64,000 bases of DNA from Auanema rhodensis. Its lineage: Eukaryota > Animalia > Nematoda. The translations under genes and the position numbers were made by a program. Location: positions 7,502,001 to 7,566,000 of the forward strand of contig OZ059894.1 in assembly GCA_964057225.1 (NCBI GenBank), in the 5' to 3' direction. The notes below the pieces were generated by a model. The model was given only the letters and a program-made list of their open reading frames with translations. It did no database searches and was not told the DNA's origin. Shown one piece after another: positions 1-64,000 of the stretch. Every line of letters starts with the position of its first letter. Within the stretch, counting starts at the first letter, position 1.

Positions 1-205
1 CTCCAAGCTTATGATTACCGTGTTTGGATGCATCAGGAATAGACGGCAGATCTCTTGTGAGATCATATTCTAGGAGATAATGTCGATTGGACATTGTTTC
101 TTGGATATATTGTGATAAAAAGGTCCAAGCTTATGAATACGTTGTTCGGATGCATCAGGAATCGACGGCGGATCTCTTGTGAGATGATATTCTGGGAGAT
201 AATGT

Positions 206-277
206 GGCCGAATGGTCTAGGGGTATGATTCTCGCTTTGGGTGCGAGAGGTCCCGGGTTCAAATTCCGGTTCGGCCC
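206..277 (+). tRNA. tRNA-Pro(TGG), T-arm variant AAATTCCGG
   Basis: 72-nt cloverleaf GGCCGAA...TTCGGCCC, anticodon arm CTCGC-TTTGGGT-GCGAG, B box GGTTCAAAT, TTTT terminator a few nt downstream. Confidence 0.93.
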
Positions 278-702
278 AAACTTTTGCTTTCTTTTGTTTC
301 AGAAACAGTTTTGATAAAGCTTTCAGTTTCGGAACATCTCTCAAATCCTTTCTTTGGATAATTTCCGGTAAAAAGGTCTAGGCTTATGGTTACGTTGTTT
401 GGATGCATCAGGAATAGACGGCGGATCTCTTGTGAGATGATATTCTAGGAGATAATGTCGATTGGACATTGTTTCTTGGATATATTGTGATAAAAAGCTC
501 CAAGCTTATGATTACCGTGTTTGGATGCATCAGGAATAGACGGCAGATCTCTTGTGAGATCATATTCTAGGAGTTAATGTCGATTGGACATTGTTTCTTG
601 GATATATTGTGATAAAAAGCTCCAAGCTTATGATTACCGTGTTTGGATGCATCAGGAATAGACGGCGGATCTCTTGTGAGATGATATTCTAGGAGATAAT
701 GT

Positions 703-774
703 TGCCGAATGGTCTAGGGGTATGATTCTCGCTTTGGGTGCGAGAGGTCCCGGGTTCAAATTCCGGTTCGGCCC
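703..774 (+). tRNA. tRNA-Pro(TGG) variant (G1>T in acceptor stem)
   Basis: Same gene but starts TGCCGAA; possibly impaired. Confidence 0.8.
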
Positions 775-955
775 AAAATTTTGCTTTCTTTTGTTTCAGA
801 AACAGTTTTGATAAAGCTTTTAGTTTCGGAACTTCTCTGAAATCCTTTCATTGGATATATTCTGGTTAAAAGGTCTAGGCTTATGGTTACTTTGTGTGGA
901 TGCATAAGGGATAGACGGCGGATCTCTTGTGAGATCATATTCTAGGAGATAACGT

Positions 956-1027
956 GGCCGAATGGTCTAGGGGTATGATTCTCGCTTTGGGTGCGAGAGG
1001 TCCCGGGTTCAAATCCCGGTTCGGCCC
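956..1027 (+). tRNA. tRNA-Pro(TGG)
   Basis: Consensus GGCCGAATGGTCTAGGGGTATGATTCTCGCTTTGGGTGCGAGAGGTCCCGGGTTCAAATCCCGGTTCGGCCC. Confidence 0.96.
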
Positions 1028-1232
1028 AAACTTTTACTTTCTTTTGTTTCAGAAACAGTTTTGATAAAGCTTTCAGTTTCGGAACTTCTCTCAAATCCTT
1101 TCATTGGATATATTCTGGTAAAAAGGTCTAGGCTTATGGTTACTTTGTTTGGATGCATCAGGAATAGACGGCAGATCTCTTGTGAGATCACATTCTAGGA
1201 GATGATGTCGATTGGACATTGTTTCTTGGATA

Positions 1233-1613
1233 TGTCACATCTGCTAGCACATGGTAAACATGTGCGCGCTATTCAAATAGCGGGAGCCTGAACAAGCCCC
1301 GCCTACAACATGGGACACACATGGCACTCTTGCTTCTGGCCTAACCCAGATAGGTTGTCTTATAGCCATGTGAGTCTCATCTCTATATCATCTATATATA
1401 TACTCTATTTAATACTTTATTATATCTCTTTATATTCTTTCTTAATGTAATTCTTATATTGTATTTTCTTGTTATCTGATAATGAATCTTTTTCTCTTTA
1501 AGTATTTGTCTTAATAAGGAAATCGGGGCGTTCGGGTCTGCCTACCTAAGGAACAAGGTAGAAGTACATATATCTTCCGACCATGAAAAGACGGGAAGAA
1601 ACAATATGTAACG
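1233..1613 (+). repeat. E1 5' LTR (TGTCACAT...ATGTAACG)
   Basis: Direct repeat of 10976-11356; imperfect terminal inverted repeat. Confidence 0.95.
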
Positions 1614-1626
1614 TGGAGGTTCCACC
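1614..1626 (+). promoter_or_regulatory. E1 primer binding site (tRNA-Gln type)
   Basis: TGGAGGTTCCACC abuts the LTR; complementary to the recalled metazoan tRNA-Gln 3' end GGTGGAACCT-CCA. Confidence 0.85.
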
Positions 1627-2766
1627 TTGCTTACTTTACTGTTAATTTATTGACAGCAAGTTTACGAGACTTTTGGACTTAATTACCCAACAGTGAGGAG
1701 TAACCGAGCCGTGCACCATGATTTCCCCAAAAATTATTTTGGCTACCACTTCTCCTCCGCTCAACGAAAACTGGGAGGTGTCTGAGACGTTTGGGGAAAC
1801 TATCAGACAATAGTTTTGACGAGCGTTACCTTTTTGTTATGCACGCGCGTGCTATTTTGATTCATTACTTTATGATGTGAATGTCCAGTGTGGCAACAGA
1901 GCTCACTTTTTAGCTGAGTTGTTTGGAAGCTGGAGGCTGTTGGGATAATTTTATTTACGATTTATTAATTTTGATTCACATCCAAGGGTTCATCAGGGTT
2001 CTACTCCTGTTAACTCTTTTCTTATTAGTTCAGAGATAATAAGAATATTTAAATTCCTACCCACCCAAGTCCACTCTACGTCTGCCAACGTTTCCTTTTT
2101 CCTATATTATTGACAGATTACTGAATTTAAATTCCTATATCAATCTTAAATTACCTTCTAAATCTTTTGAAATTAAATTAAAAATTATCTTAATTAAGAT
2201 TTATTTTGAAATTCTTTCTACAAATCTTAATAAACTTTATAAAATTGAACTTAATATACGAGATGAGACATTTTTGTTTACTTTAAGCTTACTCACATTC
2301 AAATAGTTGGCCCACGCGTACCAGCTGTTCGGCATGTGTAGTCAATAACAGCTGTTAAAATTCAAAAGTTTTCAAACAGGCTTAAGGCACCATCTGTGAT
2401 TCCTTATTTGTCTCTAAGCTGACATAAGTGATTATAATATTCAAATATCACGACAGACAATCAATGGTTGTTTACCATAAGCGCTAACATCTGGTGTCGT
2501 GACACATGGCTGGAGGCGGAGCTTGAAGCTTCAACGATCCTCCTTCATCAGACGCCATTGTCACAAACGTTTTTACTGGAGTCTAGTTGCTTCCAGTACG
2601 CGCTCTTATATTCATCTAACTGTATTCACCAGCCACCCTGTCGGACTCGGACATCAGCGAGGAAAACAAAGATCAGGAACAAGGATCACCAGAGGTACGC
2701 CAAGTTTTTGAATTTAATTCTAAAAACTTAAATACTCCATCCACCTACCTCTCTCCTTTTGAATTT

Positions 2767-5700
2767 TTGAGAGAAGAAGGTGATTCCTCTTCTTCTTCTC
2801 ACTCTTCTTCTCTAACAATTAGAACGAGAAGTAAAAGCAGAAAGGCCATCACTGAGGAAACACCTCGGGCACCTACTACAGTACGAAATAGATCACCAAG
2901 TCGGTGGGCCGCTGCTATAACTAAAGCTTTTGAAAGAAAAATGACTCCTACCTCTCCATCTCCTAATTCTAATGTTGCTCCACCCTCTAGAAATATGGCA
3001 ACTATTTTGAATTGCCATCTCTGTCCCAGGTATGACGGCTCTCGTAGCTTTCGTTCTTTTGTTGAATCTTTAAATAGATTTTTTAATGTTATGAATCTAA
3101 GCTTACCTGAGAGACTATTAATTTTGCCTCTTCTTTTGGAATCAAATGAAACAGCTCTCTCCTTGTATAATAGTATTCCTAGTGGCATAAGAACTAATGG
3201 CCCATGGATTGTTTTGATGGATCAGCTCACTGAGCTTTTAGCGCCTAAAACAGATAAAAATTTCACCATAGCGCTTATTCATCGAATACAACAAGGAGAT
3301 AAATCTGTTCTTGATTTTAGTATGGAATTAGAGAGAATGGCAAGCACCATAATGTCACCAATGGATCCCGAGCGGGAACCAATGTTGAAAACGGCATTTT
3401 TAAATGGTTTAAAAGAGGAACTGGGTATTGCGGTTTTAACTAAAAACCCCGCCACTTATGAACAAGCTAAGAAATTAGCTAGGTTTGAAGAAGGCGTTCG
3501 AAATAGCTTCATGAAAAGAAATGAAGACACCAGCACCTTGAAGGAGCTCATAAATGCTTTACAGCATAAATTAAGCTTTAGTGAAGAAAGAGAAAGAAGT
3601 AGGAATAATAATAATAATAAAAATTATAAAAATAATAAAAATAATAAAAAAAATAATAACTGGACTCAGCACAATAATGGCTCTAATGATTATGAGCGAG
3701 AGAGAGAGCGACCTTCTGCCGTACGTTATAATAATAATAACTCGCAGAACGGGAATATGAATAGGCGTCCTAACCCGGGAAACCGCCCATTTGCCAATGG
3801 CAGAAATGCCAATAGCTCGTCTTGGAACCCTAGGCCTAGTTCCCCAAGAAGACAAAGACCATCAGCCAATGGGAATGGTAACTCAAGGGTATACAGCGTA
3901 GCGACCCCATTCATGCCACCGGTCACGTTGTGCCTGACTTTATTGGCACTCTCATGCCTTCCCTTTGGGTCGGCAAAATATCAGATTTGCGCTCAATCTG
4001 AAGGGGGTATATTAGTAACACCTCCTGTGGTCACAGGCTGCCATAAGGCAGAAATTGAAAAGGCTCACAGTGTTGAGGTAGAAATATATCTACCAAAGGC
4101 TGAGATAGAGTCATGGGAAGCATGGAAATGCTATGTGAAAAAGTATAAAAGCTGTGTGAGAGATTTCATGTTTTTGAGAGATCGTAACACCACATTCTCT
4201 CATATTGAAACAGTAGATAAGAAAGATTGTGTTCGAGCACATAGAAATCGTATGTGGAATGATAAAATCATGAATGCCCAACAGCATTCAGTTTTTGAAA
4301 CACCATTAAACGAGCATAATCCAACTCGCTCTTGGTCCACTGAAGAATGTGTAGAAATTGAACAATTTGTATTGAAGCGAGGGATAATAACTAGATTGAA
4401 AGAAGATCACATTGTATCAGACTTATTTATAAATACTGATAATTGTAAAGGAAATGAAGGGTTTTGTGCAACTGGTGAAGGTGCAGTTATCTGGCAACCA
4501 CCTATCCCATCAGTTGTCTGTCACTATCAAAAACTTGGCCCCTTCTCCGCCATGTTGGGTGATCATATTCTTCTAGTTCACTCTATTGAAAGCGCTTTTG
4601 TTCTCCAAAATCATTCCACATCCGCTCACGTTCAATCTTGTTTCGAATTCGCTGTTTTTGAATCATCCTCTGAGGCAATTATCCGATTCACAGCATATCC
4701 CCGTGTTTATAATTTGCTTGATCTTTCCAATACTTTGCTTAATGCTGATAGACGCAGAAATAAACGTAATGCATTACCTCAAAAACATCGCTCTTTCAGT
4801 GATGATTATCTTTTTGTTAATGCGAAATCCCAACCATATGCGTTTCCATTTCTAAGACCTACTTTCATTTTTGGATCTGCATCTATCACTAAGTTTTACG
4901 CAAAATATATGAGATATGCAGCTACATCAGCTTATGAGAGTTTGCTCCAATTCGCGATAGATAATCCACTGTTCATTGACACAATTGTTAGTTTAGGATT
5001 GACAAAAGATCACATAACTAACTGGGCAAAGTCTAATAATTTCAAAGATCCCAATCTTTTGATTTTACAATGTATGGGTATAGAGGAAATTAAACTGGCT
5101 ACTAGACAGGTGATTAATAGCATGAAATTGGATGATCTTATCACTCAAGTAGCTCGTCGTATAGAAGTTCCTCGGTTAAAAAGATCGTTGATGAAATCTA
5201 CAACATCCATAGAAGATTTCTTTCGAGGAATGGCTCACGCAGTAGTATATCAAGCCACAATTCTTGATGGTACACAAACAGTTCCATCAATTGAACAGTT
5301 GGCAAGAGCCTTATATCCATCTATATTACCACGCAGTGGAAATATGAATCAATCTGAAATTATTGCAACTGCTCAAGGCATGTTATTCATGATCCAACAA
5401 CAATCGGGAAAAGAACAAATATCTCGTGACATGCAAGTCAGTCGACAACAAAAAGCTGATGCTACTGTTAGAAATAACCAAGAGCAAGATTTAGCAATTA
5501 TATCCAAGCTGCCTGACTATCACAACCTTTATACAAAGAATAGTACAGCATATTATGGATTTCCTCCACAGTCCATCGAATACCCACAGGAAAATCCTAA
5601 ATTCAATAAAACAGAAGTTTTAGAATTCATAAGTTGGGTTAAAACTCAAATCACAACTGATAAAAATATGGTACAGCATACTACTGTAACCCCAATAACT

Positions 5701-8700
5701 TCCACCAAAACTACAATTCGTAGTTTAACAACTCCTACCTCTAATGCGTACGAGAGAGGTCGAGAGTTGTATGTAGCAGAAGTATATGACAATGTTCTCC
5801 ACAAATCAGAGCATAAAACTAAAACGATAATAGATAATAAGTTGAATTATGGGTTTGAGAAAGCGCGTCTCTCCATAATTGACGAATTTCATCAACAGTT
5901 TCATACCATCTGTAAATCTCAAATGGAAACTGTAAAAAGCTGGCAAGCTATATTACGTATACATCCTACAATAGGAGTACGAGCTATGCTTCAGCGGGAT
6001 GATATCGTTGCCCGATTTGTTGGAAGAAATGTTTTAAAAATAACAACTTGTCAGGAAATAGAACCACATTTCATTTATCGTAATCATTCTTACAATGATA
6101 AATGTTATGCAGAGACCCCTGTTTTAACACACGATAAACAATTATTCTTTGCTCCTATCGATAGCTACGATTTGAGCACTGAAGGACATGAGATCAATTG
6201 TGAACACGAAGAGACAGAAATTTGGTATGAAAATGGAACATGGAGAGATTATAAAGGTGACACACATAAAGTAGATAGTATTCATTCAGAAAAACATGAT
6301 CATTATGCTGAATTGAGTAAACTTCGATTCACAGGGCGGAATTTGTTTGAAAATTCGACTGAAAAATCCTTAGCCCTATCTATTGGATTAACTTATGGTT
6401 ATAGTTTATCTACTTCACCTCACCATGATCTTCTCCGCGTAATTTCTCGTTCACGTGATTGGCCTCAAATTTCCTCTTTTATCTTCAAAGGAAGTAAACT
6501 TATAAGAGATGCCAGGAAAATTGTTTTCTCCAATTGGGATCTGTTCATTGACTTTTGTATAGGTTCAATTGAACGAACACTCATTACCATCGGTTGTATA
6601 ACTCTGATATTATGTCTAATGATAGCATTATATTTCACTATAAAATGTTATCTCTCCCCTACTTCTATGTTAAAAATAAACCATATCATGTTGAGCCCAA
6701 CAGCTCCACCACTTGAGGGAGATGAGATTCATGAAACAGTTAGTGATGAATTGATGCGGAGCTATTTTCCCACCATAATAACTTACATTCCTTTAGCCAT
6801 ACCTTTTGTATGTCACACAACAACAAAGAAAAATGGACACATGTTACCGTTTGTTCATATTGACATTGAAGGTAGAGGACTGTTAGCATTATGGGATTCT
6901 GGAGCTACGGTCTCATATATTCCGTTCTCCACATTGGCATATATTGGAAGACAATATTTTACAAAATATTCTAAATCTGCATCCACTGCAAATGGATCAG
7001 AGTTTCGCTTTGTGGGAAAATGCAAGTTAGATGTGGGTATAGCAGGTTACCAAGTGGAACACGAATTTTTAATATCTGAAGACAATGACTGTCCAGGACA
7101 AATGTTACTTGGTACTGATTTTATGCGTACGTTGGAAGAAAGAGAGATATTTACTACATTAAAACTATGTAAAGGAAAGTTGATTGTTGGTAATATGGAA
7201 ACACCCTTAGTAAAACCTGGTTGTTTTGCATATAAAACCACAACTAAAACAGTAAATATCATAAGTTTGTCCACAGTAACAGTTCCACCACATAGTACCT
7301 CCCACATATCTTTGCAAACAGGACCAGAATTAGATTTTGATCAATATGCTCTTTTAAAATCTAGCACAGGTCCTATCTCAATTCCAGATGCCGCCATAGG
7401 ACCTTTTCCTATTACTATGGTAGTATCAAACAATTCTTCAAAGCCAATTAAAATTAATAAAAATGACCACATTGGTTCAGGACTTATAGCATCTAAAGAA
7501 ATTATGAACGATTATGTTCCACCTGAAGCTGATTGGGAAGATAAGTTACCAACTTTTCCTCAGCATCTTTTGGATGATTTGAACTTCAATTCTTGCACTC
7601 TGTCCCATAAAATGAAGAAAAATCTGATCACAATCATTAAGGAAAACCAAACGGCATTTTTCAACCATGATCATAATATTGGTCTCTTTTGCGGACCAGT
7701 TGAACATGCCATTCCTATAAGATCTGATATGGATTTTCCAAAAAGTAGATCTTACAGAGTACCATTGGGTAAGCAAGAAGAAGTAGAACGGCAAGTGAAA
7801 GAAATGTTGTCGCAAGGTATAATCGAAAATTCGACGGCTACTTTCACTAGTCCGGTTGTTCTTGTGAAAAAGAAAGATAATTCTTTCCGGTTCGTAACTG
7901 ACTTTAGAGCATTGAATAGTGTTACTAAGAAACAAACATACAGCATCCCACACATTCCTGATATCATAGACTTAGCGGCTGGAGCTCAGTTCTTTTCGAA
8001 TTTTGATCTCATTTCTGGTTTCTTCCAAATACCGTTGAAACGCTCAGATAGACACCTAACTGCTTTTACCACTCCATCAGGTACCTATCAGTATTGCCGA
8101 ATGCCTATGGGATTGTGTGGAGCGCCACACACTTTTCAATCCGCAGTACGATACTTGCAATCTCTTGTTAGATGCAAACTGTTTGTATATCTAGATGATT
8201 TGCTAATAATTTCAAACTCAGCTGATGAACATTTAAGAGATATACAAGAAGTGCTGAAAAAGGTCACTGAACTAGGGTTAAAAATTAAGTTATCTAAATG
8301 TTGCTTTGCAGCCACTGAAGTAAAGTTTTTGGGTTTTGTAATAGGTAGAAATGGTGTTAAACCAGATCCTGCTAAAATACAGGCTGTTTCCGAATTTCCA
8401 AATCCAAGCACAGTTACGGCTGTCAGATCCTTTCTAGGTATGACTAACTATTTTCGACGGTTTATTCAAAATTATGCCGGAATAGCTGAGCCATTGTATA
8501 AGTTAACACATAAGGATACTCCTTTTGAGTGGAAATCGGAACATGCAGACGCATTTAAAACTTTAAAAACATCACTGTGTACTGCCCCTGTACTGAAACC
8601 TCCTAAAGCAGACCAACCTTTTGTTATAGAAAGTGATGGCAGTATGATCGCTGTGGGAGCAGTTTTATTGCAATCAGCAGAGAAAAATTCTCCATTACAC

Positions 8701-10374
8701 CCGATTGCGTTCGCTAGTAGAAAGTTGACTCCAGCGGAACGGAAATATCCTCCTATTGAAGTTGAAGCACTCGGTTTAGTCTTTGCTCTTCAACAATTCC
8801 GTACCTATGTATTAGGAGTACCTACCACAGTTATCACAGATCACCGACCATTAACCAGTTTAATGTCGCGTAAAGATCTCATAGGTAGATTAGCCAAGTA
8901 TCAACTAATGATACAAGATTTCAACATAAAGATTGAATATCGTCCTGGCAAATTAAACAGTGTCTGTGATGCTCTCTCCAGGTATATAGGAAACGAAGCA
9001 AATGACAGTCGTCCTACTAAACCAAAGGACAAAGTAAAACCTGTTGATGCTTTTATTGCTCATATCACAACTATTTCTTCTATTGACCAACTAAATTGTG
9101 AAGAAATACGGAAAGTTCAAGCTGGAGTTCCCTGGATTCGCGAAGCACTTTCTCAAATTAATAATGATAACTGTCCGGCTAATATATCAGACCGGTATGA
9201 AGAACGAGAAGGCATATTACATGCAAAACAAGCGAAAAATTATTTGAAACCATCTATTATTTTGCCTCGTAACGACAAAATAACTGATGTTGTTATCAAG
9301 TTTTTTCATGAAGATTCCAAAATTGGTGCACACCTAGGTATAAATAAAACTACTGATGCGATTCGACGACGATTCTTTTGGACTAATATGGTTCCACAAA
9401 TAACTGAATTTATTAATCGTTGTACAAAATGTGCAAGTAGGAAATCTAACCCACACCAATCGTATATTCAACCTATGGGAAGATTTGTTATACCCGAAAA
9501 GCCATTTGATCGTATTCATGTAGATATACTAGGTCCTTTACCTCGCACTAATGATGGACATCGATACATCTTGAGTATTCAAGACGCTTTTAGTAAATGG
9601 GGAACAACTTGCCCATTAATAACACAAACGGCTACTGAAATCACAAAAGCGTTTGTAATTAGATTTGTTTTCATATATGGACCACCAATGAGTATGATAA
9701 CCGATAATGGTAGTAGCTTTTTGTCATCTGAATTTCAAGCTATGTGTAAACAATTTGGAATTGAACACACTACTACGCTACCATATCATAAAAATGCTAA
9801 TGGACAAGTGGAGAGACTTCATAGAACTTTAGAAGAAGCTCTCTCTTCATTCGTGAATGAACAACAAACTAACTGGGATATACACCTACCTAAAGTTATG
9901 TTTGCGATCAATACGTTACCAAACTCATCAACATCTATTAGTCCATATGTTGTATTATTTGGTCGGGATGCAAGACTTCCTATTGACCATCAATTGCCTG
10001 GAAATAATCTTCAAACTGAAGAACCAGCCAATCCTACAGAAGATTTTGTTAATAGATCGCTAATACAAAATGAAAGCACATCTAATATAGTAAAAGATAG
10101 AATTGAAACATGCACAAAGAAGAATGAACAACGGTACAATACACGAAATAGAACACAAAATAAAGAAATTCAGGTTAATGACTTAGTTATGATAAAAGTG
10201 AATTCTACTCGAAACAAACTAACACCTTCATTCGAAGGGCCTTATTTAGTTACAGCAGTTCAAAGATCTTTCGTCGTGGTTCAAACAGATAAAGGAAAAA
10301 GCAGAAGAGTACACAAGGACTTCGTCAAACCTTACCAACGGACAACATCTATTCCGGTTATCACAATTTCTTGA
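2767..10374 (+). CDS. E1 Gag-Env-Pol polyprotein (~2535 aa; true start uncertain, frame open from 2620, first ATG at 2941)
   Basis: Capsid-like Gag (CPRYDG...AFLNGL), N/R/G-rich tract, signal-like segment ~3922-3975, Cys-rich ectodomain, furin-like RRRNKR 4750-4767, TM ~6580-6642, protease WDSGA ~6892, RT YLDD 8188-8199, RNase H, IN with HHCC, DDE and GPY. Confidence 0.95.
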   Translation: MREEGDSSSSSHSSSLTIRTRSKSRKAITEETPRAPTTVRNRSPSRWAAAITKAFERKMTPTSPSPNSNVAPPSRNMATILNCHLCPRYDGSRSFRSFVESLNRFFNVMNLSLPERLLILPLLLESNETALSLYNSIPSGIRTNGPWIVLMDQLTELLAPKTDKNFTIALIHRIQQGDKSVLDFSMELERMASTIMSPMDPEREPMLKTAFLNGLKEELGIAVLTKNPATYEQAKKLARFEEGVRNSFMKRNEDTSTLKELINALQHKLSFSEERERSRNNNNNKNYKNNKNNKKNNNWTQHNNGSNDYERERERPSAVRYNNNNSQNGNMNRRPNPGNRPFANGRNANSSSWNPRPSSPRRQRPSANGNGNSRVYSVATPFMPPVTLCLTLLALSCLPFGSAKYQICAQSEGGILVTPPVVTGCHKAEIEKAHSVEVEIYLPKAEIESWEAWKCYVKKYKSCVRDFMFLRDRNTTFSHIETVDKKDCVRAHRNRMWNDKIMNAQQHSVFETPLNEHNPTRSWSTEECVEIEQFVLKRGIITRLKEDHIVSDLFINTDNCKGNEGFCATGEGAVIWQPPIPSVVCHYQKLGPFSAMLGDHILLVHSIESAFVLQNHSTSAHVQSCFEFAVFESSSEAIIRFTAYPRVYNLLDLSNTLLNADRRRNKRNALPQKHRSFSDDYLFVNAKSQPYAFPFLRPTFIFGSASITKFYAKYMRYAATSAYESLLQFAIDNPLFIDTIVSLGLTKDHITNWAKSNNFKDPNLLILQCMGIEEIKLATRQVINSMKLDDLITQVARRIEVPRLKRSLMKSTTSIEDFFRGMAHAVVYQATILDGTQTVPSIEQLARALYPSILPRSGNMNQSEIIATAQGMLFMIQQQSGKEQISRDMQVSRQQKADATVRNNQEQDLAIISKLPDYHNLYTKNSTAYYGFPPQSIEYPQENPKFNKTEVLEFISWVKTQITTDKNMVQHTTVTPITSTKTTIRSLTTPTSNAYERGRELYVAEVYDNVLHKSEHKTKTIIDNKLNYGFEKARLSIIDEFHQQFHTICKSQMETVKSWQAILRIHPTIGVRAMLQRDDIVARFVGRNVLKITTCQEIEPHFIYRNHSYNDKCYAETPVLTHDKQLFFAPIDSYDLSTEGHEINCEHEETEIWYENGTWRDYKGDTHKVDSIHSEKHDHYAELSKLRFTGRNLFENSTEKSLALSIGLTYGYSLSTSPHHDLLRVISRSRDWPQISSFIFKGSKLIRDARKIVFSNWDLFIDFCIGSIERTLITIGCITLILCLMIALYFTIKCYLSPTSMLKINHIMLSPTAPPLEGDEIHETVSDELMRSYFPTIITYIPLAIPFVCHTTTKKNGHMLPFVHIDIEGRGLLALWDSGATVSYIPFSTLAYIGRQYFTKYSKSASTANGSEFRFVGKCKLDVGIAGYQVEHEFLISEDNDCPGQMLLGTDFMRTLEEREIFTTLKLCKGKLIVGNMETPLVKPGCFAYKTTTKTVNIISLSTVTVPPHSTSHISLQTGPELDFDQYALLKSSTGPISIPDAAIGPFPITMVVSNNSSKPIKINKNDHIGSGLIASKEIMNDYVPPEADWEDKLPTFPQHLLDDLNFNSCTLSHKMKKNLITIIKENQTAFFNHDHNIGLFCGPVEHAIPIRSDMDFPKSRSYRVPLGKQEEVERQVKEMLSQGIIENSTATFTSPVVLVKKKDNSFRFVTDFRALNSVTKKQTYSIPHIPDIIDLAAGAQFFSNFDLISGFFQIPLKRSDRHLTAFTTPSGTYQYCRMPMGLCGAPHTFQSAVRYLQSLVRCKLFVYLDDLLIISNSADEHLRDIQEVLKKVTELGLKIKLSKCCFAATEVKFLGFVIGRNGVKPDPAKIQAVSEFPNPSTVTAVRSFLGMTNYFRRFIQNYAGIAEPLYKLTHKDTPFEWKSEHADAFKTLKTSLCTAPVLKPPKADQPFVIESDGSMIAVGAVLLQSAEKNSPLHPIAFASRKLTPAERKYPPIEVEALGLVFALQQFRTYVLGVPTTVITDHRPLTSLMSRKDLIGRLAKYQLMIQDFNIKIEYRPGKLNSVCDALSRYIGNEANDSRPTKPKDKVKPVDAFIAHITTISSIDQLNCEEIRKVQAGVPWIREALSQINNDNCPANISDRYEEREGILHAKQAKNYLKPSIILPRNDKITDVVIKFFHEDSKIGAHLGINKTTDAIRRRFFWTNMVPQITEFINRCTKCASRKSNPHQSYIQPMGRFVIPEKPFDRIHVDILGPLPRTNDGHRYILSIQDAFSKWGTTCPLITQTATEITKAFVIRFVFIYGPPMSMITDNGSSFLSSEFQAMCKQFGIEHTTTLPYHKNANGQVERLHRTLEEALSSFVNEQQTNWDIHLPKVMFAINTLPNSSTSISPYVVLFGRDARLPIDHQLPGNNLQTEEPANPTEDFVNRSLIQNESTSNIVKDRIETCTKKNEQRYNTRNRTQNKEIQVNDLVMIKVNSTRNKLTPSFEGPYLVTAVQRSFVVVQTDKGKSRRVHKDFVKPYQRTTSIPVITIS
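3922..6645 (+). other. E1 envelope glycoprotein domain (class III, gB/chuvirus-G-like) within the polyprotein
   Basis: Signal peptide, conserved Cys, furin site, motif ILRIHPTIGVRAMLQRDDIVARFVG..VLKITTC..CYAETPV resembling gB (NP..IAS....VSARMLGDV..V..C; CYSRP), C-terminal TM. Confidence 0.8.
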
Positions 10375-10963
10375 AGGTAGTTTTTTTTAACAAAATCAAA
10401 TTGTTGAAATTTTTTTATTTTATTTTGTGCCATTTCTGATTGTACCACTTCTTTGTTGTTGATTGATTTTCTCTGAGAAGTCTGCTATTGTTTTACAAGG
10501 TTTTGTTTTATTACTCCAACTCTCATTGAGTAGATTTTTTTTTTCAACTCTTGTGAATCTTGCTATTTTTTTATGCTTAATCATTACTTGTATTCACCTT
10601 ATGGACATTAGTCATACGGGTTAAACGAGTTTTCATTTTTTTGTACAGAACGGGCTCGACCTATTCTCAGGGTAACACCGTACCTGTACAACTCAAGAAA
10701 ATGAACGACTATATCACAGTCGAATGGTTTAGAAGCAAAGCTCTCGTTTGCAAGCATTTCACTACTCAAGTGAATGGAATAGAATCTACTCGATACTACA
10801 TTTCGAATTCAACAAACTTGAAGAGACGATAGCTAAACTTTCAAATCGTATTGTATACACTTTTTTTTTTTATCCACTACACCATGATTTTTTTTCCAAC
10901 ATCCAACTATCTTAAATAATGAATTAATTTATTTTGTTTTTGAACGAGGACGTTCAACTTTTT

Positions 10964-10975
10964 AAGGTGGGGGGA
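10964..10975 (+). promoter_or_regulatory. E1 polypurine tract
   Basis: AAGGTGGGGGGA immediately before the 3' LTR. Confidence 0.85.
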
Positions 10976-11356
10976 TGTCACATCTGCTAGCACATGGTAA
11001 ACATGTGCGCGCTATTCAAATAGCGGGAGCCTGAACAAGCCCCGCCTACAACATGGGACACACATGGCACTCTTGCTTCTGGCCTAACCCAGATAGGTTG
11101 TCTTATAGCCATGTGAGTCTCATCTCTATATCATCTATATATATACTCTATTTAATACTTTATTATATCTCTTTATATTCTTTCTTAATGTAATTCTTAT
11201 ATTGTATTTTCTTGTTATCTGATAATGAATCTTTTTCTCTTTAAGTATTTGTCTTAATAAGGAAATCGGGGCGTTCGGGTCTGCCTACCTAAGGAACAAG
11301 GTAGAAGTACATATATCTTCCGACCATGAAAAGACGGGAAGAAACAATATGTAACG
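10976..11356 (+). repeat. E1 3' LTR
   Basis: Copy of 1233-1613. Confidence 0.95.
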
Positions 11357-11580
11357 GATATATTGTGATAGAAAGCTCCAAGCTTATGATTACCGTTTTT
11401 GGATGCATCAGGAATAGACGGCAGATCTCTTGTGAGATCATATTCTAGGAGATAATGTCGATTGGACATTGTTTCTTGGATATATTGTGATAAAAAGGTC
11501 CAAGCTTATGATTACGTTGTTCGGATGCATCAGGAATAGACGGCGGATCTCTTGTGAGATCATATTCTAGGAGATAATGT

Positions 11581-11652
11581 GGCCGAATGGTCTAGGGGTA
11601 TGATTCTCGCTTTGGGTGCGAGAGGTCCCGGGTTCAAATCCCGGTTCGGCCC
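11581..11652 (+). tRNA. tRNA-Pro(TGG)
   Basis: Consensus copy. Confidence 0.96.
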
Positions 11653-11955
11653 AAACTTTTGCTTTCTTTTGTTTCTGAAACAGTTTTGATAAAGCTTTCA
11701 GTTTCGGAACTTCTCTCAAATCCTTTCTTTGGATAATTTCCGGTAAAGAGGTCTAGGCTTATGGTTACGTTGTTTGCATGCATCAGGAATAGACGGCAGA
11801 TCTCTTGTGAGATCATATTCTAGGAGATAATGTCGAATGGACATTGTTTCTTGGATATATTGTGATAAAAAGGTCCAAGCTTATGATTACGTTGTTTGGA
11901 TGCATAAGGGATAGACGGCAGATCTCTTGTGAGATCATATTCCAGGAGATAATGT

Positions 11956-12027
11956 GGCCGAATGGTCTAGGGGTATGATTCTCGCTTTGGGTGCGAGAGG
12001 TCCCGGGTTCAAATCCCGGTTCGGCCC
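11956..12027 (+). tRNA. tRNA-Pro(TGG)
   Basis: Consensus copy. Confidence 0.96.
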
Positions 12028-12208
12028 AAAATTTTGCTTTCTTTTGTTTCACAAAAAGTTTTGATAAAGCTTTCAGTTTCGGAACTTCTCTCAAATCCTT
12101 TCATTGGATATATTCTGGTAAAAAGGTCTAGGCTTATGGTTACGTTGTTTGGATGCATCAGGAATAGACGGCGGATCTCTTGTGAGATCATATTCTAGGA
12201 GATAATGT

Positions 12209-12280
12209 GGCCGAATGGTCTAGGGGTATGATTCTCGCTTTGGGTGCGAGAGGTCCCGGGTTCAAATCCCGGTTCGGCCC
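12209..12280 (+). tRNA. tRNA-Pro(TGG)
   Basis: Consensus copy. Confidence 0.96.
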
Positions 12281-12364
12281 AAAATTTTGCTTTCTTTTGT
12301 TTCACAAAAAGTTTTGATAAAGCTTTCAGTTTCGGAACTTCTCTCAAATCCTTTCATTGGATAT

Positions 12365-12729
12365 CGTTCCATGCGGACGCCTAGTGTATGTAGTTAGTGG
12401 GTTAGAGTTAGACTGACTAGAGGACTGAGGAATAGCTCCGCCTTACCTCGGTTCTCTAACCAGGAGTTCGCCTCTTAGCAAGCCCATGGACGGTTTGTAT
12501 CTAGTTTAGTTTATCTTGTACATTAGTCATTGTCTTGTAAATGTAGTCTACTCCATTCTTGTATTATTGTAGTGTAATGTTGTTGTATCGTGTATAATAA
12601 ATCTATCCTTTTCCTTATCTTATGATATCCTTATGCTCTGTTTTCATACGCTACACTTATGGAATACTATCCGCGTAGTTGAGCAGACTACAATGGTCTG
12701 TTCAGTATACGCAGGAGCATAATGGAACG
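12365..12729 (+). repeat. E2 5' LTR (CGTTCCAT...ATGGAACG)
   Basis: Perfect 8-bp terminal inverted repeat; AATAAA ~12596. Confidence 0.95.
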
Positions 12730-12750
12730 TGGAGGTTCCACCTCGAACTC
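12730..12750 (+). promoter_or_regulatory. E2 PBS (tRNA-Gln type, possibly bipartite)
   Basis: TGGAGGTTCCACC followed by TCGAACTC. Confidence 0.8.
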
Positions 12751-12833
12751 ACTTTTGATCAAAATTAACCTCGAAAAGTCCATTTTTTGAAACTAAATTA
12801 AAATTTCCTCCACGGTTAGCAACTAAATGTAGG

Positions 12834-13327
12834 CGCCAACTTGTATTTAGGGTACAGATACAAGGGATCTCTTTTGATTGAGAGATAGGACAAAAATTTT
12901 TCAAAAATTGCCCGCCGTTCTCATATTTAAACCGTCTGAATGTCCACCCTTTGTAATACCGTATCTCGTACCGCTTCTTATGCATTTTTTTTTGAGGACG
13001 TTTGGACTAAAATAGAGAACGATTTTACCAGACGAAAACTAATCGAATTTTGATTACATTTTGCAATGAGAAGAATAACTCTTGGAAACAAAATAACATA
13101 AACGCGCGCATAACTATAACATTTTTAATTTTGTGGTCAGGACTAGCATACTTCAAATTATGATCATATTCAGACGCACAAGATCACAGATTGAATAACA
13201 TTTTGCGGGAAATTGACTGAAAGTCAGAGAAAATCATTAAGATAGACCACACTAGTCCGAAAAATCCTGGTAAATCTGCTCAGTGAGACTTTTTTAGCTC
13301 TTACTTGACAGTCAGGTCAGGTTGGCG
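12834..13327 (+). ncRNA. Putative structured RNA domain in the E2 5' leader
   Basis: Several long-range complementary blocks conserved in E4, some with compensatory changes (see findings). Confidence 0.6.
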
Positions 13328-14068
13328 AAAACATAACTGCTTTGGATTTTATCCCCATAGAGTATGTAACCTTCCTCAACTCATTTTGTTGCATACATCA
13401 TAAGATAACCACATATTCCTACCGTAACCTTAAAATTTTCACATATTTCTGTTAAAACCGGAATAATTTTCGTATTCTTCAGCAAATAAGCGAAAAAAAA
13501 AAAAAAAAATTTTCTCGTTCTTTTGTTGTTCATATTTGATTGCGAAATTTTATTTAATAATTTTACTTCAAAAAGGTACAATCGAAAAAAAAAAAAAAGA
13601 AAAAAGCGATGTAATTTTCTATTCATTTGTGAACGACAAAGGAAACACAAAGTAAACTTATGCCTCATACACTTTTTGTATTGTGAAGGTTATTCAAAAT
13701 GGTTGCAATTCCATTTTGAAATTGGTTCCAAGTGACTAAAAGAACCGGAAACACAAAAGAAAAAAAAAATTTTTGAAAAGTACACATGTACAACAAACAC
13801 CGTCATTACGGATTTAATAGAAGGACCGAGTATGTCAAATTATAAACACGATTGCTGATTGCCGAATACGGTGGATGGGCGGAGTTAGATCTCTGGCCAA
13901 GATTGAAAATTCCTTCTCATTCACCCTGCAGCATCGCCCCAGCGACGCACGAAAAGTTTCTACTTTAATACAACTCTCATCCTATCTACAGAATACTCAG
14001 CTACTAACGTCAACATCCCTCACGTAGCCCACCACTCTCGGTTTTTCCAAACCAAGAGTACTACAAAG

Positions 14069-17000
14069 GTGGCAAAGAGATTTGCTTCGGCTTTTTCAGC
14101 CCTTCACCCATCAGATTCTAACAGCGACGCTACCGTCGCTAGCCGTACAAGAAGCCGCACACGACTCCTCAGTGTTCAAATAGAAGAGTCTAATCAGCCG
14201 GACGAAAAGCCGAAACCACAACTCGACAAATTCTATACTCCACGCGAAGGTACATATTCACCTTCTGACGACACCGACGAAGACCCGGACTTCATCATAG
14301 CCGACGGCAACGCTCAAACTCCCACTACAAACCCCAAGGTACGCTCATTTAATACTAATAAAAATCGAAAAATTCAAAAAGAAAATCCGACAACCGTATC
14401 TGCCTCTCCTGTTAACTCAGATCCAAACACTTTATCAGCTATCACTGATAACACACTCTCTCCTTCTATAGAGCTAACCCAGAGTCCACAGGCGTATTCC
14501 GCAACTACAGACCTTCGAAACTCTTCAAATCAAGAGCTCACCGAAGCTAATACTAGCCAATCTCCTTTATCAGCTATCACTGATAAGCTCAAAAAGAATA
14601 TTTCCAATAAGAGGAAAACCAGCACACCCCGTAAACGAACAAAAGTAACCACTGAGGCAGAAGCACCCTCCGCAGAAGCTTCAGAAGTTTCACCGTTATC
14701 ACTTACAACTGATAAGTACAAAAACAAGAGATCGTTAACAGCCCGACTGATAAAGATCTTAAACTTATCTCCAGGTGATAAAGCAACAACTCCCAATACC
14801 GTAAGACCTCGATTTGCTTCACATAACTCTTATCTTAACAAATCAGATAGCGCAATCCTTAGCTCCCAATCAACTCCTATAACACCGCCTCAGGCATCTG
14901 GCAGGGTTATCAAGGTCCAAAAAGCTCGTTCTACAACAGCGGTTCCCGTTATAAGCTCTTCAATCGATTCAGAGACCGGTGGCTCTTCAGAGACAAGAAG
15001 AAACACTTACCCAGAAGCATCAATAAGTGAAGTGATAACATCACCTATCACACACCCCAAAGGCATTTCATCAGAAATGACTGAAACACCACGTCTCCCG
15101 GGAGCTGGTAAATCAACCATTGCTCAGGCATTAAGCTCTCCATACTGCCCCATATATGATGGAAGTCGTAACTTTCGAGATTTCGTTGCGAAATTTAACA
15201 CCTTCTCTAATGCCTTAGGCTTAGTGATGCCTGAGAGATTAACTATCTTGCCTCTACTTCTCAAAAATGAAAGAGCGGAAGAAGCTTATACACAGCTGGC
15301 CAATGAAATAAAGACAGCTGGACCTTGGATCACACTGATCGAAGAGTTAACATCGAAGCTTTGCCCTGAATATAATCAGGACCCGGCACTGATAACGCTT
15401 CAAAATTCCACCCAAGGCGACTTATCAGTGGATGGATTTGCGCAAACCCTACGTAACTTAAGTTTGAACGCATTTTCTCAGAGTGATCCTCACAAGGATC
15501 ACATCCTCCGATCAACATTTTTGCGAGGACTCAAAAACAGCATACGCCCTGGGGTAATCAGAGCAAAACCCAAAACTTTTTCTGAAGCTATTGATAACGC
15601 CCGTTGGGAAGAATCAATAGCTAATCAAGTAGCTGACCCTCAAGCGTTACTTGTAAACGCAATAGAAAGAACATTCCCACAAAGGAGAGATCCTGGTAGG
15701 CGAGGAAACGGTAGAGGATATCAATCATTCAACAATAAAAATTATCAAAATTATCAAAATTATCAAAATTCATCAAACTATCAAAAACCTCAAAATTATC
15801 AAAATTCATTTGCAAGAAATCGCAATTTTGGTAATCGCGGTCGAAATTTTTCAAATCAACCTAACTCGAATTGGTATCAAAGAAATAATACTTTATCACG
15901 CAACCAGGAGATAAACGATAACCGTCAACGCTTAAATAATCCCTTCAGGGGAAATAACAACAACAGAGGAAGAGGAAGAGGCTCTAGAGTCAATAACTTG
16001 ACTTTAATATCTCCTTTAACATTAGCAGTAGCTTTATCAGTAATCTTATCACTGATCACCACTGTGGAAGCTTATCAGCTATGCACAAAAGCTACCGGAG
16101 GAGCCCTTCTGATTCCACCTTCCCTTAGAAAATGTTCCATACCATCAACAAAACACGTGCTTCGGACAAGAATTCATCTTTACACAAGAAATCAAACAGC
16201 TCACGAATGGGACGCCTGGAGATGCTCTAAAGAGGTTCATAAAATATGTATAAGAGACCTCCTATTTCTTCGAGACTACAACAGTACAGTTGACAGAATC
16301 GAAAAAATACCAGCCGCAGAATGCAGGTTGGCAGTACGAGATAGGAAATGGAGCTCTGAGGAATTGAAAAAACTTGATAGCATTACATATGCAACAAACG
16401 AGCCAACATTTTCGCCCGGACGATCGCTCAATAATGAACAATGCGAAGAAAAACCTCGACTGGTACTAGAACGAGGAGTAATGACAAGAATGCCAGATGA
16501 CACTGTAATATCGAATTTAATTTTGAATACTGAAGGCTGTCTTTCGCATCACGGAGAATGTGCGTCTAACACTTCTATAATCATTTGGGACAAACAGCCT
16601 TACGAGAATCGTTGTAATTACATTGACATGAGCGAATATGATGCTATAATTGGAGACAGCATCATTCTCATCCCAACAACGCAGTCTGCACTTGTCATTG
16701 AGAACAAAAAAGTCCCGAAAGAAATATCATCTTGTTTCCAACAACCAATTTTTCACACTACAACTGGAAATTATATTCTCTTCCCGAAGTTCCCAAACGA
16801 CATCAATATACATGAACTGATCGAAAGAGAATTCAAGAAATTACCGCCAAAAAGGACAAAAAGAGCCATTGCAGAATGCAAGGTTGAAATGAACAAAGAA
16901 TGGATTCAACAACAGGAAGATTTTGAAACAATAATTTTAAACATATGCCCATATCCATTTCTCCGACCAGTTATGAGCAACCCGGGAATTTCCCAAATTA

Positions 17001-20000
17001 TCCCACTCATGCGTAGCAGACAAATAGCAGATCCTTCATACTCTGTTGTCGACTGGATTTCCGCACATCCTGAGAAATTCTATTTCTTTCTTCGAAATCC
17101 CGTCTCAGATAAATCAATACAACGATTTTTCAAAATTTACGAACTGCGTAACCCTGAAGAGGCTATACTCTTCTTTTTGGCACAAAAAGAGCTGGCAGCA
17201 ACCACAAGAGGCGCTATCCGGTACCTTACTTCTCTACAACTATTAGAGCAGATCGGCGACAGATTGTCAGCGGAAGAATTTGACGAAAAACTCTTAAAGA
17301 AAGATGGATCATACCGCGAAAGAGCAGAAATCATAGCATTAGAACTAGCATTTACGCCCGTAGTATTTGAAAACAACTTGTCGGTACCATCAAAACAAGA
17401 AGTTTTAAAAGCCTTTGTGAACATGCCGCCTACGAGGCCCAGTTTAACGACTGATAGTGAGGAGGAGAGAAGAGTACTTGAAAACACTCTCGACTTATAT
17501 CACAACATAATCAAACTACGCGTGGCTAGGCCAAATAGAACGATAGCCGCCAAGGATGATGAAAGGTTTCGTCATCTGCCGGTTCCTGCCACCAAACTAC
17601 CAGATATACATACATTATACCACGATATAGAGAACAATTTTGGTATACCGGTGGGCCCACATCCTCGTATACAGAATCCTAGCAAAGATACGCGAGAATT
17701 GCTCATTCGGACATTCCTACCTTTGCTAGAAGACACACGCAAACCACCTTACTTGAGTAGAAGACTGCCTATTACCACCACTCAAATGACACCACTATCA
17801 GGGCCTCCGGAAACAATTTACAAAGAACCTACAAAAAGTCAGACGACCTATGCACCACAGCCAGTAACAAAAACCGCTACCTTGGTGCAGCAAACAACAA
17901 GATTTGATGAAACTACTGAGACAACCACGACACACGCAACAAGCACGATGTTATATGCTTTGTACACTGAGAAAACACCTTCAACAATGACACCCATATC
18001 CGAAACCACGCTACGCTCCTTAAGGAAACAAAGAACATCATCGCCTCCTATAGAAACAAAAGCGATTCAGGCTCAGAGCAATTATATAGCATCAAAAGTG
18101 AACAATGAAATGCAAACTAATCAAAATACATCTCGAAAAATAGCACAAGATCATCTGCAATACGCTACCACAATTGTGCAGGAAGAACTACAACGACATT
18201 TTGTGGAATCTTTTGAATCCATATGTGAAATCCAGAATAGATACCTGGAATTATGGCGTTCTATTTTACAAATAGAGCCCACAATTGCAATGAGGACCAT
18301 ACTAGGTAGAGACGATATTGCAGCGCGTTTTGTGGGCAGCGAGATAGTACATGTTCACATATGTCTACCTCTGAAGCCTAAGACTGTTCATTATTCACAT
18401 AAGATCAACGAAACTTGCTATCTAGAGACGCCAGTAACAACAGAGGAGAATAAATTGTATTTTGCTGCACCAGGATCGAAAGATTTATTGACACATGGAA
18501 AAGAAATAAATTGCGATCACGTACCAACTGATGTATATTCAAAAGATGGCGAGTGGATGAATGTCAATGGGTCGGTAGAAGTGAACCCCATCTCACTTCT
18601 TGATGGTGCTCACCATCATCAAATTACACCATTGAAATTTACAGGAGCTCATCTTTATACGAATCTTTCATCACGAATATACTCAATGACTACAGCAATC
18701 GCATACGGAGCTAGTCTTGCATCAATACGACAAAATCACGTATTACATACCATTCACAATGATCCTCAAATAACATCGACATTTAATCTTTTGAAAAGGG
18801 GCAGCGATTATATCTCGAAAGCTAAAGAATTTACATCTACAGCCTGGAACAGTGTCATAGATAGTTTGATAGGGTCAATTGAAAAAACACTCATATTCAT
18901 AGGATCCGTGGTCATAATTATCGCATTGACCATTATTGTTATCGTCATCGCTAAACTATACTTCTGTAAAACAATGCCGTTACCTATCATGCACATTCAA
19001 GGCATGGATCATGAGCCCCCAGGCTATGAAGAAACATTGGAACTTGTTAGTCGAGCAGATCAACCAATGCCAGAAAGCATAATGAAACAATACTATCCAG
19101 CTCTGGTGACATTTATTCCATTAGCAATGCCATTCATCTCTTCTATTAGAGCAACGGAAACAAAGTTACCTTTGATATACATATCAGTAGAGGACAAGCT
19201 GATACTAGCACTATGGGATTCAGGCTCATCAGTCTCATATGTTAGGCTATCGACACTAAAATATTTAAATATGGCTCAACATATTAAAAAGAGACGTTTA
19301 GTTGCAATGGCTGCTAATAAATCAACATTCACATTATATGGAAAAATAGAACTCATTATTGAAATTGCTGGTTATGAAATCGAACACACATTTTTGGTCT
19401 CGAGCGATAACGATTGCCCAGCCCCAGCGTTAATTGGACTCGACTTCATGAAAACGCTCGATAGCGAAAACATCGACGTCAGCCTGAAACCATCCAAAAA
19501 AACGCTCGAGATTGGTAACCACGCTCTTCCTTTGATTGAACAAGAAGTCATTAAACAGAAATCAATAACTGTAAACATCATCAATTTAAAAAGACGTATA
19601 CTACAGCCTGAAGAAGAAGCTCCTATACCAATCAAAACAGACAGGCCACTCGAACAAAACGAAGTGGTAGTCTTAGGAGACAACGGAAGCGCGTTAGCCA
19701 CCAGTTATCCAACAGCGTTTCGTGATACATGTGGAGTATATGTTATATTCAGAAACAATACAGATAAAACGATAGAAATAGAACCCAACTCGGTAATTGG
19801 GCAAGCAAACATAGGAGAAATCCAGTCCTGGCAGTCCATCAAGAACGAGCCAACAACGCCTTATATACCACCCGAGGCAGACTGGGAAAACAAATTACCA
19901 CACTTTCCCAGAGATTTCATGAAAGACCTTAACCTTGAGAAAGCTGACCTAACAAAGGAAGATAAACAAGAACTAACAAAAATAATCGAACAACATAGGG

Positions 20001-22885
20001 AAGCTTTTCTAAATGAAGATAGAAAAATAGGCTTATTCAAAGGACCCGTCGAACATACTATTCCATTAAGAACGGACATGGATATGCCAAGACCAAGAAT
20101 AACACGTATTCCACTTGGAAAACAAGAAGAAATAGAAAGACAAATCCTAGAAATGCTTGAACAAGACATTATTGAACCATCTACATCTTTGTTCAATAGC
20201 CCTGTAGTATTGGTCAAGAAGAAAGACGATACTTATAGGTTCGTGACAGATTTTCGAGCCTTAAATAACGTAACACGCAAGCAAACATATGTAATACCAA
20301 GCATTTCGGACATAGTTGACATGGCAGCGGGAGCTAAATTCTTCTCAAACTTCGACTTAGTATCAGGATTCTTTCAAATATCTTTACGGAAATCAGATCG
20401 ACGATTAACAGCATTTACTACAACATCAGGAACGTATCAATACAAACGTATGCCTATGGGTCTCTGTGGAGCCCCACATACATTTCAAACAGCTGTAAGA
20501 TACTTGCAAAGTAAATGTTCTTGCAAACTATTTGTCTACCTGGACGATCTATTAGTCATATCAGATACAAGAGAACAACATCTCAAAGACATCGACGAAT
20601 TATTGCACGCAGTAGAAAAATTAGGAATGAAAATAAAGCTCAAGAAATGCGCTTTTGCACAACCAGAAGTGAAATTCTTAGGACTAATAGTTGGACGACA
20701 AGGAATGAAGCCAGATCCTCAAAAGGTCGCGGCTATACAGGACTATCCTGCACCTAAGAACGCAACAGGAGTACGCGCTTTCTTAGGAATGGTTGGATTC
20801 TTTCGAAAATTTATAAAAGATTTTGCACGGATCGCAAGTCCTTTATACGACTTAACAAAGGCAGAGACTGAATTTATATGGAATAAAGAACATCAAGAAG
20901 CTATAGATCTCCTAAAAAGAAGTCTTATACAGGCACCCGTGTTAAGCCCACCAAAATCAGATCGCTTATTTATCATTGAAAGCGACGGGAGTAACATTGC
21001 CATAGGTGCCGTATTACTACAACCAGAAGATCCAAGACAACCTCTAAAGAATCTACATCCAATCGCATTTGCAAGCAGAAAATTAGTAAAAGCAGAAAGG
21101 AATTATGCGCCTATAGAAATAGAAGCGCTAGGCCTAGTGTACGCGCTAAATCAGTTTCGAACATATATTCTTGGAACACATACAATATGCATTACGGACC
21201 ATCGACCTCTTACTAGCTTACTAACGCGAAGAGACTTATTTGGACGACTCGCGAAATTTCAGCTAGTAATCCAAGAATACGATATCGAGATAAGATATAG
21301 AGAAGGCCAATTGAACAAAGTATGCGATGCTTTATCCCGATACATAGGAGAAGAAGCCAACGACGCAAGGCCTGAGACGAAGAAGAAGAAGAAAAAGGAA
21401 GAAATTCACATAAATGCCATAAATACACCAACAATAAAGGAGCTTCAACTAAACACCCCTTGGATTAAAAGAACGATAGCGGAGATAGAATATAGAGCAC
21501 AAAAGAATATGACAGCAAACGATAGATACTGCGTTATAAACGATTTGCTCTATACAAGACCAACAGACAAAAAGCCTCATCCTGCAATCGTTATACCACA
21601 AGACCATCCAATAACGGACGAAATTATCAAATTATTTCACGAAGATCCCACCATAGCAGCACATCAAGGAATAAATAAGACAAAGGAAGCAATATTAAGA
21701 AGATTTTATTGGACAAACATGCAGAATGACATCACAATGTTTATCAAAAACTGCATAAAATGTGCGCAAAGAAAGAAGGATCCCCATTCTATGACAGTTC
21801 AACCAATCGGACAATTTGAAATACCAAGTAAACCATTCGAACGGGTTCACATGGATATTATGGGACCATTCCCTCCCACACGAAGAAATTGCACCCATGT
21901 AATTACCATACAAGACTCATTCACTAAGTGGGCGACAACAATAGCAGTTCCGTGTATTACAACAGAAATTACCATCGACAGATTTCTAAGGAATTTTGTA
22001 TACATTTATGGACCTCCCCAGCGACTGATCACCGACCGAGGATCCAATTTTGTATCAAAAAAGTTCGAAGAAATGTGTAAAATGGTTGGAATAATACATG
22101 AACCTACCCTTCCTCATCAAAAGAACTCTAACGGTCAAGTCGAAAGACTACATAGAACGTTAGAGGAAGGGTTAACACACTATATGAAAGAAGACCTAAG
22201 CGAATGGGATACCATTTTACCCAAGATTACTTTCGCGATCAACAATATTCAGCACGCTACAACCGGAATTGCACCATATGTAGCACTATTCGGAAAAGAA
22301 GGCAGAATGATACTCGATGCCGAATTACCAGACACCATACGGAGAATACAGGAAATTTCTGATGAACTACTAGCAAGAAAGCCACAAATGATGAAAAGAA
22401 ACCAAATAATTCATGACCGAATAGCGCAGAATCAAGAAAATGCAAAGAAAAAGAAGGACCAAACACAAAGAACGCGCGACAGAAATATACAACCAGGAGA
22501 TATGGTCATGACCACTATAAAATCACATCAAATTGGTCAGAAACTACGAAAAAGCTACGATGGACCCTTCGAAGTCATCAATGTCGAAGGATCTAAGGTC
22601 CAAATAAGGAATGGAGCAGGAAAAATTCAAGACATTCATAAAGACAACCTCAAATTATTCTCTAATTCGGAACAAGACAGCGCTTACAATACCAGAGCGA
22701 GCAAATGGAAACAACAAGCCGAGGAAGAAGACGACAGCGATATTGAGGTCATCGAAGTAATAAAAGGGAACAAGGGAAGCGACTCAGAAACAGAACCAGA
22801 ATCAGAAATGGAGGATGGAAACGAACTATGGTTACCGACTAATACGAACCGACAGAGAATAAAAAAAGTAAAATATTATAATTGA
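14069..22885 (+). CDS. E2 Gag-Env-Pol polyprotein (2938 aa from GTG; first ATG at 15077)
   Basis: S/T/basic N-terminal extension, Gag (CPIYDG...TFLRGL), N/Q/R-rich tract, signal ~16004-16072, furin-like KRTKR 16850-16864, TM ~18890-18952, WDSGS ~19214, YLDD 20537-20548, RNase H, IN with GPF. Confidence 0.95.
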   Translation: MAKRFASAFSALHPSDSNSDATVASRTRSRTRLLSVQIEESNQPDEKPKPQLDKFYTPREGTYSPSDDTDEDPDFIIADGNAQTPTTNPKVRSFNTNKNRKIQKENPTTVSASPVNSDPNTLSAITDNTLSPSIELTQSPQAYSATTDLRNSSNQELTEANTSQSPLSAITDKLKKNISNKRKTSTPRKRTKVTTEAEAPSAEASEVSPLSLTTDKYKNKRSLTARLIKILNLSPGDKATTPNTVRPRFASHNSYLNKSDSAILSSQSTPITPPQASGRVIKVQKARSTTAVPVISSSIDSETGGSSETRRNTYPEASISEVITSPITHPKGISSEMTETPRLPGAGKSTIAQALSSPYCPIYDGSRNFRDFVAKFNTFSNALGLVMPERLTILPLLLKNERAEEAYTQLANEIKTAGPWITLIEELTSKLCPEYNQDPALITLQNSTQGDLSVDGFAQTLRNLSLNAFSQSDPHKDHILRSTFLRGLKNSIRPGVIRAKPKTFSEAIDNARWEESIANQVADPQALLVNAIERTFPQRRDPGRRGNGRGYQSFNNKNYQNYQNYQNSSNYQKPQNYQNSFARNRNFGNRGRNFSNQPNSNWYQRNNTLSRNQEINDNRQRLNNPFRGNNNNRGRGRGSRVNNLTLISPLTLAVALSVILSLITTVEAYQLCTKATGGALLIPPSLRKCSIPSTKHVLRTRIHLYTRNQTAHEWDAWRCSKEVHKICIRDLLFLRDYNSTVDRIEKIPAAECRLAVRDRKWSSEELKKLDSITYATNEPTFSPGRSLNNEQCEEKPRLVLERGVMTRMPDDTVISNLILNTEGCLSHHGECASNTSIIIWDKQPYENRCNYIDMSEYDAIIGDSIILIPTTQSALVIENKKVPKEISSCFQQPIFHTTTGNYILFPKFPNDINIHELIEREFKKLPPKRTKRAIAECKVEMNKEWIQQQEDFETIILNICPYPFLRPVMSNPGISQIIPLMRSRQIADPSYSVVDWISAHPEKFYFFLRNPVSDKSIQRFFKIYELRNPEEAILFFLAQKELAATTRGAIRYLTSLQLLEQIGDRLSAEEFDEKLLKKDGSYRERAEIIALELAFTPVVFENNLSVPSKQEVLKAFVNMPPTRPSLTTDSEEERRVLENTLDLYHNIIKLRVARPNRTIAAKDDERFRHLPVPATKLPDIHTLYHDIENNFGIPVGPHPRIQNPSKDTRELLIRTFLPLLEDTRKPPYLSRRLPITTTQMTPLSGPPETIYKEPTKSQTTYAPQPVTKTATLVQQTTRFDETTETTTTHATSTMLYALYTEKTPSTMTPISETTLRSLRKQRTSSPPIETKAIQAQSNYIASKVNNEMQTNQNTSRKIAQDHLQYATTIVQEELQRHFVESFESICEIQNRYLELWRSILQIEPTIAMRTILGRDDIAARFVGSEIVHVHICLPLKPKTVHYSHKINETCYLETPVTTEENKLYFAAPGSKDLLTHGKEINCDHVPTDVYSKDGEWMNVNGSVEVNPISLLDGAHHHQITPLKFTGAHLYTNLSSRIYSMTTAIAYGASLASIRQNHVLHTIHNDPQITSTFNLLKRGSDYISKAKEFTSTAWNSVIDSLIGSIEKTLIFIGSVVIIIALTIIVIVIAKLYFCKTMPLPIMHIQGMDHEPPGYEETLELVSRADQPMPESIMKQYYPALVTFIPLAMPFISSIRATETKLPLIYISVEDKLILALWDSGSSVSYVRLSTLKYLNMAQHIKKRRLVAMAANKSTFTLYGKIELIIEIAGYEIEHTFLVSSDNDCPAPALIGLDFMKTLDSENIDVSLKPSKKTLEIGNHALPLIEQEVIKQKSITVNIINLKRRILQPEEEAPIPIKTDRPLEQNEVVVLGDNGSALATSYPTAFRDTCGVYVIFRNNTDKTIEIEPNSVIGQANIGEIQSWQSIKNEPTTPYIPPEADWENKLPHFPRDFMKDLNLEKADLTKEDKQELTKIIEQHREAFLNEDRKIGLFKGPVEHTIPLRTDMDMPRPRITRIPLGKQEEIERQILEMLEQDIIEPSTSLFNSPVVLVKKKDDTYRFVTDFRALNNVTRKQTYVIPSISDIVDMAAGAKFFSNFDLVSGFFQISLRKSDRRLTAFTTTSGTYQYKRMPMGLCGAPHTFQTAVRYLQSKCSCKLFVYLDDLLVISDTREQHLKDIDELLHAVEKLGMKIKLKKCAFAQPEVKFLGLIVGRQGMKPDPQKVAAIQDYPAPKNATGVRAFLGMVGFFRKFIKDFARIASPLYDLTKAETEFIWNKEHQEAIDLLKRSLIQAPVLSPPKSDRLFIIESDGSNIAIGAVLLQPEDPRQPLKNLHPIAFASRKLVKAERNYAPIEIEALGLVYALNQFRTYILGTHTICITDHRPLTSLLTRRDLFGRLAKFQLVIQEYDIEIRYREGQLNKVCDALSRYIGEEANDARPETKKKKKKEEIHINAINTPTIKELQLNTPWIKRTIAEIEYRAQKNMTANDRYCVINDLLYTRPTDKKPHPAIVIPQDHPITDEIIKLFHEDPTIAAHQGINKTKEAILRRFYWTNMQNDITMFIKNCIKCAQRKKDPHSMTVQPIGQFEIPSKPFERVHMDIMGPFPPTRRNCTHVITIQDSFTKWATTIAVPCITTEITIDRFLRNFVYIYGPPQRLITDRGSNFVSKKFEEMCKMVGIIHEPTLPHQKNSNGQVERLHRTLEEGLTHYMKEDLSEWDTILPKITFAINNIQHATTGIAPYVALFGKEGRMILDAELPDTIRRIQEISDELLARKPQMMKRNQIIHDRIAQNQENAKKKKDQTQRTRDRNIQPGDMVMTTIKSHQIGQKLRKSYDGPFEVINVEGSKVQIRNGAGKIQDIHKDNLKLFSNSEQDSAYNTRASKWKQQAEEEDDSDIEVIEVIKGNKGSDSETEPESEMEDGNELWLPTNTNRQRIKKVKYYN
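16004..18955 (+). other. E2 envelope glycoprotein domain (class III, gB-like)
   Basis: Homologous to E1 Env (YQLC/YQIC, WDAWRC/WEAWKC, ILQIEPTIAMRTILGRDDIAARFVG, CYLETPV); Thr-rich mucin-like insert. Confidence 0.8.
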
Positions 22886-23516
22886 TAACGATGAATTAGA
22901 AATTTCTTTGCAAGACATTAGAAATAGGCATCAAAAGAAGAGATTTCAAAAAATAATAAACTTATGATGATATTAATTAATACTAAGACCAAAGCCGTAA
23001 AACTATGCTGATTACAGAGATTTGAAACTTGTGAAAAAAAAAATAATATAATAAATAAATAAATCAATAAAATGAAAAGCTCTACATGCCTCCCCATGAT
23101 AGATGAGACGAACACTGACAGGCATATAGACCACATGTCAACTGAGTGGTAGCCGCCATTAGTACTCGAGGATTCGCTCTGGGAGACAGGTAGAGACAGA
23201 GAAAAATAGAAATCAATACCTCTACCACAGCTAGTATACGAGTTAGCAGTTGCAAGTATTAGTACAATGACCAAACTATACAAAAGCGATATACAAAAAA
23301 AAAAAAAAAAAAAATCTCTACTTATGATGACTATATGAAACAAACATATGAACTAAATATAAAAATTCTAATTCTTCGTTACCAAAAATTACGTATTTCA
23401 TATTATTGTGTTAAAATTTTTTTTTCTCTCCAAACTGTAAAACACAACTACATACCAACTCAAAAACTTTTTGGTTAAAATTCGCGAGGACGCGAAAAAT
23501 CTTTTGAAAAAGGGCA

Positions 23517-23881
23517 CGTTCCATGCGGACGCCTAGTGTATGTAGTTAGTGGGTTAGAGTTAGACTGACTAGAGGACTGAGGAATAGCTCCGCCTTACCT
23601 CGGTTCTCTAACCAGGAGTTCGCCTCTTAGCAAGCCCATGGACGGTTTGTATCTAGTTTAGTTTATCTTGTACATTAGTCATTGTCTTGTAAATGTAGTC
23701 TACTCCATTCTTGTATTATTGTAGTGTAATGTTGTTGTATCGTGTATAATAAATCTATCCTTTTCCTTATCTTATGATATCCTTATGCTCTGTTTTCATA
23801 CGCTACACTTATGGAATACTATCCGCGTAGTTGAGCAGACTACAATGGTCTGTTCAGTATACGCAGGAGCATAATGGAACG
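23517..23881 (+). repeat. E2 3' LTR
   Basis: Copy of 12365-12729. Confidence 0.95.
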
Positions 23882-26800
23882 ATATATTCTGGTAAAAAGG
23901 TCTAGGCTTATGGTTACGTTGTTTGGATGCATCAGGAATAGACGGCGGATCTCTTGTGAGATCATATTCTAGGAGATAATGTGGCCGAATGGTCTAGGGG
24001 TATGATTCTCGCTTTGGGTGCGAGAGGTCCCGGGTTCAAATCCCGGTTCGGCCCAAACTTTTGCTTTCTTTTGTTTCAGAAACAGTTTTGATAAAGCTTT
24101 CAGTTTCGGAACTTCTCTCAAATCCTTTCATTGGATATATTCTGGTAAAAAGGACTAGGCTTATGGTTACGTTGTTTGGATGCATCAGGAATAGACGGCG
24201 GATCTCTTGCGAGATCATATTCTAGGAGATAATGTGGCCGAATGGTCTAGGGGTATGATTCTCGCTTTGGGTGCGAGAGGTCCCGGGTTCAAATCCCGGT
24301 TCGGCCCAAACTTTTGCTTTCTTTTGTTTCTGAAACAGTTTTGATAAAGCTTTCAGTTTCGGAACTTCTCTCAAATCCTTTCTTTGGATAATTTCCGGTA
24401 AAGAGGTCTAGGCTTATGGTTACGTTGTTTGCATGCATCAGGAATAGACGGCGGATCTCTTGTGAGATGATATTCTAGGAGATAATGTCGATTGGACATT
24501 GTTTCTTGGATATATTGTGATAAAAAACTCCAAGCTTATGATTACCGTGTTTGGATGCATCAGGAATAGACGGCAGATCTCTTGTGAGATCATATTCTAG
24601 GAGATAATGTGGCCGAATGGTCTAGGGGTATGATTCTCGCTTTGGGTGCGAGAGGTCCCGGGTTCAAATCCCGGTTCGGCCCAAACTTTTGCTTTCTTTT
24701 GTTTCACAAAAAGTTTTGATAAAGCTTTCAGTTTCGGAACTTCTCTCAAATCCTTTCATTGGATATATTCTGGTAAAAAGGTCTAGGCTTATGGTTACGT
24801 TGTTTGGATGCATAAGGGATAGACGGCAGATCTCTTGTGAGATCATATTCCAGGAGATAATGTGGCCGAATGGTCTAGGGGTATGATTCTCGCTTTGGGT
24901 GCGAGAGGTCCCGGGTTCAAATCCCGGTTCGGCCCAAAATTTTGCTTTCTTTTGTTTCACAAAAAGTTTTGATAAAGCTTTCAGTTTCGGAACTTCTCTC
25001 AAATCCTTTCATTGGATATATTCTGGTAAAAAGGTCTAGGCTTATGGTTACGTTGTTTGGATGCATCAGGAATAGACGGCGGATCTCTTGTGAGATCATA
25101 TTCTAGGAGATAATGTGGCCGAATGGTCTAGGGGTATGATTCTCGCTTTGGGTGCGAGAGGTCCCGGGTTCAAATCCCGGTTCGGCCCAAACTTTTGCTT
25201 TCTTTTGTTTCAGAAACAGTTTTGATAAAGCTTTCAGTTTCGGAACTTCTCTCAAATCCTTTCATTGGATATATTCTGGTAAAAAGGACTAGGCTTATGG
25301 TTACGTTGTTTGGATGCATCAGGAATAGACGGCGGATCTCTTGCGAGATCATATTCTAGGAGATAATGTGGCCGAATGGTCTAGGGGTATGATTCTCGCT
25401 TTGGGTGCGAGAGGTCCCGGGTTCAAATCCCGGTTCGGCCCAAACTTTTGCTTTCTTTTGTTTCTGAAACAGTTTTGATAAAGCTTTCAGTTTCGGAACT
25501 TCTCTCAAATCCTTTCTTTGGATAATTTCCGGTAAAGAGGTCTAGGCTTATGGTTACGTTGTTTGCATGCATCAGGAATAGACGGCGGATCTCTTGTGAG
25601 ATGATATTCTAGGAGATAATGTCGATTGGACATTGTTTCTTGGATATATTGTGATAAAAAGGTCCAAGCTTATGATTACGTTGTTCGGATGCATCAGGAA
25701 TAGACGGCGGATCTCTTGTGAGATCATATTCTAGGAGATAATGTGGCCGAATGGTCTAGGGGTATGATTCTCGCTTTGGGTGCGAGAGGTCCCGGGTTCA
25801 AATCCCGGTTCGGCCCAAACTTTTGCTTTCTTTTGTTTCTGAAACAGTTTTGATAAAGCTTTCAGTTTCGGAACTTCTCTCAAATCCTTTCTTTGGATAA
25901 TTTCCGGTAAAGAGGTCTAGGCTTATGGTTACGTTGTTTGCATGCATCAGGAATAGACGGCAGATCTCTTGTGAGATCATATTCTAGGAGATAATGTCGA
26001 ATGGACATTGTTTCTTGGATATATTGTGATAAAAAGGTCCAAGCTTATGATTACGTTGTTTGGATGCATAAGGGATAGACGGCAGATCTCTTGTGAGATC
26101 ATATTCCAGGAGATAATGTGGCCGAATGGTCTAGGGGTATGATTCTCGCTTTGGGTGCGAGAGGTCCCGGGTTCAAATCCCGGTTCGGCTCAAAATTTTG
26201 CTTTCTTTTGTTTCACAAAAAGTTTTGATAAAGCTTTCAGTTTCGGAACTTCTCTCAAATCCTTTCATTGGATATATTCTGGTAAAAAGGTCTAGGCTTA
26301 TGGTTACGTTGTTTGGATGCATCAGGAATAGACGGCGGATCTCTTGTGAGATCATATTCTAGGAGATAATGTGGCCGAATGGTCTAGGGGTATGATTCTC
26401 GCTTTGGGTGCGAGAGGTCCCGGGTTCAAATCCCGGTTCGGCCCAAAATTTTGCTTTCTTTTGTTTCACAAAAAGTTTTGATAAAGCTTTCAGTTTCGGA
26501 ACTTCTCTCAAATCCTTTCATTGGATATATTCTGGTAAAAAGGTCTAGGCTTATGGTTACGTTGTTTGGATGCATCAGGAATAGACGGCGGATCTCTTGT
26601 GAGATCATATTCTAGGAGATAATGTGGCCGAATGGTCTAGGGGTATGATTCTCGCTTTGGGTGCGAGAGGTCCCGGGTTCAAATCCCGGTTCGGCCCAAA
26701 CTTTTGCTTTCTTTTGTTTCAGAAACAGTTTTGATAAAGCTTTCAGTTTCGGAACTTCTCTCAAATCCTTTCATTGGATATATTCTGGTAAAAAGGACTA

Positions 26801-29800
26801 GGCTTATGGTTACGTTGTTTGGATGCATCAGGAATAGACGGCGGATCTCTTGCGAGATCATATTCTAGGAGATAATGTGGCCGAATGGTCTAGGGGTATG
26901 ATTCTCGCTTTGGGTGCGAGAGGTCCCGGGTTCAAATCCCGGTTCGGCCCAAACTTTTGCTTTCTTTTGTTTCTGAAACAGTTTTGATAAAGCTTTCAGT
27001 TTCGGAACTTCTCTCAAATCCTTTCTTTGGATAATTTCCGGTAAAGAGGTCTAGGCTTATGGTTACGTTGTTTGCATGCATCAGGAATAGACGGCGGATC
27101 TCTTGTGAGATGATATTCTAGGAGATAATGTCGATTGGACATTGTTTCTTGGATATATTGTGATAAAAAACTCCAAGCTTATGATTACCGTGTTTGGATG
27201 CATCAGGAATAGACGGCAGATCTCTTGTGAGATCATATTCTAGGAGATAATGTGGCCGAATGGTCTAGGGGTATGATTCTCGCTTTGGGTGCGAGAGGTC
27301 CCGGGTTCAAATCCCGGTTCGGCCCAAACTTTTGCTTTCTTTTGTTTCACAAAAAGTTTTGATAAAGCTTTCAGTTTCGGAACTTCTCTCAAATCCTTTC
27401 ATTGGATATATTCTGGTAAAAAGGTCTAGGCTTATGGTTACGTTGTTTGGATGCATAAGGGATAGACGGCAGATCTCTTGTGAGATCATATTCCAGGAGA
27501 TAATGTGGCCGAATGGTCTAGGGGTATGATTCTCGCTTTGGGTGCGAGAGGTCCCGGGTTCAAATCCCGGTTCGGCCCAAAATTTTGCTTTCTTTTGTTT
27601 CACAAAAAGTTTTGATAAAGCTTTCAGTTTCGGAACTTCTCTCAAATCCTTTCATTGGATATATTCTGGTAAAAAGGTCTAGGCTTATGGTTACGTTGTT
27701 TGGATGCATCAGGAATAGACGGCGGATCTCTTGTGAGATCATATTCTAGGAGATAATGTGGCCGAATGGTCTAGGGGTATGATTCTCGCTTTGGGTGCGA
27801 GAGGTCCCGGGTTCAAATCCCGGTTCGGCCCAAACTTTTGCTTTCTTTTGTTTCAGAAACAGTTTTGATAAAGCTTTCAGTTTCGGAACTTCTCTCAAAT
27901 CCTTTCATTGGATATATTCTGGTAAAAAGGACTAGGCTTATGGTTACGTTGTTTGGATGCATCAGGAATAGACGGCGGATCTCTTGCGAGATCATATTCT
28001 AGGAGATAATGTGGCCGAATGGTCTAGGGGTATGATTCTCGCTTTGGGTGCGAGAGGTCCCGGGTTCAAATCCCGGTTCGGCCCAAACTTTTGCTTTCTT
28101 TTGTTTCTGAAACAGTTTTGATAAAGCTTTCAGTTTCGGAACTTCTCTCAAATCCTTTCTTTGGATAATTTCCGGTAAAGAGGTCTAGGCTTATGGTTAC
28201 GTTGTTTGCATGCATCAGGAATAGACGGCGGATCTCTTGTGAGATGATATTCTAGGAGATAATGTCGATTGGACATTGTTTCTTGGATATATTGTGATAA
28301 AAAACTCCAAGCTTATGATTACCGTGTTTGGATGCATCAGGAATAGACGGCAGATCTCTTGTGAGATCATATTCTAGGAGATAATGTGGCCGAATGGTCT
28401 AGGGGTATGATTCTCGCTTTGGGTGCGAGAGGTCCCGGGTTCAAATCCCGGTTCGGCCCAAACTTTTGCTTTCTTTTGTTTCAGAAACAGTTTTGATAAA
28501 GCTTTCAGTTTCGGAACTTCTCTCAAATCCTTTCTTTGGATAATTTCCGGTAAAAAGGTCTAGGCTTATGGTTACGTTGTTTGGATGCATCAGGAATAGA
28601 CGGCGGATCTCTTGTGAGATGATATTCTAGGAGATAATGTCGATTGGACATTGTTTCTTGGATATATTGTGATACAAAACTCCAAGTTTATGATTACCGT
28701 GTTTGGATGCATCAGGAATAGACGGCAGACATTGTTTCTTGGATATATTGTGATAAAAAGGTCCAAGCTTATGATTACGTTGTTCGGATGCATAAGGGAT
28801 AGACGGCGGATCTCTTGTGAGATCATATTCCAGGAGATAATGTGGCCGAATGGTCTAGGGGTATGATTCTCGCTTTGGGTGCGAGAGGTCCCGGGTTCAA
28901 ATCCCGGTTCGGCCCAAACTTTTGCTTTCTTTTGTTTCAGAAACAGTTTTGATAAAGCTTTCAGTTTCGGAACTTCTCTCAAATCCTTTCATTGGATATA
29001 TTCTGGTAAAAAGGACTAGGCTTATGGTTACGTTGTTTGGATGCATCAGGAATAGACGGCGGATCTCTTGCGAGATCATATTCTAGGAGATAATGTGGCC
29101 GAATGGTCTAGGGGTATGATTCTCGCTTTGGGTGCGAGAGGTCCCGGGTTCAAATCCCGGTTCGGCCCAAACTTTTGCTTTCTTTTGTTTCTGAAACAGT
29201 TTTGATAAAGCTTTCAGTTTCGGAACTTCTCTCAAATCCTTTCTTTGGATAATTTCCGGTAAAGAGGTCTAGGCTTATGGTTACGTTGTTTGCATGCATC
29301 AGGAATAGACGGCGGATCTCTTGTGAGATGATATTCTAGGAGATAATGTCGATTGGACATTGTTTCTTGGATATATTGTGATAAAAAGGTCCAAGCTTAT
29401 GATTACGTTGTTCGGATGCATCAGGAATAGACGGCGGATCTCTTGTGAGATCATATTCTAGGAGATAATGTGGCCGAATGGTCTAGGGGTATGATTCTCG
29501 CTTTGGGTGCGAGAGGTCCCGGGTTCAAATCCCGGTTCGGCCCAAAATTTTGCTTTCTTTTGTTTCAGAAACAGTTTTGATAGAGCTTTCAGTTTCGGAA
29601 CTTCTCTCAAATCCTTTCTTTGGATAATTTCCGGTAAAAAGGTCTAGGCTTATGGTTACGTTGTTTGGATGCATCAGGAATAGACGGCGGATCTCTTGTG
29701 AGATGATATTCTAGGAGATAATGTCGATTGGACATTGTTTCTTGGATATATTGTGATAAAAAACTCCAAGCTTATGATTACCGTGTTTGGATGCATCAGG

Positions 29801-32800
29801 AATAGACGGCAGATCTCTTGTGAGATCATATTCTAGGAGATAATGTGGCCGAATGGTCTAGGGGTATGATTCTCGCTTTGGGTGCGAGAGGTCCCGGGTT
29901 CAAATCCCGGTTCGGCCCAAACTTTTGCTTTCTTTTGTTTCAGAAACAGTTTTGATAAAGCTTTCAGTTTCGGAACTTCTCTCAAATCCTTTCTTTGGAT
30001 AATTTCCGGTAAAAAGGTCTAGGCTTATGGTTACGTTGTTTGGATGCATCAGGAATAGACGGCGGATCTCTTGTGAGATGATATTCTAGGAGATAATGTC
30101 GATTGGACATTGTTTCTTGGATATATTGTGATACAAAACTCCAAGTTTATGATTACCGTGTTTGGATGCATCAGGAATAGACGGCAGATTTCTTGTGAGA
30201 TCATATTCTAGGAGATAATGTCGATTGGACATTGTTTCTTGGATATATTGTGATAAAAAGGTCCAAGCTTATGATTACGTTGTTCGGATGCATCAGGAAT
30301 AGACGGCGGATCTCTTGTGAGATGATATTTTGGGAGATAATGTGGCCGAATGGTCTAGGGGTATGATTCTCGCTTTGGGTGCGAGAGGTCCCGGGTTCAA
30401 ATCCCGGTTCGGCCCAAACTTTTGCTTTCTTTTGTTTCTGAAACAGTTTTGATAAAGCTTTCAGTTTCGGAACTTCTCTCAAATCCTTTCTTTGGATAAT
30501 TTCCGGTAAAGAGGTCTAGGCTTATGGTTACGTTGTTTGCATGCATCAGGAATAGACGGCGGATCTCTTGTGAGATGATATTCTAGGAGATAATGTCGAT
30601 TGGACATTGTTTCTTGGATATATTGTGATAAAAAGGTCCAAGCTTATGATTACGTTGTTCGGATGCATCAGGAATAGACGGCGGATCTCTTGTGAGATCA
30701 TATTCTAGGAGATAATGTGGCCGAATGGTCTAGGGGTATGATTCTCGCTTTGGGTGCGAGAGGTCCCGGGTTCAAATCCCGGTTCGGCCCAAAATTTTGC
30801 TTTCTTTTGTTTCAGAAACAGTTTTGATAGAGCTTTCAGTTTCGGAACTTCTCTCAAATCCTTTCTTTGGATAATTTCCGGTAAAAAGGTCTAGGCTTAT
30901 GGTTACGTTGTTTGGATGCATCAGGAATAGACGGCGGATCTCTTGTGAGATGATATTCTAGGAGATAATGTCGATTGGACATTGTTTCTTGGATATATTG
31001 TGATAAAAAACTCCAAGCTTATGATTACCGTGTTTGGATGCATCAGGAATAGACGGCAGATCTCTTGTGAGATCATATTCTAGGAGATAATGTGGCCGAA
31101 TGGTCTAGGGGTATGATTCTCGCTTTGGGTGCGAGAGGTCCCGGGTTCAAATCCCGGTTCGGCCCAAACTTTTGCTTTCTTTTGTTTCAGAAACAGTTTT
31201 GATAAAGCTTTCAGTTTCGGAACTTCTCTCAAATCCTTTCTTCGGATAATTTCCGGTAAAAAGGTCTAGGCTTATGGTTACGTTGTTTGGATGCATCAGG
31301 AATAGACGGCGGATCTCTTGTGAGATGATATTCTAGGAGATAATGTCGATTGGACATTGTTTCTTGGATATATTGTGATACAAAACTCCAAGTTTATGAT
31401 TACCGTGTTTGGATGCATCAGGAATAGACGGCAGATTTCTTGTGAGATCATATTCTAGGAGATAATGTCGATTGGACATTGTTTCTTGGATATATTGTGA
31501 TAAAAAGGTCCAAGCTTATGATTACGTTGTTCGGATGCATCAGGAATAGACGGCGGATCTCTTGTGAGATGATATTCTGGGAGATAATGTGGCCGAATGG
31601 TCTAGGGGTATGATTCTCGCTTTGGGTGCGAGAGGTCCCGGGTTCAAATCCCGGTTCGGCCCAAACTTTTGCTTTCTTTTGTTTCAGAAACAGTTTTGAT
31701 AAGGCTTTCAGTTTCGGAACTTCTCTCAAATCCTTTCATTGGATATATTCTGGTAAAAAGGTCTAGGCTTATGGTTACGTTGTTTGGATGCATCAGGAAT
31801 AGACGGCGGATCTCTTGTGAGATCATATTCTAGGAGATAATGTGGCCGAATGGTCTAGGGGTATGATTCTCGCTTTGGGTGCGAGAGGTCCCGGGTTCAA
31901 ATCCCGGTTCGGCCCAAACTTTTGCTTTCTTTTGTTTCAGAAACAGTTTTGATAAAGCTTTCAGTTTCGGAACTTCTCTCAAATCCTTTCTTTGGATAAT
32001 TTCCGGTAAAAAAGTCTAGGCTTATGGTTACGTTGTTTGGATGCATCAGGAATAGACGGCGGATCTCTTGTGAGATGATATTCTAGTAGATAATGTCGAT
32101 TGGACATTGTTTCTTGGATATATTGTGATAAAAAGGTCCAAGCTTATGATTACGTTGTTCGGATGCATCAGGAATAGACGGCGGATCTCTTGTAAGATGA
32201 TATTCTGGGAGATAATGTGGCCGAATGGTCTAGGGGTATGATTCTCGCTTTGGGTGCGAGAGGTCCCGGGTTCAAATCCCGGTTCGGCCCAAAATTTTGC
32301 TTTCTTTTGTTTCAGAAACAGTTTTGATAAAGCTTTCAGTTTCGGAACTTCTCTCAAATCCTTTCATTGGATATATTCTGGTAAAAAGGTCTAGGCTTAT
32401 GGTTACGTTGTTTGGATGCATCAGGAATAGACGGCGGATCTCTTGTGAGATCATATTCTAGGAGATAATGTGGCCGAATGGTCTAGGGGTATGATTCTCG
32501 CTTTGGGTGCGAGAGGTCCCGGGTTCAAATCCCGGTTCGGCCCAAAATTTTGCTTTCTTTTGTTTCAGAAAGAGTTTTGATAAAGCTTTCACTTTCGGAA
32601 CTTCTCTCAAATCCTTTCTTTGGATAATTTCCGGTAAAATGGTCTAGGCTTATGGTTACGTTGTTTGGATGCATCAGGAATAGACGGCGGATCTCTTGTG
32701 AGATGATATTCTAGGAGATAATGTCGATTGGACATTGTTTCTTGGATATATTGTGATAAAAAACTCCAAGCTTATGATTACCGTGTTTGGATGCATCAGG

Positions 32801-35800
32801 AATAGTCGGCAGATCTCTTGTGAGATCATATTCTAGGAGATAATGTCGATTGGACATTGTTTCTTGGATATATTGTGATAAAAAGGTCCAAGCTTATGAT
32901 TACGTTGTTTGGATGCATAAGGGATAGACGGCGGATCTCTTGTGAGATGATATTCTAGGAGATAATGTGGCCGAATGGTCTAGGGGTATGATTCTCGCTT
33001 TGGGTGCGAGAGGTCCCGGGTTCAAATCCCGGTTCGGCCCAAAATTTTGTTTTCTTTTATTTCAGAAACAGTTTTGATAAAGCTTTCAGTTTCGGAACTT
33101 CTCTCAAATCCTTTCTTTGGATAATTTCCGGTAAAAAGGTCTAGGCTTATGGTTACGTTGTTTAGATGCATCAGGAATAGACGGCGGATCTCTTGTGAGA
33201 TGATATTCTAGGAGATAATGTCGATTGGACATTGTTTCTTGGATATATTGTGATAAAAAACTCCAAGCTTATGATTACCGTGCTTGGATGCATCAGGAAT
33301 AGACGGCAGATCTCTTGTGAGATCATATTCTAGGAGATAATGTGGCCGAATGGTCTAGGGGTATGATTCTCGCTTTGGGTGCGAGAGGTCCCGGGTTCAA
33401 ATCCCGGTTCGGCCCAAACTTTTGCTTTCTTTTGTTTCAGAAACAGTTTTGATAAAGCTTTCAGTTTCCGAACTTCTCTCAAATCCTTTCTTTGGATAAT
33501 TTCCGGTAAAAAGGTCTAGGCTTATGGTTACGTTGTTTAGATGCATCAGGAATAGACGGCGGATCTCTTGTGAGATGATATTCTAGGAGATAATGTCGAT
33601 TGGACATTGTTTCTTGGATATATTGTGATAAAAAACTCCAAGCTTATGATTACCGTGTTTGGATGCATCAGGAATAGACGGCAGATCTCTTGTGAGATCA
33701 TATTCTAGGAGATAATGTGGCCGAATGGTCTAGGGGTATGATTCTCGCTTTGGGTGCGAGAGGTCCCGGGTTCAAATCCCGGTTCGGCCCAAACTTTTGC
33801 TTTCTTTTGTTTCAGAAACAGTTTTGATAAAGCTTTCAGTTTCGGAACTTCTCTCAAATCCTTTCTTTGGATAATTTCCGGTAAAAAGGTCTAGGCTTAT
33901 GGTTACGTTGTTTGGATGCATCAGGAATAGACGGCGGATCTCTTGTGAGATGATATTCTAGGAGATAATGTCGATTGGACATTGTTTCTTGGATATATTG
34001 TGATAAAAAACTCCAAGCTTATGATTACCGTGTTTGGATGCATCAGGAATAGACGGCAGATCTCTTGTGAGATCATATTCTAGGAGATAATGTGGCCGAA
34101 TGGTCTAGGGGTATGATTCTCGCTTTGGGTGCGAGAGGTCCCGGGTTCAAATCCCGGTTCGGCCCAAACTTTTGCTTTCTTTTGTTTCAGAAACAGTTTT
34201 GATAAAGCTTTCAGTTTCGGAACTTCTCTCAAATCCTTTCTTTGGATAATTTCCGGTAAAAAGGTCTAGGCTTATGGTTACGTTGTTTGGATGCATAAGG
34301 TATAGACGGCGTTCTCTTGTGAGATGTTATTCTGGGAGATAATGTGGCCGAATGGTCTAGGGGTATGATTCTCGCTTTGGGTGCGAGAGGTCTTTGGTTC
34401 AAACCCCGGTTCGGCCCAAAATTTTGCTTTCTTTTGTTTCAGAAACAGTTTTGATAAAGCTTTCAGTTTCGGAACTTCTCTCAAATCCTTTCTTTGGATA
34501 ATTTCCGGTAAAAAGGTCTAGGCTTATGGTTACGTTGTTTGGATGCATCAGGAATAGACGGCGGATCTCTTGTGAGATGATATTCTAGGAGATAATGTCG
34601 ATTGGACATTGTTTCTTGGATATATTGTGATAAAAAACTCCAAGCTTATGATTACCGTGTTTGGATGCATCAGGAATAGACGGCAGATCTCTTGTGAGAT
34701 CATATTCTAGGAGATAATGTGGCCGAATGGTCTAGGGGTATGATTCTCGCTTTGGGTGCGAGAGGTCCCGGGTTCAAATCCCGGTTCGGCCCAAAATTTT
34801 GCTTTCTTTTGTTTCAGAAACAGTTTTGATAAAGCTTTCAGTTTCGGAACTTCTCTCAAATCCTTTCATTGGATATATTCTGGTAAAAAGGTCTAGGCTT
34901 ATGGTTACTTTGTTTGGATGCATAAGGGATAGACGGCGTTTTCTTGTGAGATGTTATTCTGGGAGATAATGTGGCCGAATGGTCTAGGGGTATGATTCTC
35001 GCTTTGGGTGCGAGAGGTCCCGGGTTCAAATCCCGGTTCGGCCCAAAATTTTGCTTTCTTTTGTTTCAGAAACAGTTTTGATAAAGCTTTCAGTTTCGGA
35101 ACTTCTCTAAAATCCTTTCTTTGGATAATTTCCGGTAAAAAGGTCTAGGCTTATGGTTACGTTGTTTGGATGCATAAGGTATAGACGGCGTTCTCTTGTG
35201 AGATGTTATTCTGGGAGATAATGTGGCCGAATGGTCTAGGGGTATGATTCTCGCTTTGGGTGCGAGAGGTCTTTGGTTCAAACCCCGGTTCGGCCCAAAA
35301 TTTTGCTTTCTTTTGTTTCAGAAACAGTTTTGATAAAGCTTTCAGTTTCGGAACTTCTCTCAAATCCTTTCTTTGGATAATTTCCGGTAAAAAGGTCTAG
35401 GCTTATGGTTACGTTGTTTGGATGCATCAGGAATAGACGGCGGATCTCTTGTGAGATGATATTCTAGGAGATAATGTCGATTGGACATTGTTTCTTGGAT
35501 ATATTGTGATAAAAAACTCCAAGCTTATGATTACCGTGTTTGGATGCATCAGGAATAGACGGCAGATCTCTTGTGAGATCATATTCTAGGAGATAATGTG
35601 GCCGAATGGTCTAGGGGTATGATTCTCGCTTTGGGTGCGAGAGGTCCCGGGTTCAAATCCCGGTTCGGCCCAAAATTTTGCTTTCTTTTGTTTCAGAAAC
35701 AGTTTTGATAAAGCTTTCAGTTTCGGAACTTCTCTCAAATCCTTTCATTGGATATATTCTGGTAAAAAGGTCTAGGCTTATGGTTACTTTGTTTGGATGC

Positions 35801-38800
35801 ATAAGGGATAGACGGCGTTTTCTTGTGAGATGTTATTCTGGGAGATAATGTGGCCGAATGGTCTAGGGGTATGATTCTCGCTTTGGGTGCGAGAGGTCCC
35901 GGGTTCAAATCCCGGTTCGGCCCAAAATTTTGCTTTCTTTTGTTTCAGAAACAGTTTTGATAGAGCTTTCAGTTTCGGAACTTCTCTCAAATCCTTTCTT
36001 TGGATAATTTCCGGTAAAAAGGTCTAGGCTTATGGTTACGTTGTTTGGATGCATCAGGAATAGACGGCGGATCTCTTGTGAGATGATATTCTAGGAGATA
36101 ATGTCGATTGGACATTGTTTCTTGGATATATTGTGATAAAAAACTCCAAGCTTATGATTACCGTGTTTGGATGCATCAGGAATAGACGGCAGATCTCTTG
36201 TGAGATCATATTCTAGGAGATAATGTGGCCGAATGGTCTAGGAGTATGATTCTCGCTTTGGGTGCGAGAGGTCCCGGGTTCAAATCCCGGTTCGGCCCAA
36301 ACTTTTGCTTTCTTTTGTTTCAGAAACAGTTTTGATAAAGCTTTCAGTTTCGGAACTTCTCTCAAATCCTTTCTTTGGATAATTTCCGGTAAAAAGGTCT
36401 AGGCTTATGGTTACGTTGTTTGGATGCATCAGGAATAGACGGCGGATCTCTTGTGAGATGATATTCTAGGAGATAATGTCGATTGGACATTGTTTCTTGG
36501 ATATATTGTGATAAAAAACTCCAAGCTTATGATTACCGTGTTTGGATGCATAAGGGATAGACGGCGGATCTCTTGTGAGATCATATTCTAGGAGATAATG
36601 TGGCCGAATGGTCTAGGGGTATGATTCTCGCTTTGGGTGCGAGAGGTCCCGGGTTCAAATCCCGGTTCGGCCCAAACTTTTGCTTTCTTTTGTTTCAGAA
36701 ACAGTTTTCATAAAGCTTTCAGTTTCGGAACTTCTCTCAAATCCTTTCATTGGATATATTCTGGTAAAAAGGTCTAGGCTTATGGTTACTTTGTTTGGAT
36801 GCATAAGGGATAGACGGCGTTTTCTTGTGAGATGTTATTCTGGGAGATAATGTGGCCGAATGGTCTAGGGGTATGATTCTCGCTTTGGGTGCGAGAGGTC
36901 CCGGGTTCAAATCCCGGTTCGGCCCAAAATTTTGCTTTCTTTTGTTTCAGAAACAGTTTTGATAGAGCTTTCAGTTTCGGAACTTCTCTCAAATCCTTTC
37001 TTTGGATAATTTCCGGTAAAAAGGTCTAGGCTTATGGTTACGTTGTTTGGATGCATCAGGAATAGACGGCGGATCTCTTGTGAGATGATATTCTAGGAGA
37101 TAATGTCGATTGGACATTGTTTCTTGGATATATTGTGATAAAAAAGTCCAAGCATATGATTACCGTGTTTGGATGCATCAGGAATAGACGGCAGATCTCT
37201 TGTGAGATCATATTCTAGGAGATAATGTGGCCGAATGGTCTAGGGGTATGATTCTCGCTTTGGGTGCGAGAGGTCCCGGGTTCAAATCCCGGTTCGGCCC
37301 AAAATTTTGCTTTCTTTTGTTTCAGAAACAGTTTTGATAAAGCTTTCAGTTTCGGAACTTCTCTCAAATCCTTTCATTGGATATATTCTGGTAAAAAGGT
37401 CTAGGCTTATGGTTACTTTGTTTGGATGCATAAGGGATAGACGGCGTTTTCTTGTGAGATGTTATTCTGGGAGATAATGTGGCCGAATGGTCTAGGGGTA
37501 TGATTCTCGCTTTGGGTGCGAGAGGTCCCGGGTTCAAATCCCGGTTCGGCCCAAAATTTTGCTTTCTTTTGTTTCAGAAACAGTTTTGATAGAGCTTTCA
37601 GTTTCGGAACTTCTCTCAAATCCTTTCTTTGGATAATTTCCGGTAAAAAGGTCTAGGCTTATGGTTACGTTGTTTGGATGCATCAGGAATAGACGGCGGA
37701 TCTCTTGTGAGATGATATTCTAGGAGATAATGTCGATTGGACATTGTTTCTTGGATATATTGTGATAAAAAACTCCAAGCTTATGATTACCGTGTTTGGA
37801 TGCATCAGGAATAGACGGCAGATCTCTTGTGAGATCATATTCTAGGAGATAATGTGGCCGAATGGTCTAGGAGTATGATTCTCGCTTTGGGTGCGAGAGG
37901 TCCCGGGTTCAAATCCCGGTTCGGCCCAAACTTTTGCTTTCTTTTGTTTCAGAAACAGTTTTGATAAAGCTTTCAGTTTCGGAACTTCTCTCAAATCCTT
38001 TCTTTGGATAATTTCCGGTAAAAAGGTCTAGGCTTATGGTTACGTTGTTTGGATGCATCAGGAATAGACGGCGGATCTCTTGTGAGATGATATTCTAGGA
38101 GATAATGTCGATTGGACATTGTTTCTTGGATATATTGTGATAAAAAACTCCAAGCTTATGATTACCGTGTTTGGATGCATAAGGGATAGACGGCGGATCT
38201 CTTGTGAGATCATATTCTAGGAGATAATGTGGCCGAATGGTCTAGGGGTATGATTCTCGCTTTGGGTGCGAGAGGTCCCGGGTTCAAATCCCGGTTCGGC
38301 CCAAACTTTTGCTTTCTTTTGTTTCAGAAACAGTTTTCATAAAGCTTTCAGTTTCGGAACTTCTCTCAAACCCTTTCATTGGATATATTCTGGTAAAAAG
38401 GTCTAGGCTTATGGTTACTTTGTTTGCATGCATAAGGGATAGACGGCGTTCTCTTGTGAGATGTTATTCTAGGAGATAATGTGGCCGAATGGTCTAGGGG
38501 TATGATTCTCGCTTTGGGTGCGAGAGGTCCCGGGTTCAAATCCCGGTTCGGCCCAAAATTTTGCTTTCTTTTGTTTCAGAAACAGTTTTGATAAAGCTTT
38601 CAGTTTCGGAACTTCTCTCAAATCCTTTCATTGGATATATTCTGGTAAAAAGGTCTAGGCTTATGGTTACTTTGTTTGGATGCATAAGGGATAGACGGCG
38701 TTTTCTTGTGAGATGTTATTCTGGGAGATAATGTGGCCGAATGGTCTAGGGGTATGATTCTCGCTTTGGGTGCGAGAGGTCCCGGGTTCAAATCCCGGTT

Positions 38801-41800
38801 CGGCCCAAAATTTTGCTTTCTTTTGTTTCAGAAACAGTTTTGATAGAGCTTTCAGTTTCGGAACTTCTCTCAAATCCTTTCTTTGGATAATTTCCGGTAA
38901 AAAGGTCTAGGCTTATGGTTACGTTGTTTGGATGCATCAGGAATAGACGGCGGATCTCTTGTGAGATGATATTCTAGGAGATAATGTCGATTGGACATTG
39001 TTTCTTGGATATATTGTGATAAAAAAGTCCAAGCATATGATTACCGTGTTTGGATGCATCAGGAATAGACGGCAGATCTCTTGTGAGATCATATTCTAGG
39101 AGATAATGTGGCCGAATGGTCTAGGGGTATGATTCTCGCTTTGGGTGCGAGAGGTCCCGGGTTCAAATCCCGGTTCGGCCCAAAATTTTGCTTTCTTTTG
39201 TTTCAGAAACAGTTTTGATAAAGCTTTCAGTTTCGGAACTTCTCTCAAATCCTTTCATTGGATATATTCTGGTAAAAAGGTCTAGGCTTATGGTTACTTT
39301 GTTTGGATGCATAAGGGATAGACGGCGTTTTCTTGTGAGATGTTATTCTGGGAGATAATGTGGCCGAATGGTCTAGGGGTATGATTCTCGCTTTGGGTGC
39401 GAGAGGTCCCGGGTTCAAATCCCGGTTCGGCCCAAAATTTTGCTTTCTTTTGTTTCAGAAACAGTTTTGATAGAGCTTTCAGTTTCGGAACTTCTCTCAA
39501 ATCCTTTCTTTGGATAATTTCCGGTAAAAAGGTCTAGGCTTATGGTTACGTTGTTTGGATGCATCAGGAATAGACGGCGGATCTCTTGTGAGATGATATT
39601 CTAGGAGATAATGTCGATTGGACATTGTTTCTTGGATATATTGTGATAAAAAACTCCAAGCTTATGATTACCGTGTTTGGATGCATCAGGAATAGACGGC
39701 AGATCTCTTGTGAGATCATATTCTAGGAGATAATGTGGCCGAATGGTCTAGGAGTATGATTCTCGCTTTGGGTGCGAGAGGTCCCGGGTTCAAATCCCGG
39801 TTCGGCCCAAACTTTTGCTTTCTTTTGTTTCAGAAACAGTTTTGATAAAGCTTTCAGTTTCGGAACTTCTCTCAAATCCTTTCTTTGGATAATTTCCGGT
39901 AAAAAGGTCTAGGCTTATGGTTACGTTGTTTGGATGCATCAGGAATAGACGGCGGATCTCTTGTGAGATGATATTCTAGGAGATAATGTCGATTGGACAT
40001 TGTTTCTTGGATATATTGTGATAAAAAACTCCAAGCTTATGATTACCGTGTTTGGATGCATAAGGGATAGACGGCGGATCTCTTGTGAGATCATATTCTA
40101 GGAGATAATGTGGCCGAATGGTCTAGGGGTATGATTCTCGCTTTGGGTGCGAGAGGTCCCGGGTTCAAATCCCGGTTCGGCCCAAACTTTTGCTTTCTTT
40201 TGTTTCAGAAACAGTTTTCATAAAGCTTTCAGTTTCGGAACTTCTCTCAAACCCTTTCATTGGATATATTCTGGTAAAAAGGTCTAGGCTTATGGTTACT
40301 TTGTTTGCATGCATAAGGGATAGACGGCGTTCTCTTGTGAGATGTTATTCTAGGAGATAATGTGGCCGAATGGTCTAGGGGTATGATTCTCGCTTTGGGT
40401 GCGAGAGGTCCCGGGTTCAAATCCCGGTTCGGCCCAAAATTTTGCTTTCTTTTGTTTCAGAAACAGTTTTGATAAAGCTTTCAGTTTCGGAACTTCTCTC
40501 AAATCCTTTCATTGGATATATTCTGGTAAAAAGGTCTAGGCTTATGGTTACTTTGTTTGGATGCATAAGGGATAGACGGCGTTTTCTTGTGAGATGTTAT
40601 TCTGGGAGATAATGTGGCCGAATGGTCTAGGGGTATGATTCTCGCTTTGGGTGCGAGAGGTCCCGGGTTCAAATCCCGGTTCGGCCCAAAATTTTGCTTT
40701 CTTTTGTTTCAGAAACAGTTTTGATAGAGCTTTCAGTTTCGGAACTTCTCTCAAATCCTTTCTTTGGATAATTTCCGGTAAAAAGGTCTAGGCTTATGGT
40801 TACGTTGTTTGGATGCATCAGGAATAGACGGCGGATCTCTTGTGAGATGATATTCTAGGAGATAATGTCGATTGGACATTGTTTCTTGGATATATTGTGA
40901 TAAAAAAGTCCAAGCATATGATTACCGTGTTTGGATGCATCAGGAATAGACGGCAGATCTCTTGTGAGATCATATTCTAGGAGATAATGTGGCCGAATGG
41001 TCTAGGGGTATGATTCTCGCTTTGGGTGCGAGAGGTCCCGGGTTCAAATCCCGGTTCGGCCCAAACTTTTGCTTTCTTTTGTTTCAGAAACAGTTTTGAT
41101 AAAGCTTTCAGTTTCGGAACTTCTCTCAAATCCTTTCTTTGGATAATTTCCGGTAAAAAGGTCTAGGCTTATGGTTACGTTGTTTGGATGCATCAGGAAT
41201 AGACGGCGGATCTCTTGTGAGATGATATTCTAGGAGATAATGTCGATTGGACATTGTTTCTTGGATATATTGTGATAAAAAACTCCAAGTTTATGATTAC
41301 CGTGTTTGGATGCATCAGGAATAGACGGCAGATTTCTTGTGAGATCATATTCTAGGAGATAATGTCGATTGGACATTGTTTCTTGGATATATTGTGATAA
41401 AAAGGTCCAAGCTTATGATTACGTTGTTCGGATGCATCAGGAATAGACGTCGGATCTCTTGTGAGATGATATTCTGGGAGATAATGTGGCCGAATGGTCT
41501 AGGGGTATGATTCTCGCTTTGGGTGCGAGAGGTCCCGGGTTCAAATCCCGGTTCGGCCCAAACTTTTGCTTTCTTTTGTTTCAGAAACAGTTTTGATAAA
41601 GCTTTCAGTTTCGGAACTTCTCTCAAATCCTTTCATTGGATATATTCTGGTAAAAAGGTCTAGGCTTATGGTTAAGTTGTTTGGATGCATCAGGAATAGA
41701 CGGCGGATCTCTTGTGAGATCATATTCTAGGAGATAATGTGGCCGAATGGTCTAGGGGTATGATTCTCGCTTTGGGTGCGAGAGGTCCCGGGTTCAAATT

Positions 41801-44800
41801 CCGGTTCGGCCCAAACTTTTGCTTTCTTTTGTTTCAGAAACAGTTTTGATAAAGCTTTCAGTTTCGGAACTTCTCTCAAATCCTTTCTTTGGATAATTTC
41901 CGGTAAAAAGGTCTAGGCTTATGGTTACGTTGTTTGGATGCATCAGGAATAGACGGCGGATCTCTTGTGAGATGATATTCTAGTAGATAATGTCGATTGG
42001 ACATTGTTTCTTGGATATATTGTGATAAAAAGGTCCAAGCTTATGATTACGTTGTTCGGATGCATCAGGAATAGACGGCGGATCTCTTGTGAGATGATAT
42101 TCTGGGAGATAATGTGGCCGAATGGTCTAGGGGTATGATTCTCGCTTTGGGTGCGAGAGGTCCCGGGTTCAAATCCCGGTTCGGCCCAAACTTTTGCTTT
42201 CTTTTGTTTCAGAAACAGTTTTGATAAAGCTTTCAGTTTCGGAACTTCTCTCAAATCCTTTCATTGGATATATTCTGGTAAAAAGGTCTAGGCTTATGGT
42301 TACGTTGTTTGGATGCATCAGGAATAGACGGCGGATCTCTTGTGAGATCATATTCTAGGAGATAATGTGGCCGAATGGTCTAGGGGTATGATTCTCGCTT
42401 TGGGTGCGAGAGGTCCCGGGTTCAAATCCCGGTTCGGCCCAAACTTTTGCTTTCTTTTGTTTCAGAAACAGTTTTGATAAAGCTTTCAGTTTCGGAACTT
42501 CTCTCAAATCCTTTCTTTGGATAATTTCCGGTAAAAAGGTCTAGGCTTATGGTTACGTTGTTTGGATGCATCAGGAATAGACGGCGGATCTCTTGTGAGA
42601 TGATATTCTAGTAGATAATGTCGATTGGACATTGTTTCTTGGATATATTGTGATAAAAAGGTCCAAGCTTATGATTACGTTGTTCGGATGCATCAGGAAT
42701 AGACGGCGGATCTCTTGTGAGATGATATTCTGGGAAATAATGTGGCCGAATGGTCTAGGGGTATGATTCTCGCTTTGGGTGCGAGAGGTCCCGGGTTCAA
42801 ATCCCGGTTCGGCCCAAACTTTTGCTTTCTTTTGTTTCAGAAACAGTTTTGATAAAGCTTTCAGTTTCGGAACTTCTCTCAAATCCTTTCATTGGATATA
42901 TTCTGGTAAAAAGGTCTAGGCTTATGGTTACGTTGTTTGGATGCATCAGGAATAGACGGCGGATCTCTTGTGAGATCATATTCTAGGAGATAATGTGGCC
43001 GAATGGTCTAGGGGTATGATTCTCGCTTTGGGTGCGAGAGGTCCCGGGTTCAAATCCCGGTTCGGCCCAAACTTTTGCTTTCTTTTGTTTCAGAAACAGT
43101 TTTGATAAAGCTTTCAGTTTCGGAACTTCTCTCAAATCCTTTCTTTGGATAATTTCCGGTAAAAAGGTCTAGGCTTATGGTTACGTTGTTTGGATGCATC
43201 AGGAATAGACGGCGGATCTCTTGTGAGATGATATTCTAGTAGATAATGTCGATTGGACATTGTTTCTTGGATATATTGTGATAAAAAGGTCCAAGCTTAT
43301 GATTACGTTGTTCGGATGCATCAGGAATAGACGGCGGATCTCTTGTGAGATGATATTCTGGGAGATAATGTGGCCGAATGGTCTAGGGGTATGATTCTCG
43401 CTTTGGGTGCGAGAGGTCCCGGGTTCAAATCCCGGTTCGGCCCAAAATTTTGCTTTCTTTTGTTTCAGAAACAGTTTTGATAAAGCTTTCAGTTTCGGAA
43501 CTTCTCTCAAATCCTTTCATTGGATATATTCTGGTAAAAAGGTCTAGGCTTATGGTTACGTTGTTTGGATGCATCAGGAATAGACGGCGGATCTCTTGTG
43601 AGATCATATTCTAGGAGATAATGTGGCCGAATGGTCTAGGGGTATGATTCTCGCTTTGGGTGCGAGAGGTCCCGGGTTCAAATCCCGGTTCGGCCCAAAA
43701 TTTTGCTTTCTTTTGTTTCAGAAACAGTTTTGATAAAGCTTTCAGTTTCGGAACTTCTCTCAAATCCTTTCTTTGGATAATTTCCGGTAAAATGGTCTAG
43801 GCTTATGGTTACGTTGTTTGGATGCATCAGGAATAGACGGCGGATCTCTTGTGAGATGATATTCTAGGAGATAATGTCGATTGGACATTGTTTCTTGGAT
43901 ATATTGTGATAAAAACCTCCAAGCTTATGATTACCGTGTTTGGATGCATCAGGAATAGTCGGCAGATCTCTTGTGAGATCATATTCTAGGAGATAATGTC
44001 GATTGGACATTGTTTCTTGGATATATTGTGATAAAAAGGTCCGAGCTTATGATTACGTTGTTTGGATGCATAAGGGATAGACGGCGGATCTCTTGTGAGA
44101 TGATATTCTAGGAGATAATGTGGCCGAATGGTCTAGGGGTATGATTCTCGCTTTGGGTGCGAGAGGTCCCGGGTTCAAATCCCGGTTCGGCCCAAAATTT
44201 TGTTTTCTTTTATTTCAGAAACAGTTTTGATAAAGCTTTCAGTTTCGGAACTTCTCTCAAATCCTTTCTTTGGATAATTTCCGGTAAAAAGGTCTAGGCT
44301 TATGGTTACGTTGTTTAGATGCATCAGGAATAGACGGCGGATCTCTTGTGAGATGATATTCTAGGAGATAATGTCGATTGGACATTGTTTCTTGGATATA
44401 TTGTGATAAAAAACTCCAAGCTTATGATTACCGTGTTTGGATGCATCAGGAATAGACGGCAGATCTCTTGTGAGATCATATTCTAGGAGATAATGTGGCC
44501 GAATGGTCTAGGGGTATGATTCTCGCTTTGGGTGCGAGAGGTCCCGGGTTCAAATCCCGGTTCGGCCCAAACTTTTGCTTTCTTTTGTTTCAGAAACAGT
44601 TTTGATAAAGCTTTCAGTTTCGGAACTTCTCTCAAATCCTTTCTTTGGATAATTTCCGGTAAAAAGGTCTAGGCTTATGGTTACGTTGTTTAGATGCATC
44701 AGGAATAGACGGCGGATCTCTTGTGAGATGATATTCTAGGAGATAATGTCGATTGGACATTGTTTCTTGGATATATTGTGATAAAAAACTCCAAGCTTAT

Positions 44801-45122
44801 GATTACCGTGTTTGGATGCATCAGGAATAGACGGCAGATCTCTTGTGAGATCATATTCTAGGAGATAATGTGGCCGAATGGTCTAGGGGTATGATTCTCG
44901 CTTTGGGTGCGAGAGGTCCCGGGTTCAAATCCCGGTTCGGCCCAAACTTTTGCTTTCTTTTGTTTCAGAAACAGTTTTGATAAAGCTTTCAGTTTCGGAA
45001 CTTCTCTCAAATCCTTTCTTTGGATAATTTCCGGTAAAAAGGTCTAGGCTTATGGTTACGTTGTTTGGATGCATAAGGTATAGACGGCGTTCTCTTGTGA
45101 GATGTTATTCTGGGAGATAATG
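23882..45122 (+). repeat. tDNA satellite: units of 252/253, 375 and 497 bp (253 + n x 122) with higher-order repeats
   Basis: Spacing of tRNA starts; identical artefact ORFs recur at offsets 628, 1134, 1881 and 2643 bp. Confidence 0.93.
23983..44943 (+). tRNA. Main tandem array of ~64 tRNA-Pro(TGG) genes (72 nt each)
   Basis: Starts at 23983,24236,24611,24864,25117,25370,25745,26120,26373,26626,26879,27254,27507,27760,28013,28388,28844,29097,29472,29847,30344,30719,31094,31591,31844,32219,32472,32969,33344,33719,34094,34346,34721,34973,35225,35600,35852,36227,36602,36854,37229,37481,37856,38231,38483,38735,39110,39362,39737,40112,40364,40616,40991,41488,41741,42116,42369,42744,42997,43372,43625,44122,44497,44872. 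Confidence 0.95.
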
Positions 45123-45534
45123 TGTTCCATACGTGTCCTATAAGTAGAGCGATTGACAACGTCAATCGCTTATAAAACGGAACATTATAAAAACAAATAG
45201 CTGACGCTACATTTGAGAAACAGGAATTCAATGCAATAATGAACGAACACTTTTTCATATTAAGTTTAATTAAAGAAAGCCCAATTCAAGCGGAACCAAG
45301 TTCCGCAGACCTGATATAACCACTTTTTATGCTCGTAAGGAAAACTATATAAGGTTTCCTTACGAGTCCTTTGGGCTGCGACTAGGAATCATTATGTAAT
45401 TTTTATTATTGTAATTTGTATACTTTATCATGAATAAACCTTTCTCTCTATACTCTTTATCATTTATATTTGGAAGAAAAGAAAGTAATTCCATGTGGTT
45501 ACCCAGCCGGAACCCTGGGAACCACCATGGAACG
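45123..45534 (+). repeat. E3 5' LTR
   Basis: Direct repeat of 48864-49275. Confidence 0.94.
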
Positions 45535-46948
45535 TGGAGGTTCCGCCGAGATTCGTCTATAACCGACGAATCTCTAAGAACCATATTTCGCTACATAAAT
45601 TTAGTTTTGTTGTCTTTCATACATCTAATTAAAGAATTATATTTCGATTATGCTATATGAATTTAATTTGAAATCTTTCTCTTCTTTATTTCATTCATTC
45701 AAAGAACTTTATTTTGATTTTGATTCATAAATTAATACTGAAATCTTAGATACATTTATTTAAAAAAATATATTTTGAAACAACTTAATTTTGAAATTTT
45801 ATATTTATTCATTTAAAAGAAACATTTCGATTTTTATCCATATTCTAAGATCTTTCATTCATTTTTGAGGAAAAACTTTGTTTATAACTATCATAAATTA
45901 ATTTGAAATTCTTTTATATTTATTCATTTAAAGAAAGGTATTTCGATATTTTTTTTCTGTCAATCTTTTCTTTTTCTGTTTTTTTTAATCAAAATCTATT
46001 CTATCTCTCATAAATTTTTGTTATAAAGTTTCAAACAATTTTTGAATCAAAAATGAATTAATTTCTTTCATGAATCATCACAAAATTCATTGTTTTATAT
46101 ATATTAAAATTCATTAATTTCTATTCTATCCTTTAAAATGTATTACTCCTTTATATATATATATATATTTATGTACAAAACTATTCTATACTAGTACTAT
46201 ATTCCTACTATATTCCTACTATATTCCTATTTTATTTTTCTTTTATCTTCTTTTAAATTTTATCTTTTTCCCTCTCTTATTACTATTATTTTTTCTCTTC
46301 TTCCTAATATAACCCAGAAAACAGCCAAATAATTTTGAAATTTTTTATCTGAATCCCGAACCTAAGATTTACAATTTTGCATTTTGATCCTAAAAGTAGC
46401 CCGTGAGAAGCAATACCAGATTATCTCGAGAACTGAGCGGAGGCAACCACTATTTTTGATATAAGACGTACGCATTCCTGATTTTGAAGATCCCTTTTTG
46501 GTCCTATTTTTGCAAATTTGAAAATTACGACAGAATTAGTCGAGAATGAAAGTGTTAGAGTGGTCTCACCATGAAAAATCAGGGGAGCAGAATTTCGTTA
46601 AGGGAGCGATTTCTGTGATTTTTCATAGGCAAGAGAAGTCTGGGAAAGTGAATGTACGAGGCGTGAGCACCTAATCTTGTCGAAAGACTGAAAGGGAATA
46701 CTGCTTAGATCACCGTCGTATATTTCACGCCTATTCGAGAGATGGGAACTTGATCCTAGAAAGGGCGCACCGGTCACAGGCCCGTGTATGTACCCGATTG
46801 AGCAATTCTCCGTTAGAAGATTCGCTGCAGGCTGGCCCCCTAGCAAGCGTCACGCATACAACCCCATATTGCCTCTCACGTTGTATATATATTTTTATAA
46901 GATTCGCATCGTTGGTATAATAATTTCCTTTCCAGGAAAACCAACAAG

Positions 46949-47158
46949 ATGACGGACTCGAAGAGTAAAAAACCTCCGCAGGATAAAACAAATCCACAGA
47001 GCGCAGCCCCCCGTAATGATACGCACGTCGAGCCAGTACTCGAGCAGAATCAAAGAAAGAGAGGACCTCCAAATGTTTATGAGCCGGACACGAAGCGCCG
47101 ACCTACTGCTGCAAAAAAAAACCACCCGCTATACCGGGTACCCCCGCGAAAAAAATAG
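46949..47158 (+). CDS. E3 small basic/Pro-rich ORF (69 aa), possibly the start of a frameshifted or degraded gene
   Basis: ATG 13 nt after an acceptor-like TTTCCAG; low-complexity frames continue to ~47687. Confidence 0.35.
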   Translation: MTDSKSKKPPQDKTNPQSAAPRNDTHVEPVLEQNQRKRGPPNVYEPDTKRRPTAAKKNHPLYRVPPRKK

Positions 47159-48057
47159 GCACAACAGCTATCAAAACTTCTCGCCACGCTATTACTCTTA
47201 GAAAAATTAAAACGTCTGTTAACAAACAAACTCCTAAACGCAATTCTAACGTTATCAAAAGCTCTAGCTATGTTAGCACAAATACTTCCCCTTGTAAAGA
47301 TTATTCTCAAATATCATTTTCATACCCAAATACTGCTATTCTTTCTTCTCCTCTTCCTCGAAATTCACCAAACTATCAGAGAAAATAGAAGAAAACGCAA
47401 GAAAAGAATTATATGAGGAACGGAAGAAGGAGCCACCCACAATTAAGAAATGGAGTTCAGCACTTAAATTGGCATTGGGATTAGAAGATAATTCCCCTAC
47501 AACGCCAGCAAAACCTTATCATGTGCCGATAAGGTATCACAGCACCATACCAGTAACAGAGCCGAAGAAGAGAGTTTCGAAGAGTCAGATCCCGGACCCA
47601 AACTTCGTGGCACCAACAGTACCAGTCATCCATAAGAAAAGACCGTCAACAGTTATTGGGACTACAAGTAAGAAGCTAGAACAATAGTAAAAATCCATAA
47701 TTTCTATATAAAAATCACAAAAAGTATAATACCATTTTCATAATTTTCATAATTTTCATCTAAACTTGAACATATATTTTTTTTTTCTTCTCATTTAAGT
47801 AATACATAAAATTCTACACAAATTATTGTACATTTTTATTTTTTTCACTCTCATAACAATATTGTATTAATAACAAAAATTTCAAAATAAAATTATACAT
47901 CATACTTGGAATCTTTCAAAAATCACTGCAAAGTTTTAATTACCAATCTTCATCACTTTTTCACCTAACTGATCAAAAAGGAGGCGACAAAAAGGAAGGA
48001 ACAGACCGACCTAGTTTTAAAAGGATAAAAGGACAGAAAACAGTAACAAAGAAAACA

Positions 48058-48660
48058 ATGTCCACCCAACTTCCTGAAGCCGTCGAAATTCCCCTCATGA
48101 TGGCCAAAAAGAGATGGCTTTCAATTCAACTATTAGTAAGAGAATTGAAGCAGCTAGGCGCCAATACCATCGCCAACCGCCCCAGAAAAGAGAAGATCCT
48201 GAAGGAGTTAGTTCAAGGACTAACAAGAGCGAACACCAGTACTGAAACGCTCAAAATCCTATGTTACCAATACGACAAGGATCAACTGTCGGAGGTTGAC
48301 CACTGCATAGGACCATGGACCAACATAGCAGGAGTCATCCGAGATGCCATTGCTGAACTAAGGGACCAACTAGGTTATTCACCTAGTTGCGATTCACCAG
48401 TACAGCAGACACCAAACTGGATTATTGCCGAGACCCATTCGGCCTATCAAGAATGGAGCCTGCAACATTGCAGCGAACTGCCATCCACAGAGGCAAGAAA
48501 AAGCATTATAAATGCTCTACAAATATTTCTGGCATCACCAGCAACCACCAAGGAAGAAATGGAAAGAAAAACGGATTTATGCAACAAGACTATGGATCTT
48601 CTCCACGACCTAGGATCATCACCATTACCAGAGATATACCAGTATTATGAAGAAGACTAA
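48058..48660 (+). CDS. E3 hypothetical 200-aa protein, probably helical
   Basis: Intact ATG-to-stop ORF in an AAAACAATG context; a GC-richer island within AT-rich flanks; no family recognised. Confidence 0.65.
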   Translation: MSTQLPEAVEIPLMMAKKRWLSIQLLVRELKQLGANTIANRPRKEKILKELVQGLTRANTSTETLKILCYQYDKDQLSEVDHCIGPWTNIAGVIRDAIAELRDQLGYSPSCDSPVQQTPNWIIAETHSAYQEWSLQHCSELPSTEARKSIINALQIFLASPATTKEEMERKTDLCNKTMDLLHDLGSSPLPEIYQYYEED

Positions 48661-48863
48661 AAAGAACTTTTGAAAGATTCCCAGTATGATATATGATATA
48701 TTATTTTGTAATTACATTGTTTTCCTTTTATTTTTTCTCATAAAATTGTTCTGTATTATCAGTATTCTTTTATTTTTTGAAACATTTCATACAACTTTCA
48801 CATTTGCATGGAATTTCACTTTCTCGATGTAGCTGAGGTCAGCTACTTTTTCGATATTAGGCA

Positions 48864-49275
48864 TGTTCCATACGTGTCCTATAAGTAGAGCGATTGACAA
48901 CGTCAATCGCTTATAAAACGGAACATTATAAAAACAAATAGCTGACGCTACATTTGAGAAACAGGAATTCAATGCAATAATGAACGAACACTTTTTCATA
49001 TTAAGTTTAATTAAAGAAAGCCCAATTCAAGCGGAACCAAGTTCCGCAGACCTGATATAACCACTTTTTATGCTCGTAAGGAAAACTATATAAGGTTTCC
49101 TTACGAGTCCTTTGGGCTGCGACTAGGAATCATTATGTAATTTTTATTATTGTAATTTGTATACTTTATCATGAATAAACCTTTCTCTCTATACTCTTTA
49201 TCATTTATATTTGGAAGAAAAGAAAGTAATTCCATGTGGTTACCCAGCCGGAACCCTGGGAACCACCATGGAACG
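48864..49275 (+). repeat. E3 3' LTR
   Basis: Copy of 45123-45534. Confidence 0.94.
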
Positions 49276-49280
49276 AATGT

Positions 49281-50739
49281 GGCCGAATGGTCTAGGGGTA
49301 TGATTCTCGCTTTGGGTGCGAGAGGTCCCGGGTTCAAATCCCGGTTCGGCCCAAAATTTTGCTTTCTTTTGTTTCAGAAACAGTTTTGATAAAGCTTTCA
49401 GTTTCGGAACTTCTCTCAAATCCTTTCTTTGGATAATTTCCGGTAAAAAGGTCTAGGCTTATGGTTACGTTGTTTGGATGCATCAGGAATAGACTGCGGA
49501 TCTCTTGTGAGATGATATTCTAGGAGATAATGTCGATTGGACATTGTTTCTTGGATATATTGTGATAAAAAGCTCCAAGCTTATGATTACGTTGTTTGGA
49601 TGCATAAGGGATAGACGGCGGATCTCTTGTGAGATGATATTCTAGTAGATAATGTGGCCGAATGGTCTAGGGGTATGATTCTCGCTTTGGGTGCGAGAGG
49701 TCCCGGGTTCAAATCCCGGTTCGGCCCAAAATTTTGTTTTCTCTTATTTCAGAAACAGTTTTGATAAAGCTTTCAGTTTCGGAACTTCTCTCAAATCCTT
49801 TCTTTGGATAATTTCCGTTAAAAAGGTCTAGGCTTATGGTTACGTTGTTTAGATGCATCAGGAATAGACGGCGGATCTCTTGTGAGATGATATTCTAGGA
49901 GATAATGTGGCCAAATGGTCTAGGGGTATGATTCTCGTTTTGGGTGCGAGAGGTCCCTGGTTCAAATCCCGGTTCGGCCCAAACTTTTGCTATCTTTTGT
50001 TTAAGAAAAAGTTTTGATAATGCTTTCAGTTTCGGAACTTCTCTCACATCCTTTCTTTGGATATATTCTGGTAAAAAGGTCTAGGCTTATGATTACGTTG
50101 TTTGGATGCATAAGGGATAGACGGCGGATCTCTTGTGAGATGATATTCTAGTAGATAATGTGGCCGAATGGTCTAGGGGTATGATTCTCGCTTTGGGTGC
50201 GAGAGGTCCCGGGTTCAAATCCCGGTTCGGCCCAAAATTTTGTTTTCTCTTATTTCAGAAACAGTTTTGATAAAGCTTTCAGTTTCGGAACTTCTCTCAA
50301 ATCCTTTCTTTGGATAATTTCCGGTAAAAAGGTCTAGGCTTATGGTTACGTTGTTTAGATGCATCAGGAATAGACGGCGGATCTCTTGTGAGATGATATT
50401 CTAGGAGATAATGTGGCCAAATGGTCTAGGGGTATGATTCTCGTTTTGGGTGCGAGAGGTCCCTGGTTCAAATCCCGGTTCGGCCCAAACTTTTGCTATC
50501 TTTTGTTTAAGAAAAAGTTTTGATAATGCTTTCAGTTTCGGAACTTCTCTCACATCCTTTCTTTGGATATATTCTGGTAAAAAGGTCTAGGCTTATGATT
50601 ACGTTGTTTGGATGCATAAGGGATAGACCGCGGATCTCTTGTGAGATGATATTCTAGGAGATAATGTGGCCGAATGGTCTAGGGGTATAATTCTCGCTTT
50701 GGGTGCGAGAGGTCCCGGGTTCAAATCCCGGTTCGGCCC
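49281..50739 (+). tRNA. 6 tRNA-Pro(TGG) copies, several mutated
   Basis: Starts 49281,49656,49909,50162,50415,50668; 49909 and 50415 carry GGCCAAA, CTCGTTT and GTCCCTGG changes. Confidence 0.9.
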
Positions 50740-50812
50740 AAACTTTTGCTATCTTTTGTTTCAGAAACAGTTTCGATAATGCTTTCAGTTTCGGAACTTC
50801 TCTCACATCCTT

Positions 50813-51223
50813 CGTTCCGTTATGCTCCTGCGTCGATAATATAAACCATTGTAGTTTATACTATGACGCGCATAGTATTCCTTGGTGTAACGGTAAGGAA
50901 TAAAGAGCATAAGGTCAATCATAAGATAAAAGAGAGAAAGATTTATTAGCATGAAATTACAACAATAATATACAAAGATAAAGATACAATACAATAAGAT
51001 AAATATAAGTATAAAGGCTAAACTACAAGCCGTCCATGAGCTTGCTAAGAGGCGAACTCCCGACCAAGGGAACGAGGGAAGGCGGAGCCATTCATAAGCT
51101 TGGAGCTTTTTATCACAATATATCCAAAGAAAGGATGTGAGAGAAGTTCCGAAACTTTCCTCGGTCCTCTGGTCGTCTGGCTCTAACCCTTCAGCTACAT
51201 ATATGGGGAGTCCGAATGGAACG
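50813..51223 (-). repeat. E4 3' LTR, with a 66-bp insertion at 51091-51156
   Basis: Matches 54096-54440 except ~4 substitutions and the insert. Confidence 0.92.
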
Positions 51224-51863
51224 TGCCCTTTTTCAAGGATTTTTCGCGTCCGCGCGATATAAAGAGTTTTTAGTGTATATGTAGCTGAGTTTTAGAGTCT
51301 AGGAGTTTACAAATAAAATTAAAAGTTTTAAAATCTACATGTAGAAAGATATATAAATAGTTTTAATAGGTTTCTTTATAGTATTAAGATAGAATTTGAA
51401 TACAATAATAGGTTTTATGTTATTTTGTAACGGAGGATTAGAAAATAAATTTGGTCATTGTAGTACTGTAATAAAAAAAAATTCTTTGTTTCATGGATGT
51501 ATGATTTATGTGAGACAATAAGGAATTATCAAACATTTTGGGTACATGGTTACTCGTATCCTAATGATGATGGGGATAATTTTAGTTAATAATTTACTCG
51601 TCTCCATATGTCTCTCTGAATGAAACCTTGAGTACTAATGGAGGCTACCACTCAGATGGGGTGTGGCTTAGGCGCCTGCCAATGTTCGTCTCTTCTTGGA
51701 GATACATATGGAGCTCAGTTTAGCGCAAAATTTTATCTCTATCGGTCGTATAGGATTACGGTAGCCATTTATTTCTATTATATTTTTGCTTATTCCTTAT
51801 TTTTAGTTGTTTACTCACTTAATCTCTCATCAAAAAGTTTTCTAATTCACCGTTACTTTCATT

Positions 51864-52148
51864 TTACAATTTACAGAAAAGAAAAGAATGTATATAAAAA
51901 TTTTTTCTGTCGTCGGCTTTGATGAAGTCCGGATCTTCGTAGGTGTCGTCAGAAGGTGAATATGTTCCTTCTCGGGGAGTATAAAACTGGTCGACTTGCG
52001 GCTTCGGCTTTTCGGCTGGTTGGTGCGGTTTTTCTATTTGAACACTAAGAAGTCGGGTACGGCTTCTGCGACGACTTGCGACAGTAGCGTCACTGTTGGT
52101 ATCGGACGGGTAAAGGGCTCGGAAAACCGATGAGAATCTTGTGGCCAC
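51864..52148 (-). pseudogene. E4 truncated polyprotein N-terminus (~79 codons homologous to E2 from 14069)
   Basis: (V)ATRFSSVFRALYPSDTNSDATVASRRRSRTRLLSVQIE... vs E2 (V)AKRFASAFSALHPSDSNSDATVASRTRSRTRLLSVQIE... Confidence 0.85.
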
Positions 52149-54095
52149 CTTTATAGGACTCTTGGTTTGGAAAAACCGAGAATGGTGAGCTACGTGTGGG
52201 ATGTTGACGTAAGGTGCGTAAGATTCTTTTAGATGTGTGTTGGGAGAGAGAAAGACTCGGGAGCAATAGGATAGTCATGCTTTGCTGGGCGATGCGGAGG
52301 GTAAATGAGAGGGAGTTTTTCAAATCCTGGCCAGGAATCTGACTCCGCCTATCTACCGTAAGCTTATTATAGTTAATGATGTTTATCTCTTCGCAAAAAC
52401 TATTTTTATCCGCTCTTGCACTTTCCTCTAATTTTGTTTTCTTACTGCTCTAGAATCTTTAAAAAAAACTTTATTCATGTCATCCCCTTTGTACTTTTGC
52501 GGCCTTTGGACATTTATTTTAAGGTTAGAAACAAAAGAAAAGAAAAGAAAGAAAGAAAAAAAAATGGATTTCCAACGTTATAATCCCACTGGCATGACTT
52601 ATGTCCTGTGGAAATTATACAAATCCATCGTTGAGTACGATGGAGAAGGAGTTTTGGCTTATAGGCCAAATCTTGATATAATTTTAATGGTTTGTGTATC
52701 TCCATTTTATGTTTGATTATTTGATTACTTTAGTTTATCGAAGATCACCAAATGTATTATTTGGGGCAGGGCCATATAAACTTTGCCACCTTCGTAGATG
52801 TAGCTCCCGAAGTGGAGCTTGTTGGTCGAAGGTGCTTAGTTGATCTATGCGCTCATGTATATAATGGTAGGGCCGGTTTATTAACCGCACGTCCTTGGGC
52901 CTGGTACCAGGAAAAGAGTCATTTTTATTATTATTTATTATATAGATTATTGTTTAAAATCTATATTGTTTATGATGACTCATTATTTGGTTTGGAACTT
53001 AGGGTTTCGCGAGGTTTAGAATATAGTGAAGATTTAATTGCGAGCGAAACTCCTATGTTTCTTGCCTCTGAGTTTCGAACTTGGTTGCAATCAAATACGG
53101 GTATTGACTGAACAAAGCTTGTACTCTGTGTTTTTTTTTGTGCACTTTGCACTGTTTTCGTCAAGAAAATGGCCTTATGTGTTTTTCAATCTTGTCCTCA
53201 TTCCTTTTTCCTTAAATAGCATGTTTTGCTCAAAATGTTTTCGACATTGTGCATGCTAATGAGGTTTGAGGAGAGTTATTGAAAAGGCTGTCCCTTTTCT
53301 TGATCAAAATAAGCAAAAGTGTGTTTTCCTAAGCGAATTTCTTTTTGAAAATGAGAAAAATACGTCTATTTTTGAACATTTCCAAATAACTTAGGATTAC
53401 TGTAGGAGATAAGGGGTATCTTATGAGTTGAAACAACGAAATGATTTGAGGAAGATGACATAATCTACAGGGATAAAATCCGTAGCAGTTATGCTTCCGC
53501 CAACTTGACCTGACTGTCAATTAAGAGCTGAGAAGTCTTATTGCAGATTTACCAGGCTTTTTCGGACTAGTGTGGTCTCTTTTTATATTCAATTTATGTA
53601 ACCGTTTTTGGTTTCCCGCAAAATAATATGTAAAATGGTCTTTTACGTCTGAATATAATAATATTTCAAAATTCTAGTCCTGACCACAAAATATACAAAC
53701 TATAATCAATTGCGCGCGTCTTATAAACTTTTGTTCCAATAATTAAACTTCTCTATGCCCAAAAAAAATGTGAACAACTATAATTTCTCGTTTGGCAAAA
53801 TTGTCCTCTATTTCAATCCAAACGTCCTCAAAATAGCATGAGAAGCGGTACAAGATACGATATAGAAAAGGGTGGACATTCAGACGGTTTTAAATTGAGG
53901 ACGGCGGGCAAGAATTTTTATTGGTCCTATCTCGCATTTAAGCGAGATTCCTTGTATCTGTACCTTAAAACAAATTGGCGCCTTCATTTTGTTGTTTCAA
54001 GTGGAGGATTTATAATTTAGAATGCAAAAATGGACTTTTACAATGAAAAAAAATTTTTTTTTTGTTCAAAAGATGAGTTCGAGGTGGAACCTCCA

Positions 54096-54440
54096 CGTTC
54101 CGTTATGCTCCTGCGTCGATAATATAAACCATTGTAGTTTATACTATGACGCGCATAGTATTCCTTGGTGTAGCGGTAAGGAATAAAGAGCATAAGGTCA
54201 ATCATAAGATAAAAGAGAGAAAGATTTATTGGCATGAAACTACAACAATAATATACAAAGATAAAGATACAATACAATAAGATAAATATAAGTATAAAGA
54301 CTAAACTACAAGCCGTCCATGAGCTTGCTAAGAGGCGAACTCCCGACCAAGGGAACGAGGGAAGGCGGAGCCATTCCTCGGTCCTCTGGTCGTCTGGCTC
54401 TAACCCTTCAGCTACATATATGGGGAGTCCGAATGGAACG
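54096..54440 (-). repeat. E4 5' LTR (345 bp, CG...CG)
   Basis: Followed on the - strand by TGGAGGTTCCACCTCGAACTC. Confidence 0.93.
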
Positions 54441-54552
54441 CCTTTCTTTGGATATATTGTGATAAAAAGCTCCAAGCTTATGATTACGTTGTTTGGATGC
54501 ATAAGGGATAGACGGCGGATCTCTTGTGAGATGATATTCTAAGAGATAATGT

Positions 54553-57389
54553 GGCCGAATGGTCTAGGGGTATGATTCTCGTTTTGGGTGCGAGAGGTCC
54601 CGGGTTCAAATCCCGGTTCGGCCCAAACTTTTGCTATCTTTTGTTTCAGAAACAGTTTTGATAATGCTTTCAGTTTCGGAACTTCTCTCACATCCTTTCT
54701 TTGGATATATTGTGATAAAAAGCTCCAAGGTTATGATTACGTTGTTTGGATGCATAAGGGATAGACGGCGGATCTCTTGTGAGATGATATTCTAGGAGAT
54801 AATGTGGCCGAATGGTCTAGGGGTATGATTCTCGCTTTGGGTGCGAGAGGTCCCGGGTTCAAATCCCGGTTCGGCCCAAATTTTTGCTATCTTTTGTTTC
54901 AGAAACAGTTTTGATAATGCTTTCAGTTTCGGAACTTCTCTCACATCCTCTCTTTGGATATATTGTGATAAAAAGCTCCAAGCTTATAATTACGTTGCTT
55001 GGATGCATAAGGGATAGACGGCAGATCTCTTGTGAGATGATATTCTAGGAGATAATGTGGCCGAATGGTCTAGGGGTATGATTCTCGCTTTGGGTGCGAG
55101 AGGTCCCGGGTTCAAATCCCGGTTCGGCCCAAACTTTTGCTATCTTTTGTTTCAGAAACAGTTTTGATAATGCTTTCAGTTTCGGAACTTCTCTCACATC
55201 CTTTCTTTGGATATATTCTGGAAAAAAGGTCTCTGCTTATGATTACGTTGTTTGGATGCATAAGGGATAGACGGCGGATCTCTTGTGAGATGATATTCTA
55301 GGTGATAATGTGGCCGAATGGTCTAGGGGTATGATTCTCGCTTTGGGTGCGAGAGGTCCCGGGTTCAAATCCCGGTTCGGCCCAAACTTTTGCTATCTTT
55401 TGTTTCAGAAACAGTTTTGATAATGCTTTCAGCTTCGGAACTTCTCTCACATCCTTTCTTTGGATATATTGTGATAAAAAGCTCCAAGCTTATAATTACG
55501 TTGTTTGGATGCATAAGGGATAGACGGCAGATCTCTTGTGAGATGATATTCTAGGAGATAATGTGGCCGAATGGTCTAGGGGTATGATTCTCGCTTTGGG
55601 TGCGAGAGGTCCCGGGTTCAAATCCCGGTTCGGCCCAAACTTTTGCTTTCTTTTGTTTCAGAAACAGTTTTGATAAAGCTTTCAGTTTCGGAACTTCTCT
55701 CAAATCCTTTCATTGGATATATTCTGGTAAAAAGGTCTAGGCTTATGGTTACGTTGTTTGGATGCATCAGGAATAGACGGCGGATCTCTTGTGAGATCAT
55801 ATTCTAGGAGATAATGTGGCCGAATGGTCTAGGGGTATGATTCTCGCTTTGGGTGCGAGAGGTCCCGGGTTCAAATCCCGGTTCGGCCCAAACTTTTGCT
55901 TTCTTTTGTTTCAGAAACAGTTTTGATAAAGCTTTCAGTTTCGGAACTTCTCTCAAATCCTTTCTTTGGATAATTTCCGGTAAAAAGGTCTAGGCTTATG
56001 GTTACGTTGTTTGGATGCATCAGGAATAGACGGCGGATCTCTTGTGAGATGATATTCTAGTAGATAATGTCGATTGGACATTGTTTCTTGGATATATTGT
56101 GATAAAAAGGTCCAAGCTTATGATTACGTTGTTCGGATGCATCAGGAATAGACGGCGGATCTCTTGTGAGATGATATTCTGGGAGATAATGTGGCCGAAT
56201 GGTCTAGGGGTATGATTCTCGCTTTGGGTGCGAGAGGTCCCGGGTTCAAATCCCGGTTCGGCCCAAAATTTTGCTTTCTTTTGTTTCAGAAACAGTTTTG
56301 ATAAAGCTTTCAGTTTCGGAACTTCTCTCAAATCCTTTCATTGGATATATTCTGGTAAAAAGGTCTAGGCTTATGGTTACGTTGTTTGGATGCATCAGGA
56401 ATAGACGGCGGATCTCTTGTGAGATCATATTCTAGGAGATAATGTGGCCGAATGGTCTAGGGGTATGATTCTCGCTTTGGGTGCGAGAGGTCCCGGGTTC
56501 AAATCCCGGTTCGGCCCAAAATTTTGCTTTCTTTTGTTTCAGAAACAGTTTTGATAAAGCTTTCAGTTTCGGAACTTCTCTCAAATCCTTTCTTTGGATA
56601 ATTTCCGGTAAAATGGTCTAGGCTTATGGTTACGTTGTTTGGATGCATCAGGAATAGACGGCGGATCTCTTGTGAGATGATATTCTAGGAGATAATGTCG
56701 ATTGGACATTGTTTCTTGGATATATTGTGATAAAAACCTCCAAGCTTATGATTACCGTGTTTGGATGCATCAGGAATAGTCGGCAGATCTCTTGTGAGAT
56801 CATATTCTAGGAGATAATGTCGATTGGACATTGTTTCTTGGATATATTGTGATAAAAAGGTCCGAGCTTATGATTACGTTGTTTGGATGCATAAGGGATA
56901 GACGGCGGATCTCTTGTGAGATGATATTCTAGGAGATAATGTGGCCGAATGGTCTAGGGGTATGATTCTCGCTTTGGGTGCGAGAGGTCCCGGGTTCAAA
57001 TCCCGGTTCGGCCCAAAATTTTGTTTTCTTTTATTTCAGAAACAGTTTTGATAAAGCTTTCAGTTTCGGAACTTCTCTCAAATCCTTTCTTTGGATAATT
57101 TCCGGTAAAAAGGTCTAGGCTTATGGTTACGTTGTTTAGATGCATCAGGAATAGACGGCGGATCTCTTGTGAGATGATATTCTAGGAGATAATGTCGATT
57201 GGACATTGTTTCTTGGATATATTGTGATAAAAAACTCCAAGCTTATGATTACCGTGTTTGGATGCATCAGGAATAGACGGCAGATCTCTTGTGAGATCAT
57301 ATTCTAGGAGATAATGTGGCCGAATGGTCTAGGGGTATGATTCTCGCTTTGGGTGCGAGAGGTCCCGGGTTCAAATCCCGGTTCGGCCC
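54553..57389 (+). tRNA. 10 tRNA-Pro(TGG) copies
   Basis: Starts 54553,54806,55059,55312,55565,55818,56193,56446,56943,57318. Confidence 0.93.
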
Positions 57390-57568
57390 AAACTTTTGCT
57401 TTCTTTTGTTTCAGAAACAGTTTTGATAAAGCTTTCAGTTTCGGAACTTCTCTCAAATCCTTTCTTTGGATAATTTCCGGTAAAAAGGTCTAGGCTTATG
57501 GTTACGTTGTTTGGATGCATAAGGTATAGACGGCGTTCTCTTGTGAGATGTTATTCTGGGAGATAATG

Positions 57569-60500
57569 TGTTCCATACGTGTCCTATAAGTAGAGCGATT
57601 GACAACGTCAATCGCTTATAAAACGGAACATTATAAAAACAAATAGCTGACGCTACATTTGAGAAACAGGAATTCAATGCAATAATGAACGAACACTTTT
57701 TCATATTAAGTTTAATTAAAGAAAGCCCAATTCAAGCGGAACCAAGTTCCGCAGACCTGATATAACCACTTTTTATGCTCGTAAGGAAAACTATATAAGG
57801 TTTCCTTACGAGTCCTTTGGGCTGCGACTAGGAATCATTATGTAATTTTTATTATTGTAATTTGTATACTTTATCATGAATAAACCTTTCTCTCTATACT
57901 CTTTATCATTTATATTTGGAAGAAAAGAAAGTAATTCCATGTGGTTACCCAGCCGGAACCCTGGGAACCACCATGGAACGTGGAGGTTCCGCCGAGATTC
58001 GTCTATAACCGACGAATCTCTAAGAACCATATTTCGCTACATAAATTTAGTTTTGTTGTCTTTCATACATCTAATTAAAGAATTATATTTCGATTATGCT
58101 ATATGAATTTAATTTGAAATCTTTCTCTTCTTTATTTCATTCATTCAAAGAACTTTATTTTGATTTTGATTCATAAATTAATACTGAAATCTTAGATACA
58201 TTTATTTAAAAAAATATATTTTGAAACAACTTAATTTTGAAATTTTATATTTATTCATTTAAAAGAAACATTTCGATTTTTATCCATATTCTAAGATCTT
58301 TCATTCATTTTTGAGGAAAAACTTTGTTTATAACTATCATAAATTAATTTGAAATTCTTTTATATTTATTCATTTAAAGAAAGGTATTTCGATATTTTTT
58401 TTCTGTCAATCTTTTCTTTTTCTGTTTTTTTTAATCAAAATCTATTCTATCTCTCATAAATTTTTGTTATAAAGTTTCAAACAATTTTTGAATCAAAAAT
58501 GAATTAATTTCTTTCATGAATCATCACAAAATTCATTGTTTTATATATATTAAAATTCATTAATTTCTATTCTATCCTTTAAAATGTATTACTCCTTTAT
58601 ATATATATATATATTTATGTACAAAACTATTCTATACTAGTACTATATTCCTACTATATTCCTACTATATTCCTATTTTATTTTTCTTTTATCTTCTTTT
58701 AAATTTTATCTTTTTCCCTCTCTTATTACTATTATTTTTTCTCTTCTTCCTAATATAACCCAGAAAACAGCCAAATAATTTTGAAATTTTTTATCTGAAT
58801 CCCGAACCTAAGATTTACAATTTTGCATTTTGATCCTAAAAGTAGCCCGTGAGAAGCAATACCAGATTATCTCGAGAACTGAGCGGAGGCAACCACTATT
58901 TTTGATATAAGACGTACGCATTCCTGATTTTGAAGATCCCTTTTTGGTCCTATTTTTGCAAATTTGAAAATTACGACAGAATTAGTCGAGAATGAAAGTG
59001 TTAGAGTGGTCTCACCATGAAAAATCAGGGGAGCAGAATTTCGTTAAGGGAGCGATTTCTGTGATTTTTCATAGGCAAGAGAAGTCTGGGAAAGTGAATG
59101 TACGAGGCGTGAGCACCTAATCTTGTCGAAAGACTGAAAGGGAATACTGCTTAGATCACCGTCGTATATTTCACGCCTATTCGAGAGATGGGAACTTGAT
59201 CCTAGAAAGGGCGCACCGGTCACAGGCCCGTGTATGTACCCGATTGAGCAATTCTCCGTTAGAAGATTCGCTGCAGGCTGGCCCCCTAGCAAGCGTCACG
59301 CATACAACCCCATATTGCCTCTCACGTTGTATATATATTTTTATAAGATTCGCATCGTTGGTATAATAATTTCCTTTCCAGGAAAACCAACAAGATGACG
59401 GACTCGAAGAGTAAAAAACCTCCGCAGGATAAAACAAATCCACAGAGCGCAGCCCCCCGTAATGATACGCACGTCGAGCCAGTACTCGAGCAGAATCAAA
59501 GAAAGAGAGGACCTCCAAATGTTTATGAGCCGGACACGAAGCGCCGACCTACTGCTGCAAAAAAAAACCACCCGCTATACCGGGTACCCCCGCGAAAAAA
59601 ATAGGCACAACAGCTATCAAAACTTCTCGCCACGCTATTACTCTTAGAAAAATTAAAACGTCTGTTAACAAACAAACTCCTAAACGCAATTCTAACGTTA
59701 TCAAAAGCTCTAGCTATGTTAGCACAAATACTTCCCCTTGTAAAGATTATTCTCAAATATCATTTTCATACCCAAATACTGCTATTCTTTCTTCTCCTCT
59801 TCCTCGAAATTCACCAAACTATCAGAGAAAATAGAAGAAAACGCAAGAAAAGAATTATATGAGGAACGGAAGAAGGAGCCACCCACAATTAAGAAATGGA
59901 GTTCAGCACTTAAATTGGCATTGGGATTAGAAGATAATTCCCCTACAACGCCAGCAAAACCTTATCATGTGCCGATAAGGTATCACAGCACCATACCAGT
60001 AACAGAGCCGAAGAAGAGAGTTTCGAAGAGTCAGATCCCGGACCCAAACTTCGTGGCACCAACAGTACCAGTCATCCATAAGAAAAGACCGTCAACAGTT
60101 ATTGGGACTACAAGTAAGAAGCTAGAACAATAGTAAAAATCCATAATTTCTATATAAAAATCACAAAAAGTATAATACCATTTTCATAATTTTCATAATT
60201 TTCATCTAAACTTGAACATATATTTTTTTTTTCTTCTCATTTAAGTAATACATAAAATTCTACACAAATTATTGTACATTTTTATTTTTTTCACTCTCAT
60301 AACAATATTGTATTAATAACAAAAATTTCAAAATAAAATTATACATCATACTTGGAATCTTTCAAAAATCACTGCAAAGTTTTAATTACCAATCTTCATC
60401 ACTTTTTCACCTAACTGATCAAAAAGGAGGCGACAAAAAGGAAGGAACAGACCGACCTAGTTTTAAAAGGATAAAAGGACAGAAAACAGTAACAAAGAAA

Positions 60501-61721
60501 ACAATGTCCACCCAACTTCCTGAAGCCGTCGAAATTCCCCTCATGATGGCCAAAAAGAGATGGCTTTCAATTCAACTATTAGTAAGAGAATTGAAGCAGC
60601 TAGGCGCCAATACCATCGCCAACCGCCCCAGAAAAGAGAAGATCCTGAAGGAGTTAGTTCAAGGACTAACAAGAGCGAACACCAGTACTGAAACGCTCAA
60701 AATCCTATGTTACCAATACGACAAGGATCAACTGTCGGAGGTTGACCACTGCATAGGACCATGGACCAACATAGCAGGAGTCATCCGAGATGCCATTGCT
60801 GAACTAAGGGACCAACTAGGTTATTCACCTAGTTGCGATTCACCAGTACAGCAGACACCAAACTGGATTATTGCCGAGACCCATTCGGCCTATCAAGAAT
60901 GGAGCCTGCAACATTGCAGCGAACTGCCATCCACAGAGGCAAGAAAAAGCATTATAAATGCTCTACAAATATTTCTGGCATCACCAGCAACCACCAAGGA
61001 AGAAATGGAAAGAAAAACGGATTTATGCAACAAGACTATGGATCTTCTCCACGACCTAGGATCATCACCATTACCAGAGATATACCAGTATTATGAAGAA
61101 GACTAAAAAGAACTTTTGAAAGATTCCCAGTATGATATATGATATATTATTTTGTAATTACATTGTTTTCCTTTTATTTTTTCTCATAAAATTGTTCTGT
61201 ATTATCAGTATTCTTTTATTTTTTGAAACATTTCATACAACTTTCACATTTGCATGGAATTTCACTTTCTCGATGTAGCTGAGGTCAGCTACTTTTTCGA
61301 TATTAGGCATGTTCCATACGTGTCCTATAAGTAGAGCGATTGACAACGTCAATCGCTTATAAAACGGAACATTATAAAAACAAATAGCTGACGCTACATT
61401 TGAGAAACAGGAATTCAATGCAATAATGAACGAACACTTTTTCATATTAAGTTTAATTAAAGAAAGCCCAATTCAAGCGGAACCAAGTTCCGCAGACCTG
61501 ATATAACCACTTTTTATGCTCGTAAGGAAAACTATATAAGGTTTCCTTACGAGTCCTTTGGGCTGCGACTAGGAATCATTATGTAATTTTTATTATTGTA
61601 ATTTGTATACTTTATCATGAATAAACCTTTCTCTCTATACTCTTTATCATTTATATTTGGAAGAAAAGAAAGTAATTCCATGTGGTTACCCAGCCGGAAC
61701 CCTGGGAACCACCATGGAACG
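57569..61721 (+). mobile_element. E3 second copy (from segmental duplication)
   Basis: Same as 45123-49275 at offset 12446, with the same TSD AATG and flanks; LTRs 57569-57980 and 61310-61721. Confidence 0.93.
60504..61106 (+). CDS. E3 hypothetical 200-aa protein, copy 2
   Basis: Identical translation to 48058-48660. Confidence 0.65.
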   Translation: MSTQLPEAVEIPLMMAKKRWLSIQLLVRELKQLGANTIANRPRKEKILKELVQGLTRANTSTETLKILCYQYDKDQLSEVDHCIGPWTNIAGVIRDAIAELRDQLGYSPSCDSPVQQTPNWIIAETHSAYQEWSLQHCSELPSTEARKSIINALQIFLASPATTKEEMERKTDLCNKTMDLLHDLGSSPLPEIYQYYEED

Positions 61722-61726
61722 AATGT

Positions 61727-63185
61727 GGCCGAATGGTCTAGGGGTATGATTCTCGCTTTGGGTGCGAGAGGTCCCGGGTTCAAATCCCGGTTCGGCCCAA
61801 AATTTTGCTTTCTTTTGTTTCAGAAACAGTTTTGATAAAGCTTTCAGTTTCGGAACTTCTCTCAAATCCTTTCTTTGGATAATTTCCGGTAAAAAGGTCT
61901 AGGCTTATGGTTACGTTGTTTGGATGCATCAGGAATAGACTGCGGATCTCTTGTGAGATGATATTCTAGGAGATAATGTCGATTGGACATTGTTTCTTGG
62001 ATATATTGTGATAAAAAGCTCCAAGCTTATGATTACGTTGTTTGGATGCATAAGGGATAGACGGCGGATCTCTTGTGAGATGATATTCTAGTAGATAATG
62101 TGGCCGAATGGTCTAGGGGTATGATTCTCGCTTTGGGTGCGAGAGGTCCCGGGTTCAAATCCCGGTTCGGCCCAAAATTTTGTTTTCTCTTATTTCAGAA
62201 ACAGTTTTGATAAAGCTTTCAGTTTCGGAACTTCTCTCAAATCCTTTCTTTGGATAATTTCCGTTAAAAAGGTCTAGGCTTATGGTTACGTTGTTTAGAT
62301 GCATCAGGAATAGACGGCGGATCTCTTGTGAGATGATATTCTAGGAGATAATGTGGCCAAATGGTCTAGGGGTATGATTCTCGTTTTGGGTGCGAGAGGT
62401 CCCTGGTTCAAATCCCGGTTCGGCCCAAACTTTTGCTATCTTTTGTTTAAGAAAAAGTTTTGATAATGCTTTCAGTTTCGGAACTTCTCTCACATCCTTT
62501 CTTTGGATATATTCTGGTAAAAAGGTCTAGGCTTATGATTACGTTGTTTGGATGCATAAGGGATAGACGGCGGATCTCTTGTGAGATGATATTCTAGTAG
62601 ATAATGTGGCCGAATGGTCTAGGGGTATGATTCTCGCTTTGGGTGCGAGAGGTCCCGGGTTCAAATCCCGGTTCGGCCCAAAATTTTGTTTTCTCTTATT
62701 TCAGAAACAGTTTTGATAAAGCTTTCAGTTTCGGAACTTCTCTCAAATCCTTTCTTTGGATAATTTCCGGTAAAAAGGTCTAGGCTTATGGTTACGTTGT
62801 TTAGATGCATCAGGAATAGACGGCGGATCTCTTGTGAGATGATATTCTAGGAGATAATGTGGCCAAATGGTCTAGGGGTATGATTCTCGTTTTGGGTGCG
62901 AGAGGTCCCTGGTTCAAATCCCGGTTCGGCCCAAACTTTTGCTATCTTTTGTTTAAGAAAAAGTTTTGATAATGCTTTCAGTTTCGGAACTTCTCTCACA
63001 TCCTTTCTTTGGATATATTCTGGTAAAAAGGTCTAGGCTTATGATTACGTTGTTTGGATGCATAAGGGATAGACCGCGGATCTCTTGTGAGATGATATTC
63101 TAGGAGATAATGTGGCCGAATGGTCTAGGGGTATAATTCTCGCTTTGGGTGCGAGAGGTCCCGGGTTCAAATCCCGGTTCGGCCC
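61727..63185 (+). tRNA. 6 tRNA-Pro(TGG) copies (duplicate of 49281-50739)
   Basis: Starts 61727,62102,62355,62608,62861,63114. Confidence 0.9.
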
Positions 63186-63258
63186 AAACTTTTGCTATCT
63201 TTTGTTTCAGAAACAGTTTCGATAATGCTTTCAGTTTCGGAACTTCTCTCACATCCTT

Positions 63259-64000
63259 CGTTCCGTTATGCTCCTGCGTCGATAATATAAACCATTGTAG
63301 TTTATACTATGACGCGCATAGTATTCCTTGGTGTAACGGTAAGGAATAAAGAGCATAAGGTCAATCATAAGATAAAAGAGAGAAAGATTTATTAGCATGA
63401 AATTACAACAATAATATACAAAGATAAAGATACAATACAATAAGATAAATATAAGTATAAAGGCTAAACTACAAGCCGTCCATGAGCTTGCTAAGAGGCG
63501 AACTCCCGACCAAGGGAACGAGGGAAGGCGGAGCCATTCATAAGCTTGGAGCTTTTTATCACAATATATCCAAAGAAAGGATGTGAGAGAAGTTCCGAAA
63601 CTTTCCTCGGTCCTCTGGTCGTCTGGCTCTAACCCTTCAGCTACATATATGGGGAGTCCGAATGGAACGTGCCCTTTTTCAAGGATTTTTCGCGTCCGCG
63701 CGATATAAAGAGTTTTTAGTGTATATGTAGCTGAGTTTTAGAGTCTAGGAGTTTACAAATAAAATTAAAAGTTTTAAAATCTACATGTAGAAAGATATAT
63801 AAATAGTTTTAATAGGTTTCTTTATAGTATTAAGATAGAATTTGAATACAATAATAGGTTTTATGTTATTTTGTAACGGAGGATTAGAAAATAAATTTGG
63901 TCATTGTAGTACTGTAATAAAAAAAAATTCTTTGTTTCATGGATGTATGATTTATGTGAGACAATAAGGAATTATCAAACATTTTGGGTACATGGTTACT
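63259..64000 (-). mobile_element. E4 second copy, truncated by the window end (3' LTR 63259-63669)
   Basis: Same as 50813 onward at offset 12446, including the 66-bp insert. Confidence 0.92.

What the first reader, a model, noticed from the sequence alone, without database searches (positions are those of the whole stretch)
2767..22885. Two intact Ty3/gypsy-like elements with a single gag-ENV-pol polyprotein (class III fusogen between Gag and protease)
Seen: in both E1 and E2 one uninterrupted ORF runs Gag > hydrophobic signal-like segment > ~900-aa Cys-rich ectodomain with furin site > TM > PR-RT-RH-IN. Established: retroviruses and errantiviruses normally encode env as a separate, usually spliced ORF 3' of pol, and gB-like fusogens are known in the nematode Tas BEL/Pao element and in nematode Mavericks. 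Inference: this is a flavivirus-like topology (cytosolic Gag, lumenal Env, cytosolic Pol tethered to the Env tail) that forces 1:1:1 synthesis. Conservation in two diverged families with identical-looking LTRs suggests an active enveloped virus lineage. I cannot confirm that the arrangement is undescribed.
Basis: partly seen in the sequence, partly recalled or inferred. Interest (0 to 1): 0.92.

Follow-up and report, generated by a model that had tools for sequence, protein, structure and literature searches.

The report
Nematode gag-env-pol retroelements in tRNA array
Two young virus-like jumping genes, likely of a roundworm, each encode capsid, a herpes-gB-like fusion protein and copying enzymes in one unbroken frame; this gene order is already published, but one element also occurs in a shortened form that likely arose by splicing out the capsid and envelope genes.

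Summary
E1 (1233-11356) and E2 (12365-23881) each have 100% identical LTRs, a 4-bp target duplication, a tRNA-Gln primer site and one stop-free ORF running Gag > signal-like segment > ectodomain > TM > PR-RT-RH-IN. The ectodomain is a class III fusogen by Pfam, PDB sequence hits and predicted fold. The order is not new: GAG-ENV-POL Ty3/gypsy elements with gB-type Env are published for nematodes, bryozoans and flatworms (PMC13524379, citing Sacco 2022), and 49 of 150 public homologues carry env before a pol domain in one protein. 'Forces 1:1:1' is weakened. A GT..AG joint (2694/6797) that removes gag and env and lands just before the protease appears in 4 of 4 runs laid on E1, two of them DNA, which likely marks a spliced RNA that was retrotransposed. 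No such joint was seen for E2. Extras not found in my searches of print: the surrounding 'satellite' is an array of 92 tRNA-Pro genes, E1 and E2 sit 1 bp apart in a homologous spacer motif, and Env carries a ~270-aa helical insert shared only with Auanema proteins. Verdict: new members of a known kind.

The parts
1233..1613 (+). E1 5' LTR (TG...CG ends), preceded by TSD GATA at 1229-1232
1614..1625 (+). E1 primer-binding site, tRNA-Gln type
   Evidence: same 12-mer in published Caenorhabditis elements
2620..10374 (+). E1 single ORF, 2584 aa: N-extension, Gag, Env, PR-RT-RH-IN; first ATG 2941
2695..6796 (+). E1 intron-like segment (GT..AG, 4102 nt) holding all of gag and env; absent in a joined form seen in 4 of 4 runs laid
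3910..3975 (+). E1 internal signal-like segment; predicted signal-peptidase cut after Ala452 (by eye, -3/-1 rule)
3976..6579 (+). E1 class III (gB-like) ectodomain with furin-type site at 4756-4767
4801..5619 (+). E1 helical insert in Env after the furin site; shared with E2 and Auanema proteins only
6580..6636 (+). E1 transmembrane segment
6835..10374 (+). E1 Pol: protease (DSG at 6895), RT (YLDD at 8188), RNase H, integrase (HHCC at 9307)
10976..11356 (+). E1 3' LTR, preceded by purine-rich tract, followed by TSD GATA
12365..12729 (+). E2 5' LTR (CG...CG, 8-bp inverted ends), TSD ATAT; tRNA-Gln PBS follows at 12730
13907..22885 (+). E2 single ORF, 2992 aa; first ATG 15077
16001..18949 (+). 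E2 signal-like segment (16001-16057), ectodomain from 16073 (furin-type site 16853-16864) and TM (18893-18949)
19160..22885 (+). E2 Pol (DSG at 19217, YLDD at 20537, HHCC at 21638)
23517..23881 (+). E2 3' LTR
206..63185 (+). Host tandem array of 92 tRNA-Pro(UGG) genes (253-bp and 122-bp units) into which the elements are inserted

Best explanation
E1 and E2 are recently inserted Ty3/gypsy elements of the published nematode GAG-ENV-POL type, whose single ORF is likely made as one membrane-threaded polyprotein: Gag predicted in the cytosol, a gB-like class III fusogen predicted in the ER lumen, and Pol predicted back in the cytosol on the Env tail. Host signal peptidase and furin would cut the lumenal side; the element's own protease would cut at V/I-N-x-V/I-type sites that lie just before the signal segment, just after the TM and between Pol domains, so that Gag, Env and Pol are concentrated on one membrane, where particles would bud with Env. 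The full-length RNA of E1 can likely also be spliced from 2694 to 6797; that shorter RNA keeps the primer site and polypurine tract, was likely reverse-transcribed, lost most of pol by a microhomology deletion and now persists as a non-autonomous DNA derivative. Shown: anatomy, fold class, joined forms in DNA. Inferred: topology, cleavages, splicing as the origin of the joint, particles.
For: Anatomy. Fold: Pfam PF00606 and PF24664 (E 2.8e-14, above cut-off, in E2); 45 of 45 PDB sequence hits at E<=10 are herpesvirus gB, best E 0.0028; AlphaFold model pLDDT 71.9 matches gB by Foldseek (E 1.2e-9), nyami/rhabdo/chu-like G proteins (E 7.5e-16) and by VIA-align gB chains in ranks 1-5 (Z 8.9-10.6), Chandipura G rank 6. 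RT best hit Ty3 (E 2.7e-78). Topology signals in homologues: 24 of 30 have a hydrophobic segment right before Env, 30 of 30 a TM between Env and Pol (E1/E2 included). Cytosol-side motif after the TM in 19 of 38 against 1.4 by shuffle and 2 of 38 on the lumenal side (motif chosen). Variants in other runs are 12 of 20 synonymous against 22% neutral (p 2e-4; env 5 of 8, p 0.015; only the 40 of 84 rows shown were used). Joint in 4 of 4 runs with GT..AG; random deletions give GT..AG in 0.37%. Published kind.
Against: No RNA or protein evidence for the full-length polyprotein: the RNA label of the runs is a guess and contigs cannot show levels. Topology rests on hydropathy; E1's signal-like peak is modest (1.81 over 19 aa). 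Global TM-scores to gB are low (0.15-0.24 by query) because of the insert and domain placement; pTM 0.50. No CCHC knuckle in either Gag. The protease-site reading of the motif is recalled and inferred, not tested.
Confidence: 0.8

Rival explanations
1. The gag-env-skipping splice is a regulated pol mRNA (foamy-virus-like), so Pol is made mostly free of the Env tether and the 1:1:1 ratio does not hold.
For: The acceptor lies between TM and protease, 98 nt before the catalytic Asp codon, and is the only TnYAG site in that E1 linker. E2 has the same 7-letter donor word in the same phase at 14339, the only match in the first 1500 nt of each ORF, and an AG at the homologous acceptor position (19124) followed at once by an in-frame ATG. 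No ATG in any frame lies between E2's ORF start and the Gag ATG (1147 nt; expected 4.6, P 0.009).
Against: In E1 the joint is out of frame with the gag frame, the pol frame upstream of the donor has no ATG, and two out-of-frame ATGs precede the first in-frame one at 6841. No such joint in 4 of 4 runs laid on E2, and one DNA contig runs through 19124 unbroken. The Met is absent from the Auanema homologue P0154. The joined RNA contigs may come from the DNA derivative. ATG avoidance in E1 is not significant (P 0.19).
Confidence: 0.3
2. Env is used inside the animal only (cell-to-cell passage from soma to germline or between cells), or not at all now; the elements move as ordinary retrotransposons and env is kept by recent selection.
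For: No particle or infection data exist here. Non-autonomous env-less relatives share the primer site and have spread in the same array. Soma-to-germline passage is the known use of Env in Drosophila errantiviruses (recalled).
Against: Env keeps 14 order-matched cysteines, a furin site and hydrophobic fusion-loop candidates at 20-35% identity between E1 and E2, so it has been functional for a long time. This rival differs from the best explanation only in where particles travel.
Confidence: 0.5
3. The single ORF is an assembly artefact or a chance fusion of nested insertions.
For: The window is repeat-rich and holds a 7.3-kb duplication at 99.6%. No single listed contig bridges TM to protease.
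Against: Same order in two elements with 57-73% Pol identity, in 49 of 150 homologues and in print; no inner LTR or TSD; two DNA runs from two studies cover every bin.
Confidence: 0.02

Closest known systems
[quoted passage not shown] 2022, J Gen Virol 103:1739, not held)
   Same: Gene order, Ty3/gypsy Pol, gB-type Env between signal and TM, tRNA-Gln primer site (8 of 30 nematode rows seen; 2 with the identical 12-mer), about 10-12 kb. From memory, Sacco et al. describe a continuous gag-env-pro-pol ORF (recalled abstract, not seen).
   Different: A ~270-aa helical insert in Env, insertion in a tRNA-Pro array and an env-skipping joined form. The eLife main text has 0 occurrences of 'splic', 'polyprotein', 'frameshift' or 'fused'; I could not read Sacco et al.
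Atlas virus of Ancylostoma ceylanicum (Belpaoviridae; PMC9094657)
   Same: Nematode LTR element with one stop-free polyprotein that includes Env and 100% identical LTRs (passages).
   Different: BEL/Pao RT, order Gag-Pol-Env, class II phlebovirus-like fusogen.
Drosophila errantiviruses (gypsy, ZAM, Idefix)
   Same: Ty3/gypsy Pol plus Env; 4-bp TSD in an alternating AT motif (recalled).
   Different: F-type Env, downstream of pol, from a separate spliced RNA (F-type; splicing: recalled).
Foamy virus spliced pol mRNA
   Same: Pol expressed from a spliced RNA that skips upstream genes (reference titles in PMC7828637); a model for the E1 joint.
   Different: Retroviridae; the function of the E1 joint as a pol mRNA is unproven.
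Ty3, Tj1, DGLT-A and other tRNA-gene-targeting Ty3/gypsy elements (PMC5911963)
   Same: Insertion upstream of tRNA genes; the third element here lies 5 bp upstream of a tRNA.
   Different: The review lists yeasts and amoebae only (0 occurrences of metazoan, animal or nematode); E1 and E2 lie about 100 bp upstream; genome-wide preference untested.

Membership tests
Ty3/gypsy (Metaviridae) | Pol order PR-RT-RH-IN | tested here: met
Ty3/gypsy (Metaviridae) | RT closest to Ty3/gypsy rather than BEL/Pao, copia or retrovirus | tested here: met
   Ty3 RT best PDB hit, E 2.7e-78 against 1e-39 for foamy virus; no BEL/Pao Pfam domain; no tree with named reference families was built
Ty3/gypsy (Metaviridae) | LTRs, PBS, PPT, TSD | tested here: met
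   ends are TG..CG and CG..CG, not TG..CA
Nematode GAG-ENV-POL gB-type elements | Order gag-env-pol | tested here: met
Nematode GAG-ENV-POL gB-type elements | Env of HSV/gB (class III) type flanked by signal and TM | tested here: met
   signal/TM by hydropathy only
Nematode GAG-ENV-POL gB-type elements | Pol groups with nematode env-pol elements | tested here: met
   RT-RH tree of 19 rows: E1+E2 sister to a C. japonica protein (100/99), inside a clade (99/97) with C. brenneri, C. nigoni, Acrobeloides and Panagrolaimus proteins; midpoint root, the papers' own named elements not included
Nematode GAG-ENV-POL gB-type elements | Host is a chromadorean nematode | tested here: inconclusive
   All 13 named of the 20 homologues looked up are nematode proteins; no genome held
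Nematode GAG-ENV-POL gB-type elements | Cysteine-bridge class (C1a/d, C2a/c) of the eLife scheme | not tested
   figures not held
Infectious enveloped virus | Enveloped particles that enter new cells | not testable with these tools
   no experimental data
tRNA-gene-targeting retrotransposons | Genome-wide insertion at a fixed distance from Pol III genes | tested here: inconclusive
   4 distinct elements at 5, 101, 112 and 102(+122) bp upstream of a tRNA, but the window is all array outside the elements and no genome is held

The most novel reading that the evidence does not exclude
Nematode gag-env-pol viruses escape the 1:1:1 trap of their single ORF by a conserved splice that skips gag and env and yields a Pol-only RNA, the mirror image of retroviral env splicing; this RNA is packaged and has founded non-autonomous parasites, and the lineage homes to tandem tRNA-gene arrays, a targeting so far listed only for yeasts and amoebae.
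Probability: 0.25. Interest if true: 0.7.

Novelty: new member of a known kind. Interest (0 to 1): 0.4.

Why it matters
The gene order itself is in print, but how such a polyprotein is threaded, cut and dosed is not treated in the paper I could read. These two young copies give exact, testable sites: signal segment, furin site, TM, candidate protease sites and a used splice pair. They make it possible to ask whether an LTR element can assemble with Pol tethered to Env, whether splicing uncouples Pol, and whether an animal Ty3/gypsy lineage targets tRNA genes.

Tried and rejected
Single-sequence AlphaFold gave no usable model (pLDDT 31.6). ESM Atlas gave no usable hit for the ectodomain or the insert. 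The insert had no Pfam or PDB match of note (VIA rows over it were generic long helices); it was not folded alone, so 'no known fold' is not claimed. The word-index search with E1 Env found one protein only. No DNA of homologous elements was obtained from the viral or metagenome collections, so conservation of the splice acceptor beyond E1/E2 is untested. No genome is held. No RNA holder listed on record. Sacco et al. 2022 is not held; searches for its terms found no other paper. The E2 joint 15184/15347 has GT..AG ends but a poor acceptor and is left unexplained. An upstream ATG in the pol frame across the E1 joint was looked for and is absent. No extra ORF over 72 aa in either 3' region. The second RxxR site in E1 is not kept in E2. 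Low env cover in the RNA-labelled runs is not used as evidence. Searches for spliced pol in gypsy elements, spliced non-autonomous LTR derivatives and tRNA-array targeting in nematodes (listings only) showed no paper on these elements.

Full report
Observation. Six-frame listing gives two long stop-free ORFs, 2620-10374 (2584 aa) and 13907-22885 (2992 aa). Each lies in an LTR element with 100% identical LTRs, a 4-bp target duplication (GATA; ATAT), a purine tract and the same primer-binding site. Pfam finds, in order, a weak gag match (E1), gB/Monjiviricetes fusion, aspartyl protease, RT, RNase H, H2C2 and integrase core. Hydropathy shows a signal-like segment after Gag and a TM before the protease in both. 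Shuffles of the env-spanning DNA never give more than 171 open codons against 1000-1072 observed. Two DNA runs from two studies cover all 30 bins of each element, and contigs bridge the Gag/Env border. E1 and E2 are distinct families: RT 73%, integrase 57%, protease 49%, Gag 39%, Env parts 20-35% identical.

The insert is a class III fusogen. All 45 PDB sequences matched by the E2 ectodomain at E<=10 are herpesvirus gB (best 0.0028). A model built on a 45-row alignment (pLDDT 71.9, pTM 0.50) shows the long-strand fusion domain, the central helix and the crown. Foldseek lists gB in every PDB row shown (E 1.2e-9 at best) and, among viral models, rhabdo-like, nyamivirus, chuvirus-like glycoproteins and gB. 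VIA-align against 48,161 chains ranks five gB chains first (Z 8.9-10.6; prefusion HSV-1 gB 378 aligned, rmsd 6.7) and Chandipura G sixth. Global TM-scores are low, partly because about 270 helical residues plus a Thr/Pro-rich linker are inserted after the furin site. That insert is shared by E1, E2 and Auanema proteins and matched nothing else; a receptor-binding role is a guess.

It is a known kind. Chary and Hayashi (PMC13524379; abstract, sections 5 part 1, 6 part 2 and 14, passages, and parts of two supplements read; preprint passages) state that elements of Nematoda, Bryozoa and Platyhelminthes carry only HSV/gB-type Env and are arranged GAG-ENV-POL, and credit Sacco et al. 2022 for nematode elements with ENV and POL flipped. 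Of 30 of their 36 nematode rows that I saw, 8 use tRNA-Gln and 2 have the same 12-base primer site as E1 and E2. Sacco et al. is not held: I saw only its title in the reference list; that it reports a continuous gag-env-pro-pol ORF is my recall. The single-chain form is visible in public proteins: of the 150 best of 244 Env homologues, 49 carry env before a pol domain in the same protein, 13 show gag, env and pol together, and 6 have env after integrase (some are gene predictions). Named ones come from Caenorhabditis, Auanema, Acrobeloides, Panagrolaimus and Halicephalobus. In an RT-RNase H tree of the 19 proteins with both domains, E1 and E2 are sisters (99/98) next to a C. japonica protein (100/99). 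RT's best solved relative is Ty3. The host is therefore likely a nematode; two unchecked scan notes on the same genome say the same. A one-ORF polyprotein that includes Env is also known in the hookworm Atlas belpaovirus, in the order Gag-Pol-Env (PMC9094657, passages). Cer1 has no comparable Env but does use a spliced accessory RNA (PMC10309623, passages).

How it likely works. The topology signals are conserved: 24 of 30 env-pol proteins have a hydrophobic segment directly before Env and 30 of 30 a TM between Env and Pol. A V/I-N-x-V/I-type motif follows the TM in 19 of 38 proteins (1.4 expected by shuffling; 2 of 38 on the lumenal side; motif chosen after viewing), and similar words stand just before the signal segment and after the protease in E1 and E2. 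I read them as sites of the element's protease (inference from recalled gypsy cleavage sites). Variants in other runs are mostly synonymous (12 of 20; env 5 of 8; neutral 22%; only rows shown by the tool).

Laying four runs on E1 shows a joint from 2694 to 6797 with GT..AG ends in 4 of 4 (two DNA runs from two studies, two runs guessed to be RNA). The donor reads AG|GTACG and the acceptor is pyrimidine-rich TTTAG|C, 98 nt before the protease active-site codon. Random deletions give GT..AG ends in 0.37% and this fuller consensus in 0.023%; 2 of the 9 joints listed over both elements have GT..AG. A second joint, 6822 to 10114 in one run (6839 to 10173 in another), removes most of pol; 6823-6839 and 10114-10130 share 15 of 17 letters, as expected of template switching. 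So a short derivative of about 2.7 kb likely exists as DNA and records a past splice. Whether the splice serves Pol expression is open. For: E2 has the same donor word in the same phase, an AG at the homologous acceptor position with an in-frame ATG right behind it, and an ATG-free 1147-nt leader. Against: the E1 joint is out of frame with gag, two out-of-frame ATGs precede the first in-frame one, no such joint was seen for E2 in 4 of 4 runs, and the Auanema homologue lacks the Met. Foamy viruses make Pol from a spliced RNA (reference titles in PMC7828637). Either way '1:1:1 is forced' is not safe; '(env) always spliced out' is unlikely given the conserved in-frame signals.

Surroundings. The repeat around the elements is an array of 92 tRNA-Pro(UGG) genes in 253-bp units with 122-bp tRNA-less spacer copies. 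E1 and E2 sit in the same spacer motif, offset by 1 bp, 102(+122) and 101 bp upstream of a tRNA; a third LTR element sits 5 bp upstream and a fourth 112 bp upstream. All four share a tRNA-Gln-type primer site. This may be Pol III-linked targeting, a preference for an alternating AT motif, or tolerance of insertions in a redundant array; with no genome held it cannot be decided. A 2018 review lists such targeting in yeasts and amoebae only (PMC5911963, passages).

Verdict. Real, well supported, and a new member of a published kind. The env-skipping joint, the tRNA-array sites and the Env insert were not found in my searches, but Sacco et al. and the figures and four unread supplementary tables of the eLife paper may bear on them. 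The scan's own index held no note with these words or this sequence. Interest 0.40.

Noticed in passing
window:206-63185: Tandem array of 92 tRNA-Pro(UGG) genes in 253-bp units mixed with 122-bp tRNA-less spacer copies; most copies score as intact tRNAs.
   Followed up: partly
window:45123-49275 (copy at about 57569-61721): Non-autonomous LTR element with 412-bp identical LTRs, ends like E2's, tRNA-Gln-type PBS, TSD AATG ending 1 bp before a tRNA gene; carries a 267-codon frame (47857-48660, first Met 48058) with no Pfam match.
   Followed up: partly
window:50812-54440 (- strand; part copy at 63258-64000): E2-related derivative (about 75% identical), TSD CCTT, lacking gag core, env and pol but keeping about 130 codons of the N-terminal extension at 70% amino-acid identity.
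   Followed up: partly
window:13907-15076 and 2620-2940: Both ORFs open far upstream of the first ATG (390 and 107 codons), begin at an acceptor-like CAG|C in the same phase and contain no ATG in any frame; may be a coding exon fed by an upstream exon, trans-splicing or a non-AUG start.
   Followed up: partly
window:44265-51554 and 56712-64000: 7.3-kb segmental duplication at 99.6% identity that copies array units and inserted elements together; unequal crossing over or an assembly effect.
   Followed up: no
window:15185-15346: In-frame 162-nt deletion form in E2 gag seen in two DNA runs, GT..AG ends but weak acceptor; unexplained.
   Followed up: partly
window:1233-1240, 12365-12372, 45123-45130: LTR ends are TG..CG or CG..CG with 7-8-bp inverted termini instead of the usual TG..CA.
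   Followed up: no
window:2995-3900 and 15077-16000: Neither Gag has a CCHC knuckle; the nucleocapsid position holds an Asn/Arg-rich low-complexity stretch.
   Followed up: partly
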